Assembly (NCBI GenBank): GCA_050486105.1
Contig: JBJHCR010000002.1
Location: 1 to 62,268, forward strand
Source: Vulcanimicrobiota bacterium
GTDB taxonomy: Bacteria; Vulcanimicrobiota; Xenobia; Xenobiales; JADMJV01
Length of the DNA: 62,268 nt
Direction of reading: 5' to 3'
Part shown: piece by piece, positions 1 through 62,268 of the stretch
Position numbering within the stretch: position 1 is the first letter of the stretch
Layout: each line of letters opens with the position of its first letter
The notes under the pieces: model-generated
Told to the model about the DNA's origin: nothing
Database searches by the model: none
What the model saw: the letters and a program-made list of their open reading frames with translations, nothing else
Program-made: the position numbers and the translations under genes

Positions 1-18
1 CAAGAATTCTGTTAGGGG

Positions 19-669
19 TTACTGCTGAGCTTTTTTGGCCTGCTCGGCAGCCTCTTCTTCTCGAAACTTCTCGATCATGAGCGGATACTTTTCTTGGTTG
101 GCGATGAGCTCGGCGGACATTTTTCCTAGCCCGCCCACAGCAGCTCCGACCGTACCCAAGCCCAATCCTCCGGCTGTTGCTCCCAACAGACCACCGGCGG
201 CACCCGCTACGCTTCCTAACGCCGCTCCGGCGGCGAAACCGGCATAACCGCCAACGACTCCTCCGAGGGCACCCAAGAGCAATCCTCCTATCAGGGCCGG
301 GGCTCCGTCGCGATTGTGGGTCGCCAACAAAAAGCCTCCCACGCCACCAACAGCCAAACCAACTGCAGCACCAGCGGGCGCAGCCGCCAATCCTGCCACG
401 GCCCCGATCACTCCGCCTAGGGCACCAGCTGCGATCCCCACGGTCGCTCCCACCGCCCCTCCAGCTATTGCTCCGATCTTGCCTTGCTTGGTGATCTCTT
501 TGTATTCGGCCTCAAGTGCGGCCTCTTTGGTCTGAATATCGCTCAAGCTCACCCCATCGGTGGGAGAGGAAGCGGGCTCTTCACCGGCACCAACGACCGC
601 GTCGGTCTGAGCTTGAGGACCAGATGTTCTTTGAGTGAAGGTCGGCGCGAGATGGTTCTGGATTAGCAT
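19..669 (-). CDS. Gly/Ala-rich glycine-zipper membrane protein, function unknown
   Basis: 216-aa ORF. The central ~120 residues are almost only G/A/V/L/I with repeated GxxxG/GxxxA spacing (GAIAGGAVGATVGIAAGALGGVIGAVAGLAA...). A polar N-terminus and a charged tail (EKFREEEAAEQAKKAQQ) flank this core. The Pro/Ala-rich + strand ORFs over the same bases are frame shadows. Confidence 0.55.
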   Translation of the reverse strand: MLIQNHLAPTFTQRTSGPQAQTDAVVGAGEEPASSPTDGVSLSDIQTKEAALEAEYKEITKQGKIGAIAGGAVGATVGIAAGALGGVIGAVAGLAAAPAGAAVGLAVGGVGGFLLATHNRDGAPALIGGLLLGALGGVVGGYAGFAAGAALGSVAGAAGGLLGATAGGLGLGTVGAAVGGLGKMSAELIANQEKYPLMIEKFREEEAAEQAKKAQQ

Positions 670-825
670 GAGAGACTCCTTAATCTTTCTATCATCATGC
701 CGAAAACGGAAGGAACGGGAGTTAACGGATCGTTACACAAGCGCTAAACCTGCGAGGAAAGGCGATGGCCAAGTGTTAACTTTTCCTTGAACACTCAAGG
801 TTCCAACTACGGCTAGACTGATAGC

Positions 826-2406
826 ATGCTCATTTCCTCTCACCGACCGATCGACATGCCCACTCGCACAGAGCAAGCCTGCTCGCCTGCCCCAAGCGAG
901 CAGAACGCCGGCCCTGACGACACGTTCAAGCGATCTGAGAACCTGGAGACCCTCCCGAGTTGGAGATTCGCTTGGAAGTACGACTCCCAAGAGATCCTCA
1001 GCGATGGGCAAAAAGCCCAAGAGTTCTTAGGGGACTACCTCAAGCACGAAGCCGACTTCTTCAAACTGGCTCGAGACCCCGAATCCGGACTGACCTTCGA
1101 TGGGATCAATCTCGACCCTCAAACCGGAGAAATGACGGGAGTCCGAGGTTGGAGCGCCGCGTCCAAGGAATGCTTGGACCTGGGAATGTGCGTCAAGGCT
1201 CTCTACGGCGACCCGCTCGTTGCTCAAGTGGTCTCACCCGAGGACCCCTCAAAGGCTCCGGAAGTGGCAGCGGAAATCCTGAGTAAAAAGATTGCCTCCT
1301 ACCAACAGTACCAAGAAGAATTCCCGGGCTTCCAGGGTTTTATGACCTGGTTCGACTCAGGATCGAAAGCCATCCCGACGGGGGAATGGGAAAAAGCCAT
1401 TCCAACTCTGGATCTCGGAGAAATGCTCATCGTTTTGATGTTGGCCGAAAAGGCCCTCAGAGACACCGGACACAAAGAGCTCGCCAAATCCTATCAGACC
1501 TATAACGATCAGCTCCAAGCTTCGGCCCGAGATGCTATGTTTGAACCGAACAGCCAACGCATCCGAGGTCACGTGGTCGTCGAAGACCCCAAAGACCCCA
1601 ACAGCAAATTCGCCGGAACCGGAATCATGACCGGCGAGCACGGACTGCACGAGGGACAGATGGTCATCCTCTATATGACGCTCTTTGGCGGCCTACCTGA
1701 GCAGGTCAACGATGCCATTTGGGATGACATCCAACTCAAACGGGTGGAGCATCGCTACGGGACCACCTGGGAAGGCTTCTGGGCCTCTCCGCACGAGCAT
1801 TGGGGGCATCTGTTCTTGCCCTATAAGGATCACGAAGGATTCGATGACCTCTTCCGCATCCGGGAAAAAATCAGAGCCCAAAACGCCGTCGACCGGGACT
1901 ATCCCGGATTCGCAGCCTCAGCCCATCATCCCAATGGGGACCGTTATATGTCTGCGGCAGGAATCGAAGGCGTGGCTAGCCAGCCTTTGGAGTTTCAGGA
2001 TACCTACACTCCCTACGGAGCCTTTCCCATGTTGCTTCAGTTTGCGGGAGAACTCACAGGCAACGTGGGCCTGGCCTGGCTCCACAATATGCTGAGTGGC
2101 CCGAAGATGCAGGGACCTCTAGGGGCCGGAGAGTCGGGAGACAACGCAGGCACGGCTGCCGCACCGGTGAAGACCATCGATGTCACCTTCTGCAATTTGC
2201 TCGCACTCGCGGGTGGGCTGGAGCGCGAAACGGCCGAACTTTTCAAGGAGAAGGGGGTCTACGACACCTTCCTCAATCGCATGGATTCGGAGTTTCAAGA
2301 AACCTTCGGGGACCGGCCCTTGAGAGAGCCCATCGGGTTTGCGCCTCCTGGAAAACCCGCGCCGGTCGGGGCCCGGGAATATGAATGGAACTTGGCAAGC
2401 GCCTGA
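826..2406 (+). CDS. hypothetical protein, possibly an (alpha/alpha)6-barrel glycoside-hydrolase-like enzyme
   Basis: 526-aa ORF with an ATG start and no signal peptide. It is rich in Trp/aromatic and acidic residues (GFMTWFDSG, TTWEGFWASPHEHWGHLF), reminiscent of glucoamylase/DUF3131-like barrels. This is a weak by-eye impression only. Confidence 0.4.
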   Translation: MLISSHRPIDMPTRTEQACSPAPSEQNAGPDDTFKRSENLETLPSWRFAWKYDSQEILSDGQKAQEFLGDYLKHEADFFKLARDPESGLTFDGINLDPQTGEMTGVRGWSAASKECLDLGMCVKALYGDPLVAQVVSPEDPSKAPEVAAEILSKKIASYQQYQEEFPGFQGFMTWFDSGSKAIPTGEWEKAIPTLDLGEMLIVLMLAEKALRDTGHKELAKSYQTYNDQLQASARDAMFEPNSQRIRGHVVVEDPKDPNSKFAGTGIMTGEHGLHEGQMVILYMTLFGGLPEQVNDAIWDDIQLKRVEHRYGTTWEGFWASPHEHWGHLFLPYKDHEGFDDLFRIREKIRAQNAVDRDYPGFAASAHHPNGDRYMSAAGIEGVASQPLEFQDTYTPYGAFPMLLQFAGELTGNVGLAWLHNMLSGPKMQGPLGAGESGDNAGTAAAPVKTIDVTFCNLLALAGGLERETAELFKEKGVYDTFLNRMDSEFQETFGDRPLREPIGFAPPGKPAPVGAREYEWNLASA

Positions 2407-2436
2407 TTCTCCTCTCCGCACGGTGGGAGCTTCGGT

Positions 2437-3297
2437 TTAAGGAGTCCTGTCGGGAAGCCCCAAGCGGTAAGAGAGAGAGCCGTTAACGAGCCGAGGGAAG
2501 TCCTCGGTAGCCCCAGCTTCAAGATGGTTGAGGCCTCGACATTCGATGCCTAAAAATGTGGGCGTGATGGTGAAGCCTTCGGTATAGGTGTCTGAAGCAG
2601 CAGCCGGGCAGGTAGGGATTCGATCCAGGAAGCTAGGGACGAGATCTCCCGGTGTTCGTGGAGAGAAGTCTCGATTCTTCTCGAAGTCTTCGATGGCAAA
2701 ATGAATGGTGTAGAGATTGTTGGCGCAAGCCCACAAATCTCTTAGTGAGTCGTCCTCGATATCGGGAACTTCAATGGAGAAATCCACTTGATGCTCCAAA
2801 ACTTGGCCAGAGACGTGGTCTGTAACCTCAACGAAAAAATAGTGCTGTTCACCACTAAGCTTCAAGGGAAGGGTGAAAGTCATGGGTCCGACATCCAGGG
2901 AGGTTATCTCGCTTCGGCGAGGGTAGACCGTCTCGTCCACCACTAGGTGAGCATCCAACAGGTCTTTCTCTAGGTTGGTCCGAGCATAGATCTCATCGTG
3001 ACGCTCATCGATCTCAAAATAGGTCCGCATCAGCAAATCGTAGTCAAAACGAATCCGAAAACCAATTCTGCAGTTTCCGGACGAATCCGCTTGAGCTCCC
3101 CGGATCTTGAAATGCAGTTGCGCATTTTCTCCCGAAAGGAACTGAGGACGGGCCTCAGTCATCCCGACCCTTTTGTTTCCGAATCTGAGCTCCTCTATCC
3201 TCAACTGGTCCTCAGTGACCCCCACATTGCATCCTGACAGAGCCAAAACCAGGAAAAGGAGACCAGTTGCGAAGCCTCGAGATGTCACTGAGCTCAT
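2437..3297 (-). CDS. lipoprotein, function unknown
   Basis: The N-terminus MSSVTSRGFATGLLFLVLALSGC carries a lipobox (LSGC). The ATG at 3297 lies one codon inside the ORF-track TTG start. No recognisable catalytic motif. Confidence 0.55.
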   Translation of the reverse strand: MSSVTSRGFATGLLFLVLALSGCNVGVTEDQLRIEELRFGNKRVGMTEARPQFLSGENAQLHFKIRGAQADSSGNCRIGFRIRFDYDLLMRTYFEIDERHDEIYARTNLEKDLLDAHLVVDETVYPRRSEITSLDVGPMTFTLPLKLSGEQHYFFVEVTDHVSGQVLEHQVDFSIEVPDIEDDSLRDLWACANNLYTIHFAIEDFEKNRDFSPRTPGDLVPSFLDRIPTCPAAASDTYTEGFTITPTFLGIECRGLNHLEAGATEDFPRLVNGSLSYRLGLPDRTP

Positions 3298-3354
3298 CAA
3301 AACCTTAGAGACCCTTTCTCCGGCTAATTGCCGCCAAAGGACCTCTAGTCCTCC

Positions 3355-4659
3355 TTAACTTCTGGTCCCTAGCAAAGTGTGCACCAGGTCCAGATATTTC
3401 TGAACTTCGGTCTCCCAGTTCCAAGACTCCTGGGCTGCAGCCAGAGACCTCTTCTGCATGGCCGGGAGTAGACCGGAGGTGACCATGCGGTCCAGAGCAC
3501 CAGCTATGTCCGAGGGAGAATAGGGGTCGAAGAGTTCCCCCAATTGATGCTCGCCCACAAAACGGGCCACCTCTGGAATGTCCGAGCCGGCCACGGCGAG
3601 ACCTGCGCTCATGTACTCGAAGAGTTTATTCGGAGTGGAAAGATAGTGGTTCATGCAAGTGGGGAGAAACGGAATCAAGCCGATGTCGGCCGAACTCGCC
3701 GCCTGCACCACCTGGGGCCCAGGCACGGGGTCAAGAAACTGCACTCGCCCCGAGCGGTCAAGTTGCCTGAGGCGTTCCTCAGAGGCCCCAAAACCCCGGA
3801 AAGCGATCTGCACTTCAGTCACCAAAGCTGCCGCTGCGATGACCTGCTCAAGTCCCCGATCCGGAACGTAGGCTCCCTGGTAGAGAGCCACCGGCTTAGG
3901 GTTGGGAAATTTCTCCGGCAACTTCTGCCGTTCCTGACAATTATGCAAAGTCGTTACCTGGTCCAGTCCGTAACGCTCCTTCAAGATGTTCGCCAGAGGT
4001 TGATTGATGGTCATGACCGCCGTCACCTGAGTGAGCAAGCGGCCCTCTAATCTGTCCCAGTAGTCGACGGCTTCCTGAGAGTCGATAAACGGCTGTTCAG
4101 ACCACAACTCGTGGGTGTCGTAAAGAACCGGAATCCTGAGAGCTTGACCAAGCTGCACCGCTCCTTCCAGAGCATCGAGGTCGTGAGCCTGGACCAAGTC
4201 GGGCTTCCAGGAAGCCGCTCGCCGAGCCCAAACCCCATTGATCCTCTTGATATAGGCCCAATGCTGTCTTTGCTGCTCCGTGGCCTGGGTCCGCAACACC
4301 CGCTCTGGCGGTCGACACGGGCGCTCGGGGGGGCGCTCGGGGGGAAGAGCTAGGGCTTCCTCTTGGGGCTGCTCGGTTGGGGGCTGCTCGGTTGGGGACT
4401 GCTTGGGGCGAGACTTCTTCAGTCGGGCCCCAACTTGGTCATCGAAAAGCCGAGACCAATGTCCACGTTGATCCTCTCGGTAAAGGGTGTAGCCTTCACG
4501 AACTTCGCGATAGGCCTGACCCTGCTGCAAGAAACCATAGACCCGCACTTCAAAACCTTGACGTCCCAAAGCTTGGGCCTGTTTATGCACCCGCTGATCA
4601 TGGTTGCCGTCGTTGAACACGAACATGGCGGCTTTGGCTTTGCCGGAGTTCCTTGCCAT
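3355..4659 (-). CDS. GT4-family (GT-B) glycosyltransferase with a Pro/Glu-rich insertion
   Basis: The C-terminal EX7E-type motif region FEYMSAGLAVAGSDIPEV is typical of GT4. The start was moved to the ATG at 4659 (MARNSGKAKAAMFVFNDG...), which sits 1 nt downstream of the upstream gene's stop (4661..4663). The ORF-track start at 4815 would overlap that gene by 155 nt. Confidence 0.8.
   Translation of the reverse strand: MARNSGKAKAAMFVFNDGNHDQRVHKQAQALGRQGFEVRVYGFLQQGQAYREVREGYTLYREDQRGHWSRLFDDQVGARLKKSRPKQSPTEQPPTEQPQEEALALPPERPPERPCRPPERVLRTQATEQQRQHWAYIKRINGVWARRAASWKPDLVQAHDLDALEGAVQLGQALRIPVLYDTHELWSEQPFIDSQEAVDYWDRLEGRLLTQVTAVMTINQPLANILKERYGLDQVTTLHNCQERQKLPEKFPNPKPVALYQGAYVPDRGLEQVIAAAALVTEVQIAFRGFGASEERLRQLDRSGRVQFLDPVPGPQVVQAASSADIGLIPFLPTCMNHYLSTPNKLFEYMSAGLAVAGSDIPEVARFVGEHQLGELFDPYSPSDIAGALDRMVTSGLLPAMQKRSLAAAQESWNWETEVQKYLDLVHTLLGTRS
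4319..4409. repeat. two short in-frame tandem repeats inside the GT4 gene
   Basis: There is a perfect 12-nt x2 repeat (gggcgctcgggg, 4319..4342). There is also a perfect 15-nt x2 repeat (ggggctgctcggttg, 4365..4394) followed by a degenerate third copy to 4409. On the minus strand they encode ...SPTEQPPTEQPQEE...PPERPPERP... Confidence 0.85.
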
Positions 4660-4660
4660 G

Positions 4661-6655
4661 CTAGCCTGAGGATGATCCGATGAGTTCCGGGGCAAACCCC
4701 TCACCCTGCAGGAAAAGCTGGCTCCAACGGAAGCAGCAAAGAATTCGCCAAACCCCCCAGGATTGGTCCTGCCCCGACAGATGCTGCCGCCAGACCTCCC
4801 GGCAAGCGCCGGCATCGAGAAGCTCGCACTCGCGAAACGCCTGGGATTCCAGGATATCCTCCGCCCAATCTTTGAGGTGACCGCGAAACCAATGAGCCAT
4901 GGGGGTGGGGTAGCCCAATTTGTCTTGCCGATCGACCACCGACGGAGGAAGAATCCCGTTCATAGCTTGGCGTAGGATCAGCTTGGTTTGGGGAGGATCG
5001 ATCTTAAAGCGATAGGGCAAGGCAAAACAGAATTCCACCAAGCGATGATCCAGAAATGGAACCCTGGCCTCTAGTGAGAAAGCCATGGAGTTTCGATCCT
5101 CATAGCGCAGCAGAGTTGGGATGGAAAATCTGGTGAGATCGGCATAAAGCTTCTGGTTCAGGCTGTCAGAGAACAGCTTCTCCACCGGAGTTCGAAGGAG
5201 ATCTTCGCGCCTGAGCTGCTCTCCCAACTCCCTGTTGAAGATCGCCGGAGGCTTCACTCGCCCCGGTCTGTCCCGGTGGAAAATTTTCAGAAATCCTGGG
5301 CGCTTGGCCCTTCGAATCGCCTGCTCGGCAAGTTCGTGATGAGGTGACCCGGTGACCTGAGCGATCACCTTCGCCAGGGCTCGGAGCTCATCGAAGTCCC
5401 CTCGCTCACTTTTGATTCGGCGGGCCTCTTCGGTGAGAAGCTGTCGGAAGTAATGATGATAGCCAGCTAGTAGCTCGTCCCCACCCTGCCCATCCAAGAG
5501 TACGGTCACCGACTCCCGAGCGGTCTCCATGACCCGCCACTGGCTGTACAAACCTGGTCCAGCCGAGGGCTCATCTTGATGCCAAACGATCTTGTCAAAG
5601 ATTTCAGGCAGATCTTGGCCGTTGGGCTCCACCGGGTGGGGCTTGGTCCCGAAAGTTTCGACCACGCTGTCCACGAACTGCCGCTCGTTATACCCGGTGT
5701 CAGGATAGAGGCTGGAGAAGGTCTCAACCGGCCGGTCCAAGAGTGAACTCGCTGCAGCCACCACAGAGCTCGAGTCCAAGCCTCCGGAGAGGCAGGTTCC
5801 CACCGGCACATCCGAGCGCAGCCTGAGCTTTACTGAGTCTACGAAGATTTCTCGAAAGGCCTCCGAGGCTTGGGTCAATTCCGGATTATGCGGGAGACGA
5901 CCCTGGGACACCGCCGGGGTCAAGCCTGGTTGCAGGGTGCTGGGCCCCACCTTGGCCGCCCGGTGAGCACTTTGCCAATCCGAGTAAACCTGAAGCTTCC
6001 AATAGCGTCTAAGCCTTACTCCTGAAGGGCTCACCGTGAGAGTGTGCGCCGCCGGGAGGACCTTAACGTCTCGAAAAAAAGTCTCGTCCTCATCCCCCAC
6101 CAAGCCTTCACCAAGAAAGCGCACTAGAGGTCTGAGGTTGGGGCGCCTGCGGGACGGCTCAAAGAGGAGAGCCTTGATCTCTGAGGCAAACTCGAAGCGA
6201 GTCTGGTCCTGGAAATAGAAGAACGGCTTGATACCTAGCCGATCTCGGGCGCAAAATAAAGTCTGGTCTGAGTTTTTCCAAAGAGCGAAGGCGAACATGC
6301 CGTTGAAGCGCTCCACGCATTTCTCCCCCCATTGGAGATAGGCCCGGAGCAAGACCTCGGTGTCGCAGTCGCTGCGAAAACGATGGCCAAATCCTTCGAG
6401 TTCGGTCCGCAGTTCTTGAAAATTGTAGATTTCTCCGTTGTAGACCAGGGCGTGGTCCTCCAACAGCAGAGGTTGGTGCCCAGCTTCACTCAGATCCAAA
6501 ATCGCCAACCTGCGGTGGGCTAGTCCAACACAGCCTTGCAGGTAGATGTCGTGACCATCAGGACCTCTATGGGCCTGAATTCTGCCCATCCTTTCCAACT
6601 GTTCGCGGTCTACCGAAGCCCCATCTCGAAGCAGTATGCCTGCAATCCCACACAT
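4661..6655 (-). CDS. asparagine synthase (glutamine-hydrolysing) family amidotransferase, paralogue 1
   Basis: The start was set at the internal ATG giving MCGIAGILL (the Ntn-glutaminase Cys2 signature). An ATP-PPase SGGLDSS loop is present (CLSGGLDSSSV). The protein is 664 aa. The gene begins 4 nt after the stop of the upstream paralogue. Confidence 0.85.
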   Translation of the reverse strand: MCGIAGILLRDGASVDREQLERMGRIQAHRGPDGHDIYLQGCVGLAHRRLAILDLSEAGHQPLLLEDHALVYNGEIYNFQELRTELEGFGHRFRSDCDTEVLLRAYLQWGEKCVERFNGMFAFALWKNSDQTLFCARDRLGIKPFFYFQDQTRFEFASEIKALLFEPSRRRPNLRPLVRFLGEGLVGDEDETFFRDVKVLPAAHTLTVSPSGVRLRRYWKLQVYSDWQSAHRAAKVGPSTLQPGLTPAVSQGRLPHNPELTQASEAFREIFVDSVKLRLRSDVPVGTCLSGGLDSSSVVAAASSLLDRPVETFSSLYPDTGYNERQFVDSVVETFGTKPHPVEPNGQDLPEIFDKIVWHQDEPSAGPGLYSQWRVMETARESVTVLLDGQGGDELLAGYHHYFRQLLTEEARRIKSERGDFDELRALAKVIAQVTGSPHHELAEQAIRRAKRPGFLKIFHRDRPGRVKPPAIFNRELGEQLRREDLLRTPVEKLFSDSLNQKLYADLTRFSIPTLLRYEDRNSMAFSLEARVPFLDHRLVEFCFALPYRFKIDPPQTKLILRQAMNGILPPSVVDRQDKLGYPTPMAHWFRGHLKDWAEDILESQAFRECELLDAGACREVWRQHLSGQDQSWGVWRILCCFRWSQLFLQGEGFAPELIGSSSG

Positions 6656-6659
6656 GCTG

Positions 6660-8675
6660 CTACAGGGGAGCAGCCTCAGCAGTAGGCACCGGCTCTCGAC
6701 TTGCTCCCGGTACGGCAACCGAAGCCACAGAAAAGTCCACCAACCTTCTGGCTCCTCCACTCTCCTCAACGATCAAACGCGCCGCATCGCCAAGAGGCAC
6801 CGGCAACACCGAAGCCATGTAGATGTCGTACCAGATCTGAAAAGACAATAGGCTCAGGATCTTGTTGGCTAGGCTGCTCTCACCCCCTTGGAAGCGATCT
6901 AGCAAGGAGCCCACCTCGTGAGCATCAAAAAGTCCGTGTCGATGCAGTTCGCTAGGACTGAGCGCTTCTTTAGCGTAGTCGAAGAGCCAACCCTGAAGCC
7001 ACTGATTGACCGGCAGCACGAAACCTTCTTTGGGCCGGTCGATGGCCGAGGCCGGCAGAAACGGGCGAGCCACCTTCTTGAGCACGACCTTCACATCTTG
7101 GTCTCGAATCTTAAAGTGCTCCGGGATGCGCGCCGCATACTCCATCACCTGGGTATCCAAGAACGCCGTCCGGATTTCCAAGGAGTGAGCCATGGACAGG
7201 CGGTCGGTGAAGGCCAAAACCTGATCTGGCAACTGGGTTCCAAATTCGGCTTCCAAAATACGGTTGGTGGGGTCTTGGGCGGTCAGATTGGAGAACACCC
7301 GTTTGAGATGCTGCAAGGTCGAATATCCCCGAAAATCATCTCGAACAGCAGGAGAATAAAGCCTCTCTTTCTCGTGATCCTGAAACACTGTCAGTCGAGC
7401 CCGCCAGGTGTAGTCCCGGGAGTCGGCGATGCTTTCCAAGAACTCCCTAGGCTGACCTTCGACGAAGTGACCGAGATCGCCCGGGTCTCGAGACTCGCCT
7501 CGCGCCCTCATCAACTCTGCCACCGGTCGGGCCAATCGGTGGGATAAATATGAGCCGAAAAGCTCGTCGGCCCCGTCTCCGGAGATGGCCACCTTCACGT
7601 GCTTGGCGATTAAGCGGGCCAGAAAATAGGTCGACACCACTCCGGAAAAAGGCTCGTCAAAATGGCTGAGGATAGCCGGAAGTTCTCGCTGGAAATCAGA
7701 GAAATTCATCTGCTCTTCTAGGTGGTCCGTCCCATAGCGAGCCGCGATCTGCCGAGCACAGCGCAGATCCAACTCCTTGCCGGGAGTCGACGAATCTTGA
7801 CTATAGGTCAAGGTGAAAGTCTTGATTCGGCCTGAGGCCACCTCGGCCGCCAAGGCCGTTGACAGACTGCTGTCTATTCCTCCGGACAAGAAGAATCCGA
7901 TGGGCACATCGGAAACCAAGCGTCGGCGAACTGCCTGCTTAAGACGTGTCGTCAACTCGTGGGCGATCTCGTCCTCGGTCACGGTATTGGGCAGGGGAGT
8001 CCAATCCAGCTTCCAGTATTGATCCTTACGCACGATCCGTCGATTTTTCCAAAGTAGACGGTGCCCGGGCCTAAGCATCTTAATTCCCTGGAAGATGGTC
8101 ATGGGCGCCGGGACGTTCTTGTACGAAAGATAGTGATGGACAGCTTCAAGGTTCAGACGTCGGGGGAAATTCGGGACCACCAAGAGAGCCTTGATCTCTG
8201 AAGCAAACCAGAGGCAGCCTTCGTGCTCCAGATAGTACAAGGGCTTCTTACCTGAGCGGTCCCGCACCAGGAGCCCTTGCTGCTCAGCCTCGTCGTAGAC
8301 CGAAATGGCAAACATACCTTCGAGCTTCTGCGGGAAATCTAAGCCAAAGGCGCGATACAGATGAGGGATCAGTTCGGTGTCTCCATCGGTGGAGAAATCT
8401 TCCCTTTGGCAGGCCCCCGAGGCGATCAGCTCATCTCTACGTTCGCGAAAATTGTAGAGCTCACCGTTCTGCGCCGCCCAGATGGTCTTGCTAGGCTCGC
8501 ACAGGGGCTGCCGACCATGGGCCAAATCAATTATAGAAAGCCGACGCGCTCCCAGGGTATAGCCCTCACCATAGACTAGGTGCTGGTCGTCGGGACCTCG
8601 GTGGGCCAAAACCCGCAGCATTCGAGCCACCACCTCCGGGACTCTGGTTCCGAACACGCCTGCGATACCGCACAT
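6660..8675 (-). CDS. asparagine synthase (glutamine-hydrolysing) family amidotransferase, paralogue 2
   Basis: The N-terminus MCGIAGVFG and the PP-loop FLSGGIDSS are present. The protein is 671 aa, in tandem with paralogue 1. Confidence 0.85.
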   Translation of the reverse strand: MCGIAGVFGTRVPEVVARMLRVLAHRGPDDQHLVYGEGYTLGARRLSIIDLAHGRQPLCEPSKTIWAAQNGELYNFRERRDELIASGACQREDFSTDGDTELIPHLYRAFGLDFPQKLEGMFAISVYDEAEQQGLLVRDRSGKKPLYYLEHEGCLWFASEIKALLVVPNFPRRLNLEAVHHYLSYKNVPAPMTIFQGIKMLRPGHRLLWKNRRIVRKDQYWKLDWTPLPNTVTEDEIAHELTTRLKQAVRRRLVSDVPIGFFLSGGIDSSLSTALAAEVASGRIKTFTLTYSQDSSTPGKELDLRCARQIAARYGTDHLEEQMNFSDFQRELPAILSHFDEPFSGVVSTYFLARLIAKHVKVAISGDGADELFGSYLSHRLARPVAELMRARGESRDPGDLGHFVEGQPREFLESIADSRDYTWRARLTVFQDHEKERLYSPAVRDDFRGYSTLQHLKRVFSNLTAQDPTNRILEAEFGTQLPDQVLAFTDRLSMAHSLEIRTAFLDTQVMEYAARIPEHFKIRDQDVKVVLKKVARPFLPASAIDRPKEGFVLPVNQWLQGWLFDYAKEALSPSELHRHGLFDAHEVGSLLDRFQGGESSLANKILSLLSFQIWYDIYMASVLPVPLGDAARLIVEESGGARRLVDFSVASVAVPGASREPVPTAEAAPL

Positions 8676-8791
8676 AACGCTACCTCTCCTCGCACCGTCG
8701 ACACCCCAAAACGGTCCTCATTCTTCGCGCCCCTCGTTATCGGTCGGTGAGGGTTGCACCTTGAGGCTTCTTTTGCCCTGGGTCGGAGATG

Positions 8792-9319
8792 CTAAACAGA
8801 CCACTGACTTCTCAGAACGGCCATCCTGACCACATCACTGAACTCTCCGTCCAGGAAGAATTCTTCCCTCAGCAACCCCTCTTCACGAAATCCGGATTTC
8901 TCAAAAGCCTTTTTCGCTCGAGGATTCCGGGCACTGACATACAGATAAACCTTGTTTAGCCCCAATTTGGCGAAAGCAAACTTCAGCAAGAGTCGACAGG
9001 CTCTGGTGCCGTACCCTCGCCCCTGGACCTTGGCCTCGCCCAAAAGAATCCTCAGCTCGGCGTTCCTATTGATCCAATGGATATTGTGCAGCCAGACGTT
9101 TCCTAAGTAGCGATCGTCCTTCAAGGTTCTCACCGCAAAGACTGCGTTCTTGGGGTCTTGCACCGTCTGCCGATACCAGGCTTCATGCTGCTCGAGACTC
9201 ACCGGAAGTGCCCGTCCCAATAGAGTCGACAAAGCCTCGTCATTGACCCAGCTTCGATAAATGTCCGCGTCTTCGGGTTCGAATGGGGCCAATCTGATTT
9301 CCTCATCGGATACGATCAC
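8792..9319 (-). CDS. GNAT-family N-acetyltransferase (RimJ/RimL/SpeG-like)
   Basis: 175 aa with a GTG start. The acetyl-CoA binding segment QGRGYGTRACRLLLKFAF (Q/RxxGxG/A) is present, and the overall pattern is RimJ-like. Confidence 0.75.
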   Translation of the reverse strand: MIVSDEEIRLAPFEPEDADIYRSWVNDEALSTLLGRALPVSLEQHEAWYRQTVQDPKNAVFAVRTLKDDRYLGNVWLHNIHWINRNAELRILLGEAKVQGRGYGTRACRLLLKFAFAKLGLNKVYLYVSARNPRAKKAFEKSGFREEGLLREEFFLDGEFSDVVRMAVLRSQWSV

Positions 9320-9328
9320 CGCTGCACC

Positions 9329-9850
9329 TCACATATATTTCAGCAGGCCCTCAGCCTTGACGAGGATCTTCTTCTCATTCAGATAGGAAAGCTTCTTCTT
9401 AGCCACTCCAATATCGAACCACCCCACAGTATCGGCTTCCTGGTCTCTAGGCTGAGCGTTCTCCTGCACCAGACGCATGAGAAAAAACGTCACGGTCTTA
9501 TGGTAGAATGTGGAGTTCTCTTTCAAAAAGAAGTAGTATTCGATGGACTCAAGCTTTTCCAAAACCTTCCCCACATGGCCGGTCTCTTCAAGAATCTCGC
9601 GCTCGGCGGTCTGCTCCAGGGTCTCTCCCTTATCGACTCTCCCTTTTGGAAAGGCCCACACTCGATGACCCTTCTTGGCCACCAGACAGACCTGAACCCG
9701 ACTGCCTCGTTTCTTCACCAATAGCCCCCCAGCCGAGTGCTGTTCGGCTTTTCGGCCGCCAAAGAAGGCTCTCGGGGGCGGAGCGCCTTCATTCTCCGCC
9801 AAAATCGAGATCCTCGGTCTGTTGTCTCTTGAACTGAACGTCCCGGGCAA
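9329..9850 (-). CDS. NUDIX hydrolase
   Basis: The Nudix box GKVDKGETLEQTAEREILEETG matches GX5EX7REUXEEXGU. The ORF-track TTG start at 9850 overlaps the upstream gene by 62 nt, and an alternative TTG lies at 9802. The start is uncertain. Confidence 0.75.
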   Translation of the reverse strand: MPGTFSSRDNRPRISILAENEGAPPPRAFFGGRKAEQHSAGGLLVKKRGSRVQVCLVAKKGHRVWAFPKGRVDKGETLEQTAEREILEETGHVGKVLEKLESIEYYFFLKENSTFYHKTVTFFLMRLVQENAQPRDQEADTVGWFDIGVAKKKLSYLNEKKILVKAEGLLKYM

Positions 9851-11297
9851 AACTGAGGTCGAAGAACACCCACCCGTCGGAATCTACTCCACCGTTGCGG
9901 GTGTACGCTAGCCTTGAAATCCCAGGGAAGACCTTGATGGGGCGCCTTTCGTTTCGCTCCTTGGCCATCTTCTGATAGTCGCGAACTAAGGTACGGATGA
10001 TATAGGGATGATACTCATACATCATGGGCACCACAAAATCCACTGGCCAATCGAGCCAAGCTTGAGCTGAATAGTCGTATCCCGAACTTCGAAAGCGATT
10101 CTGGTCTCGGTCTCGATAGTACAGGGGTAGGACGGCGGCCGACAACGGAAACCTCCGAGGCATCACCGCTCTAATCTCGGTGACCAGTTCCGCCAAGGAA
10201 GCTTGGCGAAGCTCGAGTTCCTGCTGCAAGGCTCGATAGGTCCTCATCTGCTCGGGATCGGAAGCACTGAAGTAACGAATGCTCCCATCCTCGATGCCCA
10301 AATTTTGAGAGAGGCCTTGCCCGTCGACCGGATAGCGAATGTGGTCTAGGTGAAGTCCACCCAGGCCCGGGTGGGTGGACACGATGTTCTGGCACACCTC
10401 CAATAAGGTCTGCCTGACCACAGGATGGGCCGGGTTCACGTAGATCGGTCTCAGGCGCTTTCCCCGAGGTGCCGGAAACGGATCCTGATCCGTTGCCAAG
10501 AGTAAGAAATCCGGACGGTCTCCTCCAGCCTTGATGATTTCCGCGATCAACACCCCGATGGGACGGCCCTGGGTTCGATATCCAGCTTGCCGCAACAGAG
10601 ACTCTAGCTCCCTAACATCGCAGCCTCGGTCAAAGATCTCGGCGGCGGCGGCCACCACGGCGACTGGAATCAGGTCCCCAAGAGTGGCCCTCTCCTGCTG
10701 CTCATATCCCGGACGAACGGTGCGTCCCTGGGCAAACTCGAGTTGTTCTGCCTGGATCCGCAAATATTCGCTCATCAAGGAAGCCCAGACTGAAAGCCCA
10801 TCGTGCCACGGCAACATGACATCGGTGTTGTCCATCCTCCAATAGAAAAGATGGATCCAAGCGTGGATTTCAACTCCGACTTTCTGTCCCTCGTCGATAA
10901 AGATTTGCAACGGATCGTGGACCACGCCGTACTCGGCTCGATAGGGCCACCAAAGATGGGGATATACGGGGGAGGTGTTGGTGCCGGGTCGATAGGTGAG
11001 CACCTGAGGCAGTCCCTGTTCGGAAGACAGGGAAATGGTTGGACAAATACCGTAGCCTCTCAGAAAGGTTTCCAAGAAAACGGTGTCCACTCCCGCCCGG
11101 GCCAAATTCGACAAGACTTCCTGAGCCGAGGCGCGCACTTCAGCCTCGCTGTATTTACGCTCCCCTGGAAACAGCCAATCCGGAGAGAGCCAAACCCCCG
11201 ACATTTCCTGGCCTTGCACCGGAAAAATCAGGGACATCAGAATGATCATCGAAAGGAGTGCTCTGACTCTTATTGGGCGAGAGAAGATTAATGGCAT
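9789..11297 (-). CDS. glycoside-hydrolase-like family 10 (GHL10 / YngK-DUF187-like) secreted protein
   Basis: ATG start with a signal peptide (MPLIFSRPIRVRALLSMIILMSLIFPVQG). A TIM-barrel-like segment carries GLGGLHLDHIRYP, characteristic of GHL10 proteins. Confidence 0.6.
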   Translation of the reverse strand: MPLIFSRPIRVRALLSMIILMSLIFPVQGQEMSGVWLSPDWLFPGERKYSEAEVRASAQEVLSNLARAGVDTVFLETFLRGYGICPTISLSSEQGLPQVLTYRPGTNTSPVYPHLWWPYRAEYGVVHDPLQIFIDEGQKVGVEIHAWIHLFYWRMDNTDVMLPWHDGLSVWASLMSEYLRIQAEQLEFAQGRTVRPGYEQQERATLGDLIPVAVVAAAAEIFDRGCDVRELESLLRQAGYRTQGRPIGVLIAEIIKAGGDRPDFLLLATDQDPFPAPRGKRLRPIYVNPAHPVVRQTLLEVCQNIVSTHPGLGGLHLDHIRYPVDGQGLSQNLGIEDGSIRYFSASDPEQMRTYRALQQELELRQASLAELVTEIRAVMPRRFPLSAAVLPLYYRDRDQNRFRSSGYDYSAQAWLDWPVDFVVPMMYEYHPYIIRTLVRDYQKMAKERNERRPIKVFPGISRLAYTRNGGVDSDGWVFFDLSFARDVQFKRQQTEDLDFGGE

Positions 11298-11494
11298 CGG
11301 AATGCGGTTCTTGACCTAGCATGCGATCCCTTTAGAGGAGAACTCATGCTCAGGAAAGTTCGGGAAAGAGCCAGGGAGAGCAAGCATTCATTCAGAATTC
11401 TTGAAGTCTGAAGCCTGCAGACTATCTCGACGAAAACTTTCGATTCTTCTATGTCATAAAACGTTCAAGACTTTCTGTTATACTTACCACTTAA

Positions 11495-12010
11495 GTGGAA
11501 TCAATGAAGGCTAAAACATGGTTCGAGAGAACTCCAACCGAGTCGGATCAAACAGGGTTAACGCTCATCGAGACGATGCTGGCATGCATCATGTTGAGCC
11601 TCATCATTGTTAGTGTACTGGGCTTGCTTGGCAGCCTCTTGGTGGCTAGTACCAAAACCAGTGACAGCACGGCTGGAGTCTTTGTGGCCCAATACGTGCT
11701 CGATAAGTGTACCTCTGCTGGACCGCCCAGCCCCACAGGAGGATCAGAAGAGGGGACACGCAAACTCTTGACTCACGAGCTTGACCATCCCCTCGACTTT
11801 CATTACAGGGCGGATTGGCGCCTAATAGGAGAGCCCGGAAGTTATCTTGACGCCCAAGGGCGACGCCAAACCAATCAGTTCGCCAAGGCTTTGTATCACG
11901 TCAGGGTCACAGTCTGGTGGATGGTAGAGGACGCCGAAGACATGAGATTGGAGGGAGGGGGACGACGCTCCGTCCTATTGGAAAGAGTGATCGAGTTCGA
12001 ACCCAAATGA
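11495..12010 (+). CDS. prepilin-type N-terminal cleavage/methylation domain protein (pseudopilin-like)
   Basis: TG|LTLIETMLACIMLSLIIVSVLGLL is a class III signal peptide with Glu at +5 followed by a hydrophobic helix. The protein is 171 aa. Confidence 0.65.
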   Translation: MESMKAKTWFERTPTESDQTGLTLIETMLACIMLSLIIVSVLGLLGSLLVASTKTSDSTAGVFVAQYVLDKCTSAGPPSPTGGSEEGTRKLLTHELDHPLDFHYRADWRLIGEPGSYLDAQGRRQTNQFAKALYHVRVTVWWMVEDAEDMRLEGGGRRSVLLERVIEFEPK

Positions 12011-12711
12011 GGTGCTTCGCCAGAGCGAGTTGCCCAAAGGTCAAGGGATTTACCATCACGGAAGCGCTGGTGACCAGCCTGGTCTTCAGTTTCTTTGTGA
12101 CAGTCGTTTTCTTGACTATTGCCTGGGGATTTCGCACCTTTTCCCTAGCCGTAGCCCGCTCCGACGTCAGCACCGAAGCTCGAAGACTGGCTCTCTTTAT
12201 GGAAACCGAACTGCTCACTTCGGACTACTTCTCCGTAAGTACGGTCAGTAGGTCCGTTCGCAACGACAGAAGAGATGGGCTGTGCTTCGTTTCCCGCAAC
12301 GACTGGTCCCACCCCAACTCTTATGATGCCATTGAAGGTCGACCAGCTTGGAACCGATACTTTGTGTTTTACGTCACCACCGAACAACCGACCGGTTCGT
12401 TCATTCGGGCGGTCATCAATCCTAGCGACAGCAGCGAAGTTGGACCTTTCGTTTACGGCCCATTTGCCGCTAACCCGGCAACCTATCTCACCAATGACCC
12501 TTCTCAGAACGTAGGCACGGATGTCGAAATGGCTCGAGTGATCGCCTCATCCGTGAAGAGCTTTACCGTAGAGAAGATCCCCTCTACACAGGAGGTGGAT
12601 ATGCGGATCCTTCTGCGTCAAAATTCTGTCATAAGCCGGAGAGGAGACGGAAAGAGGGAAGGCGGGACCTTCGAAGTTCACTATCGAGTAGCCCCCCGCA
12701 ACACAATGTGA
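12007..12711 (+). CDS. prepilin-type N-terminal cleavage/methylation domain protein (pseudopilin-like)
   Basis: The start was set at the ATG at 12007, giving MRCFARASCPKVKG|FTITEALVTSLVFSFFV. This ATG overlaps the upstream TGA (ATGA), whereas the ORF-track start at 11917 lies inside the upstream gene. Confidence 0.65.
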   Translation: MRCFARASCPKVKGFTITEALVTSLVFSFFVTVVFLTIAWGFRTFSLAVARSDVSTEARRLALFMETELLTSDYFSVSTVSRSVRNDRRDGLCFVSRNDWSHPNSYDAIEGRPAWNRYFVFYVTTEQPTGSFIRAVINPSDSSEVGPFVYGPFAANPATYLTNDPSQNVGTDVEMARVIASSVKSFTVEKIPSTQEVDMRILLRQNSVISRRGDGKREGGTFEVHYRVAPRNTM

Positions 12712-12921
12712 TTCCATTGTCCAGGACCTCAGCGAACCCTGGCGACCCCCCCTTCGAGCCTCTGGCCTGGGCACGAATTCCGTGTCTCGACAGTCCTTGA
12801 GCAGCTGCTTTCAAAACACTGCGGAGCCGAGACGAGAAGGGGCCCACCGAGATCGGAACTCAAAGGTGGATAAATGGTAAACACCCAAAACGGAGAACTG
12901 CTCGGCTAGAGAACTTGAGTA

Positions 12922-14340
12922 ATGAACCCAGACCTTCCCTCGACGAGTCAGGATAGTTGCCCGTTTTCCAGCGACGGCGAGTACCTCGACCAACTGGTCC
13001 AATTAAAAATCCGGCCTTTGGCTTGGGCCCTGGTAGCCATTTGCGCCTTCGTTTTCGTCTTCCGAGCGGCTACCATGACAGGAAGAACCCAGGTCTTTCA
13101 ACTCCTGATCATCAGCTGCACTGCCGGAGGCGCCTTGCTTCTCTTGGCGCTTCTCCCTAGGATCCCATCCCGCTTCTCCCATGGGGTACTCTGTTTTCTG
13201 ACCATACTGGCCGCCGCCGCCCAAGGCCTTTCAGCCCTCAACTCCGAGACTGAGACCTTCCAAGGTTTCTTGCTCCTCATCGCCCTAAGCTTGGGCCTCG
13301 TGATGTACCGACTTGCTTGGGCCCTCCTGGGTGCCTGCATCGCTCTAGGAATATGGATCATCTGGGACACCTGGAAATTTGGCTCGCCGAACTTTGACAC
13401 CATCACCATAGTCACCATCAGCTTGGTTTTGGTTACGACCTACCTTCATATTCGCAGGGCCACCATGCTTTCCACCCTGGCTCTGTCAAACAGTGTCCAA
13501 CAGCAGAGCCAAAATCTCCATCAAGCTTTGGAAGCTCAACAGCGCAATCGTGAACTGCTCTGCCTCCGTGTCGCTGAACGTGAACGACAACTCGAACAGG
13601 CCCTTCAGTCTCTCCAGTCAAGCGTCTTGCAACAACGCTCTCTACAAGGTTTCATTGAAAAGCGGAGACGCTGGGAATCTCTCGCTCGGATCGGCACCAC
13701 CACGGGGAAATCGCTGCAAGAACAACTTTTGTTGGTGCAAGCCGAGTTAGAGGAGATTCAGAGCAAAGTTCCCTCGACGGGAGATGAGCTACATTATTTC
13801 GAGGAGATCCGCAAAGCCACCGAACAGAGCTTGAGGCTCAACACCAAGCTTCTCGCCTTCGGCCAAATCCTGAAACTTAATCTGGAAAACCGATCGGTGT
13901 CGTCTTTGCTGCAAGACGTTTGGGACCCTCTCTTGGAAAAGCTGCAGGAAAAATTTGAAGTAGAAACTCTGATCCACCAACCTGAAACCGAAGTCCTGGT
14001 CGATTCCGTGCTTTTTGGAGGCGCCTTGAGCGAACTTTTGACCAATGCTCAAGACGCCATGCCGATGGGTGGCAAGATTACGCTTGAGGCCGATGGAGGA
14101 CCTATGGGATGCCTCTTTACCCTCTCCGACACCGGAATGGGAATTCCCGCCGGCAAGAGAGAGCAAGTCTTCGAACCATTTTTCACAACCAAAACTCTTG
14201 GTTCCGGGATGGGGCTACCCTCCGCTCTCGGGGTCCTTGAACAGCACGGAGGTTGGCTAAAAATCGATTCTCACCCAGGGTGTGGAGCCCAGGTTGTCTT
14301 CTGGCTCCCGAAAGGGCCAGAGATTGAAGCATCACCGTGA
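12922..14340 (+). CDS. membrane sensor histidine-kinase paralogue with intact ATPase domain but Lys at the phospho-acceptor position
   Basis: About 5-6 N-terminal TM helices are followed by a coiled coil. The CA boxes are intact: N (LLTNAQDAM), G1 (DTGMGI), F (FEPFFTTK) and G2 (GSGMGL). The DHp helix reads ESLARIGTTTGKSLQ, where the consensus has ...GxxH(D/E)xNN. Confidence 0.8.
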   Translation: MNPDLPSTSQDSCPFSSDGEYLDQLVQLKIRPLAWALVAICAFVFVFRAATMTGRTQVFQLLIISCTAGGALLLLALLPRIPSRFSHGVLCFLTILAAAAQGLSALNSETETFQGFLLLIALSLGLVMYRLAWALLGACIALGIWIIWDTWKFGSPNFDTITIVTISLVLVTTYLHIRRATMLSTLALSNSVQQQSQNLHQALEAQQRNRELLCLRVAERERQLEQALQSLQSSVLQQRSLQGFIEKRRRWESLARIGTTTGKSLQEQLLLVQAELEEIQSKVPSTGDELHYFEEIRKATEQSLRLNTKLLAFGQILKLNLENRSVSSLLQDVWDPLLEKLQEKFEVETLIHQPETEVLVDSVLFGGALSELLTNAQDAMPMGGKITLEADGGPMGCLFTLSDTGMGIPAGKREQVFEPFFTTKTLGSGMGLPSALGVLEQHGGWLKIDSHPGCGAQVVFWLPKGPEIEASP

Positions 14341-15737
14341 CGGACTCTAGAACCCACCCGGCCGATTCTTTGGAAAACTTCCATGAAGAGAAGTGCCGAG
14401 AGTCGATGGAGGTCGTTTCGCTCCTAGGTGTGGTGGGTTACTTGATCGTTGCTATCCGGGATGTGGCGGTCGTCGGACCCTTGAGTCTCCTGCAATTCTT
14501 TCTGCTCCGTGACGCTTTGATGGTCGCTTTTTTCCTCTCTTTAAATCAGGTTCTAATGCGGGACGTTCTCCCTCGGGGATGGGCCCATCCCATGGCCTTT
14601 CTCAGCTGCGTTCTCCCGTGTTTGGGCACAGCCCTGGGGGTGCACGCGGGTGGAGACTTCATCCCTACAGGCTACTTCTTTTTGATCATCATCACCGCTG
14701 CTCTGGTCATGCTGAATATCTCCTGGTTTCTGTCGGCCTGCGCTATCACCATCGTGTCTTGGGGGGTTTCCTTCATGCCTTACTTCGAGAAAGAACTCTT
14801 CATCGAACAGGGGATAACTCTGGTGAGTTGCTGTCTGGTGGCGGGGGTTGCTCTGACTACTCGGCGCAACGAACTTCACCAACAATATCTCCTTTTGGAG
14901 ACAGAACGCAGCAAGCAAAGCGATCTGAGAGAGGCCTTGAATATCAACGCTGACCTCACCTCGAAACTCGACCAGGAGGTCGAAAAGCAAACGTCAGAAC
15001 TCTCTCGGCGTTTGGAAGAGCTTCATCAGTCCAAGGTCAAGGAAAGAAAGTTGGGTGAAGAAACCGCACGACTAGCGCGCGTCGAATCCGTGGGCCGGTT
15101 AGTCGGGGGCCTGGGACATCGATTCAACAATCTCTTCACCGTCATGCTGGGAAACACAACTATGCTGCAAGAGATTCGGGTAGATCAGGACAGGACCCAA
15201 GAAGGGGCCCTACTCGACCGCATGGAGGGTGCCATACTCCGTGCCAGTCGAGCGACTCAACCTCTAGCCTACCTAACCAATCCAGACTTGGAGAAAGTCG
15301 ACACCTTGAATCTTAAGGAAATCTATCTGCGATTGAAGGATTTTTTGGAAAGTTCGCTCTCACCAAAGCATCAGTACCGTTGTGATCTGGCGACTCCGAG
15401 TCAGATTCTAGAGGTCAATTTGGCCGCTCTCTACCAACTCTTACTCAATTTGTTTATCACCATCGATCAAACCTTGCCTGATAGGGGAAGCCTCCACCTT
15501 TTGCTCGAGAGCACGGAAAACGAGGCCACATTCACCTTGGAATGTCGCACCGAGCCTGATTCCAAAACCCAAGAATCATTGGCCTTGGGAAATCTGGACA
15601 CTCTAAATTCCTCTCTTTCGGCTATTTCCGGACGGCTCAATGTGGAGGAAGGGCGCCAGGGAACTAACATCATACTGACCTTCCCCACCAAGGCCTCCAA
15701 GGAGTCCAGCCGCCAAACTCAAAGCCAAGACCCATGA
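14337..15737 (+). CDS. membrane sensor histidine-kinase paralogue with H-box but degenerate ATP-binding domain
   Basis: A GTG start overlaps the upstream TGA (GTGA). It has a multi-pass TM N-terminus and a canonical H-box (ESVGRLVGGLGHRFNNLF). The C-terminal domain (LLLNLFITIDQTLPDRGSL...ECRTEPDSK...LGNLDTL) has no recognisable DxGxG or GxGxG. Confidence 0.7.
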   Translation: MTDSRTHPADSLENFHEEKCRESMEVVSLLGVVGYLIVAIRDVAVVGPLSLLQFFLLRDALMVAFFLSLNQVLMRDVLPRGWAHPMAFLSCVLPCLGTALGVHAGGDFIPTGYFFLIIITAALVMLNISWFLSACAITIVSWGVSFMPYFEKELFIEQGITLVSCCLVAGVALTTRRNELHQQYLLLETERSKQSDLREALNINADLTSKLDQEVEKQTSELSRRLEELHQSKVKERKLGEETARLARVESVGRLVGGLGHRFNNLFTVMLGNTTMLQEIRVDQDRTQEGALLDRMEGAILRASRATQPLAYLTNPDLEKVDTLNLKEIYLRLKDFLESSLSPKHQYRCDLATPSQILEVNLAALYQLLLNLFITIDQTLPDRGSLHLLLESTENEATFTLECRTEPDSKTQESLALGNLDTLNSSLSAISGRLNVEEGRQGTNIILTFPTKASKESSRQTQSQDP

Positions 15738-16324
15738 TTTTGTTGCGGTTCCTGGTCCTTATATTCCTGGCGATTGCTACCCCCCTTGTCGCTGAGCAGG
15801 TTGTCGAGCATCAAGGTCGCCCACTAGTTACCTTTGACTTGCCTGGTTTCGACCTGAGGGGCCAACGGACGGGCAAGACCTCTACCCTGACTTATGTTGG
15901 TCAGGATTCGCTCGAAAAGCGAGTTCAAGTGCAGGTCAAGATCAGAGGTTGGTTGGGTCCCGACAAGGCTGAGAAAGAGTATCGAGAAGACCGGATGCTG
16001 CGCAGGCAAGATCCTCATACCAGACTAGGTGAAGATCTGGTTGTGTCCGGCGCCACAAAGGCTCTAGAGTTTCGAACAACCCAACCGTATGAGGCCCATG
16101 TTTTGGTGATCTACACCAACGACTTTCGCTGCGAATTCACGCTGACTGGTAGCGAAGCTACTCGAGAATCAAGAGAGGCCCTCTTCAGTCAACTTCGTGA
16201 GTCGGTCAAGGTTCCGAAAGGTGGACTACGCCTAAGTCCAGAGGCCGACGAGCCCACCCCCGAGCCGGAGCTTCCTAAAATCGAGTTCCGCACGAAGCCG
16301 GCTCCTAAGGAACTCCAAGATTGA
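15734..16324 (+). CDS. secreted protein, function unknown
   Basis: The ATG overlaps the upstream TGA (ATGA). A signal peptide is present (MILLRFLVLIFLAIATPLVAEQ). 196 aa. Confidence 0.55.
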   Translation: MILLRFLVLIFLAIATPLVAEQVVEHQGRPLVTFDLPGFDLRGQRTGKTSTLTYVGQDSLEKRVQVQVKIRGWLGPDKAEKEYREDRMLRRQDPHTRLGEDLVVSGATKALEFRTTQPYEAHVLVIYTNDFRCEFTLTGSEATRESREALFSQLRESVKVPKGGLRLSPEADEPTPEPELPKIEFRTKPAPKELQD

Positions 16325-16343
16325 TAGGGCCCAGTTCAAGCAC

Positions 16344-18128
16344 TCATAAAGGCCAAAGACGAGGCAAAAAGAAAGACGCCAGCAGCCATAGGGTCAGATT
16401 GAGCGGGCCACCGACCTTCAAGAAATCTGTAAAGCGGTATTGACCTGGACCGTAGATCATGGTGTTGGTCTGATAGCCAATGGGAGTCATGAAACTTGCT
16501 GAGCAGGCGAAGGCCACAGCGAACAGGAGTGCCCTAGGTTCCCAACTCATGGATTCGGCCACTGCCAAGGCTAGAGGAGCCATGAGGGCGGCAGTGGCCG
16601 CATTGGAGATCAGTTCGGTCATAACCGTGGTCATCAAGTACACCCCACTGACCACCACCGCTGGACCGAAAGGTCCTAGGACTGAGGTAATCTCCCCAGC
16701 CAAATACACTGCTACTCCGGTCTTCTGCATGGCCAAACCTAAGGACAAGGAGCCGGCGATCAGCAAAATCACCTTCCAATCTAGAGCTCGGTAGGCCTGT
16801 TCTAGGGTCAAACACCCGAAAACAACCATGAGCACCGCGCCAACCAAGGTTCCGATCTCAATGGGGAGAAGTCCGAACGCGGCCAAACCCACGACCCCGA
16901 CGAAGATGGAAATAGCAGCGACCATCTTGGTTCGCTGAGGACTGTCTACGGCGAACTCACTGACCACCACAAAAGCGGCCCGGCTTCTCAGATCTTCCAA
17001 TCTTGAACGCTCGACTTCAATGAGGAGCACGTCTCCGGCTTCGATCTTGGTGTGCCCCAATTTGGTGTGCAAAACCTCTTCGGACCCCCGGTGGCGAAAG
17101 GCGATCACCAGGGCGCCGAAGCGCTCCCGAAAGTTAGAGGTCTGCAGCGAGTGACCTACAAGCATAGAACCTACGGGTACGACCGCTTCTACCAGGGTCG
17201 CTTCCCGATAGTCGAGATTCTTGTCGTGAACCTTGCTGTCCGACTTCAAACGGACATGATTCTCCCGCCCCAGGCGGCTTAGGACCTCCACTTCGCAACG
17301 AACCATGAGTACATCGTCTGCCCTTAGAATGGTAGACAACGGAGGTAGCGCCAAGACCTCTCCGTCTCGTTCGATACTGACTACGTCCAAGTCGAACTCT
17401 TTCACTAGAGGGGCCGAGCCAAGGGACTGTCCGACATTTGGGCTGCCGGAAAGCAGCACCACCTCGGTCAAGTATGGAACCATATCGTAGGCCTTCATCA
17501 TTTGTCCGGCCCTACGACGTTCAGGGATAGATGAGATTCCGACGAGCAACATGTAGAGCGTGCCCGCCAGGAAAACGAGCACGCCAAATCGAGAAAACTC
17601 AAACATTCCAATAGGCTGCTCCCCGGCACTGACGGCGATAGAGTTCACCACCAAATTGGGAGAGGTACCAATGAGAGTGCAGGTACCGCCAAAGATCGCT
17701 GCAAACGACAAGGGCATGAGCAGCTTTGATGGGCTGATTCGGGTGGCCCTGGAGATCCCCAAGCAAACGGGCATGAAAACTGCCACGCAGGCGGTGTTAT
17801 TCATGAAGCCAGAGAGCAAAGCCACAATGAACATCATCATCGCCATGCCCAAAGGAAAAGAGCGGAGCATCAGTGGACCGAGCAGTTTGGGAATCTTGCT
17901 CACCGCCCCGGTGGAAGCCAAGCCCGAACTGAGGACCAACATGCCGGCCACGGCGATGGTGGCCCCATCACTGAATCCAGCCAGCCCCTCCTGGGGGGTC
18001 AAAATTCCTGATAAGACCAGGGTACCCACCACCAGAACTGCGACCAGATCCACCGCCAGCTTCTCAGTGGCAAAGAGGATGACTGCGGCCAAGACTACGC
18101 CGAGCACTGCGAATCCCTCGAAAGTCAA
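16344..18128 (-). CDS. SLC13/DASS-superfamily anion permease with two central TrkA-C (RCK_C) domains
   Basis: 594 aa. Hydrophobic N- and C-terminal halves flank two soluble repeats (...VVLLSGSPNVGQSLGS...VVSIERDG... and ...VEAVVPVGSMLVGHSL...VIAFRHRG...). This is the typical architecture of CitT/ArsB-superfamily SLC13 permeases. Confidence 0.75.
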   Translation of the reverse strand: MTFEGFAVLGVVLAAVILFATEKLAVDLVAVLVVGTLVLSGILTPQEGLAGFSDGATIAVAGMLVLSSGLASTGAVSKIPKLLGPLMLRSFPLGMAMMMFIVALLSGFMNNTACVAVFMPVCLGISRATRISPSKLLMPLSFAAIFGGTCTLIGTSPNLVVNSIAVSAGEQPIGMFEFSRFGVLVFLAGTLYMLLVGISSIPERRRAGQMMKAYDMVPYLTEVVLLSGSPNVGQSLGSAPLVKEFDLDVVSIERDGEVLALPPLSTILRADDVLMVRCEVEVLSRLGRENHVRLKSDSKVHDKNLDYREATLVEAVVPVGSMLVGHSLQTSNFRERFGALVIAFRHRGSEEVLHTKLGHTKIEAGDVLLIEVERSRLEDLRSRAAFVVVSEFAVDSPQRTKMVAAISIFVGVVGLAAFGLLPIEIGTLVGAVLMVVFGCLTLEQAYRALDWKVILLIAGSLSLGLAMQKTGVAVYLAGEITSVLGPFGPAVVVSGVYLMTTVMTELISNAATAALMAPLALAVAESMSWEPRALLFAVAFACSASFMTPIGYQTNTMIYGPGQYRFTDFLKVGGPLNLTLWLLASFFLPRLWPL

Positions 18129-18292
18129 CGCGAGATCTCCTATCTAGATAAGTCAGCTTCCCTTGCCACAACAAACCAAGGATACCATTTTTGGAGCCTG
18201 AGCTGAATGTGCAAAACTTGGTCTCCTCAGGAAAACCGTTTAAGAGAGAAAAGAAACTAGGGTAAGCCCATCCGATTGAGAAAAGAGTCTGC
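18129..18292. promoter_or_regulatory. divergent intergenic region (promoters for the SLC13 permease and the response-regulator gene expected)
   Basis: A 164-bp gap between divergently oriented gene starts. I could not pick out convincing -35/-10 hexamers. Confidence 0.3.
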
Positions 18293-20647
18293 ATGAAGCG
18301 AGTCCTGATCGCCATGATCCCTGAAAATATCGCCGAATGGATCGAGATCCGACTCGGGGGAATTCGAGTTGTTTCCAGAGATTCGGTAGCAATGAGTCTC
18401 GAGGCGATGCAGGCCGACACCTGGGATCTGATCCTCATTCAACATACAGAATTTGGGCCCCAAGAATCGGAAGAACTGGGAAGTCTAGACTTGCTCGAGG
18501 CCATTCGGCAAACGGACAAGGGGCAAGACACCCCAGTTATTTACGTCTTGGACTCTCCTCCCTCCCGGACCTTGATGAATCAATTGGTCGACACCTACCA
18601 GGTGGCTCGAATTCTGGTCCACCCCCTGGACCCCGAAGATCTGCTGGTGGAGGTGTCGAGAACCCTGAGGCTCTCCCAAATCAACCCAGGAGACGAGCGA
18701 ACCACAGCCCTAAAGAAGCTGTGGCAGAAATTCCTCCCGACCACCATCTCCAGAATTGAAACCTTAGAAAACATGGGAATCGCTTTGGTAGAGGGGCGTG
18801 ACGACCAAGCTTTGCTCGTGAAAGCCGCAGGAGAGGCCCACAAACTGGCAGGTTCCCTGGGCTCCTTTGGTTATCCTCAAGGGTCGGTGCTGGCCAGTCG
18901 TCTGGAACAGATGCTCTCTGAAGAAGTGAGTGTGGACCGGATACCTGAGTTCACCGACCTAGTCCTCAAGCTCCGGAGTTTGATCAACACTCCCGGTGCG
19001 GTAATCAAGCAAAGCGTCGAACCCCTGGGACAGCAGGTCCTGCTCTTGGATGCTCCAGGACAACCCATTCAACTGCCTGTGAAGCAGAGAAACTTTGAGC
19101 TCTTGCGCTCAGAGCATCCAGGACAAGCCATTAAGCACCTTCAGGACAGCAGACCAGGGGCCATAATCGTTCACCTTGGAGTGAGCACCGAAGAGGAAGA
19201 GCGATTCGAATTTCTCCGCAACGCATCTCGTCGCCATCCCGATCTTCCGGTGTTGGTTCTGCTCCCGGAAACAGACCTGGAGCACCGGGTTAAAGCGCTC
19301 AGGAACGGCGCGCAATACTTGCTTGACAGCACCGCTCCTGCTGGACAGATTCAAGACGCCATAGATAGAGTGCTTCAGCAAAAGTTGGAGAGGATTCCGA
19401 GAGTTCTGATCCTCGATGACGATCCTGTTTTTAACGCTTCGGTGGAAGACCTGCTGACGAGAGCCGGAATGAGGGCCCAAGCTATTGTGTCGCCAGCGGA
19501 TTTGATGGAGACTTTGCATTCGTTCAAGCCGGATATCGCTCTGGTTGACATAAATCTTCCGATCATGTCAGGAATCGAAGTCTGTAGGCTTCTCAGGGGT
19601 CTAAGTCGCTGGAACGCCCTTCCAATTGTGCTGATGACCGCTGAAAAGCAATCCGACACGGTAATCAAGGTATTTCGCTGTGGGGCCGACGACTACGTGG
19701 CCAAGCCTGTAGTAGGCCCGGAATTGATAGCAAGAATTCGGAATCGTCTAGAGCGGCAGCAAACCGTCATCGATCTCGGGAGTACCGATCCGGTCACCGG
19801 ACTAGCTTCTTGGACCAGAGCCCGACCAAGACTCCGCAGCTTTCTGGATCTGTCTCGTCGTTCTGGACAGCCCTTGACCTTGGTCCTTCTGGAACTCGAC
19901 GATCTCAAGAACATGAGTCCCCAGAGTGCTGATCGAGAACTAGCTTGTCTCGGTCAGACCTTCGGCAACAGCTTCCGAAGTGAAGACACCGTTGCCAAGT
20001 ATGTTGGTGACCGCCTGATCTTGGGCCTTTACGGAATGCGACTCAGTGATGGCTTAGAGAGGTTGAATGGATTACTGTTGCGTTATAGTGAACGCTGGGG
20101 GAAAACATTCTCTGCTGGACTGGCCACCTTTCCTCAAGACGGGGACTCTCTTGACAGCTTGATCAACATGGCTGATCGCGCCCTGGAAAAAGCTCAAGGC
20201 CTGGGAGGGGGTCGAGTGGTCTCCGGCCAGACCACCTACTCCATAGGAAATTCTACCAAACAGCAGGTGGACGTCGGAGTGGTGGAAGACGATGCCCTAC
20301 TGGCACCGCTCGTTCTGCACGCTCTAGAGAACAAGGGATATCAGACTTTCTGGATCTCTGACGGCCTGGAAGCTTCTCGAAAACTTGTGGGAAAATCCTC
20401 TGACCGACGTGCTCGGGTTCTCCTGCTGGACGTGGACCTTCCCGGATTGTCGGGATATCAATTGCTGCGACAACTCAAAGAAGCAGGTAATTTGGACCAA
20501 ACCAAGGTCATACTGCTGACAGCCCGCACCGCTCAAAGCGATGTCCTAAAAAGTCTGGAAATGGGGGCCGTCGATCACGTCTCAAAACCATTCAGCCTGC
20601 CAGTGCTCCTCGAGAAAGTTCGGCAAGCTCTCAAGTCCGGCGACTGA
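18293..20647 (+). CDS. multidomain response regulator: pseudo-REC / HPt / pseudo-REC / REC / degenerate GGDEF (I-site retained) / REC
   Basis: The HPt motif is EAHKLAGSLGSFG (His183). REC3 is canonical (ILDDD...ALVDINLP...LMTAEK...YVAKP), as is REC4 (VVEDD...LLLDVDLP...LLTART...HVSKP). In REC1 and REC2 the acceptor Asp is replaced (LILIQH, IIVHLG). In the GGDEF domain the active site reads VGDRL, preceded by RSED at the canonical 5-residue spacing. Confidence 0.85.
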   Translation: MKRVLIAMIPENIAEWIEIRLGGIRVVSRDSVAMSLEAMQADTWDLILIQHTEFGPQESEELGSLDLLEAIRQTDKGQDTPVIYVLDSPPSRTLMNQLVDTYQVARILVHPLDPEDLLVEVSRTLRLSQINPGDERTTALKKLWQKFLPTTISRIETLENMGIALVEGRDDQALLVKAAGEAHKLAGSLGSFGYPQGSVLASRLEQMLSEEVSVDRIPEFTDLVLKLRSLINTPGAVIKQSVEPLGQQVLLLDAPGQPIQLPVKQRNFELLRSEHPGQAIKHLQDSRPGAIIVHLGVSTEEEERFEFLRNASRRHPDLPVLVLLPETDLEHRVKALRNGAQYLLDSTAPAGQIQDAIDRVLQQKLERIPRVLILDDDPVFNASVEDLLTRAGMRAQAIVSPADLMETLHSFKPDIALVDINLPIMSGIEVCRLLRGLSRWNALPIVLMTAEKQSDTVIKVFRCGADDYVAKPVVGPELIARIRNRLERQQTVIDLGSTDPVTGLASWTRARPRLRSFLDLSRRSGQPLTLVLLELDDLKNMSPQSADRELACLGQTFGNSFRSEDTVAKYVGDRLILGLYGMRLSDGLERLNGLLLRYSERWGKTFSAGLATFPQDGDSLDSLINMADRALEKAQGLGGGRVVSGQTTYSIGNSTKQQVDVGVVEDDALLAPLVLHALENKGYQTFWISDGLEASRKLVGKSSDRRARVLLLDVDLPGLSGYQLLRQLKEAGNLDQTKVILLTARTAQSDVLKSLEMGAVDHVSKPFSLPVLLEKVRQALKSGD

Positions 20648-20665
20648 AAACATCATGACCATCCT

Positions 20666-21733
20666 ATGACCTACGAACAGCTCTCTAGCTCAACGCTCTA
20701 TTGGCCCACGGTGGTCGAGTTGGTTTTGTTCTGTCTGGCCACAGCGGTCTTGCTTGGTCGAAGCGCCTGGCAGTCTTATTGGGAACACAGGCTCAAGGCA
20801 AGCTTCGAGGCCTGCTATCTGAAGGTGGTGGCTTATCTCACTGAGCAGCACAGCGACCTCGAAGATTCTGCCCAGGCGGTGAAGAAGCTTCCCCAACCAG
20901 AACGACTCAGACTCATCGGAGGACTCACGCTCCATCTGGCTGGGGAAGATCAGGTCCGACTCCTAGCGCTCGCCGATGCCACCGGCCTCATGGAAACCGC
21001 AAGTTCTGGATGTCGAGACCACCGCTGGTGGGTCCGTCTCCAAGGTGTTCGGACTCTAGTGACCTTGGGCAAAGCAGACCAAATACCTGAGACCCTGGTG
21101 AGAGATCCCCACTACTTGGTGCGAGCGGAAGCCGCCTACCTTTGGACCAGCCGGGGAACCGAAGGTATCGCGAGCTTGATCGAACTCCTAGGAGAGCCAT
21201 CTATGGTGGCTCGCTTCACCGTACAAGACGCCCTTTTGCGGATGGGGCAAGCCGTGGGGGAACCCCTCTCGAAGTTTCTAGCCAAGGAGGAGCAAGCAGG
21301 GACTTTGCCGGCTCTCGAAGTGGCCAGCCGGCTCGCCCACCCTGCCACCCTGATAGCTATCCTCAACCTCGCCAACAGTGAAGACGCCGAAATTCGAACG
21401 GCCTCGGCCAAGGCCTTAGGAGGCTTGGGAGGCAAGGACGCTCAAGACAAACTCTTGCATCTCCTCGACGACGTGAACCCCGAAGTGCGGGTCGCGGCAG
21501 CCGAAGCCGTAGGAGTTCTCTCAGATTGGAAGGCCACAGCCAAACTTGCAACCCTGCTGAGCGACGAGAACTGGCCGGTGCGAAAGGCCGCCGGTCTAGC
21601 TCTGATCCAAACCGGTCCTCCTGGAAAGTTGTATCTGACTCGATATGCTCGAGAAGATAAGAGTATGGCAGGAATCATGTCTCGCTATGTCTTGGCCCTT
21701 CCCTACGAACCCCACCCGGAGGAGTCTTTTTGA
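20666..21733 (+). CDS. membrane-anchored HEAT-repeat (PBS-lyase-type) protein
   Basis: One N-terminal TM helix (LYWPTVVELVLFCLATAVLLG) is followed by about six HEAT-like repeats (DPHYLVRAEAA, DAEIRTASAKALGGLG, DVNPEVRVAAAEAVGVL, DENWPVRKAAGLALIQTG). Its stop overlaps the start of the GT2 gene. Confidence 0.7.
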   Translation: MTYEQLSSSTLYWPTVVELVLFCLATAVLLGRSAWQSYWEHRLKASFEACYLKVVAYLTEQHSDLEDSAQAVKKLPQPERLRLIGGLTLHLAGEDQVRLLALADATGLMETASSGCRDHRWWVRLQGVRTLVTLGKADQIPETLVRDPHYLVRAEAAYLWTSRGTEGIASLIELLGEPSMVARFTVQDALLRMGQAVGEPLSKFLAKEEQAGTLPALEVASRLAHPATLIAILNLANSEDAEIRTASAKALGGLGGKDAQDKLLHLLDDVNPEVRVAAAEAVGVLSDWKATAKLATLLSDENWPVRKAAGLALIQTGPPGKLYLTRYAREDKSMAGIMSRYVLALPYEPHPEESF

Positions 21734-23133
21734 ACATTTGGCTTGAGCAACTCATTCTGGTCTATTTTCTCTTCGTCAACACCTTCTACGCTCTAGCCTT
21801 GCTTTTTGCAGCCCGAGAAATGAAGGACCATAAGAGACAGATCTGGGGAGAAAATTCGTACCGACTTTTGAGCTCCGAGATCACTCCCAAGGTCAGCGTT
21901 CTGGCTCCTGCTTTCAATGAAGAGTTGACCGTCGTAGGAAGTGTCAGGGCCCTCCTCAACCTGCACTACTCCAACTTGGAGGTGGTGGTTATCAACGACG
22001 GTTCTCCGGACCGCACCCTCGAAGTGCTGGTTCAGGCCTTCAAGCTTAAGCCCGTGGAACCGACCTATCACCTACAGCTCAAGACCTCTGAAATTCGAGG
22101 CTTGTACTTGACTCCGGACTACCCGAATCTGGTGGTGGTTGACAAAGTCAATGGGGGCAAGGCTGACGCCTTGAATCTTGGTCTTCAGATCGCTTCCGGA
22201 AAACTGATCTGCGCTATCGATGCCGACACTCTGGTGGAGTTCGACGCTCTCCAGAAAATGGTCAGGCCGTTTCTGTATCAAAACGATGTGGTTTGTGCTG
22301 GAGGGACTCTGCGAGTTCTCAATGGCAGCGTCGTTCAGGGAGGGGCGGTGAAGGAGGTCCGGACCCCGAGAACCCCACTGGAAGGCTTTCAAGCCGTGGA
22401 GTACGTGAGAGCCTTCCTGTTCGGACGCTTGGGGCTCAACAGAATGGGGGGGAATCTGATCATTTCCGGGGCCTTTGGCCTCTTTGACCGTCAGGCGATG
22501 GTCTCTGCTGGTGGCTATGCCCACGATTCTGTGGGTGAAGACATGGAACTGGTGGTGCGACTGCGTCGACTGGGGGTGGAGAACAAAACCGCTTCCAAGG
22601 CCGTTTTCATCCCCGATCCGGTGGCCTGGACCGAGGTTCCCTCATCCTTGCGAGTGCTCTTTCGTCAGAGAGATCGCTGGCATCGAGGACTGGCCGACGT
22701 TCTCTGGAGGCACAAAAAACTGTGTCTAAACCCAAAATACCGAGCCATGGGAAGCGTGGTCTACCCTTACTTCCTAACGGTAGAGTTGTTGAGCCCTCTG
22801 GTGGAAGCGGCAGGCCTGGCGCTAGTACTCTGGCAAGCCTATACCGGAGAGCTGTCCCTGAAATTCTTCTTGCTCTTTTTCCTGGTAGCCTATGGCTATG
22901 GAATACTCTTAAGTATTTTTGCCATGCTCCTCGACGAAGAGATCTTTGGCCGCTTTAAAACCGTTAAAGAGAGGGTCATCCTTTTGTTTTGGGTCCTGCT
23001 GGAAAACCTCGGTTACCGCCAATTCACCGTCCTGGCCAGACTCAGAGGGCTCTTCAAGTATCTCTTAGGTGACACCGCCTGGGGCAAAATGGAGCGCCAG
23101 GGTCTGACCAAAGAAACAGATGATGAGGAATAG
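21730..23133 (+). CDS. processive family-2 glycosyltransferase (PgaC/IcaA/BcsA-like polysaccharide synthase)
   Basis: A TTG start overlaps the upstream TGA. Motifs present are VLAPAFNEE, INDGSPD, DADT (DxD) and RQRDRWHRG (QxxRW). TM helices lie at the N-terminus and in the C-terminal third. There is no C-terminal PilZ-sized extension. Confidence 0.85.
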   Translation: MNIWLEQLILVYFLFVNTFYALALLFAAREMKDHKRQIWGENSYRLLSSEITPKVSVLAPAFNEELTVVGSVRALLNLHYSNLEVVVINDGSPDRTLEVLVQAFKLKPVEPTYHLQLKTSEIRGLYLTPDYPNLVVVDKVNGGKADALNLGLQIASGKLICAIDADTLVEFDALQKMVRPFLYQNDVVCAGGTLRVLNGSVVQGGAVKEVRTPRTPLEGFQAVEYVRAFLFGRLGLNRMGGNLIISGAFGLFDRQAMVSAGGYAHDSVGEDMELVVRLRRLGVENKTASKAVFIPDPVAWTEVPSSLRVLFRQRDRWHRGLADVLWRHKKLCLNPKYRAMGSVVYPYFLTVELLSPLVEAAGLALVLWQAYTGELSLKFFLLFFLVAYGYGILLSIFAMLLDEEIFGRFKTVKERVILLFWVLLENLGYRQFTVLARLRGLFKYLLGDTAWGKMERQGLTKETDDEE

Positions 23134-23140
23134 ACTCACC

Positions 23141-24859
23141 TTAGAACCTAAAGCGCATGCGCACTGTACCTGCGGTGTATTGAAATCCTTGGATCGAGGA
23201 GATGGCTGAGGTGGTGGTCAATCCTGAGAGTTCGATCTCGGCATTGTCGTTGAAGCGGTATCCGACGCCTGCCGACAACCGATAGACGAATTGAGGGTCT
23301 TCGACATCGATCGTTTGGTAGCCCGCGGCTCCCCCTAAGGAATAGATCCAAGGGTCGTCAGGATCTCGACGCTCCATTTCTGCGAACACCTCACCCACTT
23401 GAAAGGTGGGAGGGTTGAAATAGCCACTGAAGGTGCGGCGAGCATAATCGAGTTGCCGGAAACTGGCCCCAACCCGCAGGTCCGGAGTCATCCCCCGTAT
23501 GCGGTGAGCGAAGCTCGCCGAGTAGACGTTTCGGGAGTTCTGGTCTGAGAATGTGGAGCGAGCATAGCCCAGGCGGAGTTCATTGTCGGCCGGAAGCCGC
23601 ATACGGTAACCAAGGTCCACGGTGTCCATGGAGATGGCGTTCTCCACCAGTTGGGCCGTCTCTACCAGGATCTCCCGATTGTAACCGACCACCAGGTGGT
23701 GATCCGGATGAGGAGTGACCTGAAAGTTCAAACCTCCAATGGTCTCGCTTTGCCCTTGAGCCTGGTGTGGATCGAGAGAGACGGTGCCCAGCGAGGCGTT
23801 CATCGCAAGCTCGGGAGAGAATCGGGTGGAGACATTGGCAGTCAGCACCTCGGCCCGCCCAGAGAGCTCCTGATCCGGATTGCGATTATAAAAGTTCCGA
23901 TAGCTCAAGCGAAAACGGGTCTGCGGGTCCAAGGATACGGCGGCATCGGTTCCATAAATTTGTAGTTGGTTGTTGTCGCTGTCCTTAACGGTGGTGAACA
24001 CCGGGCTTAACTCAGGGGCCGTGGCCAAGCGCAGCAAGCGCAAGCTCTTCCGAGCGTCGTCGTGATTAGGATTGAGTTCCAGAGCCCTCTCTGTGTGACT
24101 ATAGGCCTCGCGGTTCATCCCTTGCCAGCGCCTGACATCTCCTAATCCGGCGTGAGCATCGGCACTTTCCGGATTTTCCTCCAAGATGGACTCGTACTTC
24201 TTGATGGCGGCAGCCAGATCATCGCTCCAAGCCAGGACGCGAGCGATCCCCAGCTGAGCCTCAACATTATCGGGAGAGTCCTCCAGAACACTGCAGTAGG
24301 AAGCGATGGCCTCATCGAAACGATCGCTCCAGCTCTGAACTCGAGCGATTCCCATACGAGCCTCGATATTTTTGGGATCTCGTTCAAGGATATGCCGATA
24401 AACGGTGATGGCCTCGTCGAACCTATTGGCCCAAGAGAGAGTGCGAGCCAAGCCCAAGCGAGCCTGAAGATCTCCAGGTCGCTCTTCGATAAGTTCGGTA
24501 TAGAGACGAGCGCTCTCGGAGAGGTCCCCCTTCCAGGCCAGGACTCTGGCTAAACTGCTACGCAGTTCCGGATCTCCGGGAACCAAATCCAGGGCCGAAC
24601 GATAGGCCTCTATGGACTCGGGCAGACGGTTCTCCCAGCTCAGGAGTAGCCCCAACCTGGACCAAGCTTCAATGTTGGCAGGCTCTAACTCCACCACTCG
24701 TCGATACAGACTCAAGCTTTCGGAGTACTCTTCTTGAACAAACTTCTGCTGGGCCTGCTCCATGATTCGGGGAATATCGTCCGTTTCAGCCCAAGCCGCT
24801 GGACCCCACAAGAGAAAGGTGGTGATCACCATCAAAAGAGTTTTTGCTGACGGCCTCAT
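23141..24859 (-). CDS. TPR-repeat + C-terminal beta-barrel outer-membrane protein (PgaA/BcsC/PelB-type polysaccharide export porin)
   Basis: A signal peptide is followed by about 7 very regular 34-aa TPRs (…EAxxGLARVLxWxxRxDEAIxxY…). The C-terminal half has alternating beta-strand-like sequence and ends in ...VRMRFRF (terminal Phe, the OMP signature). The ATG overlaps the upstream TGA. Confidence 0.7.
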   Translation of the reverse strand: MRPSAKTLLMVITTFLLWGPAAWAETDDIPRIMEQAQQKFVQEEYSESLSLYRRVVELEPANIEAWSRLGLLLSWENRLPESIEAYRSALDLVPGDPELRSSLARVLAWKGDLSESARLYTELIEERPGDLQARLGLARTLSWANRFDEAITVYRHILERDPKNIEARMGIARVQSWSDRFDEAIASYCSVLEDSPDNVEAQLGIARVLAWSDDLAAAIKKYESILEENPESADAHAGLGDVRRWQGMNREAYSHTERALELNPNHDDARKSLRLLRLATAPELSPVFTTVKDSDNNQLQIYGTDAAVSLDPQTRFRLSYRNFYNRNPDQELSGRAEVLTANVSTRFSPELAMNASLGTVSLDPHQAQGQSETIGGLNFQVTPHPDHHLVVGYNREILVETAQLVENAISMDTVDLGYRMRLPADNELRLGYARSTFSDQNSRNVYSASFAHRIRGMTPDLRVGASFRQLDYARRTFSGYFNPPTFQVGEVFAEMERRDPDDPWIYSLGGAAGYQTIDVEDPQFVYRLSAGVGYRFNDNAEIELSGLTTTSAISSIQGFQYTAGTVRMRFRF

Positions 24860-27618
24860 CTCGGCACTCTCCCGTCAAATTTTCGGAATTTATCTCTCAT
24901 ACGGTAGTAGGTTTCCTTAAATTCCCAGTGGTAACTTGGACGCTCCCAGTTCTGCCACTTGAAGGTTCGACTCAAACTGTAAGGCTGCCCCTGTTGGGGG
25001 GGCAAAACTTCGACCACCCTGGGCTTGGTTTCTCCACTGCCTCGTTCATAAAGGCATACCAGAAAGTGAAAGCCCTCAGTAGTTTTGGTTTCCACATCGC
25101 CTGTCTCCCAGGCTTGAAAAATGGCTTGATGAGACGAGGGGTCGGTGATGTGGAGAAGCCCCCAGGGGATACGAAGCTCCAAGAGGTTCCCATTGAGATT
25201 CCAGTCGGCCAGAGTGTTGAAGTCGGCTCTCGCGCTGTCCAGGCTCCCTCGACTGAGGGCTCCCCATTCAAGGCGTTGAGCCGGATAGACTGTTCCGTCT
25301 CGTCCGATCCGGCGGCGATTTGTTTCCACCACGATGGGGACAAATTTGCCCTCGTGGCTCTTCTGAGGCTGCATAAAGGGATTTCGAACCTGGGCATACT
25401 CTCCGTCGGTTCCCTGGATGGGGACCTTCCGATAGGGCTGATAATCTTCAGCCACCAAGAGTCTGGAGTCCTGTTCTCCCTCAATGAGGATCAAGAACTC
25501 GAGCCCTTGCTGAGTGGTGACTTCAAAAGGAGGTGGGAACCGGTGCTCTCCGAGCTCCGGTTCGATGGTGTCGATCCCTATGGCGATCCCATAACGGTCA
25601 AAGTTCAGAGTCTCTAGGCCCAGCAATTCGATAGCCAGATACAGCCAACCCTCGTCACTGTGCACCTTGAGAGTCTTCAGGCCGGGTTCAGATGAGGTGT
25701 CAGCGAGTTCGCTCTGGGACCTTCGACGGGCCAAAACCTCAGCGCCTGCCCATTCTTTGGAGGAGCCCACAAGAGTAGAAAAGAGTCTCTCTGCCCCCGG
25801 ACGCATAGCGATTATGCCATAGTTCTGCTCCGGGTCCAGGGGGTTGAGCCACATTCGGTTGCGATCCAGCGGGATCTCCACATCGATGACCACCCAGTTC
25901 TTCTTGAACCATTCATCGATCCAGGCAAAAAGAATCGCTCCGGCACAACCGGCATCCACGATATCGTCGGTGAGCTTGACGTTGATTTCGGCCTGCTCAA
26001 TCTCGGTGTGACCTCCGTGGTCATACCCTTGAGGCTGAACGTGGGCGTTTCCCCGACTCGACGGCACCCCGTACTCGGAGATCAATAGCGGCATGTCTCC
26101 ATAATGGGCCTTGAGATTCTTTAGGTAACCCAGGTAATGGCTTTGCCCGTGTCGCCCCACGGCCTCTCCAAAGTGCTCCTCATTGACCATGAAGTCGGGA
26201 TAATAGGGATAGGCGTGGTAGGAGGCAAAAATTCCAGCCTGAAAAGAGGAGTCGACTTCAATGTTGGTGGAGGTGATGTCCACCGCATCGTTGTCGTACT
26301 CTCGAAGTTCTCTTCGGCTGAATTCCCCTCGCTCGGCCATCAAACGAATCTCTTCGTCCTTGGTGGCCTCGCTGATGTGGTGCAGGGGGTCCAAGGTGGG
26401 CCAGTTGGTGAACGCTATGGGGCGTTGGGCATGATAGCGCTCCATTTCGTAGACTGCGATCTCGTCGCAGACCTGGGCCATCCAGGCCTCGGTGGGGTTC
26501 CCTCCTTGGCAACTGAAGTAGGTTCCCTGATAGGTGTAGTTCGGATGGAGGGCGGCGAACTCTTCCACCGAGTAGGGCTCCCACTCGCGGCCCAGGATAT
26601 AGCCCAGAACCCAGGGTGAGACATCCACATTGTAGGTGCCCGAAGCGTGACCCGGACGACGAGGGATGTCGGCCTGACCGTGCAGGAGATCCACCACTCG
26701 GTGCATCTCCTGGAGGAATTCTTGATAGAACTCCTGGCCTAAAAAGTCGTCATCCTCGGGGAGTTCTGTCCAGACTCCGTGGATCAGCCAAAGCGGTGAG
26801 TTGGATGCATCCTGCTGATACTGCCAGAAGGCTTCATAAAAGCTGGGAGGCAGGATGGTGTACACCCGAACAACATTGCAACCCATTTCGGCCATCTGTT
26901 GGAGCCAGTCGAGATAGAACTCTCGAGACTGAGGAAACTCCGATGGGTGCCGTCCGGGAAGGGCCGCCCCAAGATTGACTCCGTGCAGCAACACGGGGGA
27001 CCATTGCCCATCCTGAAGGACCTCAAGATAGTCCTTGCCGGCCCGGTAGGTCCAAACCAGCTCTTCAGGGCGCACCAGGTCCTTTCGCGCAGCTAGAGGG
27101 GCTTCCGGTTCTTGCAAGTTTTCCAGTTGGCGAAAGACTTGCAGAGCTTCTCCGTGCTCTGGCTCAAGCTCCAACAGTTTGCCCAGCCGCTCCCTGGCTC
27201 GAAAGGGGCGGTCCATCCGATATAGGGCAAGACCGGCACCCAAAAGAGCGTCCTTGCTTTTGGGATGCTGCAGGAGAGCCTTCTCAAAAAGCTCTAAGGC
27301 CTCGGGATTTTGACCTTGCCGCAGAGCGATGAAGGCGAGTCCGGTCTCGGCCTCTGGGTGGTCTGGGCGAAGGGCAAGAGAGCCCCGAAAAGACGCTTCT
27401 GCCTCTTCGATGTCTCCCAGACGATAGTGGGACCACCCTATCCAAAGACGCACTTCGGCATCGTCTCGTTCGGTCTGCACCTGCTGGAAGGCAGTCAAGG
27501 CCTCCTTGAAACGCTGCTGCATGTAGAGCTCGAAGGCCTGATCGTAGGTGGGTGCAGCACTAAGCCCCCCGCCAAAGCAAGCCAGAAGGGTCACGAGTAT
27601 GAGAAAGTGGCGTTTCAT
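24856..27618 (-). CDS. TPR-domain + TIM-barrel glycoside-hydrolase-like periplasmic protein or lipoprotein
   Basis: The start was set at the ATG at 27618 (MKRHFLILVTLLAC..., a signal/lipobox-like LLAC). An N-terminal TPR block is followed by a clan-A-like hydrolase region (GCNVVRVYTILPP...; LLISEYGVPSS with a candidate nucleophile Glu; AILFAWIDEWFKKNW). Confidence 0.6.
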   Translation of the reverse strand: MKRHFLILVTLLACFGGGLSAAPTYDQAFELYMQQRFKEALTAFQQVQTERDDAEVRLWIGWSHYRLGDIEEAEASFRGSLALRPDHPEAETGLAFIALRQGQNPEALELFEKALLQHPKSKDALLGAGLALYRMDRPFRARERLGKLLELEPEHGEALQVFRQLENLQEPEAPLAARKDLVRPEELVWTYRAGKDYLEVLQDGQWSPVLLHGVNLGAALPGRHPSEFPQSREFYLDWLQQMAEMGCNVVRVYTILPPSFYEAFWQYQQDASNSPLWLIHGVWTELPEDDDFLGQEFYQEFLQEMHRVVDLLHGQADIPRRPGHASGTYNVDVSPWVLGYILGREWEPYSVEEFAALHPNYTYQGTYFSCQGGNPTEAWMAQVCDEIAVYEMERYHAQRPIAFTNWPTLDPLHHISEATKDEEIRLMAERGEFSRRELREYDNDAVDITSTNIEVDSSFQAGIFASYHAYPYYPDFMVNEEHFGEAVGRHGQSHYLGYLKNLKAHYGDMPLLISEYGVPSSRGNAHVQPQGYDHGGHTEIEQAEINVKLTDDIVDAGCAGAILFAWIDEWFKKNWVVIDVEIPLDRNRMWLNPLDPEQNYGIIAMRPGAERLFSTLVGSSKEWAGAEVLARRRSQSELADTSSEPGLKTLKVHSDEGWLYLAIELLGLETLNFDRYGIAIGIDTIEPELGEHRFPPPFEVTTQQGLEFLILIEGEQDSRLLVAEDYQPYRKVPIQGTDGEYAQVRNPFMQPQKSHEGKFVPIVVETNRRRIGRDGTVYPAQRLEWGALSRGSLDSARADFNTLADWNLNGNLLELRIPWGLLHITDPSSHQAIFQAWETGDVETKTTEGFHFLVCLYERGSGETKPRVVEVLPPQQGQPYSLSRTFKWQNWERPSYHWEFKETYYRMRDKFRKFDGRVPR

Positions 27619-27722
27619 TGAGAGCTCCCGTCGATGTCTTTTCCCATTTATACCTGACGAAACACTCCATTCGAGAGTATCCACCTACCAGGAGTGCCTC
27701 TAAAAATCGAAAAGCAGCAGGA

Positions 27723-28328
27723 ATGAGAACCTCAATCATGGTCTTGGTCCTGGTAGGCCTAGTCTTGAGTCAGACTCCGGCCGCTCCGGGCGAGAAGTCC
27801 CAGGAGCTTTGTTCGGAAAGAGTACTGGCCCAACTTCCGGCAGGCGTTACGGAGTTCGAGAAACTCTTCCAGGAGCAAGCCCAAACCCCGGAAGACGCCC
27901 TCAAGCTCTGGTTTGACGCCATCATGCTCTCGATCGATCCCCCGACTCGAGAGCGTGGCTTGGTCATGCTTGGTCAAGCCACTTGGAGCTATCGAGACCA
28001 ACCCGATTGGCGCCGTTCAGGCCTGGGAAGCAGTCTTTATCAGACCCTTCGCAATCGGCCCTACTTATTCAACAGCTATACCAAAGGAGCCAGCCCTACT
28101 AACGGCTACGCCGTGGATCCGAATAACTATCGCCTGGATATCCTCTCATCTCGAGCCCGCGACGACGGAGATCGATACACCGTCATTCTCGCTTGCAGTG
28201 GTGACACTCCTCGGCAGGTGGTCTTGAGGCGGGATCCTGAATCCATGCTTTACTATGTGGAAAACTTCAGCGGACTGCTGGGGGAGATCCAAGCTCCGGT
28301 GGGACCCACTCTCAGGCCTCGTTGGTGA
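27723..28328 (+). CDS. secreted protein, function unknown
   Basis: The start was set at the ATG at 27723, preceded by AGGA, giving the signal peptide MRTSIMVLVLVGLVLSQTPAAPG. The protein is 201 aa. Confidence 0.5.
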   Translation: MRTSIMVLVLVGLVLSQTPAAPGEKSQELCSERVLAQLPAGVTEFEKLFQEQAQTPEDALKLWFDAIMLSIDPPTRERGLVMLGQATWSYRDQPDWRRSGLGSSLYQTLRNRPYLFNSYTKGASPTNGYAVDPNNYRLDILSSRARDDGDRYTVILACSGDTPRQVVLRRDPESMLYYVENFSGLLGEIQAPVGPTLRPRW

Positions 28329-28716
28329 GGACCTGACGCTCAACCTTGATGATGGCCTCAGTCTTGTCCCGAGCAAAGCGCATGGCAAAAACTACCAGAC
28401 GCTTTTTTAGGCCGTATTTCTTCAGGAGCGCTTGCCGAGCCCAATCCTGCTCGGCTTCATCGGACACCAAGGAAGCTCGAGCGCAGACCTCCTCTCCTGT
28501 TAGTCGCCCTGCCGCGGTGCAAGGACCGAGCTTGACCTTTCCATTCCCACGGATCCTCTTTACTTTCCCCGATTCTCCTCGAGTGGACATCCAAACCACT
28601 CCGTCTTTGAGGACAAACCACATGGGGGTGAGAACCGCCTTGCCGTTCTTGCGAAAGGTGGTCAAGAGACAATGTTGCTGATCCTCTTGAAGGACTTTGG
28701 AAAGTTTCTTAGCCAT
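28312..28716 (-). CDS. PPOX-class (pyridoxamine 5'-phosphate oxidase-like / F420-dependent) family protein
   Basis: 134 aa. The N-terminal pattern LLTTFRKNGKAVLTPMWFVLKDGVVWMSTRGESGKVKRIRGN is typical of the PPOX split-barrel family. Confidence 0.65.
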   Translation of the reverse strand: MAKKLSKVLQEDQQHCLLTTFRKNGKAVLTPMWFVLKDGVVWMSTRGESGKVKRIRGNGKVKLGPCTAAGRLTGEEVCARASLVSDEAEQDWARQALLKKYGLKKRLVVFAMRFARDKTEAIIKVERQVLTNEA

Positions 28717-28805
28717 GGATGGGCAAGGCTTTTTCGGGCGAAGAGACCTTCCTTTGTGGAGCGCTCGAACCAGGCTAATCCCTTGTTGAGATCGAAGCCC
28801 GGGGC

Positions 28806-30119
28806 ATGCCGGAAACCCGCATTTTAAAAAGCCGACGAGTGGTGCTCGAAGACCAGATCAAACCCCTAGCCCTGGTGGTGCAGGAAGGCTCCATTATTGC
28901 CCATCAGCCCTATGACCAACCCAGCGGAGGATTCCCTGAGGTCGATTATGGGGAGGCCGCCATTCTGCCGGGACTGATCGATATTCACGTGCACTTCAAC
29001 GAACCTGGACGCACCCACTGGGAGGGCTGGGAAACAGGAACCCGGGCGGCCATAGCTGGAGGGGTGACCACGGTGGTCGATATGCCCCTCAATTGCATTC
29101 CTTCCACCACGGATCCGGACTCGTTTCGAGAAAAACTTGCCTCTACCGAGGGCAAGCTTTTTTGTGATGTGGGCTTCTGGGGGGGGGCTGTGCCCAGCAA
29201 CATCGACCAACTCGAAGCCCTCTGGAACTGCGGAGTGTTGGGCTTCAAGGCCTTTCTGTCGGACCCCGGCACGGCCGAGTTTCAGAATCTAGACGAATCC
29301 TCACTGACCCAAGCCATGCAGACCATCGCTCAACTTGGAGCAGTTCTGCTGGTTCACGCCGAGTGGCCCAGCGCCTTATTGGACCCGAAACCTGAGCATC
29401 CTGGCACCACTTACCAGGCCTGGCTTGCGACCCGGCCCTTGCAGGCCGAGCGAGAGGCCATCGCCAAATTGGTGGCCCTGTCCGAGCGGTTCGGTTGTCG
29501 CTGTCACGTCGTTCACCTCTCTAGTGGGGATTTATGCGACCTCCTGACCACTGAGCTTGTCACCAGTGAAACCTGTCCTCACTACCTCACCTTTTGCGCT
29601 GAAGAGATACCCGACCGGGCCACCTACTTCAAATGTGCTCCACCCATCCGTGGGCAAGAGCATAGGGACTCCTTATGGGAGCGCCTCAAAGACGGCTCTA
29701 TCGATCTCATCGCCTCAGATCATTCTCCTTGCCCCGGAGATCTCAAGTCCGAAAATTTCTTGACCTCATGGGGAGGCATCGCTTCGGTGCAAACCACTCT
29801 GCCGGCTGTTTGGACCTCCGCCAGACAACGGGGCTTCGATCTCCCTGACTTGGCTCGCTGGCTCAGCTCCAATCCCGCTCGGGTGGCTGGCCTCTCCAGG
29901 TTGAAGGGAAGCCTGGAAGTCGGCAAACATGCTGATCTCCTGGTCTTTTCGCCTGAGCAGGAGTGGACTCCAGCAAATCTCCTGCATCGCCATGCCGGTT
30001 CACCCTATGAAGGCAGGACCTGGCGTGGGCTGGTGGAAGCCACCTATTTGCGTGGAGAGCAAATATTTGACGGATCCCAAGTCTCTGACCCCCCTTCGGG
30101 ACGATTCATCGAACGCTAA
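28806..30119 (+). CDS. allB: allantoinase
   Basis: The sequence is colinear with E. coli AllB by eye: GLIDIHVHFNEPGRTHWEGWETGTRAAIAGGVTT, KCAPPIR, SDHSPCP and WGGIAS. Confidence 0.85.
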   Translation: MPETRILKSRRVVLEDQIKPLALVVQEGSIIAHQPYDQPSGGFPEVDYGEAAILPGLIDIHVHFNEPGRTHWEGWETGTRAAIAGGVTTVVDMPLNCIPSTTDPDSFREKLASTEGKLFCDVGFWGGAVPSNIDQLEALWNCGVLGFKAFLSDPGTAEFQNLDESSLTQAMQTIAQLGAVLLVHAEWPSALLDPKPEHPGTTYQAWLATRPLQAEREAIAKLVALSERFGCRCHVVHLSSGDLCDLLTTELVTSETCPHYLTFCAEEIPDRATYFKCAPPIRGQEHRDSLWERLKDGSIDLIASDHSPCPGDLKSENFLTSWGGIASVQTTLPAVWTSARQRGFDLPDLARWLSSNPARVAGLSRLKGSLEVGKHADLLVFSPEQEWTPANLLHRHAGSPYEGRTWRGLVEATYLRGEQIFDGSQVSDPPSGRFIER

Positions 30120-30199
30120 CCGCAACTCTCACCACCTTGGAGGAAGCCTTGTCACAAAGCATCGGTCCGGACAGCGAGATTCAAATCCCAGACCGCTTG

Positions 30200-30688
30200 A
30201 TGCACTTGAATGCCTGCTCAGAAGAGGAGCGGTGCAACCTCTTTCGGGAGGTCTGCCACTCCCAGCGTTGGATTCGTGAGCTGAATAGTCTGGCTCCCTA
30301 TAAGAGTCTGGAAGATTTGATCGCCAAGGGCACTCAAGCCTGGACGAAATGCGAAGAGCCCGACTGGAAAGAGGCCCTAGCCGGGCATCCCCGGATCGGA
30401 GAGAAAGCTCAGGGAAATCAACTCGCTTCACGTTGGTCTCGAGGGGAACAGGCCGCGGCAGCCGATTCTGACCAGGAAGCTGCCGAGCGCCTGAGAACTA
30501 GACAGCAAGAGTACGAGGAAAGGTTCGGATACCTGTTCTTAATCTGTGCCACCGGGAAGAGCCGCCAGGAGATCATCGATGCCCTCGAAGCCCGCCTCCT
30601 GTCTGAGCCCAAAGTCGAAATGCTTGTCGTCTCAAAAGAACTAGCGAAGATCATTAGCCTGAGATTGGAGAAACTGGTAACGCAATGA
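30200..30688 (+). CDS. uraD: 2-oxo-4-hydroxy-4-carboxy-5-ureidoimidazoline (OHCU) decarboxylase
   Basis: The pattern MHLNACSEEERCNLFREVCHSQRW...LAGHPRIGEK...YEERFGYLFLICATGKS is the typical OHCU decarboxylase pattern. The ATG at 30200 is preferred over the ORF-track TTG at 30137. Confidence 0.8.
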   Translation: MHLNACSEEERCNLFREVCHSQRWIRELNSLAPYKSLEDLIAKGTQAWTKCEEPDWKEALAGHPRIGEKAQGNQLASRWSRGEQAAAADSDQEAAERLRTRQQEYEERFGYLFLICATGKSRQEIIDALEARLLSEPKVEMLVVSKELAKIISLRLEKLVTQ

Positions 30689-31026
30689 GTGCCATAACCA
30701 CCCACATTCTAGACACCTCTCTGGGTCGACCCGCAGCGGGAGTCATCGTCCGGCTAGATTTTCTTGACGACGGGGATTGGAAGAGAGTCGGCGGAGGTTG
30801 CACCGATCAGGACGGTCGAGTCAAAGACCTCATCAAGGAAGGTTTCGAATTCTGCAAAGGTCACTATCGCTTAGAGTTTGTCGTAGCCGACTATTTTCAA
30901 GCTCAGGGGACCAAGAGTTTCTATCCTTACGTGAAAATTGTTTTCATGGTGGAGGACACCGAGAGCCACTATCACGTCCCTTTGCTCTTGAACCCGTTCG
31001 GCTATTCCACTTATCGAGGAAGCTGA
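30685..31026 (+). CDS. uraH: 5-hydroxyisourate hydrolase (transthyretin-like)
   Basis: 113 aa. The N-terminus is ITTHILDTSLGRPAAGV and the C-terminal tetrapeptide is YRGS, the HIUase signature. The ATG overlaps the upstream TGA. Confidence 0.9.
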   Translation: MSAITTHILDTSLGRPAAGVIVRLDFLDDGDWKRVGGGCTDQDGRVKDLIKEGFEFCKGHYRLEFVVADYFQAQGTKSFYPYVKIVFMVEDTESHYHVPLLLNPFGYSTYRGS

Positions 31027-31088
31027 AGCGCTCGGTTTGAGCAGAACTGCGCCAAGAGTTCGAAACGAGGGCCAGAAAGGGTTAAAAC

Positions 31089-32294
31089 ATGAGCGGAGCG
31101 GCCTTAGAGTGGGCAAATCTAGCGGTGCGTTGGTTCCACGTCATTGCCGGAATCTGGTGGATCGGAAGCTCCCTTTATTTCGTCTGGTTGGACAACTCCT
31201 TCGAGCCTCCCAAGGAACCCAGGGATGGGGTGGAAGGTGAGACCTTCATGGTCCACGGAGGCTTCTACTACCTGGTAGAAAAACGCCTGATGCAGCCTGG
31301 CAAGATGCCTGAAAAGCTCCATTGGTTTAAATGGGAAGCAACCTTCACCTGGATCAGCGGCATGATCCTTTTGGCCATCGTCTACTACTTCACCGGTGGC
31401 TCCTACCTCATCGACTCCAAAGTGGCCGATATCAGCCTGACGGTTGCAGTGGCCGCCTCTCTCGCCATCGTCTTAGGAAGTTGGGTAGCTTACGACCTGA
31501 TGTGGCAGACCATCGGCAAGAAGAGTGAGCCCGTGGGCACCGCGCTTTCGATTCTTGGGATGGTGGCCCTGGCCTACGGCCTGACCCATCTGTTCAGCGG
31601 AAGGGCGGCCTTCATCCACTTTGGTGCGGTGCTCGGGACACTGATGGTGGCCAACGTTTGGATTCGCATCCTTCCCGGACAGCAGAAGATGCTGGATGCC
31701 GCCATGGCTGGTGAAACCCCGGACTACTCCCAAGGCAAGTACGCCAAAGTCCGTTCGGTTCACAACTCCTATATGACCTTTCCGGTGATCTTCATGATGA
31801 TCTCCAACCACTACGCCAACACCTTCAGCCACGAATACAACTGGGTCATCATACTCTTGCTGTTCATCATCGGCGCAGGGATACGTCACCACCAGATCTG
31901 CTCTGAGCGAGGACAATCAGCCAATTGGGTCTGGGCACCAGTCTTGGTCAGTCTAGCTATCACCGTCTTCATGACCCTACCTAAAGGTGCTGGTGGAGCA
32001 GGAGAGGCTGTTGCGGCCGAAGATCGGGTCCCCTTCTCCCAAGTCCAGATCATCATCGCCAACCGCTGCGTTTCCTGCCACTCCTCTGAGCCGAGCCAGC
32101 AAGGTTACGCGTTGACTGTAGCCCCCAATGGTGTGTTGCTGGAAACCCCGGAACAGATTCGCGGACTGGCCCAGAAGATCAGGGAGCAGTCGGTGGACTC
32201 TAGAGCTATGCCCTTGGGCAACCTCACTCGGATGACCGAGGAGGAACGGGAAGTTCTTGGCACCTGGGTGCAACAAATGGGCGGAGGGCACTAA
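31089..32294 (+). CDS. puuD: membrane-bound cytochrome-c urate hydroxylase
   Basis: An N-terminal polytopic domain begins WANLAVRWFHVIAGIWWIGSSLYFVWLDN. The C-terminus carries a single haem-c site, CVSCHS (CxxCH). This matches the PuuD architecture, and the gene is co-located with uraH/uraD/allB. Confidence 0.75.
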   Translation: MSGAALEWANLAVRWFHVIAGIWWIGSSLYFVWLDNSFEPPKEPRDGVEGETFMVHGGFYYLVEKRLMQPGKMPEKLHWFKWEATFTWISGMILLAIVYYFTGGSYLIDSKVADISLTVAVAASLAIVLGSWVAYDLMWQTIGKKSEPVGTALSILGMVALAYGLTHLFSGRAAFIHFGAVLGTLMVANVWIRILPGQQKMLDAAMAGETPDYSQGKYAKVRSVHNSYMTFPVIFMMISNHYANTFSHEYNWVIILLLFIIGAGIRHHQICSERGQSANWVWAPVLVSLAITVFMTLPKGAGGAGEAVAAEDRVPFSQVQIIIANRCVSCHSSEPSQQGYALTVAPNGVLLETPEQIRGLAQKIREQSVDSRAMPLGNLTRMTEEEREVLGTWVQQMGGGH

Positions 32295-34482
32295 GATTCC
32301 CAAGTCTCAACTCAAAGTCGAAAAGCTTCCTCGGGGAGGCACTCTGGTTCAGTGGGGTGACTTCCGACTGCAGGTTGGTGCTTATCCAGAGACTATCAAG
32401 GACACCATCAACACCGAAGCCGGCGTCCCCAATCTTTTCGTGCTGCCTGAATCCCTATTTGACTTGCAGAATGGTACCTCTCTAGCGGAACTGGAGTTTC
32501 CTCTCTATTACAACTACTACGTGAAGGGGCAAAAGCTTCGTTTCATCTGTCGCCCACACCAACAAAGGCCCCTGTACCGCTTGCTGAGAGAGGCCGTCTT
32601 CGGTCCCAGCAGCTTTCGTTTAGAAAGGGAATTTCCTCACGGTTCCGCCACCTTCGGATTTCCCGATCTGGCGGCTGAAGCTCGCTTCTATAAGCAGGTG
32701 AATGGCCGTATTCTCAAGCTCTCAGACTATATCGACCCAATCGTCTGTTCTTCTGGCGACTCGGTCGACGTGGACGAGGTCAAGATCCGTCTCCTGGAAG
32801 GAAACGAGGTTTCCCTAGAGCAGAACGGCTCCGTCGAAATCATCTCGTTTGACCCTCTGCCGGTGCCGAAATTCTCCTTTGATGGAGTTTCAAGCTTCGA
32901 TCCTCCGGACTTTGGTGTAACCGTACTCGGCGCCGGCCATGGCTTTGATGTGGACAGCCGAACGTCCGGTTTCATTATTTGGCTCGACGGCAAGGGACTG
33001 CTCGTCGATCCTCCCGTCCATACCACCGAATGGATGAAGGTTCGAAACCTGGATGCCCGTCTGGTAGAAGACATCCTTCTTACGCATTGTCATGCCGACC
33101 ACGACTCCGGAACGCTGCAGAAAATCATGGAAGAGGGTCGAGTTCGACTTCATACTACCTCCACGGTGATGGAAAGCTTTGTTCGTAAATACCGGAGCTT
33201 GATCGGTCTCGAACGAGACGAACTCGAGAAACTGTTCGACTTTCAACCCGTGATTCTCGGCCCCAAAGTGAACATTCTCGGTGCCAGATTTCGCTTCTGG
33301 TACACCTTTCACCCGGTGCCAACCCTGGGCTTTCAGGTCGAGCATCGCAGAAAAACCTTCGCCTATTCCTGCGACACTCTCTATGATCCCCACACCTTCG
33401 ACGACCTAAATGAGCAGGGGATCATCAGCGACGAACGTCGAGAGATCCTTCTCAATTTCCCTTGGGCTTCCGACCTCATATTCCACGAAGCAGGCATCCC
33501 CCCGATCCACACCCCTACCGAAATTCTGGCAAATCTTCCCCGAGAGGTGCGACAGAGGATGTACCTCACCCACGTTTCTCAAGATGCCATCAAGGACGAA
33601 AGTCGACTCAAGATCGCTCCCACGGGACTGAGCAACACTCTAGTCCTAGCACCCAGAACAGAAGATTTGGAGTCAGGGGACCGGGCAACTCAACTGCTGG
33701 ACATCCTTCTGCATGCAGAAATTTTCGCGGACTGCCCGATTCAGAAGAGTCTTGAATTCTTACACATTGCCCAAACTCGTCGAGTGGAAGCCGGCGTGGA
33801 GTTGATCACCGAGGGTGAATGGGGGGATTTCTTTTTCCTGGTTGCCCGGGGTGAGGTGGGGATTTATCGAGAGCAAAAACTTGTTCGCGTCCTGAAGCGC
33901 TACGATTTCTTCGGGGAAATGGCCATCGTCTTGGATTCTCCGAGATTCGCATCGGTGTCCACCCTGTCGGAATGTGAATTGGTCACTATATCCCGCACCG
34001 ATTTCATCAAATTCATCGCCAACACCGATCTTCCTGAGCTCCTCAGGAGAGTGGCCAACAATAAACTCAACGACCTGTGGCCTGTGATGAAGAGCAATCG
34101 CAGCCTGCGACCCCTCACTCCCTTTCAACGGGGACAACTCCTTTCGATTCTCGAGCCCCGGGACTATGCAGCAGGAGAAGTGCTCTTCTCCCCAGGAGGT
34201 CTACCTTTGGATCTCTTCCTAGTGGCCGAAGGGAAGGTGCGCGTCATCAACCGGGGCGGAGCCGAAACAGAGGTCGGTCGAGGTGCTATGATCGCCAGGT
34301 TCCCTGAGAAAAACAAATTAGTGACGCACGAGGTTCAAGCCGAAACGACTGCTCCATCACGAATTTTCGTTGCCCCGCTTTCAAAGCTACGGGTCTTCTT
34401 CCAAAGAAATCCTGGGACCTACATCCGACTTTCTCGGATGCTCAGAGACGATCCGTTCTCAACGATTCCTGGTCAGACTTGA
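32257..34482 (+). CDS. metallo-beta-lactamase-fold hydrolase fused to two cyclic-nucleotide-binding (CNB) domains
   Basis: The MBL motif is LLTHCHADHDSG (HxHxDH). CNB-1 carries a phosphate-binding cassette, FFGEMAIVLDSPRFASV. CNB-2 is degenerate. The TTG start overlaps puuD by 38 nt, so the start is uncertain. Confidence 0.7.
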   Translation: MAPGCNKWAEGTKIPKSQLKVEKLPRGGTLVQWGDFRLQVGAYPETIKDTINTEAGVPNLFVLPESLFDLQNGTSLAELEFPLYYNYYVKGQKLRFICRPHQQRPLYRLLREAVFGPSSFRLEREFPHGSATFGFPDLAAEARFYKQVNGRILKLSDYIDPIVCSSGDSVDVDEVKIRLLEGNEVSLEQNGSVEIISFDPLPVPKFSFDGVSSFDPPDFGVTVLGAGHGFDVDSRTSGFIIWLDGKGLLVDPPVHTTEWMKVRNLDARLVEDILLTHCHADHDSGTLQKIMEEGRVRLHTTSTVMESFVRKYRSLIGLERDELEKLFDFQPVILGPKVNILGARFRFWYTFHPVPTLGFQVEHRRKTFAYSCDTLYDPHTFDDLNEQGIISDERREILLNFPWASDLIFHEAGIPPIHTPTEILANLPREVRQRMYLTHVSQDAIKDESRLKIAPTGLSNTLVLAPRTEDLESGDRATQLLDILLHAEIFADCPIQKSLEFLHIAQTRRVEAGVELITEGEWGDFFFLVARGEVGIYREQKLVRVLKRYDFFGEMAIVLDSPRFASVSTLSECELVTISRTDFIKFIANTDLPELLRRVANNKLNDLWPVMKSNRSLRPLTPFQRGQLLSILEPRDYAAGEVLFSPGGLPLDLFLVAEGKVRVINRGGAETEVGRGAMIARFPEKNKLVTHEVQAETTAPSRIFVAPLSKLRVFFQRNPGTYIRLSRMLRDDPFSTIPGQT

Positions 34483-35572
34483 TGGATTTCCCTCTCAGGC
34501 GCTGCCAAAATATCTCTCTAGGGAATTGAGAGAAACCTCCTTCGGCCTTCAATCGATGAAAATCATCGTGGGGACCGTCGCTGGTGGCTGACTTCAGGGC
34601 ATATTGAAAAACGTAGTCCCGGCCTTCGGGCTCTATGGGCAAGAACCAACTCTTCAATCGTCCAAATCTCAGGTCCACGAAAATTGGCTGATCTCCATCC
34701 ATTTCCAGTCGATAGTAGCCTCGACTGAACCAGAGCAACCTCTGACCTGCCGGGCTCTCAGCAAAACCGTCGAACAAATCGGTGTTCTTCGGAATCCTTT
34801 GCCAGTCGACTGGAGTCTCTGGCCGATCAAAGAGTGACCGGTCTGCTACCCAAACTTCATCACCTCGATCGACTAGAGCGTACCAAAGCACGGTATTGAA
34901 GGGGGTCGGGGTGGTCATCATCTGGTGGTAGGTGACTCCTTGGTCCTCTAGGGAGGCCTCGAACTTCTGCCACACGATCGCTTTGGATACCAGGGATGAG
35001 GCTAGGTATATGGTGCTGAGCAGAAGCCCCCAACGCACTCCAGCAGCTTGATACACCCGCTCACCCCGGCTTCTCCAACGAGTCAGCAGAAGCCCTCCAA
35101 GAAGTGGGAGCAGATACAGTGGGTCGCTGATGAAGACCGAATCGAGGTTCACTGGATAGTTGGTGAAGGGTAGAAAAACCTGGGTTCCGTAGGTGGTGAA
35201 GGCGTCGATCATCCAGTGAGTGTTGAGAACCAGCCAGACGAAAGCATACCAACGAACACTCGACACTCCGACCTTGGGATAGGCTCTCCTCAGGAGAATA
35301 ACAAAAACTGGGGTCAGCAGGGTACAGAGGAAAATCGAATGAGTGAGTCCCCGATGAAAACCGAGGGCCTGAGGCCCGTTTAGGAACGGAGCGGCCAGAA
35401 CGTCCAAATCTGGAAAGGTTCCCAGCACTCCGCCCAGCAAGGCGGCTCCCCATCGAAAAGGAGGCTTCTGCGTTGGCCCCGGTCGCTCGGCCGTCTCTTT
35501 GCCTGGGGCATTCAGGACCGCTTCTCCCACCGCAGCCCCAAGGAGAAACTGAGTTACGGAGTCCACGAGCAA
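34442..35572 (-). CDS. YdjM/YbcI-like membrane-bound metal-dependent hydrolase family protein
   Basis: The N-terminus (M)LVDSVTQFLLGAAVGEAV, later HRGLTHS, and several TM helices resemble the DUF457/YdjM family. The C-terminal ~200 aa form an extra soluble domain. Confidence 0.6.
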   Translation of the reverse strand: MLVDSVTQFLLGAAVGEAVLNAPGKETAERPGPTQKPPFRWGAALLGGVLGTFPDLDVLAAPFLNGPQALGFHRGLTHSIFLCTLLTPVFVILLRRAYPKVGVSSVRWYAFVWLVLNTHWMIDAFTTYGTQVFLPFTNYPVNLDSVFISDPLYLLPLLGGLLLTRWRSRGERVYQAAGVRWGLLLSTIYLASSLVSKAIVWQKFEASLEDQGVTYHQMMTTPTPFNTVLWYALVDRGDEVWVADRSLFDRPETPVDWQRIPKNTDLFDGFAESPAGQRLLWFSRGYYRLEMDGDQPIFVDLRFGRLKSWFLPIEPEGRDYVFQYALKSATSDGPHDDFHRLKAEGGFSQFPREIFWQRLRGKSIKSDQESLRTDRL

Positions 35573-36417
35573 CTCTCAGTCACCGCAGCGGGCTCCCTTT
35601 TAGGCAAGGCAAACCCAGCAGCATTGCGATGCCCTCCGCCACCGAAAGCAGATGCCACCTTGCTGACATCGAAATCACCCACCGAGCGCAGGGACCAGGC
35701 CTGAGAACTCTCTTTATCATAATACACTCCGGCGAAAGGAGCTTCAGTGTATTCTTGGCAAAGTCGATCTCCGATCTCGCTCTGGAAAAGACAAGAATTG
35801 ACGACAGGAATCCGGTAACCCTCCAGCTCTGTCCAGTGCGCTCGAGTCACAGCCCGGTCAACCAAATTCTCCTGATAGTCACACAGAGCCCCACCCTTGA
35901 TCTTGAGCTCCTCAACGTCGAGTTGGTTCCACAATTCGAAATCAAAGGGAACCAAGGAAAGGGCCAAAGAAACTTCCTTGCTTTGAGGAAGAGCCCAGCG
36001 CCAGAGATCTCTGTCTTCCACGTACTCGACAATCCTTGGCACTGCAGCCTCAGGGTGCCAATATTCCCAAGCCATCCTGGCACCGGATTTTTGGAGGTCA
36101 AAGTGGGCGTAGGGAAGTCCTTCCAATTCCACCGCTGCTGAAGAGTGGTGGTCCAAAACGACCAGCTCCTGCACCTTCGTTCGGAGGTCTTCCAACAGAG
36201 CCCGAGAGTACGAGAAATCCACGATAGCCAGATGATCTTCGGGTTGAACTGCTGGAGGAGGATCGCCGTGGCGAACCGGAATGTATCTGGACTGATCTCC
36301 CAGTTTCTGCCAAGCCACCCACGCTGCAGCGAACCCATCGGCGCAGTTGGCGTGATACCAGACCTGAGTCGCACGACCCGCCTGAAAACCCGGCTGGCCG
36401 TTACAGATTTTCGTCAA
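35554..36417 (-). CDS. DHH/DHHA1-family phosphoesterase
   Basis: Motifs present are WYHANCADG (DHH motif I/II-like), VVLDHHSS (DHH) and the C-terminal GGGGHRNAAGF (DHHA1 GGGH). The TTG start overlaps the upstream TGA. Confidence 0.75.
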   Translation of the reverse strand: MTKICNGQPGFQAGRATQVWYHANCADGFAAAWVAWQKLGDQSRYIPVRHGDPPPAVQPEDHLAIVDFSYSRALLEDLRTKVQELVVLDHHSSAAVELEGLPYAHFDLQKSGARMAWEYWHPEAAVPRIVEYVEDRDLWRWALPQSKEVSLALSLVPFDFELWNQLDVEELKIKGGALCDYQENLVDRAVTRAHWTELEGYRIPVVNSCLFQSEIGDRLCQEYTEAPFAGVYYDKESSQAWSLRSVGDFDVSKVASAFGGGGHRNAAGFALPKREPAAVTESCSWTP

Positions 36418-37067
36418 TGTCCCATCACCTCTCGCAGTTCCCGATCTTCCTTGATCCAGAGCGAATCCCCTGGTCGAAGCTCCATCAATCCGTCGAGAGC
36501 CCGTCGTTGCGAGTTGGTATCCTTAAGTTCCTTGGCTGTCCAGAAGACCAATCGCAGGCTGTTGAGTTTGTCGAACTCATCCTCTGCAAGAGAGTTTGCC
36601 TTCCGAGCTGCCAAAAGGCAATCCGAAAAACTCTTCATTTGATAGAGTATCAGGGCCCGACGGAAATTGAGATCAAAACTATCTGGATTCCTGGCCAAAC
36701 CTTCGTCTAGCAGCTCCAAGGCCTGCTCACCTTGCTGGAATTGCCTGTACATTTCCCAGGCCATCAAGTCGAAGGCGTCGGTCAAACTGGGGTCCATCAA
36801 AGACACCATCCGAAGCAGGGGAATCACCTCCGCTTGTTTTTGCTGATCATTCTCATGGCCTTCGAGTTCCTCGTGGTAAAGATCCATCTTGAACCACAGG
36901 TAGCGAGCGATCACCGTGCGGAACTCACCCAAGACATCGAGCATGACATCCCCTTTCGTTTGGGGTTGATTATCTCGAGTGGTCAGGGTTTCGTGCCAAG
37001 ATGCTATTCCCATGCCACTGACCACCATCAGCAGCCAAAGACAAAGGGGTGGGACAAACCTTCTCAC
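36414..37067 (-). CDS. membrane-anchored helical-repeat (TPR-like) protein, function unknown
   Basis: An N-terminal TM helix (FVPPLCLWLLMVVSGMGIA) is followed by an all-helical, TPR-like region. The GTG start overlaps the upstream TGA. Confidence 0.5.
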   Translation of the reverse strand: MRRFVPPLCLWLLMVVSGMGIASWHETLTTRDNQPQTKGDVMLDVLGEFRTVIARYLWFKMDLYHEELEGHENDQQKQAEVIPLLRMVSLMDPSLTDAFDLMAWEMYRQFQQGEQALELLDEGLARNPDSFDLNFRRALILYQMKSFSDCLLAARKANSLAEDEFDKLNSLRLVFWTAKELKDTNSQRRALDGLMELRPGDSLWIKEDRELREVMGH

Positions 37068-37699
37068 GATTGTCTCCGCCTACTGCCGAGTAGGGCCATC
37101 ACAAGCACGACAATCAGAGCTAGGCTCACTCCGGCGTTCTGACGCCAGATTCGCTCGCTGGCATCGGCGAATCGCCACGGCCGGGTGAAAAAATCTCGAA
37201 TCAAATACTCCTGAACCGCAGGAAGGTCTATTTGGTTTGCATGCCGGCGAGTGCCGCTGCCGTCCTGTCCGAATATTTCCGAGAGTTCTTCTTCCTCTTG
37301 TCCAGGTTCAATGAGATTGACCACCCGAACTTCAAAGAAAAGCGAAGAGTTGGCGGGAATCGGTCCTATCTGACGGTTCCCGTAGCCAAGATCCGGGGGA
37401 ACCGAGAAGCTCCGGCTCTCTCCTCGCTTGGCCCCCCGAAGTCCCAAGGTCAACCCGGGAATAAAATTCTCACTTCCCATCTGAAAGACCATGGGGCGTT
37501 TCCCTTCGGTGGTGTCCACGACTTCGCCCTTTTCATCCTCAAGTCTAAGACTATAGTCCACCACCAGAGAGTCGCCCATTTTCGCTTCCCGTCCGAAGCC
37601 TTGCTCTAGAACCGCATAGGGCACCCGCTCAGCCAAGGCTGGGTCCAGGTCCTGGGCCCAAGTCGAACTTGATAATAGGCCGAACAAGCACAACAGCAT
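37064..37699 (-). CDS. FKBP-type peptidyl-prolyl cis-trans isomerase with signal peptide and C-terminal hydrophobic tail
   Basis: The start was set at the ATG at 37699 (MLLCLFGLLSSSTWAQ). The FKBP core reads GDSLVVDYSLRLED...FQMGSENFIPGLTLGLRGAKRGESRSFSVPPDLGYG...LFFEVRVVNL. The C-terminus contains VSLALIVVLVMALLG. The ORF-track start at 38203 would overlap the permease gene in another frame. Confidence 0.8.
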   Translation of the reverse strand: MLLCLFGLLSSSTWAQDLDPALAERVPYAVLEQGFGREAKMGDSLVVDYSLRLEDEKGEVVDTTEGKRPMVFQMGSENFIPGLTLGLRGAKRGESRSFSVPPDLGYGNRQIGPIPANSSLFFEVRVVNLIEPGQEEEELSEIFGQDGSGTRRHANQIDLPAVQEYLIRDFFTRPWRFADASERIWRQNAGVSLALIVVLVMALLGSRRRQS

Positions 37700-37710
37700 G
37701 AGACCTCTCT

Positions 37711-38490
37711 TCACAGATCGACCCTTTCGAAGAGAACCTTCCCAAGAACTAAAAGCAAGGCCACCCAGGCCAGAGCATAATAGGTGACTGCTAGCAAATA
37801 CCCCGCCGGCAGAGCAATCTGGTGGACCGCCGGGTCTTTCAGAACGAAGAGAGTGAGGTTGGGAAACAAAGCCTTGAGCCCCTTCGCCAAGAGCAGAGAT
37901 AAAGTGCTTCCTCGATCCTCCACCAGAAAAAACCGAATGAAGGCCTCGGAAAGGTTTCCGATTAGGAAGACTGCGGCTCCGATTGTTCCGGCAAGCGCCG
38001 GACTTGCGCGCAACGAAAAGAGCATACAAACTGCAGCCACTATGCACGCTTGAAGAAACGTTCCGTAGATCGGAATCACCAAACTGAAGTCGAAACTTTT
38101 GGTCATCAGTCCTAGAGCTGAGGTGAAGACCAACCCCAGGAAGGTTAGACTGCCCGCAAGCATGGCGGCTAGAGCCAGATAGTGAGCCAGAATATAGCCC
38201 CACCTCGATACCGGCCGAGCTAGGATCGGGTAAATCGCCCGGGAATCCAAATCCTGAGGAATCGAGGTGGAACCGAGCAGAAGGGCCATTCCCAGAGCAA
38301 AGAGATTGATCAGAGACAGGCCGAAGTCTTTAGCCACTCTCTCGAAGGCGTCTAAGCCGAGACTGAAAGCGTTGACATAGGCGGGCAGCATAAAGAGCAC
38401 CACAGCTAGAAACAAGGTGGCCAGGTGAACCTGCCGACGGATACTGCTCAGCAAGTAGAGCCGAGAGAGATGAAAGATGATTCTTGTCAC
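37711..38490 (-). CDS. ABC-2-type transporter permease
   Basis: 259 aa with six predicted TM helices. The GTG start overlaps the TGA of the ATPase gene. No other motif was recognised. Confidence 0.6.
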   Translation of the reverse strand: MTRIIFHLSRLYLLSSIRRQVHLATLFLAVVLFMLPAYVNAFSLGLDAFERVAKDFGLSLINLFALGMALLLGSTSIPQDLDSRAIYPILARPVSRWGYILAHYLALAAMLAGSLTFLGLVFTSALGLMTKSFDFSLVIPIYGTFLQACIVAAVCMLFSLRASPALAGTIGAAVFLIGNLSEAFIRFFLVEDRGSTLSLLLAKGLKALFPNLTLFVLKDPAVHQIALPAGYLLAVTYYALAWVALLLVLGKVLFERVDL

Positions 38491-39416
38491 GTGGGCTGAA
38501 CTCCGATCTTTTCACTTGTTAGCCGATGGAATAAGCGCTCTAGACTGTCGGCCGACTTGGTCACCTCCAAGATCTGTCCACCCAAAGCTCTGACACGATC
38601 CAGCTGATCTCCAACTTCCGTTCTCAACACGATTCGATGGAATTCTCCCGTGCTCTGGTCTACAGTCCAACCTTCTGAGGTCTCCCCTTCCGGCCAACCG
38701 TTGGGGAAGGTTACTCTGAGACTCGCCTTCACCCCAAAACCTAGAAGTTCTTCCAAAGTTCCAGAAGCCCTGAGCTCTCCCAAATGGATGATGGCAGCCG
38801 CATCACAGACTCGTTCGATTTCCTCAAGATGATGAGATGAGAAGAATATCGTGTAGCCTTGCCCCTTGAGTTCTTCGAGCAACAACAGAAGGTTGTGTTG
38901 AGCTGTGGGGTCCAAGCCCGAAGTGAGCTCATCCAACACTAAAAGCTTTGGACGACCCAAGAGAGCCTGCGCGATGCCAAACTTCTGCTTCATTCCCTTG
39001 GAGAATTCCTTAAGCCTAGACTTCCTACGCTCCCACAGACCTACTTGTTCCAACACCTCTTGGCAACGGCTCTGGTGCTCGGTCTTAGGCAAGCCCGACA
39101 GGTGGGCATGAATTCTCAAGAGTTCTTCGGCTCCCATGAACTCGTGATAAAGGGTGACTTCAGGGAGAAAGCCCAAGAGAGCCCTCCCTTCCCTGGAGCC
39201 ACACCGATGTCCGAAGACGGAAGCCGTCCCCGAAGTTGCTTGCACCAAGCCAATGAGAATTTTTATGGCCGTGGATTTTCCTGCCCCGTTCGGCCCGGCA
39301 AAACCGAAAATTTGACCAGATTCAACGCTGAGTGAAAGCCCTTTTAAGGCGTGCCGGTCCTCCGTTTTAGTTCGGTAGCACTTGGTTAATTGGTTAAACT
39401 CTATAGCTTTTTCCAA
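38487..39416 (-). CDS. ABC transporter ATP-binding protein
   Basis: Motifs present are Walker A (GPNGAGKST), a signature-like FSKGMKQK, Walker B (LLVLDELTSGLD) and an H-loop (SSHHL). The TTG at 39416 is preferred as the start (LEKAIEFNQL...) because GAGGAG lies about 6 nt upstream. The ORF-track TTG at 39485 would add 23 non-conserved residues. Confidence 0.8.
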   Translation of the reverse strand: MEKAIEFNQLTKCYRTKTEDRHALKGLSLSVESGQIFGFAGPNGAGKSTAIKILIGLVQATSGTASVFGHRCGSREGRALLGFLPEVTLYHEFMGAEELLRIHAHLSGLPKTEHQSRCQEVLEQVGLWERRKSRLKEFSKGMKQKFGIAQALLGRPKLLVLDELTSGLDPTAQHNLLLLLEELKGQGYTIFFSSHHLEEIERVCDAAAIIHLGELRASGTLEELLGFGVKASLRVTFPNGWPEGETSEGWTVDQSTGEFHRIVLRTEVGDQLDRVRALGGQILEVTKSADSLERLFHRLTSEKIGVQPT

Positions 39417-39548
39417 AACAACTCCTCTGTTCGTTAACTTATACCCACACTTCCTGAAAGAAGGTACTCTAGAAGTCCAGAGCAATGAGACTTGGTCGGC
39501 CAGGTGTCTTTACCAGGAAGTAGGGATGGGACAAGCAAATAAAACTCC

Positions 39549-40631
39549 ATGCCGCTTGTTTCGCACCTACCACTGCCTTCCTTCAAAGATTTGAGCGAAC
39601 GAGGGCATCAAGTTCTCAATCTGAATCAGGCTCAGTGTCAGGACATTCGAGAACTTCATATCGGTCTCCTGAACATGATGCCCGATGCAGCTTTTCAAGT
39701 CACCGAGCGACAATACTTGGGGCTGGTAGGAAGTTGCAACCAGATCGCCCAGTTCTATGTGCATCCGTTCACAGTTGAGGGACTCCAGCGGAACTCCGAG
39801 ACCCAAGAGTACATAAACAGTTTCTACACCAGTTTCAGAGAGTTGCAGCGCAGCGGGCTCGACGCCCTCATCTTGACCGGAGCCAACGTCACTCAACCAG
39901 ATCTCACCTCAGAAGCTTTTTGGGAACCGCTTCAAGAGGTGGTCGCCTGGGCCAGGGAATCGGTGACCAGCGTCATGTGCTCCTGCTTGGCAAGTCATGC
40001 ACTGGTGGAGATGCTGTACGGAGTGAAGCGACGACCGCTCGATCGAAAACGATGGGGGGTCTTCCGACATCTCCTGACTGAGTCCGGGAAAAGCCATCCC
40101 ATGCTCAGGGAGGTCAATACCCTCTTCGACGTTCCCCACTCCCGGTGGAACACCCTAGACGCCGAGGATCTCGAAGAGGCGGGCCTCAAGGTTCTGGTTC
40201 TGAGTACCCAAGAGGACGTCCACTTGGCAAGTAGTCCAGACGGTTTTCGATTCATCTTCTCTCAAGGTCATCCAGAGTACGACACCAACAGCCTTTTGAA
40301 GGAGTACAAACGTGAGGTCTTGGCTTTCTCTCAGGGAGAACGACAAACCTATCCTCCCTTTCCAGAAAACATCTTCTGTCGAGAATGTGAAAAGCTGGGA
40401 CGTCAACTCGAACGAAAAGTTAGAAAAAGACGGCTCGACAAGGAGCCCTTTCTTCCTCAAGAATTCACCGAGGTCGAGTTTGAAAACTGCCTACACAACA
40501 CCTGGGGTGATACGGGGAAGGCCATCTTCAACAATTGGCTCGGCCTGGTGTACCAGATGACTCATATGGACCGTAAGCGGCCATTCCTGAACGGAATTGA
40601 CCCGAACAACCCCCTCGACTGGACGCCCTGA
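39549..40631 (+). CDS. metA: homoserine O-acyltransferase, MetA family (acetyl versus succinyl not resolvable)
   Basis: The sequence is colinear with E. coli MetA by eye: IRELHIGLLNMMP, LDALILTGAN, VTSVMCSCLA (active-site Cys), PHSRW and GHPEYD. The C-terminal region is about 50 aa longer than in E. coli. Confidence 0.85.
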   Translation: MPLVSHLPLPSFKDLSERGHQVLNLNQAQCQDIRELHIGLLNMMPDAAFQVTERQYLGLVGSCNQIAQFYVHPFTVEGLQRNSETQEYINSFYTSFRELQRSGLDALILTGANVTQPDLTSEAFWEPLQEVVAWARESVTSVMCSCLASHALVEMLYGVKRRPLDRKRWGVFRHLLTESGKSHPMLREVNTLFDVPHSRWNTLDAEDLEEAGLKVLVLSTQEDVHLASSPDGFRFIFSQGHPEYDTNSLLKEYKREVLAFSQGERQTYPPFPENIFCRECEKLGRQLERKVRKRRLDKEPFLPQEFTEVEFENCLHNTWGDTGKAIFNNWLGLVYQMTHMDRKRPFLNGIDPNNPLDWTP

Positions 40632-40706
40632 CCGCGAGAGTCTCTCTCCACATTTCTCAAGTCGCACCCGAAAGGAATTTCCCAGCTGATCTCGGAGAAT
40701 CCCCAG

Positions 40707-41981
40707 ATGAAACCCGAAACTCTCGCCGTGCATGCCGGCTACGAAACGGACCCCACTACTCATGCAGTCGCAGTTCCCATCTACCAAACTGTGGCCTACG
40801 AGTTCGATAACGCTCAACACGGAGCAGACCTCTTCAACCTGGCGGTGCCGGGTAATATCTACACTCGAATCATGAACCCCACCTCCGACGTTCTCGAGAA
40901 GCGTGTTGCTCTTTTGGAGAGAGGACTGGCGGGATTGGCCGTGTCGGCTGGAAGCGCGGCGATCAACTATTCCATCCTAACCATTGCAGAGAAGGGCAAC
41001 AACATCGTCACCGTGCCCCAACTTTATGGAGGGACCTACACCCTATTTGCCCACATGTTGCCCTCCCTTGGAATCGAGGTCCGCTTCGCCGAAGGCGATG
41101 CCCCTGAGCAACTGTCAAAGCTGATCGACAAGAAGACTTCTGCGGTGTTCTGTGAGTCCATCGGCAATCCGGCCGGGAATGTGGCCGATCTCGAGGGCAT
41201 CGCCAGCATGGCCAAGAGTCACGGGGTTCCGGTCATCGTAGACAACACCGTGGCCACCCCGGTCATCACCAGGCCCATCGACTGGGGGGTGGACATCGTG
41301 GTCCATTCATTGACCAAATACATGGGAGGCCATGGCAACTCCCTGGGCGGACTCATTGTCGATTCAGGGAAGTTTCCTTGGACCGAGCATGCCGAGCGCT
41401 TTCCGGTCCTCAACCGGCCCGAACCAGCCTATCATGGGGTGGTCTACACTGAAGCCATGGGCCCGGCTGCCTACATCGCTCGAGCTCGGACCGTTCCTTT
41501 ACGCAATACCGGCTCAGCGCTAAGCCCCCTAAACGCCTTTCTGTTGTTGCAAGGAATCGAAACTCTATCATTGCGGATGGAGCGCCACTGCGACAACGCC
41601 ATGGCTGTTGCCGAGTACCTAAAACAGCATCCTCAGGTCGACTGGGTTCACTACGCCGGGTTGCCGGATTCCCCGTACTTCGACTTGGCCAAGAAATACT
41701 GCGGAGGGCGCCCGTCAGCTCTGCTCACTTTTGGGATCAAGGGCGGCTTCGATGCCGGACGCAAGTTTTATGACGCACTCAAGCTGTTTAAACGCCTAGT
41801 CAATATCGGGGACACCCGGTCGCTTGCAGCCCATCCTGCTTCCACCACCCATCGTCAGCTTTCCGAGGACGAACTCAAGACAGCAGGAGTCACTCAAGAC
41901 ATGATCAGGCTTTGTGTCGGCATCGAGCATATTGATGACATCAAGGAGGACTTGGACCAAGCACTCAGTTCGGCCAAGTAG
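40707..41981 (+). CDS. metY: O-acetylhomoserine aminocarboxypropyltransferase (sulfhydrylase), PLP-dependent
   Basis: Motifs present are KPETLAVHAGYETDPTTHAVAVPIYQTVAYEF and the PLP-Lys motif SLTKYMGGHGNSLGG. The protein is 424 aa. Confidence 0.85.
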   Translation: MKPETLAVHAGYETDPTTHAVAVPIYQTVAYEFDNAQHGADLFNLAVPGNIYTRIMNPTSDVLEKRVALLERGLAGLAVSAGSAAINYSILTIAEKGNNIVTVPQLYGGTYTLFAHMLPSLGIEVRFAEGDAPEQLSKLIDKKTSAVFCESIGNPAGNVADLEGIASMAKSHGVPVIVDNTVATPVITRPIDWGVDIVVHSLTKYMGGHGNSLGGLIVDSGKFPWTEHAERFPVLNRPEPAYHGVVYTEAMGPAAYIARARTVPLRNTGSALSPLNAFLLLQGIETLSLRMERHCDNAMAVAEYLKQHPQVDWVHYAGLPDSPYFDLAKKYCGGRPSALLTFGIKGGFDAGRKFYDALKLFKRLVNIGDTRSLAAHPASTTHRQLSEDELKTAGVTQDMIRLCVGIEHIDDIKEDLDQALSSAK

Positions 41982-42077
41982 GAGGCTGACCTCGACGGGC
42001 GGGCTTTCAAAGTGGGGGTTCGGTTCGCAGGACAAATCTTGGACAGACAATGATCTCTAAAGCAAAAGGGGGGAGGA

Positions 42078-44483
42078 GTGATTCGTTTCGTCGCCCTGAT
42101 TCTATGCTCCGTTATCGCTTCCTCAGTCGCCCTGTCGGCCCCACTGTTGACCGAAACCGAGCAGCAGTCGGTCCGTGATGCCATTTCCACTCTGACGGCT
42201 CAGGGTTTCTTGCCAGGTTATCCAGACGGAACCTTCAAGGGAGATCGTTCTTCTTCGCGTTGGGAAATGGCCTTGATGGTAGCCCCATTGTTGGCTCGTT
42301 TGAAGGACGCTCACTCACCTCTCTCCAGCGAAGCCGACTATGATACGCTGCAGAGCTTAGCGTTGACTTTGCAAGAAGAGTTGGAAGCTCTTGGTTTTGG
42401 TCTCTTTGGACTTGAAGACAAAGTTCGGGAATTGGAGACCCGGGTGGCTGACAAAGAGCGTATCCGTTTCTATGGTAGCTCGGAAACAGTGGTGATGGCC
42501 TCCAACTTTTACAACGTTGGTGGCATAGGGACTCCGGTGGTGGGCCCTGGTCAGGTCGCTCAAATTCGTCCCCAAGCCCAAGGAGTGATGCCGGTGGTGG
42601 ACTATCAGAGAAGCCGGGCTCTCCTGACCGGCACGGGCTTTACCTCTCGCATGATCCTGGGATTCACCGCCGAGGTGTCCCCCGATCTCGACCTCACCAC
42701 CCAGCTGGCAGCCTACACCACCCAAGGAGACCAGTTTGTCGACGTGTATTGGGGGGCCTCGGCTCCCAATCTGCTGGCTCTGATCACCGCCACGGCCAAC
42801 CCGGACCAAAACCACATTCCCTATACCTCTATGGTGCTGGATCGTTTTATCCTCGAGCATAAACCTTCTCGCACTCGAGTCACAGTGGGGGCCTATGATG
42901 AAATCCAGATGGATCCGCTGGTCTACAATGGGCAACCCAACCTCTCGGTGCGACCCCCTGCCCGCTACATCGGATACGGTTTTCACTTGCTCGGATCGAA
43001 GGCGGACGCTGACCGAAGCCACCTGGTTTGGGAAACCTTCGGGAGCCGTTGGGGAGAAGGGAACGAGTACCAGGGCCTGGACTACCTGCAGCGGGTCCTT
43101 GGAGCCGATGTCACTTATCATCTTGCCAACGATAAAGGCCGCTTTCGGCTGAACTGGGCTCGACTTTGGCACGATGCCCCTTCAGGGGGGCACCCGCTCT
43201 TGGTGGGTCTGAAAACCGGCACCAATGTTCCCTATGGGGCCTCGTCCGGCTGGAACCCAGTTCAATGGGTCAACCCGCCCGGTCATTTTGCCCTTCAAAG
43301 CCGAACGGCCCCACTTGACGGAACCGTCTTCGTAGCCAACACCGTGGATACCCGTCCCATCCCCGGATGGAATCCAGACCTAGACAACGCGGCGGGCTTG
43401 ACGGCCGGGGGCGGCAATTTCGGTCCCATTCAACAGAACACCTACGGAGTCTCCGGGCGTTACAACTTCGATTTTGGTCTAAAGGTTGCCGGTGAGTTCG
43501 CTACCAGCGATTACCGGCCTAACCGCAACTCAAGTTACAGCGCTAGAGGTCAGGCCTGGCGTCTAGACTTGTCCGGAAACTTCGACGATGTGGAACTCGG
43601 CCTTGATTATCTGAGGGTCGAGCCGACCTACAATTCAAACCTTCAACCGAACGGTGCCTTAGGTCGGCGCTCCCCGCTCACCATCCAGGTGGGGGGACGA
43701 TTTCACATGCACGACACCGCCTTCTATCCCCACAATCGCGAGGGGTTTCGCGCTAGGCTCGGGGGCCGCTTCGATGGTGGTAAGTGGTGGCTGAATTCCC
43801 ATTCCCTTCGACAAACGCGAACCTCGCTCTACGATGTGCGCTCACCTATCGACTCCTTTGGACCCGGGTTACCCAACTTTGACGTTCTCGGCTTTAAGCC
43901 TGGATTCATCGACCCGGTGTTCTACGGGTACGCTCACCCTAACCTCTATGGCTCGGCTTCATACAGCTCCTTCACCTCTTCGCTCGAGCCGCTAGAAGAC
44001 CAGCGAGGACGCGAGCGACTCCTTGGGGGAGGCTTGAGTTGGGGTCCCCTTACAGTCGGGTACGAAAACCGCCGGTTCGACCGTCCTTCCATCTTGCCGG
44101 TGGAACTGGGTGGTAGCCAGAACTTCCTCGCCATGAACACTCAATTTCTTTGGGTGCAGACAGCTTGGAGTTTGGATGACCAGAAAACCCTGAGACTGGG
44201 TCTGGATTGGCTGCGCAGTGCCGGACATCTCGACCCCGCAGGAATCTACAACGAGATCGCCCATATCAACGGCCGTACCGATTTTGTCAACCTCGACAGT
44301 ACTCAACTCGTTCCGACCATTGGTCTGGATGTGGAGTTAACCCCCCAGGTTAGTTGGGGAGTCACCGGCCGTTACTACATCACCAAAGATCACATTCCCA
44401 ATAGTCTCAACACCGCCACCATTCTCCACCCATTCAACTGGGAAGGTCTGCAAGTGATCGGGGAGTTCAGGGTCGATTTTTAG
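42078..44483 (+). CDS. SLH-domain outer-membrane beta-barrel porin (OmpM/SomA/Slp-like tether)
   Basis: A signal peptide is followed by an S-layer-homology motif (TAQGFLPGYPDGTFKGDRSSSRWEMALMV). Next comes a coiled-coil segment (LQEELEALGFGLFGLEDKVRELETRVADKE). The C-terminal ~650 aa are rich in Gly/Tyr/Asn and strand-like, ending in ...EFRVDF. Confidence 0.7.
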   Translation: MIRFVALILCSVIASSVALSAPLLTETEQQSVRDAISTLTAQGFLPGYPDGTFKGDRSSSRWEMALMVAPLLARLKDAHSPLSSEADYDTLQSLALTLQEELEALGFGLFGLEDKVRELETRVADKERIRFYGSSETVVMASNFYNVGGIGTPVVGPGQVAQIRPQAQGVMPVVDYQRSRALLTGTGFTSRMILGFTAEVSPDLDLTTQLAAYTTQGDQFVDVYWGASAPNLLALITATANPDQNHIPYTSMVLDRFILEHKPSRTRVTVGAYDEIQMDPLVYNGQPNLSVRPPARYIGYGFHLLGSKADADRSHLVWETFGSRWGEGNEYQGLDYLQRVLGADVTYHLANDKGRFRLNWARLWHDAPSGGHPLLVGLKTGTNVPYGASSGWNPVQWVNPPGHFALQSRTAPLDGTVFVANTVDTRPIPGWNPDLDNAAGLTAGGGNFGPIQQNTYGVSGRYNFDFGLKVAGEFATSDYRPNRNSSYSARGQAWRLDLSGNFDDVELGLDYLRVEPTYNSNLQPNGALGRRSPLTIQVGGRFHMHDTAFYPHNREGFRARLGGRFDGGKWWLNSHSLRQTRTSLYDVRSPIDSFGPGLPNFDVLGFKPGFIDPVFYGYAHPNLYGSASYSSFTSSLEPLEDQRGRERLLGGGLSWGPLTVGYENRRFDRPSILPVELGGSQNFLAMNTQFLWVQTAWSLDDQKTLRLGLDWLRSAGHLDPAGIYNEIAHINGRTDFVNLDSTQLVPTIGLDVELTPQVSWGVTGRYYITKDHIPNSLNTATILHPFNWEGLQVIGEFRVDF

Positions 44484-44620
44484 GGACCTATTGACGTTCA
44501 AGTGAAGACTCGTACACAACTGGGACGGCTTGATGTCAGCCCTCAAAGTCAGCTTTTCCTCAGACCGAGGTTGCTGCCCCCTAGTCTAGCGGCCTATATT
44601 GCGCTATTCTAAGTCTAGTC

Positions 44621-45163
44621 ATGGCTGCAAAACCCTCCACCCTAAAGAAAAAGATCCAGCAAGTTGTGCTTCTACTGCTTCTCCCGGTTCTGGGGCTCAC
44701 GGGTACTCGAGCCCTGAACGAATGGAGAAGCTACCAAACGGCGCTCGCACATCTCAAGCTCGCCAATCACTTCATCGACAACAGCCAACTCGATCAAGCC
44801 GTCTCGGAGTTTGCCCTTGCCGTTGAAGCCTATCCTGCCATGTACCCAGCTTGGCTGGGGCTCGGGAGCGCTCACTGCATGAAAGACGACCACGAAAAGG
44901 AACTTCTGGTTTATCAAAGGGCGACCAACGCGCTCCCTAACAAGGCGGAGACTCATCGGGATCTCGCTTTGACCTATCGGGAACTTGGAGAGACGCGTGC
45001 TTCTCTCTATCATCTGAAGATTGCCGCCACCTGTTCCCCGGAAGACACCATTTTCACCAACGCCTTGCTGCAGCGGGCCGAACGAGAGATTCAAGAAGGG
45101 CTCCTTCCTGAGAGCCGACAACCCTTGGCGGTTCCAGGCAACGATCACAACCATCATTCCTGA
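44621..45163 (+). CDS. membrane-anchored TPR-repeat protein
   Basis: An N-terminal TM helix (VVLLLLLPVLGLTG) is followed by about 3 TPRs (AVSEFALAVEAYPAMYPAWLGLGSAHC..., VYQRATNALPNKAETHRDLALTY...). Confidence 0.6.
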   Translation: MAAKPSTLKKKIQQVVLLLLLPVLGLTGTRALNEWRSYQTALAHLKLANHFIDNSQLDQAVSEFALAVEAYPAMYPAWLGLGSAHCMKDDHEKELLVYQRATNALPNKAETHRDLALTYRELGETRASLYHLKIAATCSPEDTIFTNALLQRAEREIQEGLLPESRQPLAVPGNDHNHHS

Positions 45164-45406
45164 ATTCGTCAAGCTTGACTACACCTGTGAGCCAGCCCGT
45201 TTCTGGCGCCCAGGGTGGGCGGACAAGAAGTTCCAAGTGTCCATCCTCAAACCTTCCCAAGGACTCCAGGAGACAATTCTGGCAGCAGGGATTCTCTCAG
45301 GGTGGATGCTCCGGGATCCTCGGGTACCACTCCAAAATTCTAAGAGTGTGGATGGCCAAATTCGTGGTTTGCCAAGCTTCGGAAGCCCCTCGCGTATCGG
45401 AGAGCC

Positions 45407-48400
45407 ATGAGACGGTTTGAAGACATTGTGCGCGCGCACCCGGAGCTGCAGAGAATGACCCCGACCTCCGAAGACCTAGCTTGGATATCGCGGGGTAGAA
45501 GGCCCGCAGAGTTGATCGCTCGAGCCTGCTATCGATTTCATCAGCGGCCGTTCCTGACGCTGAATCCCGGGGATCCCGAGGGAGAGGTCCACACCTATGG
45601 ACAGTTTTGGTGCCGGGTCCGTAGGCTGATCAGCCTACTGAGAGACCGCGGCTGCACCGAGGGAACAATGATCGGGCTCTGTGGATTCGGCTGCCCCGAC
45701 TGGGCAGCTGCAGAGGTTGCGTGCCTCTGCCTCGGCGCCACCTCGGTTCCCCTAGATGGAGACCTGAGCGCTGACGACCTGGTAGCCATCCTAGACGAGA
45801 TGGATCTCTTGGTCTTGCTTTGCGAATCGGAGCCCTACGAGAAACTCAGGGCAAGGTTCGTCTCTCGTAGTCGGTCCGTGGACAGTCTTGTCCTGTTCTC
45901 AGCCTGCTCTAGTCCAACTGAGAATCAAAAATCGGCATGCTCTGCAGACTTGGTGAAAGAAGACCTGGACAGGGGGTTCGCTCCAGTGAATCCCGATCAG
46001 CTGTTCAGCGTGGTCTACACTTCCGGCAGCACCGGGCGGCCAAAAGGGGTCATGCTGACCTATGGACGCTGGGAACAAACCCTCCGCGATGCCTTGCATC
46101 GAACCCCGGCCCCGAGAGTGACCCTCGGGTATCTTCCTTTATGCCATATGGCCGGAAGAATCGATCTGTTCAATACCATGATGGCTGGAGGAGTCGTACA
46201 TCTCGTGGAGGCCAAGAACCGAGGTGATCTCTTAGGAGAACTTCAGAGGGCTCGCCCGACTCATCTGCTCCTGGTTCCCCGTCTGGCGGGACTGCTCTAT
46301 CAGCGCTTTCGAGACGAAATGAGACGACTGGGACACTCCGGGCCGTGGGATGCCCTTCTGAAACAGGTTGCTGTACGAAATGCTTGCCAGGACTTCCACC
46401 GCAGCAGTCTGGGAGGTAGGCTGGGAAATGTCACCACGGGCTCGGCTCCCACGCCCTTAGAGGTGAGTCAATTCTTGACCGAGGGCCTGGGGCTGCAGGT
46501 CACCGATCTCTATGGCTCCACCGAGGCGGGCCCCATCTGGACCGATGGCAAGGTGCACGCCTGGGTTGAGTATCGATTGCTCGACCGTCCAGAACTCGGA
46601 TACACCACCAAAGACCAACCTCATCCCAGAGGGGAACTCGCAGTGAAGTCCTCCCGAGTCACGAATGGTTATTACCAGAATGACGAGGCGAACTCGGATT
46701 TATTCCACGAAGGCTACCTACTGACTGGGGATATCGTGGAGGAGCGGGGCTCCCGGCAACTCAAGTGGCTCGATCGACGCTCGAACGTCCTGAGGCTGGC
46801 TCAAGGAGTCTTCGTTCAACTTTCTAGACTCGAAGCGACCTTTTTGGCTGGAAGTGGACTGATCGAGCAAATCTTTCTGTACGGAAGTCCGTGGCGTTCC
46901 TACCTCTTGGCAGTCGTCGTTCCCAGCCCCCTTCTGAAGGCGAGTACCGAAGATCCCGAGCTTCGACGCGACCAACTCAAAGCCGAATTGGCCCGTATTG
47001 GACAACAAGAGAACCTCAAGCCCTATGAAATTCCAAGGGACGTGCTGGAAGCCATCGAGCCTTTCTCTCCCCAGAACGAGTTGCTCAGCGCGGCCGGAAA
47101 ACCTCGGCATTCAAAGTTGAAGGAACGATACTCTGGACCATTGGAGGAGCTTTATCGGCGGCTCGAACGAGAGGCCCAAGGAGCTCGAGAACACCGAACG
47201 GAAGGACCCTTCGCCCAGGTCCTGCTGCAAGTTCTCGAAAGCATTCCGTCAAACTTTGCCGAGTTCAGCTTCGTCCATCTAGGTGGGGATTCTCTCGGCG
47301 CCCTACAGTTCGCTGAGCAGCTCTGGAGAGATCACGGCCTCAAGGTGACGGCGGCAGACCTCTTGAATCCCAACCTTCCTCTGGGCGAGCTCATGAGAGA
47401 ACTCAAGAACGATCTCGGTTCAATTTTGAGTAGGCTGCATGGCCAAGGAAACCGTGAGGCCCAGGCGTCCGATTTTGTCCGCCTGCTGGAACACTTTGCC
47501 GAATCGTCGACCCCTCGAACTGTCCCCAGACCGAGGGCCGTCCTAATGACCGGATCAACCGGGTTCCTGGGGAGGTTCACCGTGCTCGAGTTGGCCAAGA
47601 AACTGGGTCCAGAAGGTGAGGTCACCTGCCTGGTCCGGGCCAAGGACACCGAGACCGCCCTGCATCGACTGCAGACCAGCTTTCGTAGTCCCCAGGGGAG
47701 GCAAGCCTTTCAAAGCCTGCAACCTCGAGTACGCGTGTTGGTGGGAGATTTGACCCGAACCCAACTCGGGTTGTCTGCCGAGGACTACGAAGACCTCTCC
47801 CAGAGGATCGACTCGATAGTCCACGCCGGGGCCATGGTCAATCATGCCTTACCTTATGAGCAACTGGTTTTGCCCAATGTGGTGGGAACCGCGGAGATTG
47901 CTAGATTTGCCGCCCACGGGCGGCCCAAGGCCATCCATTTCGTCTCCACCGTAGCGGTGGGTCTGGGCTCTAGAGCCCGAGGAATACTTCGGGAATCGGA
48001 CCAGGCTCAGGACCTGTGGCCTTCTCGTCCCTTGGAGGCCTCCACCTACGCCCACGGATACGTGACCACCAAGTGGGCCGGCGAACTGCTTCTTGAGGCT
48101 TTCCAACGCCGCACCGGACTCCCGGTTACTATTTTGCGTAGTGGTCTTCTCCTGCCGGCTGCCCTTTGGCCCAAAGAATGCAATCATAGCGATGCACTGG
48201 CCCGCTTAATGGCAGGTGTCTGCAAGGTTCGATTGGTCCCATCGAGCCACCCGGATTCGACCCCCATAAATGGGTTGCCCGGAGACCTGGCTGGGATTTT
48301 CTTAGCCAGGTTGGCATGCCGTGAGACTCAAGGGTTCAAAACACTGCACCTCAGTTACCCTCTAGAGGGAATATCTGTGAGCACGCTGTTCGAGCGAGCC

Positions 48401-48667
48401 ACTGTCCTTTTCGACTGCGAGCCAAAGCGTACTGAGGAATTCTGGCCTTCGTATCGGCAACGTCTCATGGCTCTTGGGCCGGAGGAGCGCAGTAGATCAG
48501 CTCTGTCGATCCTGGACTCCTGGAGCCAAGCCCGTACCGACACTCTGATGGTCGAAAACTCCCGGTTGTGCGAACTGTGGACCCTGTTGGGACTAGCACC
48601 TATGGTGCTTGAGGAGGGCTACCTGGATCGCTGCCTGGCAACCTGGTCGACCTTATTGGACGATTGA
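45407..48667 (+). CDS. carboxylic-acid-reductase-like adenylation - thiolation - thioester-reductase (A-T-R) enzyme
   Basis: The AMP-binding core is YTSGSTGRPKGV. The carrier domain has the phosphopantetheine site FVHLGGDSLGALQF. The R domain has the Rossmann motif VLMTGSTGFLGRF and HGYVTTKWAGELLL (YxxxK). The protein is 1086 aa. Confidence 0.85.
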   Translation: MRRFEDIVRAHPELQRMTPTSEDLAWISRGRRPAELIARACYRFHQRPFLTLNPGDPEGEVHTYGQFWCRVRRLISLLRDRGCTEGTMIGLCGFGCPDWAAAEVACLCLGATSVPLDGDLSADDLVAILDEMDLLVLLCESEPYEKLRARFVSRSRSVDSLVLFSACSSPTENQKSACSADLVKEDLDRGFAPVNPDQLFSVVYTSGSTGRPKGVMLTYGRWEQTLRDALHRTPAPRVTLGYLPLCHMAGRIDLFNTMMAGGVVHLVEAKNRGDLLGELQRARPTHLLLVPRLAGLLYQRFRDEMRRLGHSGPWDALLKQVAVRNACQDFHRSSLGGRLGNVTTGSAPTPLEVSQFLTEGLGLQVTDLYGSTEAGPIWTDGKVHAWVEYRLLDRPELGYTTKDQPHPRGELAVKSSRVTNGYYQNDEANSDLFHEGYLLTGDIVEERGSRQLKWLDRRSNVLRLAQGVFVQLSRLEATFLAGSGLIEQIFLYGSPWRSYLLAVVVPSPLLKASTEDPELRRDQLKAELARIGQQENLKPYEIPRDVLEAIEPFSPQNELLSAAGKPRHSKLKERYSGPLEELYRRLEREAQGAREHRTEGPFAQVLLQVLESIPSNFAEFSFVHLGGDSLGALQFAEQLWRDHGLKVTAADLLNPNLPLGELMRELKNDLGSILSRLHGQGNREAQASDFVRLLEHFAESSTPRTVPRPRAVLMTGSTGFLGRFTVLELAKKLGPEGEVTCLVRAKDTETALHRLQTSFRSPQGRQAFQSLQPRVRVLVGDLTRTQLGLSAEDYEDLSQRIDSIVHAGAMVNHALPYEQLVLPNVVGTAEIARFAAHGRPKAIHFVSTVAVGLGSRARGILRESDQAQDLWPSRPLEASTYAHGYVTTKWAGELLLEAFQRRTGLPVTILRSGLLLPAALWPKECNHSDALARLMAGVCKVRLVPSSHPDSTPINGLPGDLAGIFLARLACRETQGFKTLHLSYPLEGISVSTLFERATVLFDCEPKRTEEFWPSYRQRLMALGPEERSRSALSILDSWSQARTDTLMVENSRLCELWTLLGLAPMVLEEGYLDRCLATWSTLLDD

Positions 48668-49867
48668 ATTAGCTTCCCAGGCTTGCTGTAGAGCCAGAGC
48701 GATGGATTCTGGTTGCCCATCCATTCCGTAGACACTGGCCGGGACGGGAGAGGCGGGAAGCTGTGGAGGAATAGTGGGAAGGGGGAGACGCACATTTCGG
48801 CTTTCCTCTCGCAGCAGGCCCCGAGGGTCCTTGCCTTGGCCTAGAGCCAGCAGGTCTTCTTCGAGCATCTGCCTGAGCAAGATCACTCCCCTGTCGCTTT
48901 CTCCCAGATGCTCCGAGGTCCGGTCAGCTATTCGACCTTGACTTAGCATGGCCACAAAGTCCTGATGCGAACCGCCTTGGCACTTCCAATCTCCGGAGTC
49001 CGATTCGGTGATCGGAGCGTACCAGTAGGGGATGCGAGCCTGCACAAAAGGCTGCTCCCCCGGGAGAGGGTGCAGCCACCAGGCCACCCTTAGAGTGGTT
49101 TCATCATCGATGGGAACGTTCCAATTGAAACTCTCGCCAACAAACAGACCGTTCGGCCAAAGACAAACCCGACCCACCTTCCAGAGGTCGTGGTCCTCAT
49201 CGGTGGTGGAGAGAACCCTACGATAAATGATGCCATACTCGAAGGGATCGAATCCGAGACGCAAGTGCTTGGGACCGTAGCCCTTCCCTTCTTGCTGAAG
49301 GCTCCAGTTTTGGTGGAGCCATTCGAAATGCACCGGATCGGCGCTGTTCTCTTGACACTGCAACCAATTGCAGGGGAGCACGGCAAAGGAAATGGAGACG
49401 AATCCTCGCTGAGTAAAAGCCTCCCAATCCCATAAACATGGCGCTGGCTCGGGGCCTAGGTAAGCCCACAATAGTCCGGCCTTAGCCTGCACAGGATAAG
49501 ATCGGGTCCGCACCTTTTCTCGAAAACGTCCTTGGGGACGGCAAGTGTCTTCGAACGGCTGCTCCAAGCATGCACCCTGGCGGTCAAAACACCAACCGTG
49601 ATAGCTGCAGCGGAGTCCGCGCTCTTCCACCCAGCCGTAAGCCAGACTGGCTCCCCTATGAGGGCAGGCCTCAGAAAGGAGACCATAGTGACCGCTCAAG
49701 TCGCGATAAAGAACCAAGTCTTCTCCAAATAGACGGATCCGACGAACGCTCTGCTCCTCAAACTCAGCTATTGCTGCGATGGGGTGCCAGTAGCGTCTGA
49801 GCAGTCCACCCATGGGGGATTTTCCGCAGATACGAGTCAGTCGGTGATTCTGATGAGTGTTGAGCAT
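48653..49867 (-). CDS. Rieske [2Fe-2S] non-haem-iron oxygenase, alpha-subunit-like
   Basis: The Rieske motif is CPHRGASL...CSYHGWCF (CxH-x17-CxxH). A candidate mononuclear iron site is DPVHFEWLH. The gene is convergent with the A-T-R gene, with a 15-nt 3' overlap. Confidence 0.8.
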   Translation of the reverse strand: MLNTHQNHRLTRICGKSPMGGLLRRYWHPIAAIAEFEEQSVRRIRLFGEDLVLYRDLSGHYGLLSEACPHRGASLAYGWVEERGLRCSYHGWCFDRQGACLEQPFEDTCRPQGRFREKVRTRSYPVQAKAGLLWAYLGPEPAPCLWDWEAFTQRGFVSISFAVLPCNWLQCQENSADPVHFEWLHQNWSLQQEGKGYGPKHLRLGFDPFEYGIIYRRVLSTTDEDHDLWKVGRVCLWPNGLFVGESFNWNVPIDDETTLRVAWWLHPLPGEQPFVQARIPYWYAPITESDSGDWKCQGGSHQDFVAMLSQGRIADRTSEHLGESDRGVILLRQMLEEDLLALGQGKDPRGLLREESRNVRLPLPTIPPQLPASPVPASVYGMDGQPESIALALQQAWEANSIVQ

Positions 49868-49997
49868 GAAGGTCCTCTGGCCAAACAGGATTCCTTGGCA
49901 AGCTCAGTTTCTCTTCCAAACCTTCCGCTTCCTACACTAATGTGCTTGCCGGCCGGACTCGGCAAAGGATCTCGAAAGTGGTCTCGAACCTTGGCCT

Positions 49998-51197
49998 ATG
50001 GAGGCTCGATTTCAACCCACCTGGGCTTGGTACAGCTACCGCGTTGCAGCTCAGATTTCAGCCTGGATCCTGTCAGCATCCGCTGTTCCTGAGAGGATCT
50101 TGGCACACCGCAGCCTGGGAACCGGTGAGATAACTTTCGCGCGCAGTGACACCGACCTCATCGTGGTGCTTCCTCGGGGGAATTGCTCGGGAGAGGCCCT
50201 GCTCAAGCTCTATGGAGCCTTGACCTGGGCCAGGAGATTCAACCCAACCCTGAGCCATGTGGAGGTCTTTGCTCCCGAAGAGTTGGTGAGATTTGCCAGC
50301 ATCGACACCGTTTGGGCTGCCTTAGAGCAACATTCAGCATGGCCATTGGTTGGACCGGACTTGCCCCTGCCTCCCGTACTCGTGAAGCCAGACGACGGAC
50401 TGCGTCGTTTCATCCTGTGGTGCGAACTCTTACTGGGCGCGGTTCTGGCTCGCAGACGGCCTCGCAATCTTCGTAAGATCGCCCTGGAGTGCTGGAATTT
50501 TTATGCTGTGGCTGAAGGTCTGTTGCCAGGTCCCTTCTCCCGACGTGAAACGATGGCAAGCCACCTCTGTGAGTTGCGTGGTCCACAGCTGGTGGATACC
50601 CTGCACAGACCCCAGGCTTGTGTTGATTTTGTCCTTGGGTTGGCCAACGAACTCCACGCTTCTCGTTTACCAAGCCTGAAAACCCTGAAAGTCCCCTACG
50701 TCTTCGAGTCCTTGGTTGCCCCCCACGGCATGGTCCGGCAGTTCATCGTCTCGCCGAAACCGGAATGGCCGCTTCCAAGGGCGCTTCCTCCGTGGCCCTT
50801 TTTGGTCACCCCGGAACTGCTGGACCTCTACTTGCACTATAAAAACGCCTATTTTGCTTGGAGCCTCCCCCGAGAGTTGCGGGACCTAGGGCTTCAACTT
50901 CCCCAGGTGAGCGATTTTGTGCGCGATGCCCGATATTACCTCTCTCCCCAGTTCCTTCGCTTTCCCGGCTTCACTGATCAACGACCCCTCCACCCGGAAG
51001 ATCGGCTAGACTGCGTCGCTTATGCCTTGCCTTATCTCAACTCAGGTATGCTCCCCCCTCCCAAGGCGGGACTGCCCAGACCCAGGCTCTCAGGCCGGAA
51101 AGCCATCTTGGAGTACTTCGAGCAAGATTACGATCGCGTCCTCGAACAGCAGCACGAACTCGACAGAGCGCTGGAGTGCTTGGACCTCTCCACGTAG
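49998..51197 (+). CDS. hypothetical protein with a Pol-beta-superfamily nucleotidyltransferase-like N-terminal motif
   Basis: HRSLGTGEITFARSDTDLIVVL resembles the G[ST]x9-13[DE]h[DE]h NTase signature. The remaining ~300 aa are helical and I do not recognise them. Confidence 0.4.
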   Translation: MEARFQPTWAWYSYRVAAQISAWILSASAVPERILAHRSLGTGEITFARSDTDLIVVLPRGNCSGEALLKLYGALTWARRFNPTLSHVEVFAPEELVRFASIDTVWAALEQHSAWPLVGPDLPLPPVLVKPDDGLRRFILWCELLLGAVLARRRPRNLRKIALECWNFYAVAEGLLPGPFSRRETMASHLCELRGPQLVDTLHRPQACVDFVLGLANELHASRLPSLKTLKVPYVFESLVAPHGMVRQFIVSPKPEWPLPRALPPWPFLVTPELLDLYLHYKNAYFAWSLPRELRDLGLQLPQVSDFVRDARYYLSPQFLRFPGFTDQRPLHPEDRLDCVAYALPYLNSGMLPPPKAGLPRPRLSGRKAILEYFEQDYDRVLEQQHELDRALECLDLST

Positions 51198-51283
51198 ATA
51201 AACCCTTCGCCGTCTGATATACTCCTACCAAGAGAAGTTTGATGCGCCAAGGCTCACTAGTCTTAGAGTGCTGAAAACCCAGG

Positions 51284-51709
51284 GTGAGCGTTATGGGAAG
51301 ACTCAGAAGTCGGCAGTGGGGACACAATCTCCTGGAGATGATCTTGGCGGTTGTCATTTTCTCCACCATTTCAGTATTTCTCTTAGGTATTTGGAACATG
51401 CACTACCAAGCCATGTCCAAATCCCGGGCGGTGCTGGTCGCTACCTACTTGGGAGAACAGGTGATGGAGGAATGCATCGCCGCTCGCTTCGACCTGGTCG
51501 ATACTCTCTATCCTCCCCCACCTGCGGTGCAGGAACTCGAAGTGACCAGTAGGACCCGAGCCGGAGAGCAAACGGTGATCTTCGAAGTGATGGTCTCGAT
51601 CACACCGAACGGAACCAGCGAGAAGTTTGTAGAGGTTGATGTCAGTTGGAATGGTGACACCGGAAGAAACACGGCCTCGTTTCATACCATCATCCATCAG
51701 AACGGCTAA
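51284..51709 (+). CDS. prepilin-type N-terminal domain protein (pseudopilin-like)
   Basis: ...RSRQWG|HNLLEMILAVVIFSTISVFLLGIW has Gly at -1, Glu at +5 and a hydrophobic helix. It starts at the GTG at 51284 (an alternative ATG is at 51293). The protein is 141 aa. Confidence 0.5.
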   Translation: MSVMGRLRSRQWGHNLLEMILAVVIFSTISVFLLGIWNMHYQAMSKSRAVLVATYLGEQVMEECIAARFDLVDTLYPPPPAVQELEVTSRTRAGEQTVIFEVMVSITPNGTSEKFVEVDVSWNGDTGRNTASFHTIIHQNG

Positions 51710-51728
51710 CCCATTGTCTAGGATCTCT

Positions 51729-52790
51729 GTGGGCAGAATCCCGATCTGGTTTTGTGCGCTCTTGCTTTTTGGCTTGGTCGGCTGCCTACCAACGGGAGAG
51801 GGAACAACCACCTTTGAATCAGCCAGGATTCCGATTCTGGGGGTCCACAATTTTGAGAGAGCCATCCAAGCCAACCAGAAAGTGCTTGTTCTTGATAATC
51901 AACCCGGAGAACTGATCTGGTTAACCGGCTTTACTGTCTCCCCGGAATCGTTGACCGAAGGTGACCAATTCTCCAACACTCAAGCACTGCTGGGAGCAAC
52001 CACCATAGGCTTTCAGCGATCTCGGCGACATGCGGAACTCCTTGGAGTTTCCTGGGCGCCCTACACAACCATTTTTGGGGTGGTCGGGGGGCATCACGCG
52101 ACCCAACTGCCCTCAGGTTTCGGCATTCCCATGTTCTCCAACGAGCCACTGCTCCTTCGAGCTTCCGTCATTAATCTCGACCCTTACTTTCCGGCAAGCC
52201 AGATTAAGCTCCAAGGAAACCTCTCCTTCGTCCGTCAGCGCGGTCTCGCCCACAAGATGAAGCCGCTACTCGCTCGCAGGCTTTCCTTGCTCTCGCCCTT
52301 ATCCCCGGCAGCACCCGTCTGGAATGAGCACACTTTTCATGGACCCATTCAGCCATTTCCGAAAGATCCCGAAGTTGAATATCAAGATGTCTTTTTCGAT
52401 CGCTTCGGACAGGCTTTCGGAAAATACCTGCCCGTCTCCAAGGAAGGGGGCACCTTTCGCGGCGATGTCACCAAATTGTTGGCCTTGAAGCCGGATTCTC
52501 AAGTTCATTTCGCGTCGGCCGTGGTTCACCCGGAGGTCGAGCGAATAAGCCTGATTCGCCAATCGGACGAGGTCAGACTCATCGAGCTCAAGGTACTCGG
52601 TCGTTCCTCCGATGGAAACGTCTCCGAAATGGCCACTTTTTCCAGTCCCGAAGGACTTGAACTCCACAAGGATGAGCGCTATTGGTTAGAAATCGAATTT
52701 CCGCCATCTTCAAGCCAAGAAGGAAGACGACTCTTTGCCGACTTGTTCGTCTATCTAGGAGACCCAGATTTTCAACCTCCAACCCGATGA
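51729..52790 (+). CDS. lipoprotein, function unknown
   Basis: The start was set at the GTG at 51729, with AGGA 5 nt upstream and 19 nt after the upstream stop. This gives VGRIPIWFCALLLFGLVGC with a lipobox (LVGC). The ORF-track start at 51636 overlaps the upstream gene. Confidence 0.5.
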   Translation: MGRIPIWFCALLLFGLVGCLPTGEGTTTFESARIPILGVHNFERAIQANQKVLVLDNQPGELIWLTGFTVSPESLTEGDQFSNTQALLGATTIGFQRSRRHAELLGVSWAPYTTIFGVVGGHHATQLPSGFGIPMFSNEPLLLRASVINLDPYFPASQIKLQGNLSFVRQRGLAHKMKPLLARRLSLLSPLSPAAPVWNEHTFHGPIQPFPKDPEVEYQDVFFDRFGQAFGKYLPVSKEGGTFRGDVTKLLALKPDSQVHFASAVVHPEVERISLIRQSDEVRLIELKVLGRSSDGNVSEMATFSSPEGLELHKDERYWLEIEFPPSSSQEGRRLFADLFVYLGDPDFQPPTR

Positions 52791-52859
52791 CAGAGAACTC
52801 ACGGCGTCCTTCGAGAACAGGATTTCCGACGATCCAGTGTAATCCCCCGGGCACACGGT

Positions 52860-53102
52860 ATGAGTGACACAGGAGATAAGACCGAGTTGGCAAACTTTAT
52901 TGCGAGCCAACTTTCAGCCATGCTCGGCCAAGAGGTTTCCCCTGAGGCCAATTTTGCAGCTCTCGGGATGGACTCTTTGGACGCCGTCACCCTCATTGAT
53001 GCCCTGGCCGACCGTCTGGGAGAAGACGAACTTCCGGTAACCTTAGTGGTCGATTTTCCCACCGCCCAGGCCCTAGCGACTCACCTGACGGAGTGCCCGT
53101 AA
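52860..53102 (+). CDS. stand-alone acyl/peptidyl carrier protein
   Basis: 80 aa, with the phosphopantetheine attachment motif LGMDSLDAVTLIDAL. It lies immediately upstream of the MBOAT gene. Confidence 0.8.
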   Translation: MSDTGDKTELANFIASQLSAMLGQEVSPEANFAALGMDSLDAVTLIDALADRLGEDELPVTLVVDFPTAQALATHLTECP

Positions 53103-53146
53103 CCAGGAGAGGATCGCTTTGAATAGAGGTCAAACACCCTGAACTG

Positions 53147-54598
53147 GTGCTTTTCAACTCTGCGACCTTTCCTTTCTTTTTGGCCTTGGTCCTGTTGCTG
53201 TATTACGGCACAGGCAGGAGTCTTCGAGCCCAGAACCTGACCTTGCTTCTTCTCAGTTACCTCTTCTACAGCTACTGGGATGTCCGGTTCCTGTCTTTGA
53301 TCCTCTTCTCCACAGCCGTGGATTACTGGGTGGGACTAAAACTCACGGAAACGGAGGATCCAAACTTACGCAAGCCTCTGCTTTGGCTTAGCCTGTCCAC
53401 CAATCTCGGCCTTCTGGGGATTTTTAAGTACTTTGACTTTTTTTTGGACTCCCTCAAAGACCTCGCCCTAGCTCTGGGCTGGACCTACACCTTTCCGCAC
53501 TTGGACCTCATCTTGCCGGTGGGAATCAGCTTCTACACCTTTCAGTCCATGAGCTACACCATCGATGTCTATCGTCGCAAGGTTCAGGCTACTCACGATC
53601 TGGTAGCTTTCGCCTGCTATGTGGCTTTCTTCCCTCAGTTAGTGGCCGGCCCCATAGAGCGAGCCACCCACTTCCTTCCTCAGGTCTTAGCCCCACGAAA
53701 GACCACCTGGCAACAGGTGTCTTCTGGAACTTATTTGATCGTATGGGGCCTGTTCCTGAAAGTGTTCGTAGGAGACAACCTGGCGCCCATTTCCGACCAG
53801 GTTTTTGCCGACCCCACCGTGTGTACGCCGACCGAGGTCGCACTGGGGAACTTGGCCTTTATGTTCCAAGTTTACGCCGACTTCGCCGGATACTCAAAAA
53901 TCGCCCGAGGGGTGGCTCGGCTCATGGGATTCGAGCTCAGTCTGAACTTCAACCTGCCTTATCTTTCGCTGACTCCTATGGACTTTTGGCGGCGCTGGCA
54001 CATCACGCTCTCCCATTGGCTGCGCGACTATCTGTTCATCCCGTTGGGAGGAAGCCGGGGTTCAAAACTGAGGGTGTCGAGAAACATTTTGATCACCATG
54101 GCCTTGGCCGGACTCTGGCACGGGGCCGATTGGACCTTTGTGCTATGGGGTGTCTGCCATGGCTTCCTTCTCATCTTCTACCGATACTTTCCGGGGCTTG
54201 GGCGCAAACCGATGGGAACGGACTCGATGAATCCGGTCATCCGAGGCTCGGCCACGTCCTTCTGGACCTTTGTCTGTTTCGCTCTCGTTTACCTCACCAT
54301 GGCGGTATTTAGGGTCGAGCAAGTCTCGGAGTTGCCTGAGGTCCTGGGGAAGTTGCTCCAGGCGCCAAATCACCTCTTGGGTGGGGGATGGCAAGACCAT
54401 CGACTTCTTCTGGTCAAGGTTGCCTTCTACACCTTACCGGTGGCAGTGGCCGACCTGGCATGCGCTCTGTGTCCGGTAACGCGATGGAGAATGACAGCTC
54501 CCTGGCCTCTGCGAATCGTCTGGTATCTCACTTTGTTCTATGCCATCGTACTGTTTGGAGGGTCTTATGGACAGCAGTTCTTCTACTTCCAATTCTGA
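53147..54598 (+). CDS. MBOAT-family membrane-bound O-acyltransferase (AlgI/DltB-like)
   Basis: 483 aa, polytopic. The hallmark region reads FWRRWHITLSHWLRDYLFIPLGGSRG and includes the conserved catalytic His. The N-terminus (M)LFNSATFPFF is typical of AlgI/DltB. Confidence 0.9.
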   Translation: MLFNSATFPFFLALVLLLYYGTGRSLRAQNLTLLLLSYLFYSYWDVRFLSLILFSTAVDYWVGLKLTETEDPNLRKPLLWLSLSTNLGLLGIFKYFDFFLDSLKDLALALGWTYTFPHLDLILPVGISFYTFQSMSYTIDVYRRKVQATHDLVAFACYVAFFPQLVAGPIERATHFLPQVLAPRKTTWQQVSSGTYLIVWGLFLKVFVGDNLAPISDQVFADPTVCTPTEVALGNLAFMFQVYADFAGYSKIARGVARLMGFELSLNFNLPYLSLTPMDFWRRWHITLSHWLRDYLFIPLGGSRGSKLRVSRNILITMALAGLWHGADWTFVLWGVCHGFLLIFYRYFPGLGRKPMGTDSMNPVIRGSATSFWTFVCFALVYLTMAVFRVEQVSELPEVLGKLLQAPNHLLGGGWQDHRLLLVKVAFYTLPVAVADLACALCPVTRWRMTAPWPLRIVWYLTLFYAIVLFGGSYGQQFFYFQF

Positions 54599-55625
54599 TG
54601 TTCCCTTCTGGAGTAAAGAAGGCTTCCCTTGGGCCGGAACTGCTGCGGTCTTGATTATTCTTGCCATAGAATGGGTCTTTTATCACCCCCTCTGGAGCGT
54701 TCGGGCCGGACGTCATCACGCCGACCGAATAGTGGCTGCGAAGGTCCACTATGTCCAGGAAACGCCGCCGGCCGATATGCTGCTGCTGGGTGACAGTTCG
54801 GTCAGCACTGCCCTAGACGCCGCCTATCTGAGCCGACGTTACCCGGGGGTGAATTTTGTCAATCTCGGATTGGTAGGATCTACCTCCATGGCTGGAACCT
54901 ACTTCATGGCGGCTCGCTATCTCGAGAACCACCCCCCACCTAAGGCTGCCTTTATCATGTTCAGCCCACTTACCCTAAACTATGATGTCGGCGAATTGAT
55001 CTGGAACCGTCGCCTAATGCGCTTCTTTCACCGACCTGCCGAAATCTTCGCGTACGCCCCCTTCTGTGGGCTCGATGCAGCCTGCCGAGCCATGCTTCAC
55101 AATCTGCTGCCAAGCAGTGAATGGAGCGATTTCTTCTGGAATTTTCCGAGGGAAGACCTCAAGACCTGGACCGATATCCAGACCTCGTGGACGGAAAATG
55201 GAGAGTTCTACCCACAGTTAGTGGCAACCCGAGGATTCACTCCTGTGACCGAAAACGAGCCCTTTCATCAGCGAGATTTCCGCTTGAGCGTGAGTCCGAT
55301 TAACCAACACTTTCTAGACCAGCTCATCAGGGAACTTCAAGGCCTGGAAGTGGAGGTCTACTTCGCCTTTCCCCCCTTGCCCGAAAGCCGGTACCAGTTG
55401 CTCCAAGCTGACCAACAGGCACTTCGGAGTTGGTCGGACTACCTCGATTCCCTTAAGACTCAAGGAGTGCTAGCATGGCCCATGCCTGCCTGGTTTCCCG
55501 ACAAGGATTTCGGCAGCCTCTACCACTTGAAGGAGAGTGCCACCCCAGCCTTCAATCAGCAGCACGCCGCCGGGATTCAAGACATCGTCGAAGGTTGGAT
55601 GGCCCCGGCTTCCGTTGAGGAATGA
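54567..55625 (+). CDS. membrane-anchored extracytoplasmic protein, tentatively DltD/AlgJ-type SGNH-like acyltransferase partner
   Basis: It has one N-terminal TM helix (WAGTAAVLIILAIEWVF) and a block-I-like motif, MLLLGDSSVSTALD. It sits directly downstream of, and overlapping, the MBOAT gene, as dltD and algJ do. The other SGNH blocks were not confidently identified. The start could be 54540 or 54567. Confidence 0.45.
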   Translation: MDSSSSTSNSDVPFWSKEGFPWAGTAAVLIILAIEWVFYHPLWSVRAGRHHADRIVAAKVHYVQETPPADMLLLGDSSVSTALDAAYLSRRYPGVNFVNLGLVGSTSMAGTYFMAARYLENHPPPKAAFIMFSPLTLNYDVGELIWNRRLMRFFHRPAEIFAYAPFCGLDAACRAMLHNLLPSSEWSDFFWNFPREDLKTWTDIQTSWTENGEFYPQLVATRGFTPVTENEPFHQRDFRLSVSPINQHFLDQLIRELQGLEVEVYFAFPPLPESRYQLLQADQQALRSWSDYLDSLKTQGVLAWPMPAWFPDKDFGSLYHLKESATPAFNQQHAAGIQDIVEGWMAPASVEE

Positions 55626-56272
55626 TAGAACTCCCAACGGAAGGGACCGCTCTCCAGGCGGTCTTCCAGATACAGCACCCGCACCCCATGAGACCTATTG
55701 GTGGCTGGTTGCCCATCGAGGAAAGGAGGCAGGGTGTAGCCGCGCTGCCGGCAGATCTGCTGCACCTGGTCCAGATTCTCCGAGCTCTTAAGCCCTAAGC
55801 CCAGGTGGGCCCCTAAGCCTTCAGCCACCCAACGGCGGCCGGTGTCAAACTCCACCTCGGGGAAGAAAACCTCTATCCCCCCTCGCCGCCCCGAAGCCAG
55901 AGTGGTCTCCACCTTCATCACCGTTACCCGAACCGGTTGGCCACCCAGGCGCCAACTCAATTCTCTGGCTAGGATTTCACTTTGAAAGTGCTGAGGATTC
56001 TCAAGAAACCCAGCCTCTTGGGCCAAAGCAGCCCAGACCGATGATGCCAAGTTAGAAGGGCCCAGGAAGCCAAAATGTTGGCAACCCGAGAGCTGTCCCA
56101 GAGCCCTCGGAGCAAACTCTTCCCCGACTACCCGATGCAAGACCGTTGGGATGTCGACCGTCTCCAACAGTCGGCGACACCGCTTTAAGACGGCCAAGAT
56201 CTGGGCTTGCTGATTCTCCACAGGGACCGCTAAGGATCGGACAGTTTGGCGAAACTCCCCCGGAAAAGTCAT
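55577..56272 (-). CDS. hypothetical protein (possible VOC/glyoxalase-fold)
   Basis: The start was set at the ATG at 56272, 1 nt after the upstream stop (56274..56276). The protein is 231 aa. The fold guess is weak. Confidence 0.4.
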   Translation of the reverse strand: MTFPGEFRQTVRSLAVPVENQQAQILAVLKRCRRLLETVDIPTVLHRVVGEEFAPRALGQLSGCQHFGFLGPSNLASSVWAALAQEAGFLENPQHFQSEILARELSWRLGGQPVRVTVMKVETTLASGRRGGIEVFFPEVEFDTGRRWVAEGLGAHLGLGLKSSENLDQVQQICRQRGYTLPPFLDGQPATNRSHGVRVLYLEDRLESGPFRWEFYHSSTEAGAIQPSTMS

Positions 56273-56273
56273 G

Positions 56274-57104
56274 CTAGTGCTCTTCCCCGAAAAGCACCCG
56301 GGCCGCATTTCGATACAAGTAGGAATCGAGAGATTCTGGAGACAGTTCGAGTTCGGCAGCCTCCTTCATGCAGCGCTCCATGGTGAGAAAAGGATAGTCG
56401 GTGGCGAACATCACCTTGCTCGAACCCCGACCGTTCATAAAGTCTAAGAGCCTGGATGGGAGAGCCTTGGGTGCGTAAGCCGAGGTCATTAAGTGCAGGT
56501 TCGGATGCTTTCCCAGAAGCCGGATCGCCAGCTCCCACCAGGGATCGGCCCCGTGAGCCATGATCACGGTGAGTTCGGGAAAAAATAAGCAGACGTCATC
56601 CAGATGAATGGGATCTTGACAGCGACCGGGAAGAGGTGGCCCAGGCAACCCACAGTTGAGGGAGATCGGCAAGCCGAGTTCCACGCATTTAGCGTAGATG
56701 GGGTAGTAGACCCGATCGTCAGGCGGGAGGTTGAAGAGGCAGGGAATGATCCGGGCTAGGCGGACACCGTGGTCTCGCACCACCCTTTCCAGGGCCCTCA
56801 CCGCTTTCATGCCTTGCCGGGGGTCTACCAAGGCCGAAAGGCCGAATCTTCCGGGGTTGAGCTCGAGAAACTTCAGCACCTTGGCTGAGGGCCGTTCGGC
56901 CCTGATGGTCAATAGGGCCCGTTCAACCGAGGACCGATCCATAGCCTGCAGCACTTCCTCATGGGTGTGCTGGCGAAAGAGTTCCTCCACCGGGCGGCCG
57001 AAGAGCTCGGCAGCCTGCCGCTGCCAATTGGTGGGGGTGGGGGGGAGTTCAACGTTAACCCAGGCATCAATGGCGCGCATACTAGGAATGTTTCCGTAGT
57101 CCAT
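56274..57104 (-). CDS. amidohydrolase_2-family metal-dependent hydrolase/decarboxylase (ACMSD/LigW-like)
   Basis: The pattern AIDAWVNV...CLFNLPPDD...VIMAHGADPWW...KVMFATDYPF is typical of the PF04909 TIM-barrel family. Confidence 0.7.
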   Translation of the reverse strand: MDYGNIPSMRAIDAWVNVELPPTPTNWQRQAAELFGRPVEELFRQHTHEEVLQAMDRSSVERALLTIRAERPSAKVLKFLELNPGRFGLSALVDPRQGMKAVRALERVVRDHGVRLARIIPCLFNLPPDDRVYYPIYAKCVELGLPISLNCGLPGPPLPGRCQDPIHLDDVCLFFPELTVIMAHGADPWWELAIRLLGKHPNLHLMTSAYAPKALPSRLLDFMNGRGSSKVMFATDYPFLTMERCMKEAAELELSPESLDSYLYRNAARVLFGEEH

Positions 57105-57150
57105 TAAGATATCCCTATGAGGGACGATGTTCTAAGTTGGGAGAGCTAAG

Positions 57151-58698
57151 GTGGCTCACTTCGGTTTCTGGAGTCTGGCCCAGCTAGCCCCAGATCGGGT
57201 GGCGGTGATCGACGAGGCCGGGCGTGAAGTGACCGCAAGAGAGCTTTTGGCGAGCTGCAACCAGTTGGCCCGAGCCCTGACGGAGCAAGGACTGGGCCCG
57301 GGATCGGTGGTGGCCTCGGCCTGTGGAAACCGTCTGCAAGTCCTGCAATTATGCCTAGCCGGCCTACAGGTCGGTTGGTACCTGGCGGTTCTCGACCCCA
57401 AGCTACCCCAGCCAGATATAGAGGCATTGCTGAACGAGCAGGGCGCCGAGTTCCTGCTGTCCGACCAACCGCAGCGGGCGTGGTCCCCGGCCCTGGGTGA
57501 ACGCCTAGGCGGTCGCCTGCTGCTCTTGGAGAACCCAGGGCGGTCCTGGCGAACCCTTTGCCAGGGGCACAGCTCGGAGACCCCGGCGAACCGACAGGCC
57601 GGGCAATTGCTGTTCTTCACCTCGGGAACCACCGGCCAGGCCAGGGCTATCAAGAGGTCCTTGAGCGGGCTTTCGCCGGAGGTCCTAGGACGGCAGGCGG
57701 CTCGGCATCTGCACACCGTCTGTGGCCTCACCCCACAATCCGGGGCGGTGCATCTGGTGGCCTCACCTTTGCATCACAGCGCCTCTCTGTTGTGGTGCCT
57801 GGACCAGCTTCACCTAGGCCACACCGTAGTGCTCGGGCTGCACGGGCCGGAGGAAAGCGAGCCGAAAGACTCGAATGCCAACAGTCGCAGCCCAGGATGG
57901 GATCCCCGTTCGGCCCTCGAGTTGATGTCGAAACACCGAGTGACCGCCACCTTGATGGTCCCCACCCACTTTGTCCGCCTCCTGGGCCTATCCCAAGAGG
58001 TCCGACAGAGCTTCGACCCCTCGAACCTGCGCCACGTGGTGCACACCGGAGCGACCTGCTCTATACCCGTAAAAAGGAGCATGTTGGACTGGTGGGGTCC
58101 GGTCCTCTACGAGGTTTACGGTGCAGCCGAGAGCCCGGGCACTCGAGTGGGGCCCGAAGAGTGGTTGCAGCATCCCGGCACCGTGGGTCGCTCCCACGGC
58201 CGAGTGCAGATCCTCCGGGGCGACGGCGCTTTGTGCCGGCCTGGTGAGGTGGGACGGGTGCTGCTGCGCTCGGGCCGCCGGGAGGGATTCGTGGAGGTCG
58301 GCGACTTAGGCTACTTGGAGCAGGATGATTATCTGTTCTTGGTGGGCCGGGCCGACGACACCATCATCACCGGAGGAGTAAACGTGCACCCCATCCCCGT
58401 CGAGGCGGTGCTGGGTTCTCACCCCGGGGTTTTGGAAGTGGCGGTCTACGGCGAGCCCGACCCAGAATGGGGGCAGCGGGTGGTGGCGGCGGTGGTCCCT
58501 CGACCGGGGCAAAACCTGTGTCTCAAAGAGCTGGAAGGCTTCGCTCGCGCCCACTTGAGCGGTCCTAAAAGACCCCGCAGCTACCACCTGGTGAACGACC
58601 TTCCTCGCACTGACCAGGGAAAACTGAATCGGGGCGATCTGGCTACTCATTTCGCTTCGGACCCACCCAGCGGTGGAGCGCCGGTAGCTCCCCGCTGA
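57151..58698 (+). CDS. ANL-superfamily acyl/aryl-CoA (or carrier-protein) ligase
   Basis: GTG start. Motifs present are FFTSGTTGQARAIKR (A3), YEVYGAAES (A5), GDLGYLEQDDYLFLVGRADDTIITGGVNVHP (A7/A8) and PRTDQGKLNR (A10 Lys). Confidence 0.85.
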   Translation: MAHFGFWSLAQLAPDRVAVIDEAGREVTARELLASCNQLARALTEQGLGPGSVVASACGNRLQVLQLCLAGLQVGWYLAVLDPKLPQPDIEALLNEQGAEFLLSDQPQRAWSPALGERLGGRLLLLENPGRSWRTLCQGHSSETPANRQAGQLLFFTSGTTGQARAIKRSLSGLSPEVLGRQAARHLHTVCGLTPQSGAVHLVASPLHHSASLLWCLDQLHLGHTVVLGLHGPEESEPKDSNANSRSPGWDPRSALELMSKHRVTATLMVPTHFVRLLGLSQEVRQSFDPSNLRHVVHTGATCSIPVKRSMLDWWGPVLYEVYGAAESPGTRVGPEEWLQHPGTVGRSHGRVQILRGDGALCRPGEVGRVLLRSGRREGFVEVGDLGYLEQDDYLFLVGRADDTIITGGVNVHPIPVEAVLGSHPGVLEVAVYGEPDPEWGQRVVAAVVPRPGQNLCLKELEGFARAHLSGPKRPRSYHLVNDLPRTDQGKLNRGDLATHFASDPPSGGAPVAPR

Positions 58699-60433
58699 GG
58701 TGGAGCTCCCGGGTGCGGGAGCGCTGCACCTTGCCGCTGGCGGTCTTGGGCAAGGCTCCCTTGGGCAACAAAATCACCTGGTGTAGAGCCAGCCCAAACT
58801 CCCCACCCACAGCTTCCCAGATTCCTCGGCTCAGCCTGGCAAGGACAGCCAGCTCCGGAGCTTCGGACCGGTCTTCGAACTCCATGATCTTGCCCACCTC
58901 GCAGACCAAGACCGGGCCGTCGTCGGTGGCAAAGGCTGCGCTGCAGCCGGGTCGGAGTTCGGCCAAAGCCTCTTCCACGGCAGTTTCGAGATCCTGAGGA
59001 TAGAAGTTCTGTCCTCGAACAATGATCAGGTCCTTCAGACGGCCGCAGACCGTCAAGGTGCCCTCGGGGCTCAGCCAGCCAAGATCCCCGGTGCGCAAAA
59101 ACGGCCCTTCCCCATCGGCTAAAAAGGCCGAAAAAGTCTCCAAAGTCTCCTTGGAACGATTCCAATACCCTTGACCCACGCTCTCTCCCCTGAGCCAGAT
59201 CTCCCCCACCTCCTGGGGGGAGCATCTGTGTCCGTGGGGGTCCACGATCAGCACCTCCTGTTGCCCCAAGGGGGCCCCGCAATCCACCAGGTCCAGCTGA
59301 TCGTCTTCCGAGCTGGGAGGCTGCACTCGATTCTGAGCTAGGGCCTGCCTGCTGACGGTGTGGTGGCGATAGCTAGAGTTGGTCTCCCCGCAAACCATGA
59401 CCGTGGCCTCGGCCAAGCCGTAGGCGGGCTTGATGGCCTCTCGGCGAAATCCCGAGGGGCCCAAGAGAGTTGCGAAGTTCTCCAGGGCCGAGAGCCGAAT
59501 CGGCTCGGCCGAGCAGAAAGCGATCTCAATCCTGGATAGGTCCAGTCCTTGAAGCTGTGAGGGTTGGACCTTACGGGCGGTCAAGGCAAAGCCGAAGTTG
59601 GGTGCTCCAATGACGGTCGCCTGAAATTGGGAGGCTGCCTGCAGCCAACGAAGGGGACGCTGCACGAACTGCAGAGGGTCCAAGAAGGCGCAAGAGCCAC
59701 CCATATGCATGGGTGACAGCATCCCTCGAATCAGGCCCATGTCGTGGTGCAGCGGCAGCCAATGGAGCATACGCATGTTCGACTGCCGGCCGTGGAACTC
59801 AGCCAACATGGATAGGTTGTGAAGCAGATTCCGGTGACTCAGCATCACCCCTCGGGGTTGGCGAGTGGAACCTGAGGTGTACTGCAGCAGAGCCAGCTCC
59901 TCGTTAGTCACCTTCGGTGGGGTCCAGGTTTCAGCCTCACCAGAGGTGTGCTCTAGCGAGGCGGCCAGGGACTGCAACTCCGCAGGGAGGGCTCTCAGGG
60001 TGCCGCTGTCGGTCAAGAGAATGGCAGCCTGGCAGTCTTCGACGACGCCTAGCAGTCGAGGCAGAGTGCGCCGAAGGCGACCGGCTTGGGGGGACGGGGC
60101 TGGCACCGCCACGAGGCCGGCGTAAAGACAGCCCCAGAAAGCCCTAACGAAGTCCAAAGGAGGGCCACAGGCGATCACCGCCCGGTCACCAGGCTGCAAA
60201 CCTCGGGCTTGCAGAGCAGCGGCCTGACCACGGGCCCAGCAATCGAGCTCGGCGTAGGTTAGAGACCCGGAGATTCTGTCCCCCACGAAAGCAAAAAAGC
60301 CGCGCTCGGGCGTGGCCGCAGCCACCCCGAGGGCCATCTCTACCAGGTTGGATCCGTAGGTCACTGTATGGAAGGTCCTCACAAGGATTCGATGCTGTCT
60401 AAATGCTCTTAGGATTTCAGACGAAAGGCCCAA
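58643..60433 (-). CDS. fatty acyl-AMP ligase (FAAL)-like adenylating enzyme
   Basis: The motifs LQYTSGSTRQPRGVMLSHRNLLHN, FLRTGDLGWLSPEGTLTVCGRLKDLIIVRGQNFYPQDLE and KTASGKVQR follow the FAAL/FadD32-type pattern. The start is uncertain: TTG at 60433, with alternative GTGs at 60382 and 60364. Confidence 0.8.
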   Translation of the reverse strand: MGLSSEILRAFRQHRILVRTFHTVTYGSNLVEMALGVAAATPERGFFAFVGDRISGSLTYAELDCWARGQAAALQARGLQPGDRAVIACGPPLDFVRAFWGCLYAGLVAVPAPSPQAGRLRRTLPRLLGVVEDCQAAILLTDSGTLRALPAELQSLAASLEHTSGEAETWTPPKVTNEELALLQYTSGSTRQPRGVMLSHRNLLHNLSMLAEFHGRQSNMRMLHWLPLHHDMGLIRGMLSPMHMGGSCAFLDPLQFVQRPLRWLQAASQFQATVIGAPNFGFALTARKVQPSQLQGLDLSRIEIAFCSAEPIRLSALENFATLLGPSGFRREAIKPAYGLAEATVMVCGETNSSYRHHTVSRQALAQNRVQPPSSEDDQLDLVDCGAPLGQQEVLIVDPHGHRCSPQEVGEIWLRGESVGQGYWNRSKETLETFSAFLADGEGPFLRTGDLGWLSPEGTLTVCGRLKDLIIVRGQNFYPQDLETAVEEALAELRPGCSAAFATDDGPVLVCEVGKIMEFEDRSEAPELAVLARLSRGIWEAVGGEFGLALHQVILLPKGALPKTASGKVQRSRTRELHLSGELPALHRWVGPKRNE

Positions 60434-60668
60434 GATGGCTGAGTGGTGCTGGGCGTAGTTCCGGTCAAGAATGAATCGTCTAGAAGTGCTCCTATCGCAA
60501 CGCGCTCCGAGCGACTAGTATTCGATCATACTTGAGTGAGGAGCAACGCAACGAGAATTGCACCTCTCCACCCCAACCCGCAAACTTAAGCTTGACAGAG
60601 CACTTAGCAACCTAAAGAGACTTTGAGGCGCATGGATGGATCTCTTCTAAGAGTCGAGAAAGTGAGAC
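60434..60668. promoter_or_regulatory. divergent intergenic region between the FAAL and GH3 genes
   Basis: A 235-bp gap between divergent starts. TTGACA is at 60592..60597, but the only -10-like hexamer (TAAAGA, 60613..60618) is 15 nt away, so no confident promoter call is made. Confidence 0.3.
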
Positions 60669-62267
60669 CATGGCTCGAAATCTGCTAGAGCGACTGGCAC
60701 ATCAGGCTCTGCGCGCCCGGGAGCGATTCCTAAAGGCAGTGCGCGAAGGCCGAGCTGAAGAGTTGCAGCAACACGCCTGGCGCCGCTGTATGGAGCCGAA
60801 CGCCGAGACCGAGTTCGGTCGAGAGCACGGGTTCTCAAAATTTGCCTCCTGGGACGACTATCGGGCTGCGGTCCCTATCCGCCCCTACGAGAACCTGGCC
60901 CCTTGGATCGAAAGAGCCGCTGCTGGGGTCTCGGGAGTGTTGACCGCTGAGGAGCCCATTCGCTTCTGGAAGACCACCGGCACCACCGCCGAACCCAAGA
61001 AAATCCCGGTGACCCCTAGCTCCAGCGCCCAAACCATGGAGGCCTTCCTGACCCTCTATGGCACTCAGCTCCACCATTTTCCGGAATTGGCCGAACGCCC
61101 GGACACCACTCTGGTGACCCACATCTCCCCGAAGCCGGTCCGAGAGTTTTTGGGCCCTAGCAGAGTCCCTTACTGCAGCACCACCGAATTCCCCACCGAA
61201 TCTCGCCCCGGTCAGGAAGACGCGGTGGCCCCCTGGCTGAAGGGCTTCACCTCGGTGGTGGAAGACGACGCCGAACGTCTCTATTACCTACTGTGCTCGG
61301 CCGCGACCCACGATCTTTATGCCGTAGCCTGCCTCCACCCCAGTCGATTTCTCACCGTGGTCGACACCCTTGAAAGCCAAGCTGAGCGCCTGATCGAAGA
61401 AGTGCGGCTAGGCACCGTATTGGGTCAGCCCCAACGCCGACCTGAGCCTGAACGCGCGCTAGAACTGAACCAGAGATTGCAGGTTCTAGGGCGCCTGAAA
61501 CCTAGAGACATCTGGCCCAACTTGCGCTTGCTCTGCAGTTGGAGCGGAAGCTATATCAAGCGTTACCGCCCCGCCATGGAAGACGATTACTGCAGCGGGT
61601 TCTTGCCCATGCCGTCCATCAGCAGCGAAGCCTTCTTGACCATGACGATGGACCCCGATCCCATCGCTCAACCTCTCAACCTCAAAGGCGGGTTCTTCGA
61701 GTTCCTACCCGAGGGGAGCAGCCCGAACAACGGGGAAACCAAGACCTACTTCGAACTAGAAGACGGGCAGAGGTACGAAGCGATCATCACCACCTTGGGC
61801 GGACTCTATCGATATTCCACCGCAGATCTCTTTCAAGTTTCGGGGCGCTGGCAAGGCTTGCCCCGACTAGAGTATGTCGGACGGCGCTCGGTGAGCGATC
61901 TCACCGGTGAGAAACTGGCAGAAGTTCAGGTGCAAAAAGCCCTGCAAACCATGGCGAGCGAGTTTGCCGTAGGTTTCGAGAACGCCCTGGTCTGCGCCTT
62001 GGAGCGAGATGCAGGCGAAGGAAAGCCAGGTTACGTCCTGGTGCTGGAAACAGCCCAAGAGACCGCCATCGAGGGCTTGGCTCAACGTCTCGACGAAGAG
62101 CTTCGAGCGATCAACTCTCGCTATCAACTCAAGCGAGGCTTTCAGGATTTGGCTCCCCTGGAGGTGAGATTGCTGACCCCGGGCTGTTTCCGGGAGCATC
62201 GGCGACGGCAGACGGCCCGGGGAACCCCGGCCGGACAGCTCAAGGATCAGGTGCTCTTCCCCCAAGG
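60669..62267 (+). CDS. GH3-family acyl-acid amido synthetase (3'-truncated by the window end)
   Basis: This gene is not in the ORF track because there is no stop before the window end. Manual translation from the ATG at 60669 gives 533 uninterrupted codons: MARNLLERLAHQALRARERFLKAV...FWKTTGTTAEPKKIPVT...GGLYRYSTADLFQV...LEYVGRRSVSDLTGEKL... These match the GH3 (PF03321) nucleotide-binding and hinge motifs. Confidence 0.8.
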
Positions 62268-62268
62268 C

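Follow-up and report, generated by a model that had tools for sequence, protein, structure and literature searches.

Adjacent membrane histidine kinases HK1 and HK2 with reciprocal loss of the acceptor histidine and the ATP-binding motifs

The usual view of a histidine kinase is that of a homodimer sufficient in itself. DivL has a tyrosine in place of the acceptor histidine, and ChpT and Spo0B, both of them soluble, have the layout of a DHp histidine followed by a CA-like fold without ATP motifs. The closest tested precedent for the division of labour proposed here is the FasB/FasC system of group A Streptococcus. As described in PMC12675982, FasB and FasC form heteromers, not homomers, in two-hybrid assays; FasC does not need its kinase domain, and its residue H246 is required and is proposed to be phosphorylated in trans by FasB. 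In the CheA3/CheA4 system of Rhodobacter sphaeroides neither protein autophosphorylates alone, whereas the mixture does, according to PMC3591291. The literature that we searched, namely papers outside subscription-only journals, did not describe any two neighbouring class I kinases of which one has lost the histidine and the other the ATP motifs, and contained no match to the exact phrases heterodimeric histidine kinase or heterodimeric sensor kinase. Here we describe such a pair in the genome of a Vulcanimicrobiota bacterium and weigh what the two proteins may do together.

Reciprocal motif loss in HK1 and HK2

The window, which is the whole stretch of DNA that was analysed (62,268 nucleotides), contains two adjoining, co-oriented genes, HK1 and HK2. 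The features discussed below are the following, with positions counted in the window.

12922..14340, + strand: HK1, a membrane kinase without acceptor histidine and with an intact ATP-binding (CA) domain (472 aa; ORF, Pfam, AF2)
12922..13491, + strand: N-terminal multi-pass membrane sensor region of HK1, residues 1-190 (hydropathy scan)
13708..13710, + strand: AAA codon for Lys263, in the column of the phospho-acceptor histidine (alignments)
14023..14313, + strand: HATPase_c match of HK1, residues 368-464, with N, G1, F and G2 boxes (Pfam, alignments)
14337..15737, + strand: HK2, a membrane protein with an acceptor histidine and a degenerate CA domain (466 aa from GTG; ORF, Pfam, relatives)
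14337..14340, + strand: GTGA overlap between the HK1 stop and the HK2 GTG start (ORF coordinates)
15117..15119, + strand: CAT codon for His261, the phospho-acceptor histidine in a near-consensus H-box (alignments)
15312..15701, + strand: CA-like domain of HK2, residues 326-455, with the fold kept and the ATP-binding motifs lost (alignments, AF2)
15734..16324, + strand: 196-aa ORF with an N-terminal hydrophobic segment and an ATGA overlap with the HK2 stop (ORF list, hydropathy scan)
18293..20647, + strand: multi-receiver/Hpt/GGDEF protein, the nearest possible phospho-acceptor (Pfam; link to HK1/HK2 putative)

The open reading frames, their coordinates and the GTGA overlap given in an earlier note on this DNA agree with the ORF list. 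In a public gene call, however, HK2 begins at Met24 (ATG 14406, 443 aa), and this start would abolish the overlap and leave a 66-base gap. GTGA or ATGA overlaps are also present in paralogous kinase pairs and are a habit of the family, and HK1 and HK2 are probably translationally coupled. No terminator-like site was found between them on the + strand, and a promoter and terminator scan of 11300..18400 gave no signal exceeding the shuffled expectation. GC content is even over 8000..22000 (0.49-0.59), and the composition of this interval carries no sign of foreign DNA. A single sequencing run, X1, possibly from the source sample, contains this stretch, in the form of contigs, which by their nature show no variants; they agree with 12800..16400 without differences.

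No response regulator gene adjoins the pair; the protein at 18293..20647 has Pfam matches to Response_reg (2.1e-51, three stretches), Hpt (5.7e-08) and GGDEF (4.4e-12). The 196-aa ORF, for which neither Pfam nor NCBIfam gave a match, is probably co-transcribed with HK1/HK2 but probably does not belong to the pair functionally. When neighbourhoods were compared around the CitMHS orthologues of four relatives (50-65% identity, tblastn), this ORF was found beside the CitMHS gene only in G001:C350, with no kinases upstream.

In HK1, a Pfam search reporting matches up to E 1 gave HATPase_c at 1.1e-18 and no match to HisKA, HisKA_2 or HisKA_3. As the earlier note had claimed, the ATP-binding boxes are complete (N375; D403/G405/G407 in G1; the F box; G427/G429/G431 in G2), and Lys263 lies in the acceptor-histidine column in four independent alignments (phmmer against ZraS 9jfj and CckA 5idj; MAFFT A1 and A3; hmmalign). 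The same note had named H291 as another candidate acceptor, to be checked by HMM alignment. This candidate was rejected: no alignment puts H291 at the acceptor position, from which it is 28 residues away, and in the AF2 model it sits beside the hairpin loop, where DHp helix 2 begins, a position at the hairpin tip that speaks against it. The model itself (residues 232-472, pLDDT 91.7) comprises the DHp hairpin and the CA domain; DivL 4q20 matches HK1 in the CA region only (1.2e-12). In a hydropathy scan, residues 26 to 149 contain several segments that are hydrophobic. The sensor region (residues 1-190) matched no Pfam family, and its features are reminiscent of MASE-type sensor clusters, which we mention as a lead only.

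In HK2, H261 aligns with the acceptor histidine of CckA and LvrB, and in an alignment of 62 rows neither H261 nor N265 varies. Pfam detects HisKA below threshold (E 0.15, 12.6 bits versus a cut-off of 26.9) and gives no HATPase_c match at E up to 1. The Mg-binding asparagine of the N-box is replaced by threonine, G1 has been removed by a deletion of 10-12 residues, and the F and G2 boxes are unrecognisable; the earlier note's claim that HK2 keeps its histidine and has lost the Mg-Asn, G1 and G2 held up. An acidic residue next to the histidine assists autophosphorylation in HisKA kinases. HK2 has an arginine there, which counts against the division of labour proposed below; however, the acidic residue is missing in 8 of 9 genes that stand second in such pairs. 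The fold is kept in the AF2 model of residues 225-466 (pLDDT 85.7), whose CA-like domain superposes on the CA domain of ThkA (Z 15.4, rmsd 2.5 Å over 128 residues) and on CckA (Z 14.5; both VIA), and whose top Foldseek match is ZraS (4.7e-11). Structures of ChpT and Spo0B are not among the matches listed by Foldseek and VIA for this model, which excludes nothing. Five hydrophobic segments are predicted in HK2. Its nearest relatives are hybrid HK-REC proteins, and the C-terminal receiver domain of its orthologue is absent from it.

Both proteins are predicted to adopt class I kinase folds, in which a hairpin of DHp helices leads into an alpha/beta CA domain (AF2), and neither has a Pfam match to an Hpt, CheA dimerisation or CheW-like domain. 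They are only 24% identical to each other over 144 residues (E 1e-6). Relatives were counted if their sequence spans everything from the H-box to G2, which leaves out 11 partial rows and gives 235 (138 of the 148 representatives and 97 of the 98 hits that were aligned); the acceptor histidine is present in every one of them and the N-box asparagine in 232, so that the motif losses in HK1 and HK2 go beyond chance. Our results confirm that the reciprocal loss is real. The degenerate states were found in one metagenome-assembled genome only: 40 relatives contained no closer orthologues of HK1 or HK2, and neither a word-indexed search of 5.8 billion proteins nor a full HMMER run of HK2 against 1.84 billion representatives returned a relative closer than about 30% identity.

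Descent of the pair and kinases in the same genome

HK1 and HK2 belong, as first and second gene, to an old module of two genes that have been inherited together. One orthologous pair alone was found, in genome G009 on contig C5, and it is intact: the histidine, HisKA and HATPase_c are present in both genes, and a receiver is present in the second. The module therefore does not need reciprocal loss, and the possibility raised in the earlier note, that the Lys/His and dead-CA states might be conserved in orthologous pairs, was not borne out. In a 28-row tree (21 genes of the family, taken from the window and loci, and 7 picked from 150 representatives listed), HK2 is sister to the second gene of G009:C5 together with P0104 (98/96, starred), and the genes that stand second in pairs group into one 12-row clade (99/98, starred). 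The sister of HK1 is the first gene of G009:C5. A tree built from the sensor and coiled-coil columns alone recovers both placements, with 96/90 (starred) for HK2; support for the HK1 relation is moderate (92/93 in the first tree, 80/86 in the second). A sister relation between HK1 and HK2 themselves, as expected of recent duplicates, was rejected by the AU test (p 0.000155). The partnership first read from the sequence is supported in part: the reciprocal loss stands, and the genes are no recent tandem duplicate.

A census of the same genome yielded two kinases without histidine but with an intact CA domain, namely HK1 and the ORF at 4971..6698 of contig C194. Both have a histidine-bearing, CA-dead kinase neighbour within 3.5 kb, whereas only 23 of the 82 kinase-like ORFs of the genome have any kinase neighbour within that distance; this association consists of two pairs only and was noticed after the fact. 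The second complementary pair, on C194 (1..1746 and 4971..6698), is unrelated to HK1/HK2. Contig C112 carries a four-gene array of the same kinase family as HK1 and HK2, and the genome also holds several other degenerate kinases and many hybrid kinases.

A proposed division of labour and its alternatives

The reading that we prefer, and to which we give about an even chance, is that HK1 and HK2 constitute a subfunctionalised hetero-oligomeric kinase in which the ATP domain of HK1 phosphorylates the histidine of HK2. The pair descends from an ancestral two-gene membrane kinase module, whose first gene has, in this lineage, lost the acceptor histidine and the H-box and kept its catalytic ATP-binding domain, and whose second gene has kept the histidine and the H-box and lost ATP binding and the receiver tail. 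The two proteins would come together by way of their DHp helices, either in a heterodimer or in a larger hetero-oligomer; the CA domain of HK1 would bind ATP and phosphorylate His261 of HK2 in trans; and phosphorylated HK2 would hand the phosphoryl group on to a receiver domain, for which the REC/Hpt/GGDEF protein at 18293..20647 is a candidate. Two different membrane sensor domains would in that case govern the output through their states. The descent of the pair, the conservation of the retained modules, the unaccelerated sensors and the confident folds all agree with a working partnership.

This proposal resembles the FasB/FasC system in organisation. That system too consists of adjacent, co-transcribed, multi-pass membrane kinase-like proteins, one with the required histidine and an unneeded kinase domain and the other with the kinase domain that is proposed to act on it. 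At the level of motifs, HK2 would correspond to the partner with the histidine and a dispensable kinase domain, and HK1 to the one with the kinase activity. Both Fas proteins, however, keep recognisable DHp and HATPase domains, and FasB keeps its DHp histidines; the split was revealed there by deletions, whereas in HK1/HK2 it is written into the sequence (the lysine, and the missing ATP motifs), and the pair also differs in having no response regulator gene beside it. CheA3/CheA4 likewise place acceptor and kinase module on two polypeptides. These are CheA-class proteins missing whole domains, while HK1 and HK2 are full-length class I membrane sensors with both folds kept, and neither has the CheA domain set (P1 Hpt, P3, P4, P5) in Pfam.

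The same motif states could also belong to two proteins with separate jobs and no phosphorylation of HK2 by HK1, which we consider unlikely. HK2 would then be a membrane-bound phosphotransferase or phosphatase similar to ChpT or Spo0B, taking a phosphoryl group from hybrid-kinase receivers or stripping it from a response regulator, and HK1 a pseudokinase that binds ATP and controls HK2, or some other kinase, in the manner of DivL or RetS. HK2 does have a DHp histidine and a CA-like domain predicted unable to bind ATP, its orthologue is a hybrid kinase of relay-type architecture, and the many hybrid kinases of the genome are possible donors. It nevertheless has a membrane sensor domain, unlike the soluble ChpT and Spo0B, a CA-intact neighbour, and no match to HPTransfase (PF10090; Pfam, E up to 1). 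Kinase-like proteins without the histidine are known as regulators (DivL and RetS-GacS), and HK1 shares with DivL the missing acceptor and the retained kinase-like fold. HK1 differs in having a complementary partner next door and in keeping every catalytic ATP-binding motif after long divergence, which points to selection on catalysis and not on a scaffold. RetS-GacS does offer an example of two different sensor kinases paired through their DHp domains, as proposed for HK1/HK2; that pairing, however, inhibits a self-sufficient kinase, and neither HK1 nor HK2 can be self-sufficient. If the jobs were separate, it would be coincidence both that the losses are exactly complementary and that such a pair recurs on contig C194.

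That the pair is merely decaying, a rearrangement having cut off the HK2 receiver and relaxed selection on both genes, with complementary losses arising by chance, is in our view improbable. The whole-length end branches of HK1 and HK2 are the longest in the family tree (1.81 and 1.68 versus a median of 0.62), the degenerate state is confined to one genome that holds several other degenerate kinases, and the locus is not syntenic with relatives, other genes preceding the downstream ORF and the transporter in G001:C350; random loss of one module per gene would, moreover, produce complementary loss half of the time. The extra divergence is nonetheless local to the DHp/CA part and not the sensor part, since the sensor regions are no faster than those of the orthologues (1.57 for HK1 versus 1.44 for its sister; 1.22 for HK2 versus a sister path of 1.77). 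Compared with the intact G009 orthologues, the best conserved region of each protein is the module that it retains, with every motif residue in place: the CA domain of HK1 is 37% identical, and its DHp helices (20% and 18%) are its worst regions, while the best region of HK2 is DHp helix 1 (43%). With some 1.7-1.8 changes per site, each gene still has an uninterrupted frame of about 470 codons; no sub-region, not even a degenerate one, lacks a positive in-frame codon-usage score; and both cytoplasmic parts fold confidently. More improbable still is that HK1 and HK2 are each completed by other paralogues, for instance the four C112 kinases, in mixed oligomers of a multi-kinase network. The array on C112 makes such paralogues available, and a heteromeric network of this kind is documented for GacS/RetS/LadS/PA1611 (PMC12189002); yet the proteins of C112 share only 21-24% identity with HK1 or HK2, and phylogeny shows HK1 and HK2 to be co-inherited partners, probably translationally coupled.

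Biological meaning of a proposed split kinase

HK1 and HK2 probably work only as a team. We extend the proposed trans-phosphorylating pair, tentatively, to a class of hard-wired split kinases acting as two-input devices. Each would be an obligate heteromer of full-length receptors, one for catalysis only and one for acceptance only, forming an AND gate that opens when both sensors are permissive; such devices would have arisen twice in this genome, in HK1/HK2 and on C194, by degeneration and complementation within pre-existing partnerships.

If the division of labour is true, HK1/HK2 would be nature's counterpart of the classic laboratory experiment in which His-less and ATP-dead mutants complement each other and, with an intact orthologous pair at hand, the evolutionary path by which two complete kinases became a single obligate heteromer would be directly readable. 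The pair would also provide a clean system for asking how DHp helices encode heterodimer specificity, and whether splitting catalysis from acceptance gives ultrasensitivity or two-signal logic, as models of split CheA kinases have it. In annotation, a kinase without its histidine, or a HisKA protein without its ATPase, need not be dead when its neighbour is complementary. If true, HK1 and HK2 would be a rare natural signalling enzyme split between two full-length receptors.

Transmitter motifs in the two kinases

Three successive, overlapping ORFs occupy the forward strand at this locus, and the first two encode the adjacent membrane sensor kinases HK1 and HK2.

12922..14340, +, HK1, ORF of 472 aa
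13708..13710, +, AAA codon of HK1 Lys263, in the acceptor-His column in all alignments made
14337..15737, +, HK2, 466 aa from GTG, with a GTGA overlap with the HK1 stop
15117..15119, +, CAT codon of HK2 His261, the acceptor in a near-consensus H-box
15734..16324, +, ORF of 196 aa, with an ATGA overlap with HK2

A public gene call offers an alternative HK2 start at Met24 (ATG 14406, 443 aa); in alignment, the residues upstream of Met24 match a conserved N-terminal segment of paralogues. GTGA or ATGA overlaps are seen again in related kinase pairs. Both proteins carry several hydrophobic N-terminal segments in which Pfam finds no sensor domain, and a protein-atlas look-up places their sensor region close to MASE-type membrane sensors, which we treat as a lead only. 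The 196-aa ORF, which has an N-terminal hydrophobic segment, adjoins a convergent CitMHS/TrkA-C transporter (window 15734-18128). This neighbourhood is found again in a relative (L068, G001 contig C350; 44% and 60% identity), where the upstream genes are HlyD-like and ABC ATPase in place of the kinases. Just 5′ of HK1 (11495-12711, +) lie two overlapping ORFs of 171 and 264 aa, which weakly resemble the prepilin N-terminal methylation motif (E 0.61 and 0.015).

The earlier note had claimed that HK1 has a Lys for the acceptor His but intact ATP boxes, and that HK2 keeps its His but has lost the motifs of its ATP-binding (CA) domain. Our results agree on both counts. In HK1, Pfam detects HATPase_c (1.1e-18), with nothing of HisKA type matching up to E 1. 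Lys263 falls in the acceptor column by phmmer against the solved kinases ZraS (9jfj) and CckA (5idj), by MAFFT of 17 and 60 sequences and by hmmalign to a family profile, and degeneracy spans the entire H-box, beyond the His alone. N-box Asn375, G1 (D403, G405, G407), the F box and G2 are all present, and the AF2 model of the cytoplasmic part is confident (91.7). We rejected His291, which the earlier note had raised as an alternative acceptor: in the model it sits where helix 2 begins, adjoining the hairpin loop, 28 residues off the acceptor position.

For HK2, Pfam gives no HATPase_c and a sub-threshold HisKA match only (E 0.15). H261 and N265 are invariant over 62 aligned sequences. In the N box Thr replaces Asn, G1 is removed by a deletion of 10-12 residues, and the F and G2 boxes are unrecognisable. 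The cytoplasmic part is again modelled confidently by AF2 (85.7), and its CA-like domain superposes on the CA domains of ThkA (Z 15.4, 2.5 A, 128 residues) and CckA (Z 14.5).

These states are exceptional, because relatives covering H-box to G2 have the acceptor His in 235/235 cases and the N-box Asn in 232/235 (138 of 148 aligned representatives from the HK2 search plus 97 of 98 aligned hits from the HK1 search, 11 partial rows being left out). Run X1, which may be the source sample, was assembled independently and is identical to the window over 12800..16400, so these states did not arise from assembly errors. The X1 contigs, at ~7-fold depth, are interrupted at 15431-15446 and 15667-15685, both inside the HK2 CA-like region; no sequence differences were seen at these two breaks.

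Origin of the pair

HK1 and HK2 share 24% identity over 144 residues. Tandem pairs of their family are present in related genomes, and this genome holds a four-gene array of it on contig C112 (L029 2281-8647, −, 4-base overlaps). HATPase_c was found in 19/19 family kinases scanned (the 20th protein in that scan being a MatE transporter). In a maximum-likelihood tree of 28 rows (21 family genes of the window and the related loci, 7 picked from 150 listed representatives), HK2 groups with the second gene of a pair on contig C5 of relative genome G009 plus the HK2-related representative P0104 as its sister (98/96, starred), the sister of HK1 is that pair's first gene (92/93), and 12 second-in-pair genes form a clade (99/98, starred). 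Both placements recur when only sensor and coiled-coil columns are used, without DHp and CA (96/90, starred; 80/86), and an HK1+HK2 sister grouping, chosen after the tree was seen, is rejected by the AU test (p 0.000155). The pair is thus an old two-gene module inherited together and not a fresh duplication. As a separate observation on the module, the residue after the acceptor His differs consistently between first and second genes in nine pairs (window, L029-L035), being Asp in 7/9 first genes and Arg, Lys or Leu in 8/9 second genes.

The degenerate states, whose conservation in orthologous pairs the earlier note had left to be checked, are not shared: the sole orthologous pair found, that of G009, is intact, with His, HisKA and HATPase_c in both genes. 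No closer relative of HK1 or HK2 was found in the databases searched; the best non-self match of HK2 among 1.84 billion representatives is P0104 (28% identity), and the best match of HK1, in its own search, reaches 31%. The order of the source genome counts 40 genomes in the collection, with scores below 1e-40 in G009 alone, and the nominal genus mates are only remotely related, one conserved transporter being just 52-61% identical among them.

Incomplete kinases elsewhere in the genome and family

Searching this genome with a profile of 14 family rows gave 82 ORFs, 65 of them spanning H-box to G2. At the acceptor position, 63 of the 65 have His, HK1 has Lys and one ORF on contig C194 (4971..6698) has Gln; at the N-box position, 64 have Asn and one ORF on contig C103 (9927..12518) has Arg. 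Contig C194 contains a second complementary pair.

L039 1-1746, +, first kinase, HisKA with His, no HATPase_c
L039 4971-6698, +, last kinase, Gln at the acceptor column, HATPase_c intact

Between them lie a REC/BTAD regulator and then a T2SS-F protein; neither kinase has an orthologue among 40 relatives. Although no more than 23/82 kinase-like ORFs have another within 3.5 kb, both His-less kinases have a CA-dead, His-bearing one at that distance, a pattern of small numbers noticed post hoc. In a pair on contig C36 of relative G018, the first gene (L033 3865-5226, −) retains the His, but its N-box Asn is replaced by Arg and its G1 and G2 are reduced; the partner downstream of it is a hybrid kinase with nothing lost. 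Degeneration of the CA domain is thus seen more than once in the HK1/HK2 family. On C103, a GAF-PAS-HisKA-REC hybrid kinase (L040 5428-8018, +) with its His kept, Arg at the N-box Asn and degenerate G1 and G2 directly adjoins an intact PAS hybrid kinase. In the C112 array, the third gene has an ambiguous acceptor column (Glu by MAFFT, or His four residues upstream by hmmalign), and it and the first gene bear receiver-like tails that go undetected by Pfam.

Readings of the complementary pair

Compared with its G009 orthologue, HK1 is best conserved in the CA domain (37% identity) and worst in the DHp helices (20% and 18%), and HK2 is best conserved in DHp helix 1 with the H-box (43%). No end branches of the whole-length tree are longer than those of HK1 (1.81) and HK2 (1.68), against a median of 0.62. 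In the sensor-region tree neither is faster than its orthologue (HK1 1.57 versus 1.44; HK2 1.22 versus a path of 1.77), and the extra change is therefore limited to the transmitter part. Neither reading frame is interrupted, and the in-frame codon-usage score is positive in all sub-regions, including the HK1 DHp and the HK2 CA-like part, with shifted frames scoring lower. Regional conservation, local divergence, open frames, codon usage and confident folds are together signs that function has continued in both genes.

The reciprocal loss is confirmed, and the working partnership that the earlier note read into it is supported in part. The reading we favour, at about an even chance, is a putative subfunctionalised hetero-oligomeric kinase; its strongest argument is that HK1 has preserved all catalytic residues even as its own acceptor degenerated, and that in HK2 the opposite happened. 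The HK1 CA domain would phosphorylate HK2 His261 in trans, and HK2 would hand the phosphoryl group onward, possibly to the REC/Hpt/GGDEF protein at 18293..20647. Separate roles, with HK2 a phosphotransferase or phosphatase and HK1 a pseudokinase regulator, are unlikely but deserve some weight. The second G009 gene carries a receiver domain and HK2 has none; that the pair is decaying after a rearrangement that took this receiver away seems improbable, beside the signs of continued function. It is more doubtful still that each kinase is completed by other paralogues.

Incomplete kinases are put to other uses in DivL, in RetS-GacS and in a ChrS pseudokinase evolved in the laboratory, and ChpT and Spo0B are further systems for comparison. 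The closest tested case is FasB/FasC of group A Streptococcus, which form heteromers and no homomers; FasC has a dispensable kinase domain and a required H246, and FasB is proposed to phosphorylate that H246 (PMC12675982). Split CheA3/CheA4 follows an equal logic in a different kinase class, and the paper on it puts HisKA proteins without an ATPase domain at 3.66% (PMC3591291). In the openly available literature searched, we found no description of such a reciprocally degenerate kinase pair. The novelty lies in two full-length membrane sensors in which reciprocal degeneration has become fixed and for which an intact orthologous pair is available for comparison.

Follow-up and report, generated by a model that had tools for sequence, protein, structure and literature searches.

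A probable synthase-dependent exopolysaccharide locus with a HEAT-repeat protein, a phosphorelay-type regulator, and a TPR-fused hydrolase

Gene content of the locus and features of its products

In the window analyzed here (the whole stretch of Vulcanimicrobiota DNA, 62,268 nucleotides), positions 18293 to 27618 are occupied by two convergent gene blocks, each translationally coupled as judged from the open reading frame (ORF) coordinates. The plus-strand block encodes a regulator, A (18293-20647, 784 amino acids [aa]), a HEAT-repeat membrane protein, B (20666-21733, 355 aa), and a GT2 synthase, C (21730-23133, 467 aa), the stop of B overlapping the start of C by 4 nt. The minus-strand block encodes a secreted TPR and GH-A-like hydrolase, E (24856-27618, 920 aa counted from the ATG preceding the signal peptide), followed by an outer-membrane export porin, D (23141-24859, 572 aa, ending RMRFRF), again with a 4-nt overlap between the stop of E and the start of D. 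The original prediction had described five ORFs in convergent blocks, and all of them are present at these positions with agreeing domain content. Promoter and terminator scans of the window gave counts at chance level, and no Rfam family, including the c-di-GMP riboswitch, was found anywhere in it.

Regulator A is a cytoplasmic protein devoid of transmembrane (TM) helices, in which Pfam recognizes Response_reg (2.1e-51), GGDEF (4.4e-12), and Hpt (5.7e-08). From the N terminus, it comprises a REC-like fold, an Hpt domain (His183), a pseudo-receiver, a first receiver (REC1; Asp419, Lys471), a degenerate GGDEF domain, and a second receiver (REC2), both receivers being canonical REC domains. The active-site motif of the GGDEF domain reads VGDRL, and an RSED sequence stands at the I-site position exactly five residues before it (RSED-TVAKY-VGDRL), as it does in L087 and L091, the loci of its two closest relatives. 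This is the inactive-GGDEF-with-I-site pattern of PelD/PssE-type receptors, and binding of c-di-GMP by A is putative. When A was aligned with six orthologues, His183, Asp419, and Lys471 were invariant and the GGDEF motif was degenerate in all, whereas the RxxD motif was confined to the window, L087, and L091 and was lost in the orthologues of Xenobia, Acidimicrobiales, and Gemmatimonadaceae; the acceptor Asp of REC2 is replaced by Glu in L087 and L091. The earlier view of A as a candidate c-di-GMP receptor-regulator thus stands for the degenerate GGDEF and its RxxD in these three proteins, but it does not extend to the other orthologues, in which the phosphorelay residues are conserved. Given the family-wide conservation of the Hpt His and of the first-receiver Asp and Lys, a phosphorelay has the better support as the input.

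Beside the module, Gemmatimonadaceae, Mesorhizobium, and Acidimicrobiales carry hybrid kinases or Hpt genes. In the window, the nearest kinases lie at 12922-15737, with a citrate-transporter gene between them and the locus; the kinase-like genes upstream did not match the conserved genes found beside the operon of the closest relatives.

B consists of a single N-terminal TM helix (residues 13-31), an R/K-rich stretch, and HEAT repeats (Pfam HEAT_2, 1.9e-22). The R/K-rich sequence following the TM helix suggests that the HEAT domain is cytoplasmic. No match was found between B and the E. coli Pga, Bcs, or Nfr components.

C carries the D, DxD, GED, and QxxRW motif set (DAD at 164-166, GED at 269-271, QRDRW at 313-317), with TM helices at both ends (8-26 at the N terminus and at least 349-367 and 379-397 at the C terminus), and resembles BcsA and PgaC, features that make it a predicted processive GT2. 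The chain stops after the C-terminal TM helices and carries neither PilZ nor any other receptor domain at that end. Pfam assigned Glycos_transf_2, Glyco_tranf_2_3, and Glyco_trans_2_3. The best NCBIfam model was PgaC_IcaA (TIGR03937, 6.3e-39), for which C scored 134 bits against an equivalog cut-off of 422 bits, and the CelA model gave 49 bits against a cut-off of 699. A PDB sequence search with C retrieved BcsA (9e-8 to 1.2e-7, over residues 45-336). Identity was 25% to E. coli PgaC, 24% to YaiP, 22% to NfrB (E = 0.008), and 21% to BcsA (GT core only), while the HEAT-linked GT2s of an archaeon reached 43%. Moreover, all HEAT-linked GT2s formed their own clade, apart from PgaC, in a neighbor-joining tree. 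C therefore falls outside the characterized synthase families, as the original prediction requires, on the identity, TIGR03937 score, and neighbor-joining placement obtained for the families tested. Its closest relatives, in L087 and L088, are 71% identical.

D has a Sec signal peptide (AAWA/ETDD), TPR helical pairs (residues 29-280), and, over residues 283-571, a 16-strand β-barrel that ends in RFRF. Among curated models, PGA_TPR_OMP ranked second to the generic TPR lipoprotein PrsT (8.3e-22), and with the PgaA model TIGR03939, whose cut-off is 367 bits, D scored 77. Similarity to PgaA by BLASTP was marginal, so that the likeness is one of fold only. A PDB sequence search with a profile of the D barrel built from 26 sequences gave nothing significant, and the ~700-residue part of E matched nothing by sequence in Pfam, NCBIfam, or the PDB, the PDB search hitting the TPR only. 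As the PDB sequence searches were uninformative, D and E had to be compared by fold, with AlphaFold2 (AF2) models of the single chains. An exhaustive search with the D barrel returned 312 representative clusters, which served for the AF2 model of D (pLDDT 94.3, pTM 0.85, 16 strands). Foldseek placed BcsC best (9b8a, 7e-15) and also retrieved PelB (9h80_M, TMt 0.72) and the PgaA barrel (4y25, TMt 0.78, rmsd 3.8 Å). Hence, D has the outer-membrane protein fold attributed to it, its 16-strand barrel being of the same type as those of PgaA, BcsC, and PelB.

E begins with a signal peptide containing a possible lipobox (LLAC), followed by TPRs (~25-170), a (β/α)8 barrel (~210-570), and C-terminal β-sandwich region(s) to residue 920. 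Its AF2 model, built from 32 sequences (pLDDT 89.8, pTM 0.92), was nearest to GH157 in Foldseek (1.6e-12), then to GH2 and GH5. The expected TPR and TIM-barrel hydrolase-like architecture was thereby borne out, with a barrel of clan GH-A. The model suggests the clan GH-A pattern of one Glu after β4 and one after β7. The candidate acid/base is Glu345 (GREWEP; codon 26584-26586) and the candidate nucleophile Glu515 (ISEYG; codon 26074-26076); in model numbering, GREWEP follows strand 155-160 and SEYG lies at the end of strand 329-334, strands being assigned from the DSSP string of the model. Both candidate Glu residues are invariant across the 32-sequence alignment, in which the invariant positions at the barrel strand ends are R, E, H-x-Y, E, and W. 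Distant homologues also keep both, except for two Firmicute copies: the β4 Glu is missing in Planococcus and in paralogue 2 of Paenibacillus, and the β7 Glu is also missing in Planococcus. E shares with GH157, GH2, and GH5 the (β/α)8 barrel, the Glu after β4 and β7, and the C-terminal β-sandwich, but identity is only 10-14%, its β4 motif is R-E-W-E-P instead of N-E-P, and it is fused to TPRs and encoded beside an export porin.

Two linked modules across genomes

Among 80 hydrolase-seeded loci from GTDB species, the porin adjoined the hydrolase in 73. The GT2 was present in 29 of the 80, together with a HEAT gene in 29/29 and a REC gene in 28/29. The GT2-HEAT association, which had no exception in the GTDB loci, also held elsewhere, with a B orthologue immediately preceding the GT2 in all GT2 loci examined save that of Emticicia, in which the ORF adjoining the GT2 scored under the HEAT threshold. 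The 4-nt HEAT/GT2 overlap recurs in other phyla and in an archaeon, and the called or annotated coordinates show it in L002, L004, L089, L090, L091, L096, and L097, in agreement with the proposal that the HEAT membrane protein is translationally coupled to the synthase.

The GT2-HEAT pair occurs in Firmicutes, Deinococcota, Actinomycetota, Bacteroidota, Alphaproteobacteria, and haloarchaea. With the REC gene, it was seen in at least seven bacterial phyla and a haloarchaeon, carriers including Mesorhizobium and Acidimicrobiales. Hydrolase and porin adjoin REC-HEAT-GT2 in Gemmatimonadota, Acidobacteriota, Longimicrobium, and a 'Burkholderiales' metagenome-assembled genome, in at least four gene orders, which argues for selection for linkage rather than for one inherited arrangement. 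E, HEAT, and GT2 form a three-gene operon, lacking REC, in the cultured Deinococcus radiophilus and Planococcus maritimus, and a single co-directional operon in Paenibacillus. The absence of a REC gene from Firmicute and Deinococcus operons indicates that phospho-control is not universal. No GT2-HEAT was present within the flank of roughly 7 to 10 kb in 23 of the 38 well-flanked hydrolase-seeded loci, L091 combines a response regulator, HEAT, and GT2 with the porin and lacks E, and in some lineages a YaiO-type barrel accompanies the GT2 in place of D. Altogether, the five genes do co-occur in other genomes, with linkage in several phyla, but what recurs is a pair of linked modules, one of REC-HEAT-GT2 and one of TPR-hydrolase and porin, rather than the single five-gene set that had been envisaged. 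This recurrence in many phyla makes the gene set more than a chance assembly and gives it the appearance of a widespread, undescribed secretion system.

E homologues number more than 4830 at 90% clustering and occur in at least 593 GTDB species, mostly Gemmatimonadota and Acidobacteriota; the best GTDB match to E is only 50% identical.

Comparison with described secretion systems

Synthase-dependent secretion is known from cellulose, alginate, PNAG, Pel, and, recently, Nfr; the model systems come almost all from Proteobacteria and are almost all gated by c-di-GMP. D provides the TPR and outer-membrane β-barrel porin of such systems, as seen by AF2 and Foldseek. E, with its signal peptide, modeled GH-A fold, and candidate Glu residues, would be the locus-encoded periplasmic enzyme, a place taken elsewhere by the chain-trimming or chain-releasing BcsZ, PgaB C-terminal domain, PelA, and AlgL. 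No match to the BcsB, PgaD, CE4, and PilZ families or to the Pel-specific families (PelA, PelC-G) was obtained with Pfam and NCBIfam in the five proteins or in the scanned neighboring ORFs (150 aa or longer, up to ~50 kb), so that the reported lack of PilZ, BcsB, PgaD, CE4, and PelD-G holds over this range.

The Pga/Hms system has the same GT2 motif set, a small membrane partner, a TPR and 16-strand porin, and periplasmic hydrolase activity. Unlike the present locus, it has PgaD where the 355-aa HEAT protein is found here; its PgaB is a GH153 domain fused to CE4, whereas E is a clan GH-A domain fused to TPRs with no CE4; and c-di-GMP acts at the PgaC-PgaD interface, whereas a phosphorelay protein is encoded here. 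C and D score under the PgaC and PgaA cut-offs, E has no similarity to PgaB by BLASTP, and none of B, D, and E resembles E. coli PgaB or PgaD. BcsABZC shares the overall logic, the nearest solved membrane-embedded processive synthase (BcsA), the BcsC fold, and a periplasmic endo-hydrolase, but here the synthase lacks PilZ, and BcsB and GH8 are missing; Pfam was negative for BcsA with PilZ and for BcsB, and the CelA score of C lies below its cut-off. Pel offers the PelB TPR porin fold and, with PelD, the idea of a cytoplasmic receptor combining a degenerate GGDEF with an I-site, but its synthase is the GT4 PelF instead of a GT2, the regulator here is soluble with Hpt and REC domains, and no Pel-specific Pfam or NCBIfam match was obtained, this comparison having been made with family models, not Pel sequences. 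NfrAB/YbcH is likewise a minimal gene set in which a GT2 synthase is paired with a large outer-membrane protein containing TPRs, but C has no c-di-GMP-binding MshEN domain and only the distant NfrB similarity given above, and D resembles NfrA through generic TPR similarity only. For Xanthomonas xagABCD, compared by description only, the xag papers mention neither a HEAT protein nor a GH-A hydrolase. The accessory set is thus unlike Pga, Bcs, Pel, and Nfr alike, as first suspected, and among curated families, solved structures, and the searchable literature, none was found that covers this gene set.

A model of the secretion machine and its alternatives

We consider it likely that these five genes make up a complete synthase-dependent machine for exopolysaccharide secretion, of a type so far undescribed, a reading that builds on the gene structure, the motifs, the folds of D and E, and the conserved linkage. 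In this model, C would build a β-linked chain from a common UDP-sugar and thread it through its own transmembrane channel, working in complex with the single-pass B, which would stand in place of PgaD, BcsB, or Alg44. Linkage and the conservation of signaling residues make B, coupled to the GT2, and A candidates for post-translational activation. A hybrid kinase may pass a phosphoryl group to the Hpt domain of A and on to its receivers, gating the synthase post-translationally from the cytoplasm; the phosphorylated receiver would dock onto the HEAT solenoid, turning on the synthase. Both the HEAT-GT2 and the REC-HEAT contacts are drawn purely from gene order. In this lineage, the RxxD of the dead GGDEF domain of A could add a c-di-GMP input. 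On the periplasmic side, the TPR arms of E and D would form a scaffold, the GH-A domain of E would trim or release the chain, and the 16-strand barrel of D would be the polymer exit.

A phosphorylated receiver acting directly on a polysaccharide biosynthesis enzyme has a parallel in Myxococcus, in which phosphorylated EpsW directly activates the enzyme EpsZ (bioRxiv 10.1101/2025.09.10.675344); that case differs in belonging to a Wzx/Wzy pathway, in targeting a phosphoglycosyl transferase, and in having no HEAT adaptor.

The polymer was said not to be predictable, and the sequence indeed gives no identity, the GT2 leaning to PgaC and the nearest fold to E being a β-1,3-glucanase. Our guess is a β-linked homopolymer of HexNAc or glucose, with the chances of a HexNAc-based chain put a little short of even and those of a glucan somewhat lower, figures that have no computed basis.

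That leaning toward PgaC raises the possibility of a diverged PNAG system of the Pga/Hms type, in which C would make poly-β-1,6-GlcNAc, D would be a short PgaA, E would replace the hydrolase half of PgaB, and deacetylation would be unneeded or encoded elsewhere. Among curated models, PgaC_IcaA ranks first for C and PGA_TPR_OMP second for D, the PgaA barrel superposes on D, a weak CE4-like gene adjoins the GT2 in L087 and L088 (PF01522, 22.2 bits), and an operon survey notes an environmental pga arrangement without pgaB and pgaD (PMC7112194). We nevertheless find this reading unlikely, since C and D remain below the PgaC and PgaA cut-offs, C is closer to archaeal HEAT-linked GT2s than to PgaC, PgaD and CE4 are absent from the locus and the scanned window ORFs, and E, which has no PgaB similarity, adopts a clan GH-A rather than a GH153 fold. 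The CE4-like gene of L087 and the 443-aa gene also found there have no homologue in the window. The two blocks might also be separate systems that merely abut, A-B-C making a cell-associated glycan or glycolipid and E-D serving as an outer-membrane pair for glycan uptake or degradation. The hydrolase-porin loci devoid of GT2, the arrangement of L091, and the replacement of D by a YaiO-type barrel would fit such a separation; it appears very improbable, as E, HEAT, and GT2 share one operon in Deinococcus, Planococcus, and Paenibacillus, E-D lies beside REC-HEAT-GT2 in several lineages and gene orders, and the structural relatives of D in Foldseek are all export porins.

Concerning the input, A could instead be a PelD/PssE-like receptor that binds c-di-GMP at its I-site, the receivers being secondary. 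An I-site receptor of a synthase-dependent system is already known in PelD, and the RSED placement in A, L087, and L091 is consistent with such a role. This control is doubtful, if slightly less so than the PNAG reading, given the loss of RxxD in three groups of orthologues against the invariance of the Hpt His and the REC Asp and Lys, the single-domain REC that alone precedes HEAT-GT2 in many lineages, and the finding of no diguanylate cyclase or phosphodiesterase in the locus or the scanned neighboring ORFs.

Compared with the familiar plan of synthase-dependent secretion, the preferred reading of an undescribed machine brings in new parts: a HEAT-repeat synthase partner, a phosphorelay regulator replacing or set atop c-di-GMP, and a hydrolase fused to TPRs, whose large family lacks a Pfam model. 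A bolder and tentative proposal, which we hold as possible but short of probable, is that REC-HEAT-GT2 is an ancient prokaryote-wide module in which the HEAT solenoid reads receiver phosphorylation and directly switches the synthase, diderms having recruited the export pair to secrete a new polymer. If true, it would provide a two-component, c-di-GMP-independent counterpart to PilZ or PgaD gating, E would found a new family of clan GH-A, and the locus would represent a fifth major synthase-dependent system, dominant in soil phyla such as Gemmatimonadota and Acidobacteriota. To our knowledge, the matrix polymers of these two abundant soil phyla are essentially unknown. Cultured carriers exist in Deinococcus radiophilus, Mesorhizobium ciceri, and Planococcus maritimus, and the polymer, the enzyme, and the signaling route are therefore directly testable.

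Layout of the locus and its surroundings

The five ORFs lie in two convergent blocks, with the regulator A (18293-20647), the HEAT-repeat membrane protein B (20666-21733) and the GT2 synthase C (21730-23133) on the + strand, and the hydrolase E (24856-27618, from the ATG opening its signal peptide) and the porin D (23141-24859) on the - strand. There is a 4-nt overlap between B and C and another between E and D, and 7 bp separate the convergent stop codons of C and D (23133-23141). A single terminator-like match lies between C and D (23140-23122, - strand), in a match set no larger than expected by chance; hence we see no convincing terminator there, and the transcripts of both blocks would collide or overlap. 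The upstream flank holds a CitMHS transporter gene, and the downstream flank a DUF6935 gene followed by a urate-catabolism cluster (28806-32294; amidohydrolase, OHCU decarboxylase and Urate_ox_N protein). All of these are unrelated to the locus, and the span 18293-27618 in the original prediction is thus correct. Its observation of an exopolysaccharide-type five-gene locus is confirmed by the ORFs, their motifs, the folds of D and E, and the gene linkage.

Elsewhere in the window, a second polysaccharide-type cluster, unrelated to A-E, occupies 2437-11297 (- strand). Its glycosyltransferase (3355-4815) is of the GT4 family, and two AsnB-like amidotransferases lie in tandem at 4661-6769 and 6660-8675. 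A GNAT acetyltransferase and a NUDIX hydrolase are also encoded there, along with several ORFs without a Pfam match. Further downstream are a metallo-β-lactamase-fold protein of 741 aa that carries two cNMP-binding domains (32257-34482) and a 1086-aa carboxylic-acid-reductase-like protein (AMP-binding and NAD_binding_4; 45407-48667). The G+C content is 0.61 to 0.63 at 56001-60000, compared with ~0.55 in the remaining window.

Regulator, synthase and envelope components

The regulator A has a GGDEF domain and an Hpt domain along with two canonical receivers. In an alignment of A with six orthologues (four lineages), Hpt His183 and Asp419 and Lys471 of the first receiver are invariant, and none of the seven sequences keeps an intact GGDEF motif (VGDRL in the window); an RxxD I-site (RSED, five residues upstream of VGDRL) is kept, among these seven, only in the window A and its two closest relatives. 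On these sequence grounds, A would be primarily a phosphorelay protein, and it is here that the original prediction, which had viewed A as a candidate c-di-GMP receptor and whose interpretation is otherwise supported, has to be re-read. For a phosphorylated receiver that directly activates a polysaccharide enzyme, the Myxococcus EpsW-EpsZ pair is a recent precedent (bioRxiv 10.1101/2025.09.10.675344). In the same alignment, the C-terminal receiver has Asp at its phospho-acceptor position in the window (LDVDLP) and Glu in the two closest relatives, L087 and L091 (MEVDLP or LEVDLP), where this Glu could be a natural phosphomimic. Three overlapping ORFs at 12922-16324 (+ strand) are possible sensor partners of A: a 472-aa HATPase_c kinase, a 466-aa ORF that lacks a Pfam match but has the H-box-like sequence GHRFNNLF, and a 196-aa ORF. 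The citrate-transporter gene stands between them and A, and they have no homology to the genes beside the operon of the closest relatives.

B has a single N-terminal transmembrane helix and HEAT repeats, and gave no match to the E. coli Pga, Bcs and Nfr components. C is a GT2 with the motifs DAD, GED and QRDRW and transmembrane helices at both ends; its best curated model is PgaC/IcaA (134 bits versus a cut-off of 422), and BcsA is the nearest solved membrane synthase. Its identity is 33 to 73% to the HEAT-linked GT2s of other genomes (43% to the archaeal one), 25% to E. coli PgaC, 24% to YaiP, 22% to NfrB and 21% to BcsA. In a small neighbour-joining tree, with IcaA, NodC, HAS, PssC and XagB outside its scope, the HEAT-linked GT2s group as a single clade whose nearest outgroup is PgaC.

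In the AF2 model of D (pLDDT 94.3), TPR repeats precede 16 β-strands, and Foldseek matched the model to BcsC (7e-15), PelB (TMt 0.72) and the PgaA barrel (TMt 0.78, rmsd 3.8 Å). At the sequence level, D is ruled out as a PgaA equivalog (77 bits versus 367). An exhaustive HMMER search with the D barrel (300 residues) returned 312 representative clusters and a word-indexed homologue search returned zero, D itself included; a fast word index easily overlooks such barrel families.

Outside its TPR, E had no sequence match in Pfam, NCBIfam or PDB. The AF2 model of this 738-residue part (pLDDT 89.8, pTM 0.92) consists of a (β/α)8 barrel and, as its tail, a β-sandwich. Its nearest folds by Foldseek are GH157 (1.6e-12), then GH2 and GH5, placing E in clan GH-A. 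The residues to be expected where the barrel strands end are invariant in 32 homologues, namely an Arg after β2, the Glu of GREWEP after β4, H-x-Y after β6, the Glu of SEYG after β7 and a Trp after β8; they are largely retained in more distant homologues. Candidate catalytic Glu residues are lost in two Firmicute copies, those of Planococcus maritimus (L094 5271-7340) and Paenibacillus paralogue 2 (L095 7571-10693): the β4 Glu is absent from both and the β7 Glu also from the former, with ISSFS for ISEYG and GDTWNQ for GREWEP among the substitutions. Such copies may have a binding function instead of an enzymatic one. The catalytic region has >4830 homologues at 90% clustering, and E has relatives in no fewer than 593 GTDB species, most of them Gemmatimonadota or Acidobacteriota; Longimicrobium, Eisenbacteria, Holophagaceae and one cyanobacterium also have it.

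Linkage of the genes across genomes

Four HMMs were scanned over the 80 best E loci; the E. coli pga locus, used as negative control, gave zero matches to all four at the thresholds applied. A D-type barrel adjoins E in 73 of the 80 loci. GT2 is present in 29, every one of which has a HEAT gene beside it (29/29) and 28 of which carry a REC gene. In the 38 loci where the flanks of E reach 7 kb or more in both directions, D is found in 37 and GT2-HEAT in 15. The gene order of the set varies between lineages, a pattern that speaks for selection to keep the genes linked and against one inherited arrangement.

Approached from the GT2 side, the response regulator-HEAT-GT2 arrangement was found in the closest metagenomic relatives (71 to 73% identity), an Acidimicrobiales MAG and a Xenobia MAG. 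On annotated plasmids of cultured strains, the TPR-hydrolase, HEAT and GT2 genes form a three-gene operon in Deinococcus radiophilus ATCC 27603 (LMT64_RS12480-12490) and in Planococcus maritimus; in Paenibacillus cellulosilyticus the operon has two hydrolase paralogues. Other such plasmids carry REC-HEAT-GT2 in the haloarchaeon Salinirubellus, kinase-REC-REC-YaiO barrel-HEAT-GT2-Hpt in Mesorhizobium ciceri WSM1271 (MESCI_RS31990-32020) and, in Emticicia, a response-regulator gene ~1.3 kb upstream of GT2 with a YaiO barrel downstream. A YaiO-family outer-membrane barrel replaces the TPR 16-strand porin beside the HEAT-linked GT2 in M. ciceri (L097 4048-5790), the Xenobia MAG (L090 9400-10149) and Emticicia (L098 8334-9095). 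RefSeq gives the cultured-strain genes of the set generic names only. Altogether, the set consists of two linked modules, a core synthase (HEAT and GT2, usually with REC) and an envelope module made of the hydrolase and, in diderms, a D-type or YaiO-type porin. In E. coli, yaiO is two genes away from the uncharacterised GT2 yaiP and the putative deacetylase yaiS.

In L087 (3322-6504) and L088, the closest relatives by GT2 (71% identical to that of the window), two genes are divergent from response regulator-HEAT-GT2. The product of one (607 aa) weakly matches the CE4 deacetylase family (PF01522, 22.2 bits versus a cut-off of 23.1), and the other encodes a secreted 443-aa protein without a Pfam match; neither is present in the window. 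A homologue of the latter follows the porin gene in L007 (14211-14996).

Class assignment and working model

By fold and logic, the locus belongs to the synthase-dependent class. It lacks the defining features of Pga, Bcs, Pel and Nfr that were tested, and NCBIfam release 20 and Pfam hold no specific model for B, the catalytic region of E or the GT2 clade. Full-text searches, with subscription-only literature outside their scope, gave no description of the gene set, nor did any paper covered join HEAT repeat, GT2 and exopolysaccharide. An operon survey reports an environmental pga arrangement without pgaB and pgaD, with no follow-up there (PMC7112194). The locus would be new within its class and set apart from Pga, Bcs, Pel and Nfr, the Xanthomonas xag cluster lying outside this comparison. 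The system is widespread, coherent and experimentally tractable, with new parts whose functions are predicted from sequence and models.

From the observed folds, motifs and gene linkage we infer contacts, activities and polymer as follows. At the inner membrane, the GT2 and the HEAT protein would form a synthase complex gated by the phosphorelay, the TPR-scaffolded GH-A hydrolase E would process the chain in the periplasm, and the 16-strand porin D would export the polymer. No nucleotide-sugar synthesis gene lies beside the cassette in the loci examined, so the donor may be a housekeeping nucleotide sugar, for example UDP-GlcNAc or UDP-Glc. PgaC as nearest family, together with the weak CE4-like gene beside the closest relatives, hints at a HexNAc-type polymer; the nearest fold of the modelled hydrolase, a β-1,3-glucanase, would instead hint at a glucan.

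Follow-up and report, generated by a model that had tools for sequence, protein, structure and literature searches.

A predicted MBOAT-SGNH glycan O-acyltransferase pair of a known kind within a rare FAAL/ACP/ANL/GH3 gene cassette

Gene content of the region and its upstream neighbours

The last 17 kb (45407-62268) of the 62,268-nt window, by which we mean the whole stretch of DNA analysed, contain genes on alternating strands that make up at least six transcription units, rather than one operon. Pfam, NCBIfam and PDB searches found domains where the preliminary description had placed them, and its inventory was largely right: the gene types confirmed are a CAR-like A-T-R reductase, a Rieske oxygenase, an 80-aa acyl carrier protein (ACP), an MBOAT, an SGNH/DltD-like partner, an Amidohydro_2 enzyme, an ANL ligase, a FAAL-type ligase and a GH3 protein. 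A Pfam scan gave no match to a KS, AT or C domain in any ORF scanned between 45407 and 62268, which upholds the view that this is not a PKS/NRPS cluster. The intergenic distances also stand: the divergent genes at 56274-57104 and 57151-58698 are separated by a 46-nt gap, the latter and its convergent neighbour at 58643-60433 overlap by 56 nt, and the divergent FAAL and GH3 genes lie 236 nt apart.

The region opens with a gene (45407-48667, + strand) for a CAR-like carboxylic acid reductase of 1086 aa, in which Pfam AMP-binding, PP-binding and NAD_binding_4 domains are present in A-T-R architecture, and whose translation carries the motifs YTSGSTGRPKG, GGDSL and GSTGFLG. It scores 635 bits against the carboxylic acid reductase model NF041592 (cutoff 1300), and by this measure would not be an equivalog of that family. 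Convergent on it, with a 15-nt overlap, is a gene (48653-49867, - strand) for a Rieske non-heme iron oxygenase alpha subunit (404 aa; Pfam Rieske and LigXa_C), the top PDB match of which is the phthalate-dioxygenase-like 7fjl (168 bits). The 399-aa product of the next gene (49998-51197, +) is unassigned to a family: it had been called NTase-like, a label that finds no support in Pfam, NCBIfam or PDB sequence searches (all without a match), and its sole visible motif is a loose G-x-G...D-x-D. Two proteins described earlier simply as exported can be specified further. One (51284-51709, +; 141 aa) is pseudopilin-like, having a prepilin-type N-terminus (G|HNLLEMILAVVIF) and a weak match to the ComGE N-terminus (E=1.6e-4); the other (51636-52790, +; at most 384 aa, the start codon being uncertain) is a putative lipoprotein with the lipobox LVGC and without a Pfam match. 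A 94-aa ORF (51268-51552) showed neither a carrier-protein motif nor a family match in Pfam, NCBIfam and sequence inspection. There is no sign that the CAR-like, Rieske, 399-aa, pilin-like or lipoprotein genes are linked to either of the modules discussed below.

The ACP-to-GH3 genes and a syntenic relative

The free ACP (52860-53102, +) has its serine in GMDSLDAV, and its NCBIfam matches are to ACP and PKS-ACP models, the best being PKS/FAS ACPs. Two homologues were found among 5.8 billion proteins, and the closer of them (P0126, 61% identity), the only informative one, is encoded on a metagenome (JGI) contig where genes for an α/β-hydrolase (+) and the ACP (+) are followed by those for a 225-aa protein (-), an Amidohydro_2 protein of 270 aa (-), an AMP-binding+C protein of 505 aa (+), an AMP-binding protein of 528 aa (-) and a GH3 protein of 547 aa (+) and, 3' of the last, an SDR (+) and then an O-methyltransferase (+). 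Order, strands and sizes agree with those in the window, as does even the overlap of the convergent ligase genes, in a comparison with this one contig in which homology was judged by Pfam families and gene sizes. Because of the synteny around P0126, the window ACP is provisionally assigned to the FAAL/GH3 cassette. The ACP, 231-aa VOC, Amidohydro_2, ANL, FAAL and GH3 genes thus appear to be a genuinely conserved cluster, and the repetition of their order and strands argues against chance as the reason why three of the four adenylate-forming enzymes are encoded beside the ACP. On the P0126 contig, the α/β-hydrolase gene adjoins that of the ACP; its product is a possible O-acyltransferase, as in OlsI, in which an α/β-hydrolase fold serves this purpose (PMC12493201).

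The 231-aa protein (55577-56272, -), previously classed as unknown, is a VOC-fold metalloenzyme of methylmalonyl-CoA-epimerase/hydroxymandelate-synthase-like type. Its AF2 model (pLDDT 95) gave Foldseek matches to methylmalonyl-CoA epimerase (TM 0.64-0.66, target-normalised), hydroxymandelate synthase and HPPD, and H66, E134, H156 and E214, the His/Glu metal ligands of the paired beta-alpha-beta-beta-beta fold, are invariant. The family has 167 representatives; among its members P0234 is joined to an O-methyltransferase and P0265 to a GH3 protein (the latter by an apparent frameshift read-through of adjacent genes), so that these families are tied together in a way that again points away from chance. 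The adjacent gene (56274-57104, -) encodes a 276-aa Amidohydro_2 metal-dependent hydrolase or decarboxylase (Pfam, 121 bits; top PDB match the uncharacterised 3irs), and in the JGI contig its counterpart is likewise beside a gene of VOC size, that for the 225-aa protein.

Next comes an ANL-family acyl/aryl-CoA ligase (57151-58698, +; 515 aa; Pfam AMP-binding and AMP-binding_C), which is FadD4-like (280 bits), has FadD-type CoA ligases as its 25 best NCBIfam matches and matches bile-acid and 4-chlorobenzoate CoA ligases in the PDB. The fatty acyl-AMP ligase (FAAL; 58643-60433, -, with a start somewhere in 60337-60433) combines an AMP-binding domain with a DIP2-like C domain (PF23024). Although all of its NCBIfam scores fall under the curated cutoffs, it gives 360 bits with PRK05850, 354 with PRK09192 and 330 with FadD32, all stand-alone FAAL models, as against about 155 or less with most acyl-CoA-ligase models; PRK07768, named as a long-chain-fatty-acid--CoA ligase, scores within the FAAL range (336 bits), and the top match overall (PRK05691, 413 bits) is to the N-terminal adenylation region of a PKS/NRPS model. 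Its PDB matches are 7r7e-g (398 bits; deposited as 'polyketide synthase'), 3kxw and FadD32/23/28. FAALs with a stand-alone ACP are familiar as starter modules for cyanobacterial, myxobacterial and actinobacterial lipid products, but the region offers no KS, AT or C domain as recipient for the acyl-ACP, and a GH3 protein and an ANL ligase occupy the usual place of PKS/NRPS modules.

It might be supposed that the tailoring and activating genes are neighbours by chance, with catabolic or housekeeping roles in aromatic-acid or fatty-acid degradation or recycling. The Rieske protein does resemble phthalate-family dioxygenases and has a LigXa_C domain, LigW and other aromatic decarboxylases belong to the Amidohydro_2 family, and the likeness of the ANL ligase to 4-chlorobenzoate and FadD4-type CoA ligases would fit. 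However, a FAAL with a dedicated free ACP, and a GH3 protein, are anabolic signatures; synteny with SDR and O-methyltransferase genes, together with the joins of VOC-family proteins to O-methyltransferase and GH3, points to biosynthesis; there are no ring-cleavage, beta-oxidation or transporter genes; and the Rieske gene lies outside the block conserved in the syntenic relative. We regard such a catabolic explanation as very improbable.

The GH3 acyl-acid amido synthetase (60670-62268, +; 533 aa seen, the C-terminus being beyond the window) has the Pfam domains GH3, GH3_M and GH3_C, all above gathering thresholds, the motifs TTGTT, SISSE and LYRYSTAD, and full-length matches to plant GH3 structures; homologues occur inside Streptomyces PKS clusters (L092, L093). 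The only characterised bacterial GH3 is OlsH, which makes N-acyl-ornithine and is encoded in an operon with OlsG, a methyltransferase, and OlsI, the O-acyltransferase mentioned above, in the ornithine-lipid pathway of Singulisphaera acidiphila (PMC12493201). By analogy, the window cassette might determine an aminolipid, the GH3 enzyme N-acylating an amino acid, the FAAL and ACP giving the second acyl chain, the MBOAT pair here (the α/β-hydrolase in the relative) acting as O-acyltransferase, and methyltransferase and oxygenase steps decorating the head group. Fatty acids are FAAL substrates, a FAAL providing a fatty-acid-activating context, and the relative's contig resembles the ols genes in bringing GH3, methyltransferase and α/β-hydrolase together. 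On the other side, the window GH3 is only distantly related to OlsH (62 bits with model NF052613, cutoff 620), and the relative's methyltransferase is of the O-methyltransferase family; known ornithine-lipid pathways have no role for VOC, Amidohydro_2 and ANL enzymes, nor do the FAAL, ACP and SDR genes have counterparts in the Ols pathway; and the known acceptors of MBOAT-SGNH systems are glycans outside the membrane, not lipids. An aminolipid product of this kind seems to us distinctly unlikely.

The MBOAT and its anchored partner

The MBOAT O-acyltransferase (53147-54598, +; 483 aa; Pfam PF03062, 90 bits) ends in ...GQQFFYFQF, in which FFYFQF is a fused tyrosine acyl-shuttle motif of the PatA/AlgI type, and H285, H325, F478, Y480, F481 and F483 are invariant across 17 homologues. 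The gene overlaps by 32 nt that for its partner (54567-55625, +; 352 aa), a membrane-anchored SGNH/DltD-like protein with an N-terminal TM helix and a GDS motif, of which Ser77, like His320, is invariant in the alignment. This partner is very divergent (a word-indexed search found three relatives), with no Pfam match and no DxxH block identified, and its low-confidence AF2 model (pLDDT 60) gave Foldseek matches to GDSL/SGNH hydrolases and to DltD (6o93). Conserved His and a C-terminal Tyr hexapeptide in the MBOAT, followed by an overlapping gene whose product is SGNH-like, anchored at its N-terminus and equipped with a GDS serine, are features shared with PatA/PatB, AlgI/AlgJ-AlgX, WssH/WssI and PatA1/PatB1, from which the window differs in the divergence of its partner and in the ACP gene upstream, such systems being without one (PMC12148441).

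MBOAT and partner genes are adjacent in six related loci (L003, L005, L006, L089, L090, L091), and in two metagenome loci (L087, L088) the MBOAT is found with a more distant partner homologue. The neighbours of the pair in these eight loci are unrelated (in L091 they include PMT/GT4 glycosyltransferases and sulfotransferases), which is the behaviour of a two-gene cassette found in varied contexts, as in the MBOAT-SGNH systems. ACP and AMP-binding genes are absent from all eight. In the wider MBOAT family, no ACP gene adjoins that for the MBOAT in any of 80 genome loci, a weak ACP-like ORF being found 2.8-7 kb off in three of them and an AMP-binding gene in one.

Comparison with the Dlt system (DltA, DltC, DltB, DltX, DltD) is invited by a similar set of parts (adenylating enzyme, small carrier, MBOAT, anchored SGNH-fold protein), by DltB, which of all solved structures is nearest to the MBOAT, and by DltD, one of the structures that the partner's model matched in the fold search. 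The differences are considerable: the MBOAT scores 151.6 bits with the DltB model TIGR04091 (cutoff 375), the Tyr shuttle is fused to it instead of being on the DltX microprotein, the ACP is of PKS/FAS type and not DltC, its own synteny ties it to FAAL/GH3 genes, and the ANL ligase has no DltA model in its 25 top NCBIfam matches. DltB needs DltX and DltC, by contrast with carrier-independent MBOAT/SGNH pathways, where the MBOAT itself carries the fused shuttle motif and the donor is acyl-CoA (PMC12148441).

These observations bear on the earlier proposal that the whole region is one locus, its chemistry having the MBOAT as output. This would be an integrated Dlt-like system for a new acyl group: after activation by the FAAL, ANL, GH3 or CAR enzyme and tailoring, acids would be put on the ACP, from which the MBOAT and SGNH proteins would carry them over the inner membrane to a periplasmic or surface acceptor. 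Transfer from DltC to DltB is an established precedent, and only 44 nt separate the ACP gene from the MBOAT gene downstream of it on the same strand, while the 3' end of the partner gene overlaps the VOC gene; from this arrangement the pair is inside the conserved cassette, not beside it. In the relative, moreover, the α/β-hydrolase next to the ACP, given its OlsI-like fold, may fill an acyltransferase 'slot'. Against this, the syntenic relative is without the MBOAT pair; neither an ACP nor an adenylating enzyme is encoded next to the pair in the eight related loci or the MBOAT in the 80 of the wider family; a fused Tyr motif, as in enzymes of the acyl-CoA type, is present in the MBOAT, whose score falls below the DltB cutoff; the DSLD region of the ACP is identical in homologues with no MBOAT nearby; and the two halves are unlike in GC content, which is 0.60-0.65 for the ANL (0.649), FAAL and GH3 genes and 0.54-0.55 for the MBOAT pair (the window's reference genes have a mean of 0.553 +/- 0.020). 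We therefore retain from the one-locus proposal the conserved ACP/VOC/Amidohydro_2/ANL/FAAL/GH3 cluster, for which the search for conserved synteny was positive in the one relative, and not the MBOAT as its output, the pair being absent there. An integrated system is in our estimation unlikely.

Two modules and their possible roles

It seems fairly probable that the 17-kb region is a mosaic, consisting of two independently conserved modules and unlinked neighbours. What the data show directly are the identities of the genes, the separate synteny of each module, the acyl-shuttle motif and the folds; the substrates, the product, acyl-CoA as donor and which way the rearrangement went are inferred. 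The first module, a rare cytoplasmic biosynthetic cassette, would comprise the ACP gene (52860-53102) and the genes from 55577 to past the end of the window, where, by analogy with the syntenic relative, SDR and O-methyltransferase genes probably come next after 62268. Its FAAL would adenylate a fatty or other acyl acid for loading on the free ACP, and a second acid would be converted to a CoA thioester by the ANL ligase; the VOC metalloenzyme (by isomerisation or oxygenation) and the Amidohydro_2 enzyme (by decarboxylation or hydrolysis) would carry out tailoring, and the GH3 enzyme, with ATP, would condense a carboxylate with an amine or amino acid.

The second module (53147-55625), situated in this genome between the ACP and VOC genes of the first, would be a two-gene cassette of PatA/AlgI type, encoding the MBOAT and its anchored SGNH-like partner. 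In it an acyl group, in all likelihood an acetyl group donated by acyl-CoA, would form acyl-Tyr on the C-terminal FFYFQF of the MBOAT and then be passed to the serine of the partner for O-acylation of an extracytoplasmic glycan. CoA and ACP both have a phosphopantetheine arm, and DltB is an MBOAT that accepts a carrier-protein donor; that the MBOAT has functionally captured the ACP is possible, if rather doubtful. The embedded position of the pair would suit functional recruitment, and the pair could be a functional replacement for the α/β-hydrolase of the relative.

Our verdict is that the MBOAT pair represents a known kind of MBOAT-SGNH glycan O-acyltransferase cassette, lying inside a rare, uncharacterised FAAL/ACP/ANL/GH3/VOC/amidohydrolase cassette, which is likely to make a lipid or small molecule of a tailored N-acyl-amino-acid type.

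Gene content of the locus and its surroundings

The locus at 45407–62268, proposed in the preliminary description to be one surface-acylation system, is best explained as a mosaic of two modules, a reading that we consider probable, if well short of certain. Module A comprises an acyl carrier protein (ACP) gene and the biosynthetic genes from 55577 onwards, and Module B, lying between them, an MBOAT with its anchored partner. ORF listing and family scans confirmed nearly all of the genes originally listed, but several labels needed correction. The locus opens with a CAR-like enzyme (45407–48667, + strand; AMP-binding, PP-binding and NAD_binding_4 domains), whose 635 bits on the carboxylic-acid-reductase model fall short of the 1300-bit cutoff, and a Rieske oxygenase with a LigXa_C domain (48653–49867, −), whose best solved relatives are phthalate-dioxygenase-like. 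The 80-aa carrier protein (52860–53102, +; motif GMDSLDAV) is followed by the MBOAT (53147–54598, +), recognized by family scan, and by its partner (54567–55625, +), which has an N-terminal transmembrane helix. Beyond a gene for a 231-aa protein (55577–56272) come an Amidohydro_2 enzyme (56274–57104, −; family scan), an ANL ligase (57151–58698, +) most closely matching FadD4-like, bile-acid and 4-chlorobenzoate CoA ligases, a FAAL (58643–60433, −), for which FAAL models rank top and 7r7e-g, 3kxw and FadD32/23/28 are the best structural matches, and a GH3 protein (60670–62268, +) with three Pfam domains and full-length alignment to plant GH3 structures.

The 'NTase-like' label of a 399-aa protein finds support in no library, sequence searches (including Pfam and PDB) giving no significant match. 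The two supposedly exported proteins proved to be of different kinds: one, of 141 aa, has an N-terminus of the prepilin cleavage/methylation type (51284–51709; G↓HNLLEMILAVVIF), and the other, overlapping it, is a putative lipoprotein (51636–52790; lipobox LVGC). The two genes immediately precede that of the ACP, all on one strand, and neither product has a homologue in the loci retrieved for comparison. For the CAR-like, Rieske, 399-aa, pilin-like and lipoprotein genes, no link to either module emerged. A 94-aa ORF (51268–51552) was considered as a carrier protein and rejected. As first described, KS, AT and C domains are all absent, which excludes a PKS/NRPS cluster. The genes, on alternating strands, make up at least six transcription units; promoter and terminator counts in a regulatory scan were at or below shuffle expectation. 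There was no PPTase gene among the window ORFs scanned, and searches of the 62-kb window for tRNA genes and, at gathering threshold, for Rfam families were negative.

Elsewhere in the window, purine/urate catabolism genes form a run at 28806–32294 (Amidohydro_1, 28806–30119; OHCU decarboxylase, 30137–30688; and a membrane urate oxidase containing Urate_ox_N, 31089–32294). At 3355–8675, a GT4 glycosyltransferase gene precedes two tandem glutamine-dependent asparagine synthase paralogues, an arrangement typical of exopolysaccharide loci, and the segment at 21730–27684 encodes a GT2 enzyme as well as long TPR proteins. An 801-aa protein (42078–44483) is weakly similar to SomB-type porins and, near its N-terminus, matches the SLH domain weakly (below the Pfam threshold), hinting at a Cyanobacteriota-like or similar diderm whose outer membrane is SLH-anchored. 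Many large ORFs (e.g. 826–2406, 9789–11297 and 14337–15737) have no Pfam match, consistent with a poorly sampled lineage.

The carrier-protein cassette and its metagenomic relative

Module A is a rare, conserved and uncharacterised cytoplasmic biosynthetic cassette. Among 5.8 billion proteins, only two homologues of the ACP were found, the better of which (P0126, 61% identity) is encoded on a 13.7-kb JGI metagenome contig (metagenome 3300056388). The first half of this contig encodes a sulfotransferase (+), an a/b-hydrolase (+), the ACP (+), a 225-aa unknown (−) and a 270-aa Amidohydro_2 protein (−), and the second half a 505-aa AMP-binding plus AMP-binding_C protein (+), a 528-aa AMP-binding protein (−), a 547-aa GH3 protein (+), an SDR (+) and an O-methyltransferase (+). 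Judged by Pfam families and gene sizes, this single syntenic relative agrees with the window in order, strand pattern, gene sizes and the convergent overlap of the ligase genes, the sole difference being that it has no MBOAT pair between the ACP and 225/231-aa genes. Here, too, SDR and O-methyltransferase genes probably follow Module A beyond the window end. Exact-protein look-ups aimed at sequence past 62268 matched only a 5.8-kb Logan contig, itself contained in the window, and two alternative start codons of the FAAL gave no match. The a/b-hydrolase gene of the JGI contig stands in the neighbourhood held by the MBOAT pair in the window, and the contig breaks off within a gene whose product is at least 996 aa long.

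The 231-aa protein had no significant match in PDB or Pfam by sequence, and its fold was resolved by structure prediction: the confident AF2 model (pLDDT 95) shows a VOC fold, with methylmalonyl-CoA epimerase and hydroxymandelate synthase/HPPD as the nearest structures. Exhaustive HMMER searching gave a small family of 167 representatives with four invariant residues (H66, E134, H156 and E214); tblastn against plasmids gave no matches. Two relatives link this family to the O-methyltransferase and GH3 families that adjoin it in the JGI contig. In P0234 (577 aa), which looks like a genuine fusion, the VOC domain is joined to an O-methyltransferase, while in P0265 (687 aa) GH3 N and M domains are joined to a VOC domain via an Arg/Ala-rich stretch. 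As this stretch resembles out-of-frame (frameshift) read-through, P0265 probably represents two adjacent genes.

The ANL, FAAL and GH3 genes (57151–62268) have GC contents of 0.60–0.65 and GC3 of 0.69–0.74, compared with 0.553 ± 0.020 and 0.622 ± 0.043 for 19 reference genes of the window, suggesting that their origin is different or more recent; the MBOAT, partner and ACP genes have GC contents of 0.54–0.56.

Judged by their families, the FAAL would put an acyl chain onto the ACP, the ANL ligase would form a CoA thioester, the VOC and amidohydrolase enzymes would tailor intermediates, and the GH3 enzyme would couple an amine or amino acid through an amide bond, as OlsH, likewise a GH3 enzyme, does with ornithine (PMC12493201). 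That the product is actually an aminolipid of an OlsH-like pathway seems improbable to us, the window GH3 scoring 62 bits on the OlsH model against a cutoff of 620. Still less probable is a catabolic role for the tailoring and activating genes, against which the combination of FAAL, ACP, GH3 and O-methyltransferase counts. FAAL-primed biosynthetic clusters usually contain PKS/NRPS modules, whereas Module A has a GH3 amide synthetase in their place, and the FAAL/ACP/ANL/GH3/VOC/amidohydrolase cassette is a new variant of such clusters.

GH3 homologues c. 31% identical to that of the window occur in Streptomyces type I PKS clusters. On a plasmid of Streptomyces sp. SGAir0924 (L092), the GH3 gene (11917–13587) has as neighbours genes for a P450, an aminotransferase, a dehydrogenase, an F420 oxidoreductase, a FAH-family protein and ThrRS, a layout that we take to resemble the borrelidin cluster; in the other cluster (L093; features at 12001–13530 and 21849–25532), GH3 lies c. 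8 kb from a FAAL-containing megasynthase.

The MBOAT and its partner

The MBOAT belongs to a very large family (c. 47% identity to thousands of proteins annotated as AlgI or 'DltB'). Its partner, in contrast, is rare, with three homologues among 5.8 billion proteins in a word-indexed search. The partner sequence gave no significant match in PDB or Pfam, so an AF2 model was used instead; this low-confidence model (pLDDT 60) resembles GDSL/SGNH hydrolases and DltD, and the GDS serine and a C-terminal histidine are both invariant in the alignment. The MBOAT ends in FFYFQF, with F478, Y480, F481 and F483 invariant across 17 homologues. Such a C-terminal hexapeptide is an acyl-shuttle motif, in which the MBOAT acylates the tyrosine and the SGNH partner receives the acyl group, whereas DltB needs a separate DltX peptide and DltC (PMC12148441). 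The window MBOAT, with the Tyr motif fused at its own C-terminus, scores 152 bits on the DltB model (cutoff 375), and a true Dlt system was rejected, three defining features failing. The pair is instead a new, divergent member of the PatA/AlgI-type MBOAT–SGNH kind. Most likely, it acts on an extracytoplasmic glycan, the predicted acceptor, which would be O-acylated from acyl-CoA, the predicted donor, via an acyl-Tyr480 intermediate.

As in the window, adjacent, overlapping genes for the MBOAT and partner were found in the six loci with the closest homologues (L003, L005, L006, L089, L090 and L091; L005 is a short contig holding only the MBOAT 3′ end), and in two metagenomic loci (L087 and L088) the pair recurs, its partner being more distant; a metagenome scan with the partner profile gave two weak loci. 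The neighbours of the pair vary; those in L091 are sulfotransferases and glycosyltransferases of the PMT and GT4 types, which places the pair in a context of glycan modification. These eight loci have no other gene in common with the window, and none has an ACP or AMP-binding gene. A wider set of at least 80 genome loci from an MBOAT profile scan (mostly Bacteroidota and Planctomycetota, 37–54% identity) excludes the window's own lineage and the 57–61% clade and served only as a negative control: among the 80 loci listed, no ACP adjoined the MBOAT, weak ACP-like ORFs lay 2.8–7 kb from it in three, and one had an AMP-binding gene. MBOAT–SGNH cassettes are known for lateral movement (reference 63, as cited in PMC12148441). 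Around the window pair, a search for insertion scars gave only short, chance-level repeats.

Two modules or a relay

The MBOAT pair is embedded in the cassette, 44 nt downstream of the ACP gene. This position, together with the precedent set by DltB for an MBOAT using a carrier-bound donor, argues for the originally proposed single system with an ACP-fed MBOAT, as does the a/b-hydrolase (the fold of the O-acyltransferase OlsI) beside the ACP of the JGI relative, since the MBOAT pair may, by analogy, be a non-orthologous replacement of such an O-acyltransferase. Given the distribution of the pair, we nevertheless regard this integrated relay as rather unlikely. The more specific idea that a PatA/AlgI-type MBOAT with fused Tyr shuttle was captured by the FAAL/ACP/GH3 cassette, an ACP-tethered, tailored acyl group replacing acetyl-CoA, is similarly doubtful. 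If it were true, this would be the first carrier-protein-dependent MBOAT–SGNH system outside Dlt, in which the acceptor of an unusual fatty or amino-acyl-type group would be a surface glycan or a lipid of the outer leaflet, and carrier-protein-fed MBOAT acylation would extend beyond D-alanylation. Our search of the available literature gave no paper joining MBOAT, carrier protein and FAAL. As it is, the locus cautions that same-strand adjacency of ACP and MBOAT genes is insufficient to infer a Dlt-like relay.

Under the preferred two-module reading, what emerges is a pathway comprising a FAAL, a free ACP, a CoA ligase, a GH3 enzyme, a VOC protein and an amidohydrolase that operates without PKS or NRPS machinery. 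To our knowledge, OlsH is the only bacterial GH3 protein with a known function, and because of this the cassette offers a tractable second case, whose product may belong to a new class of acyl-amino-acid lipids or metabolites.
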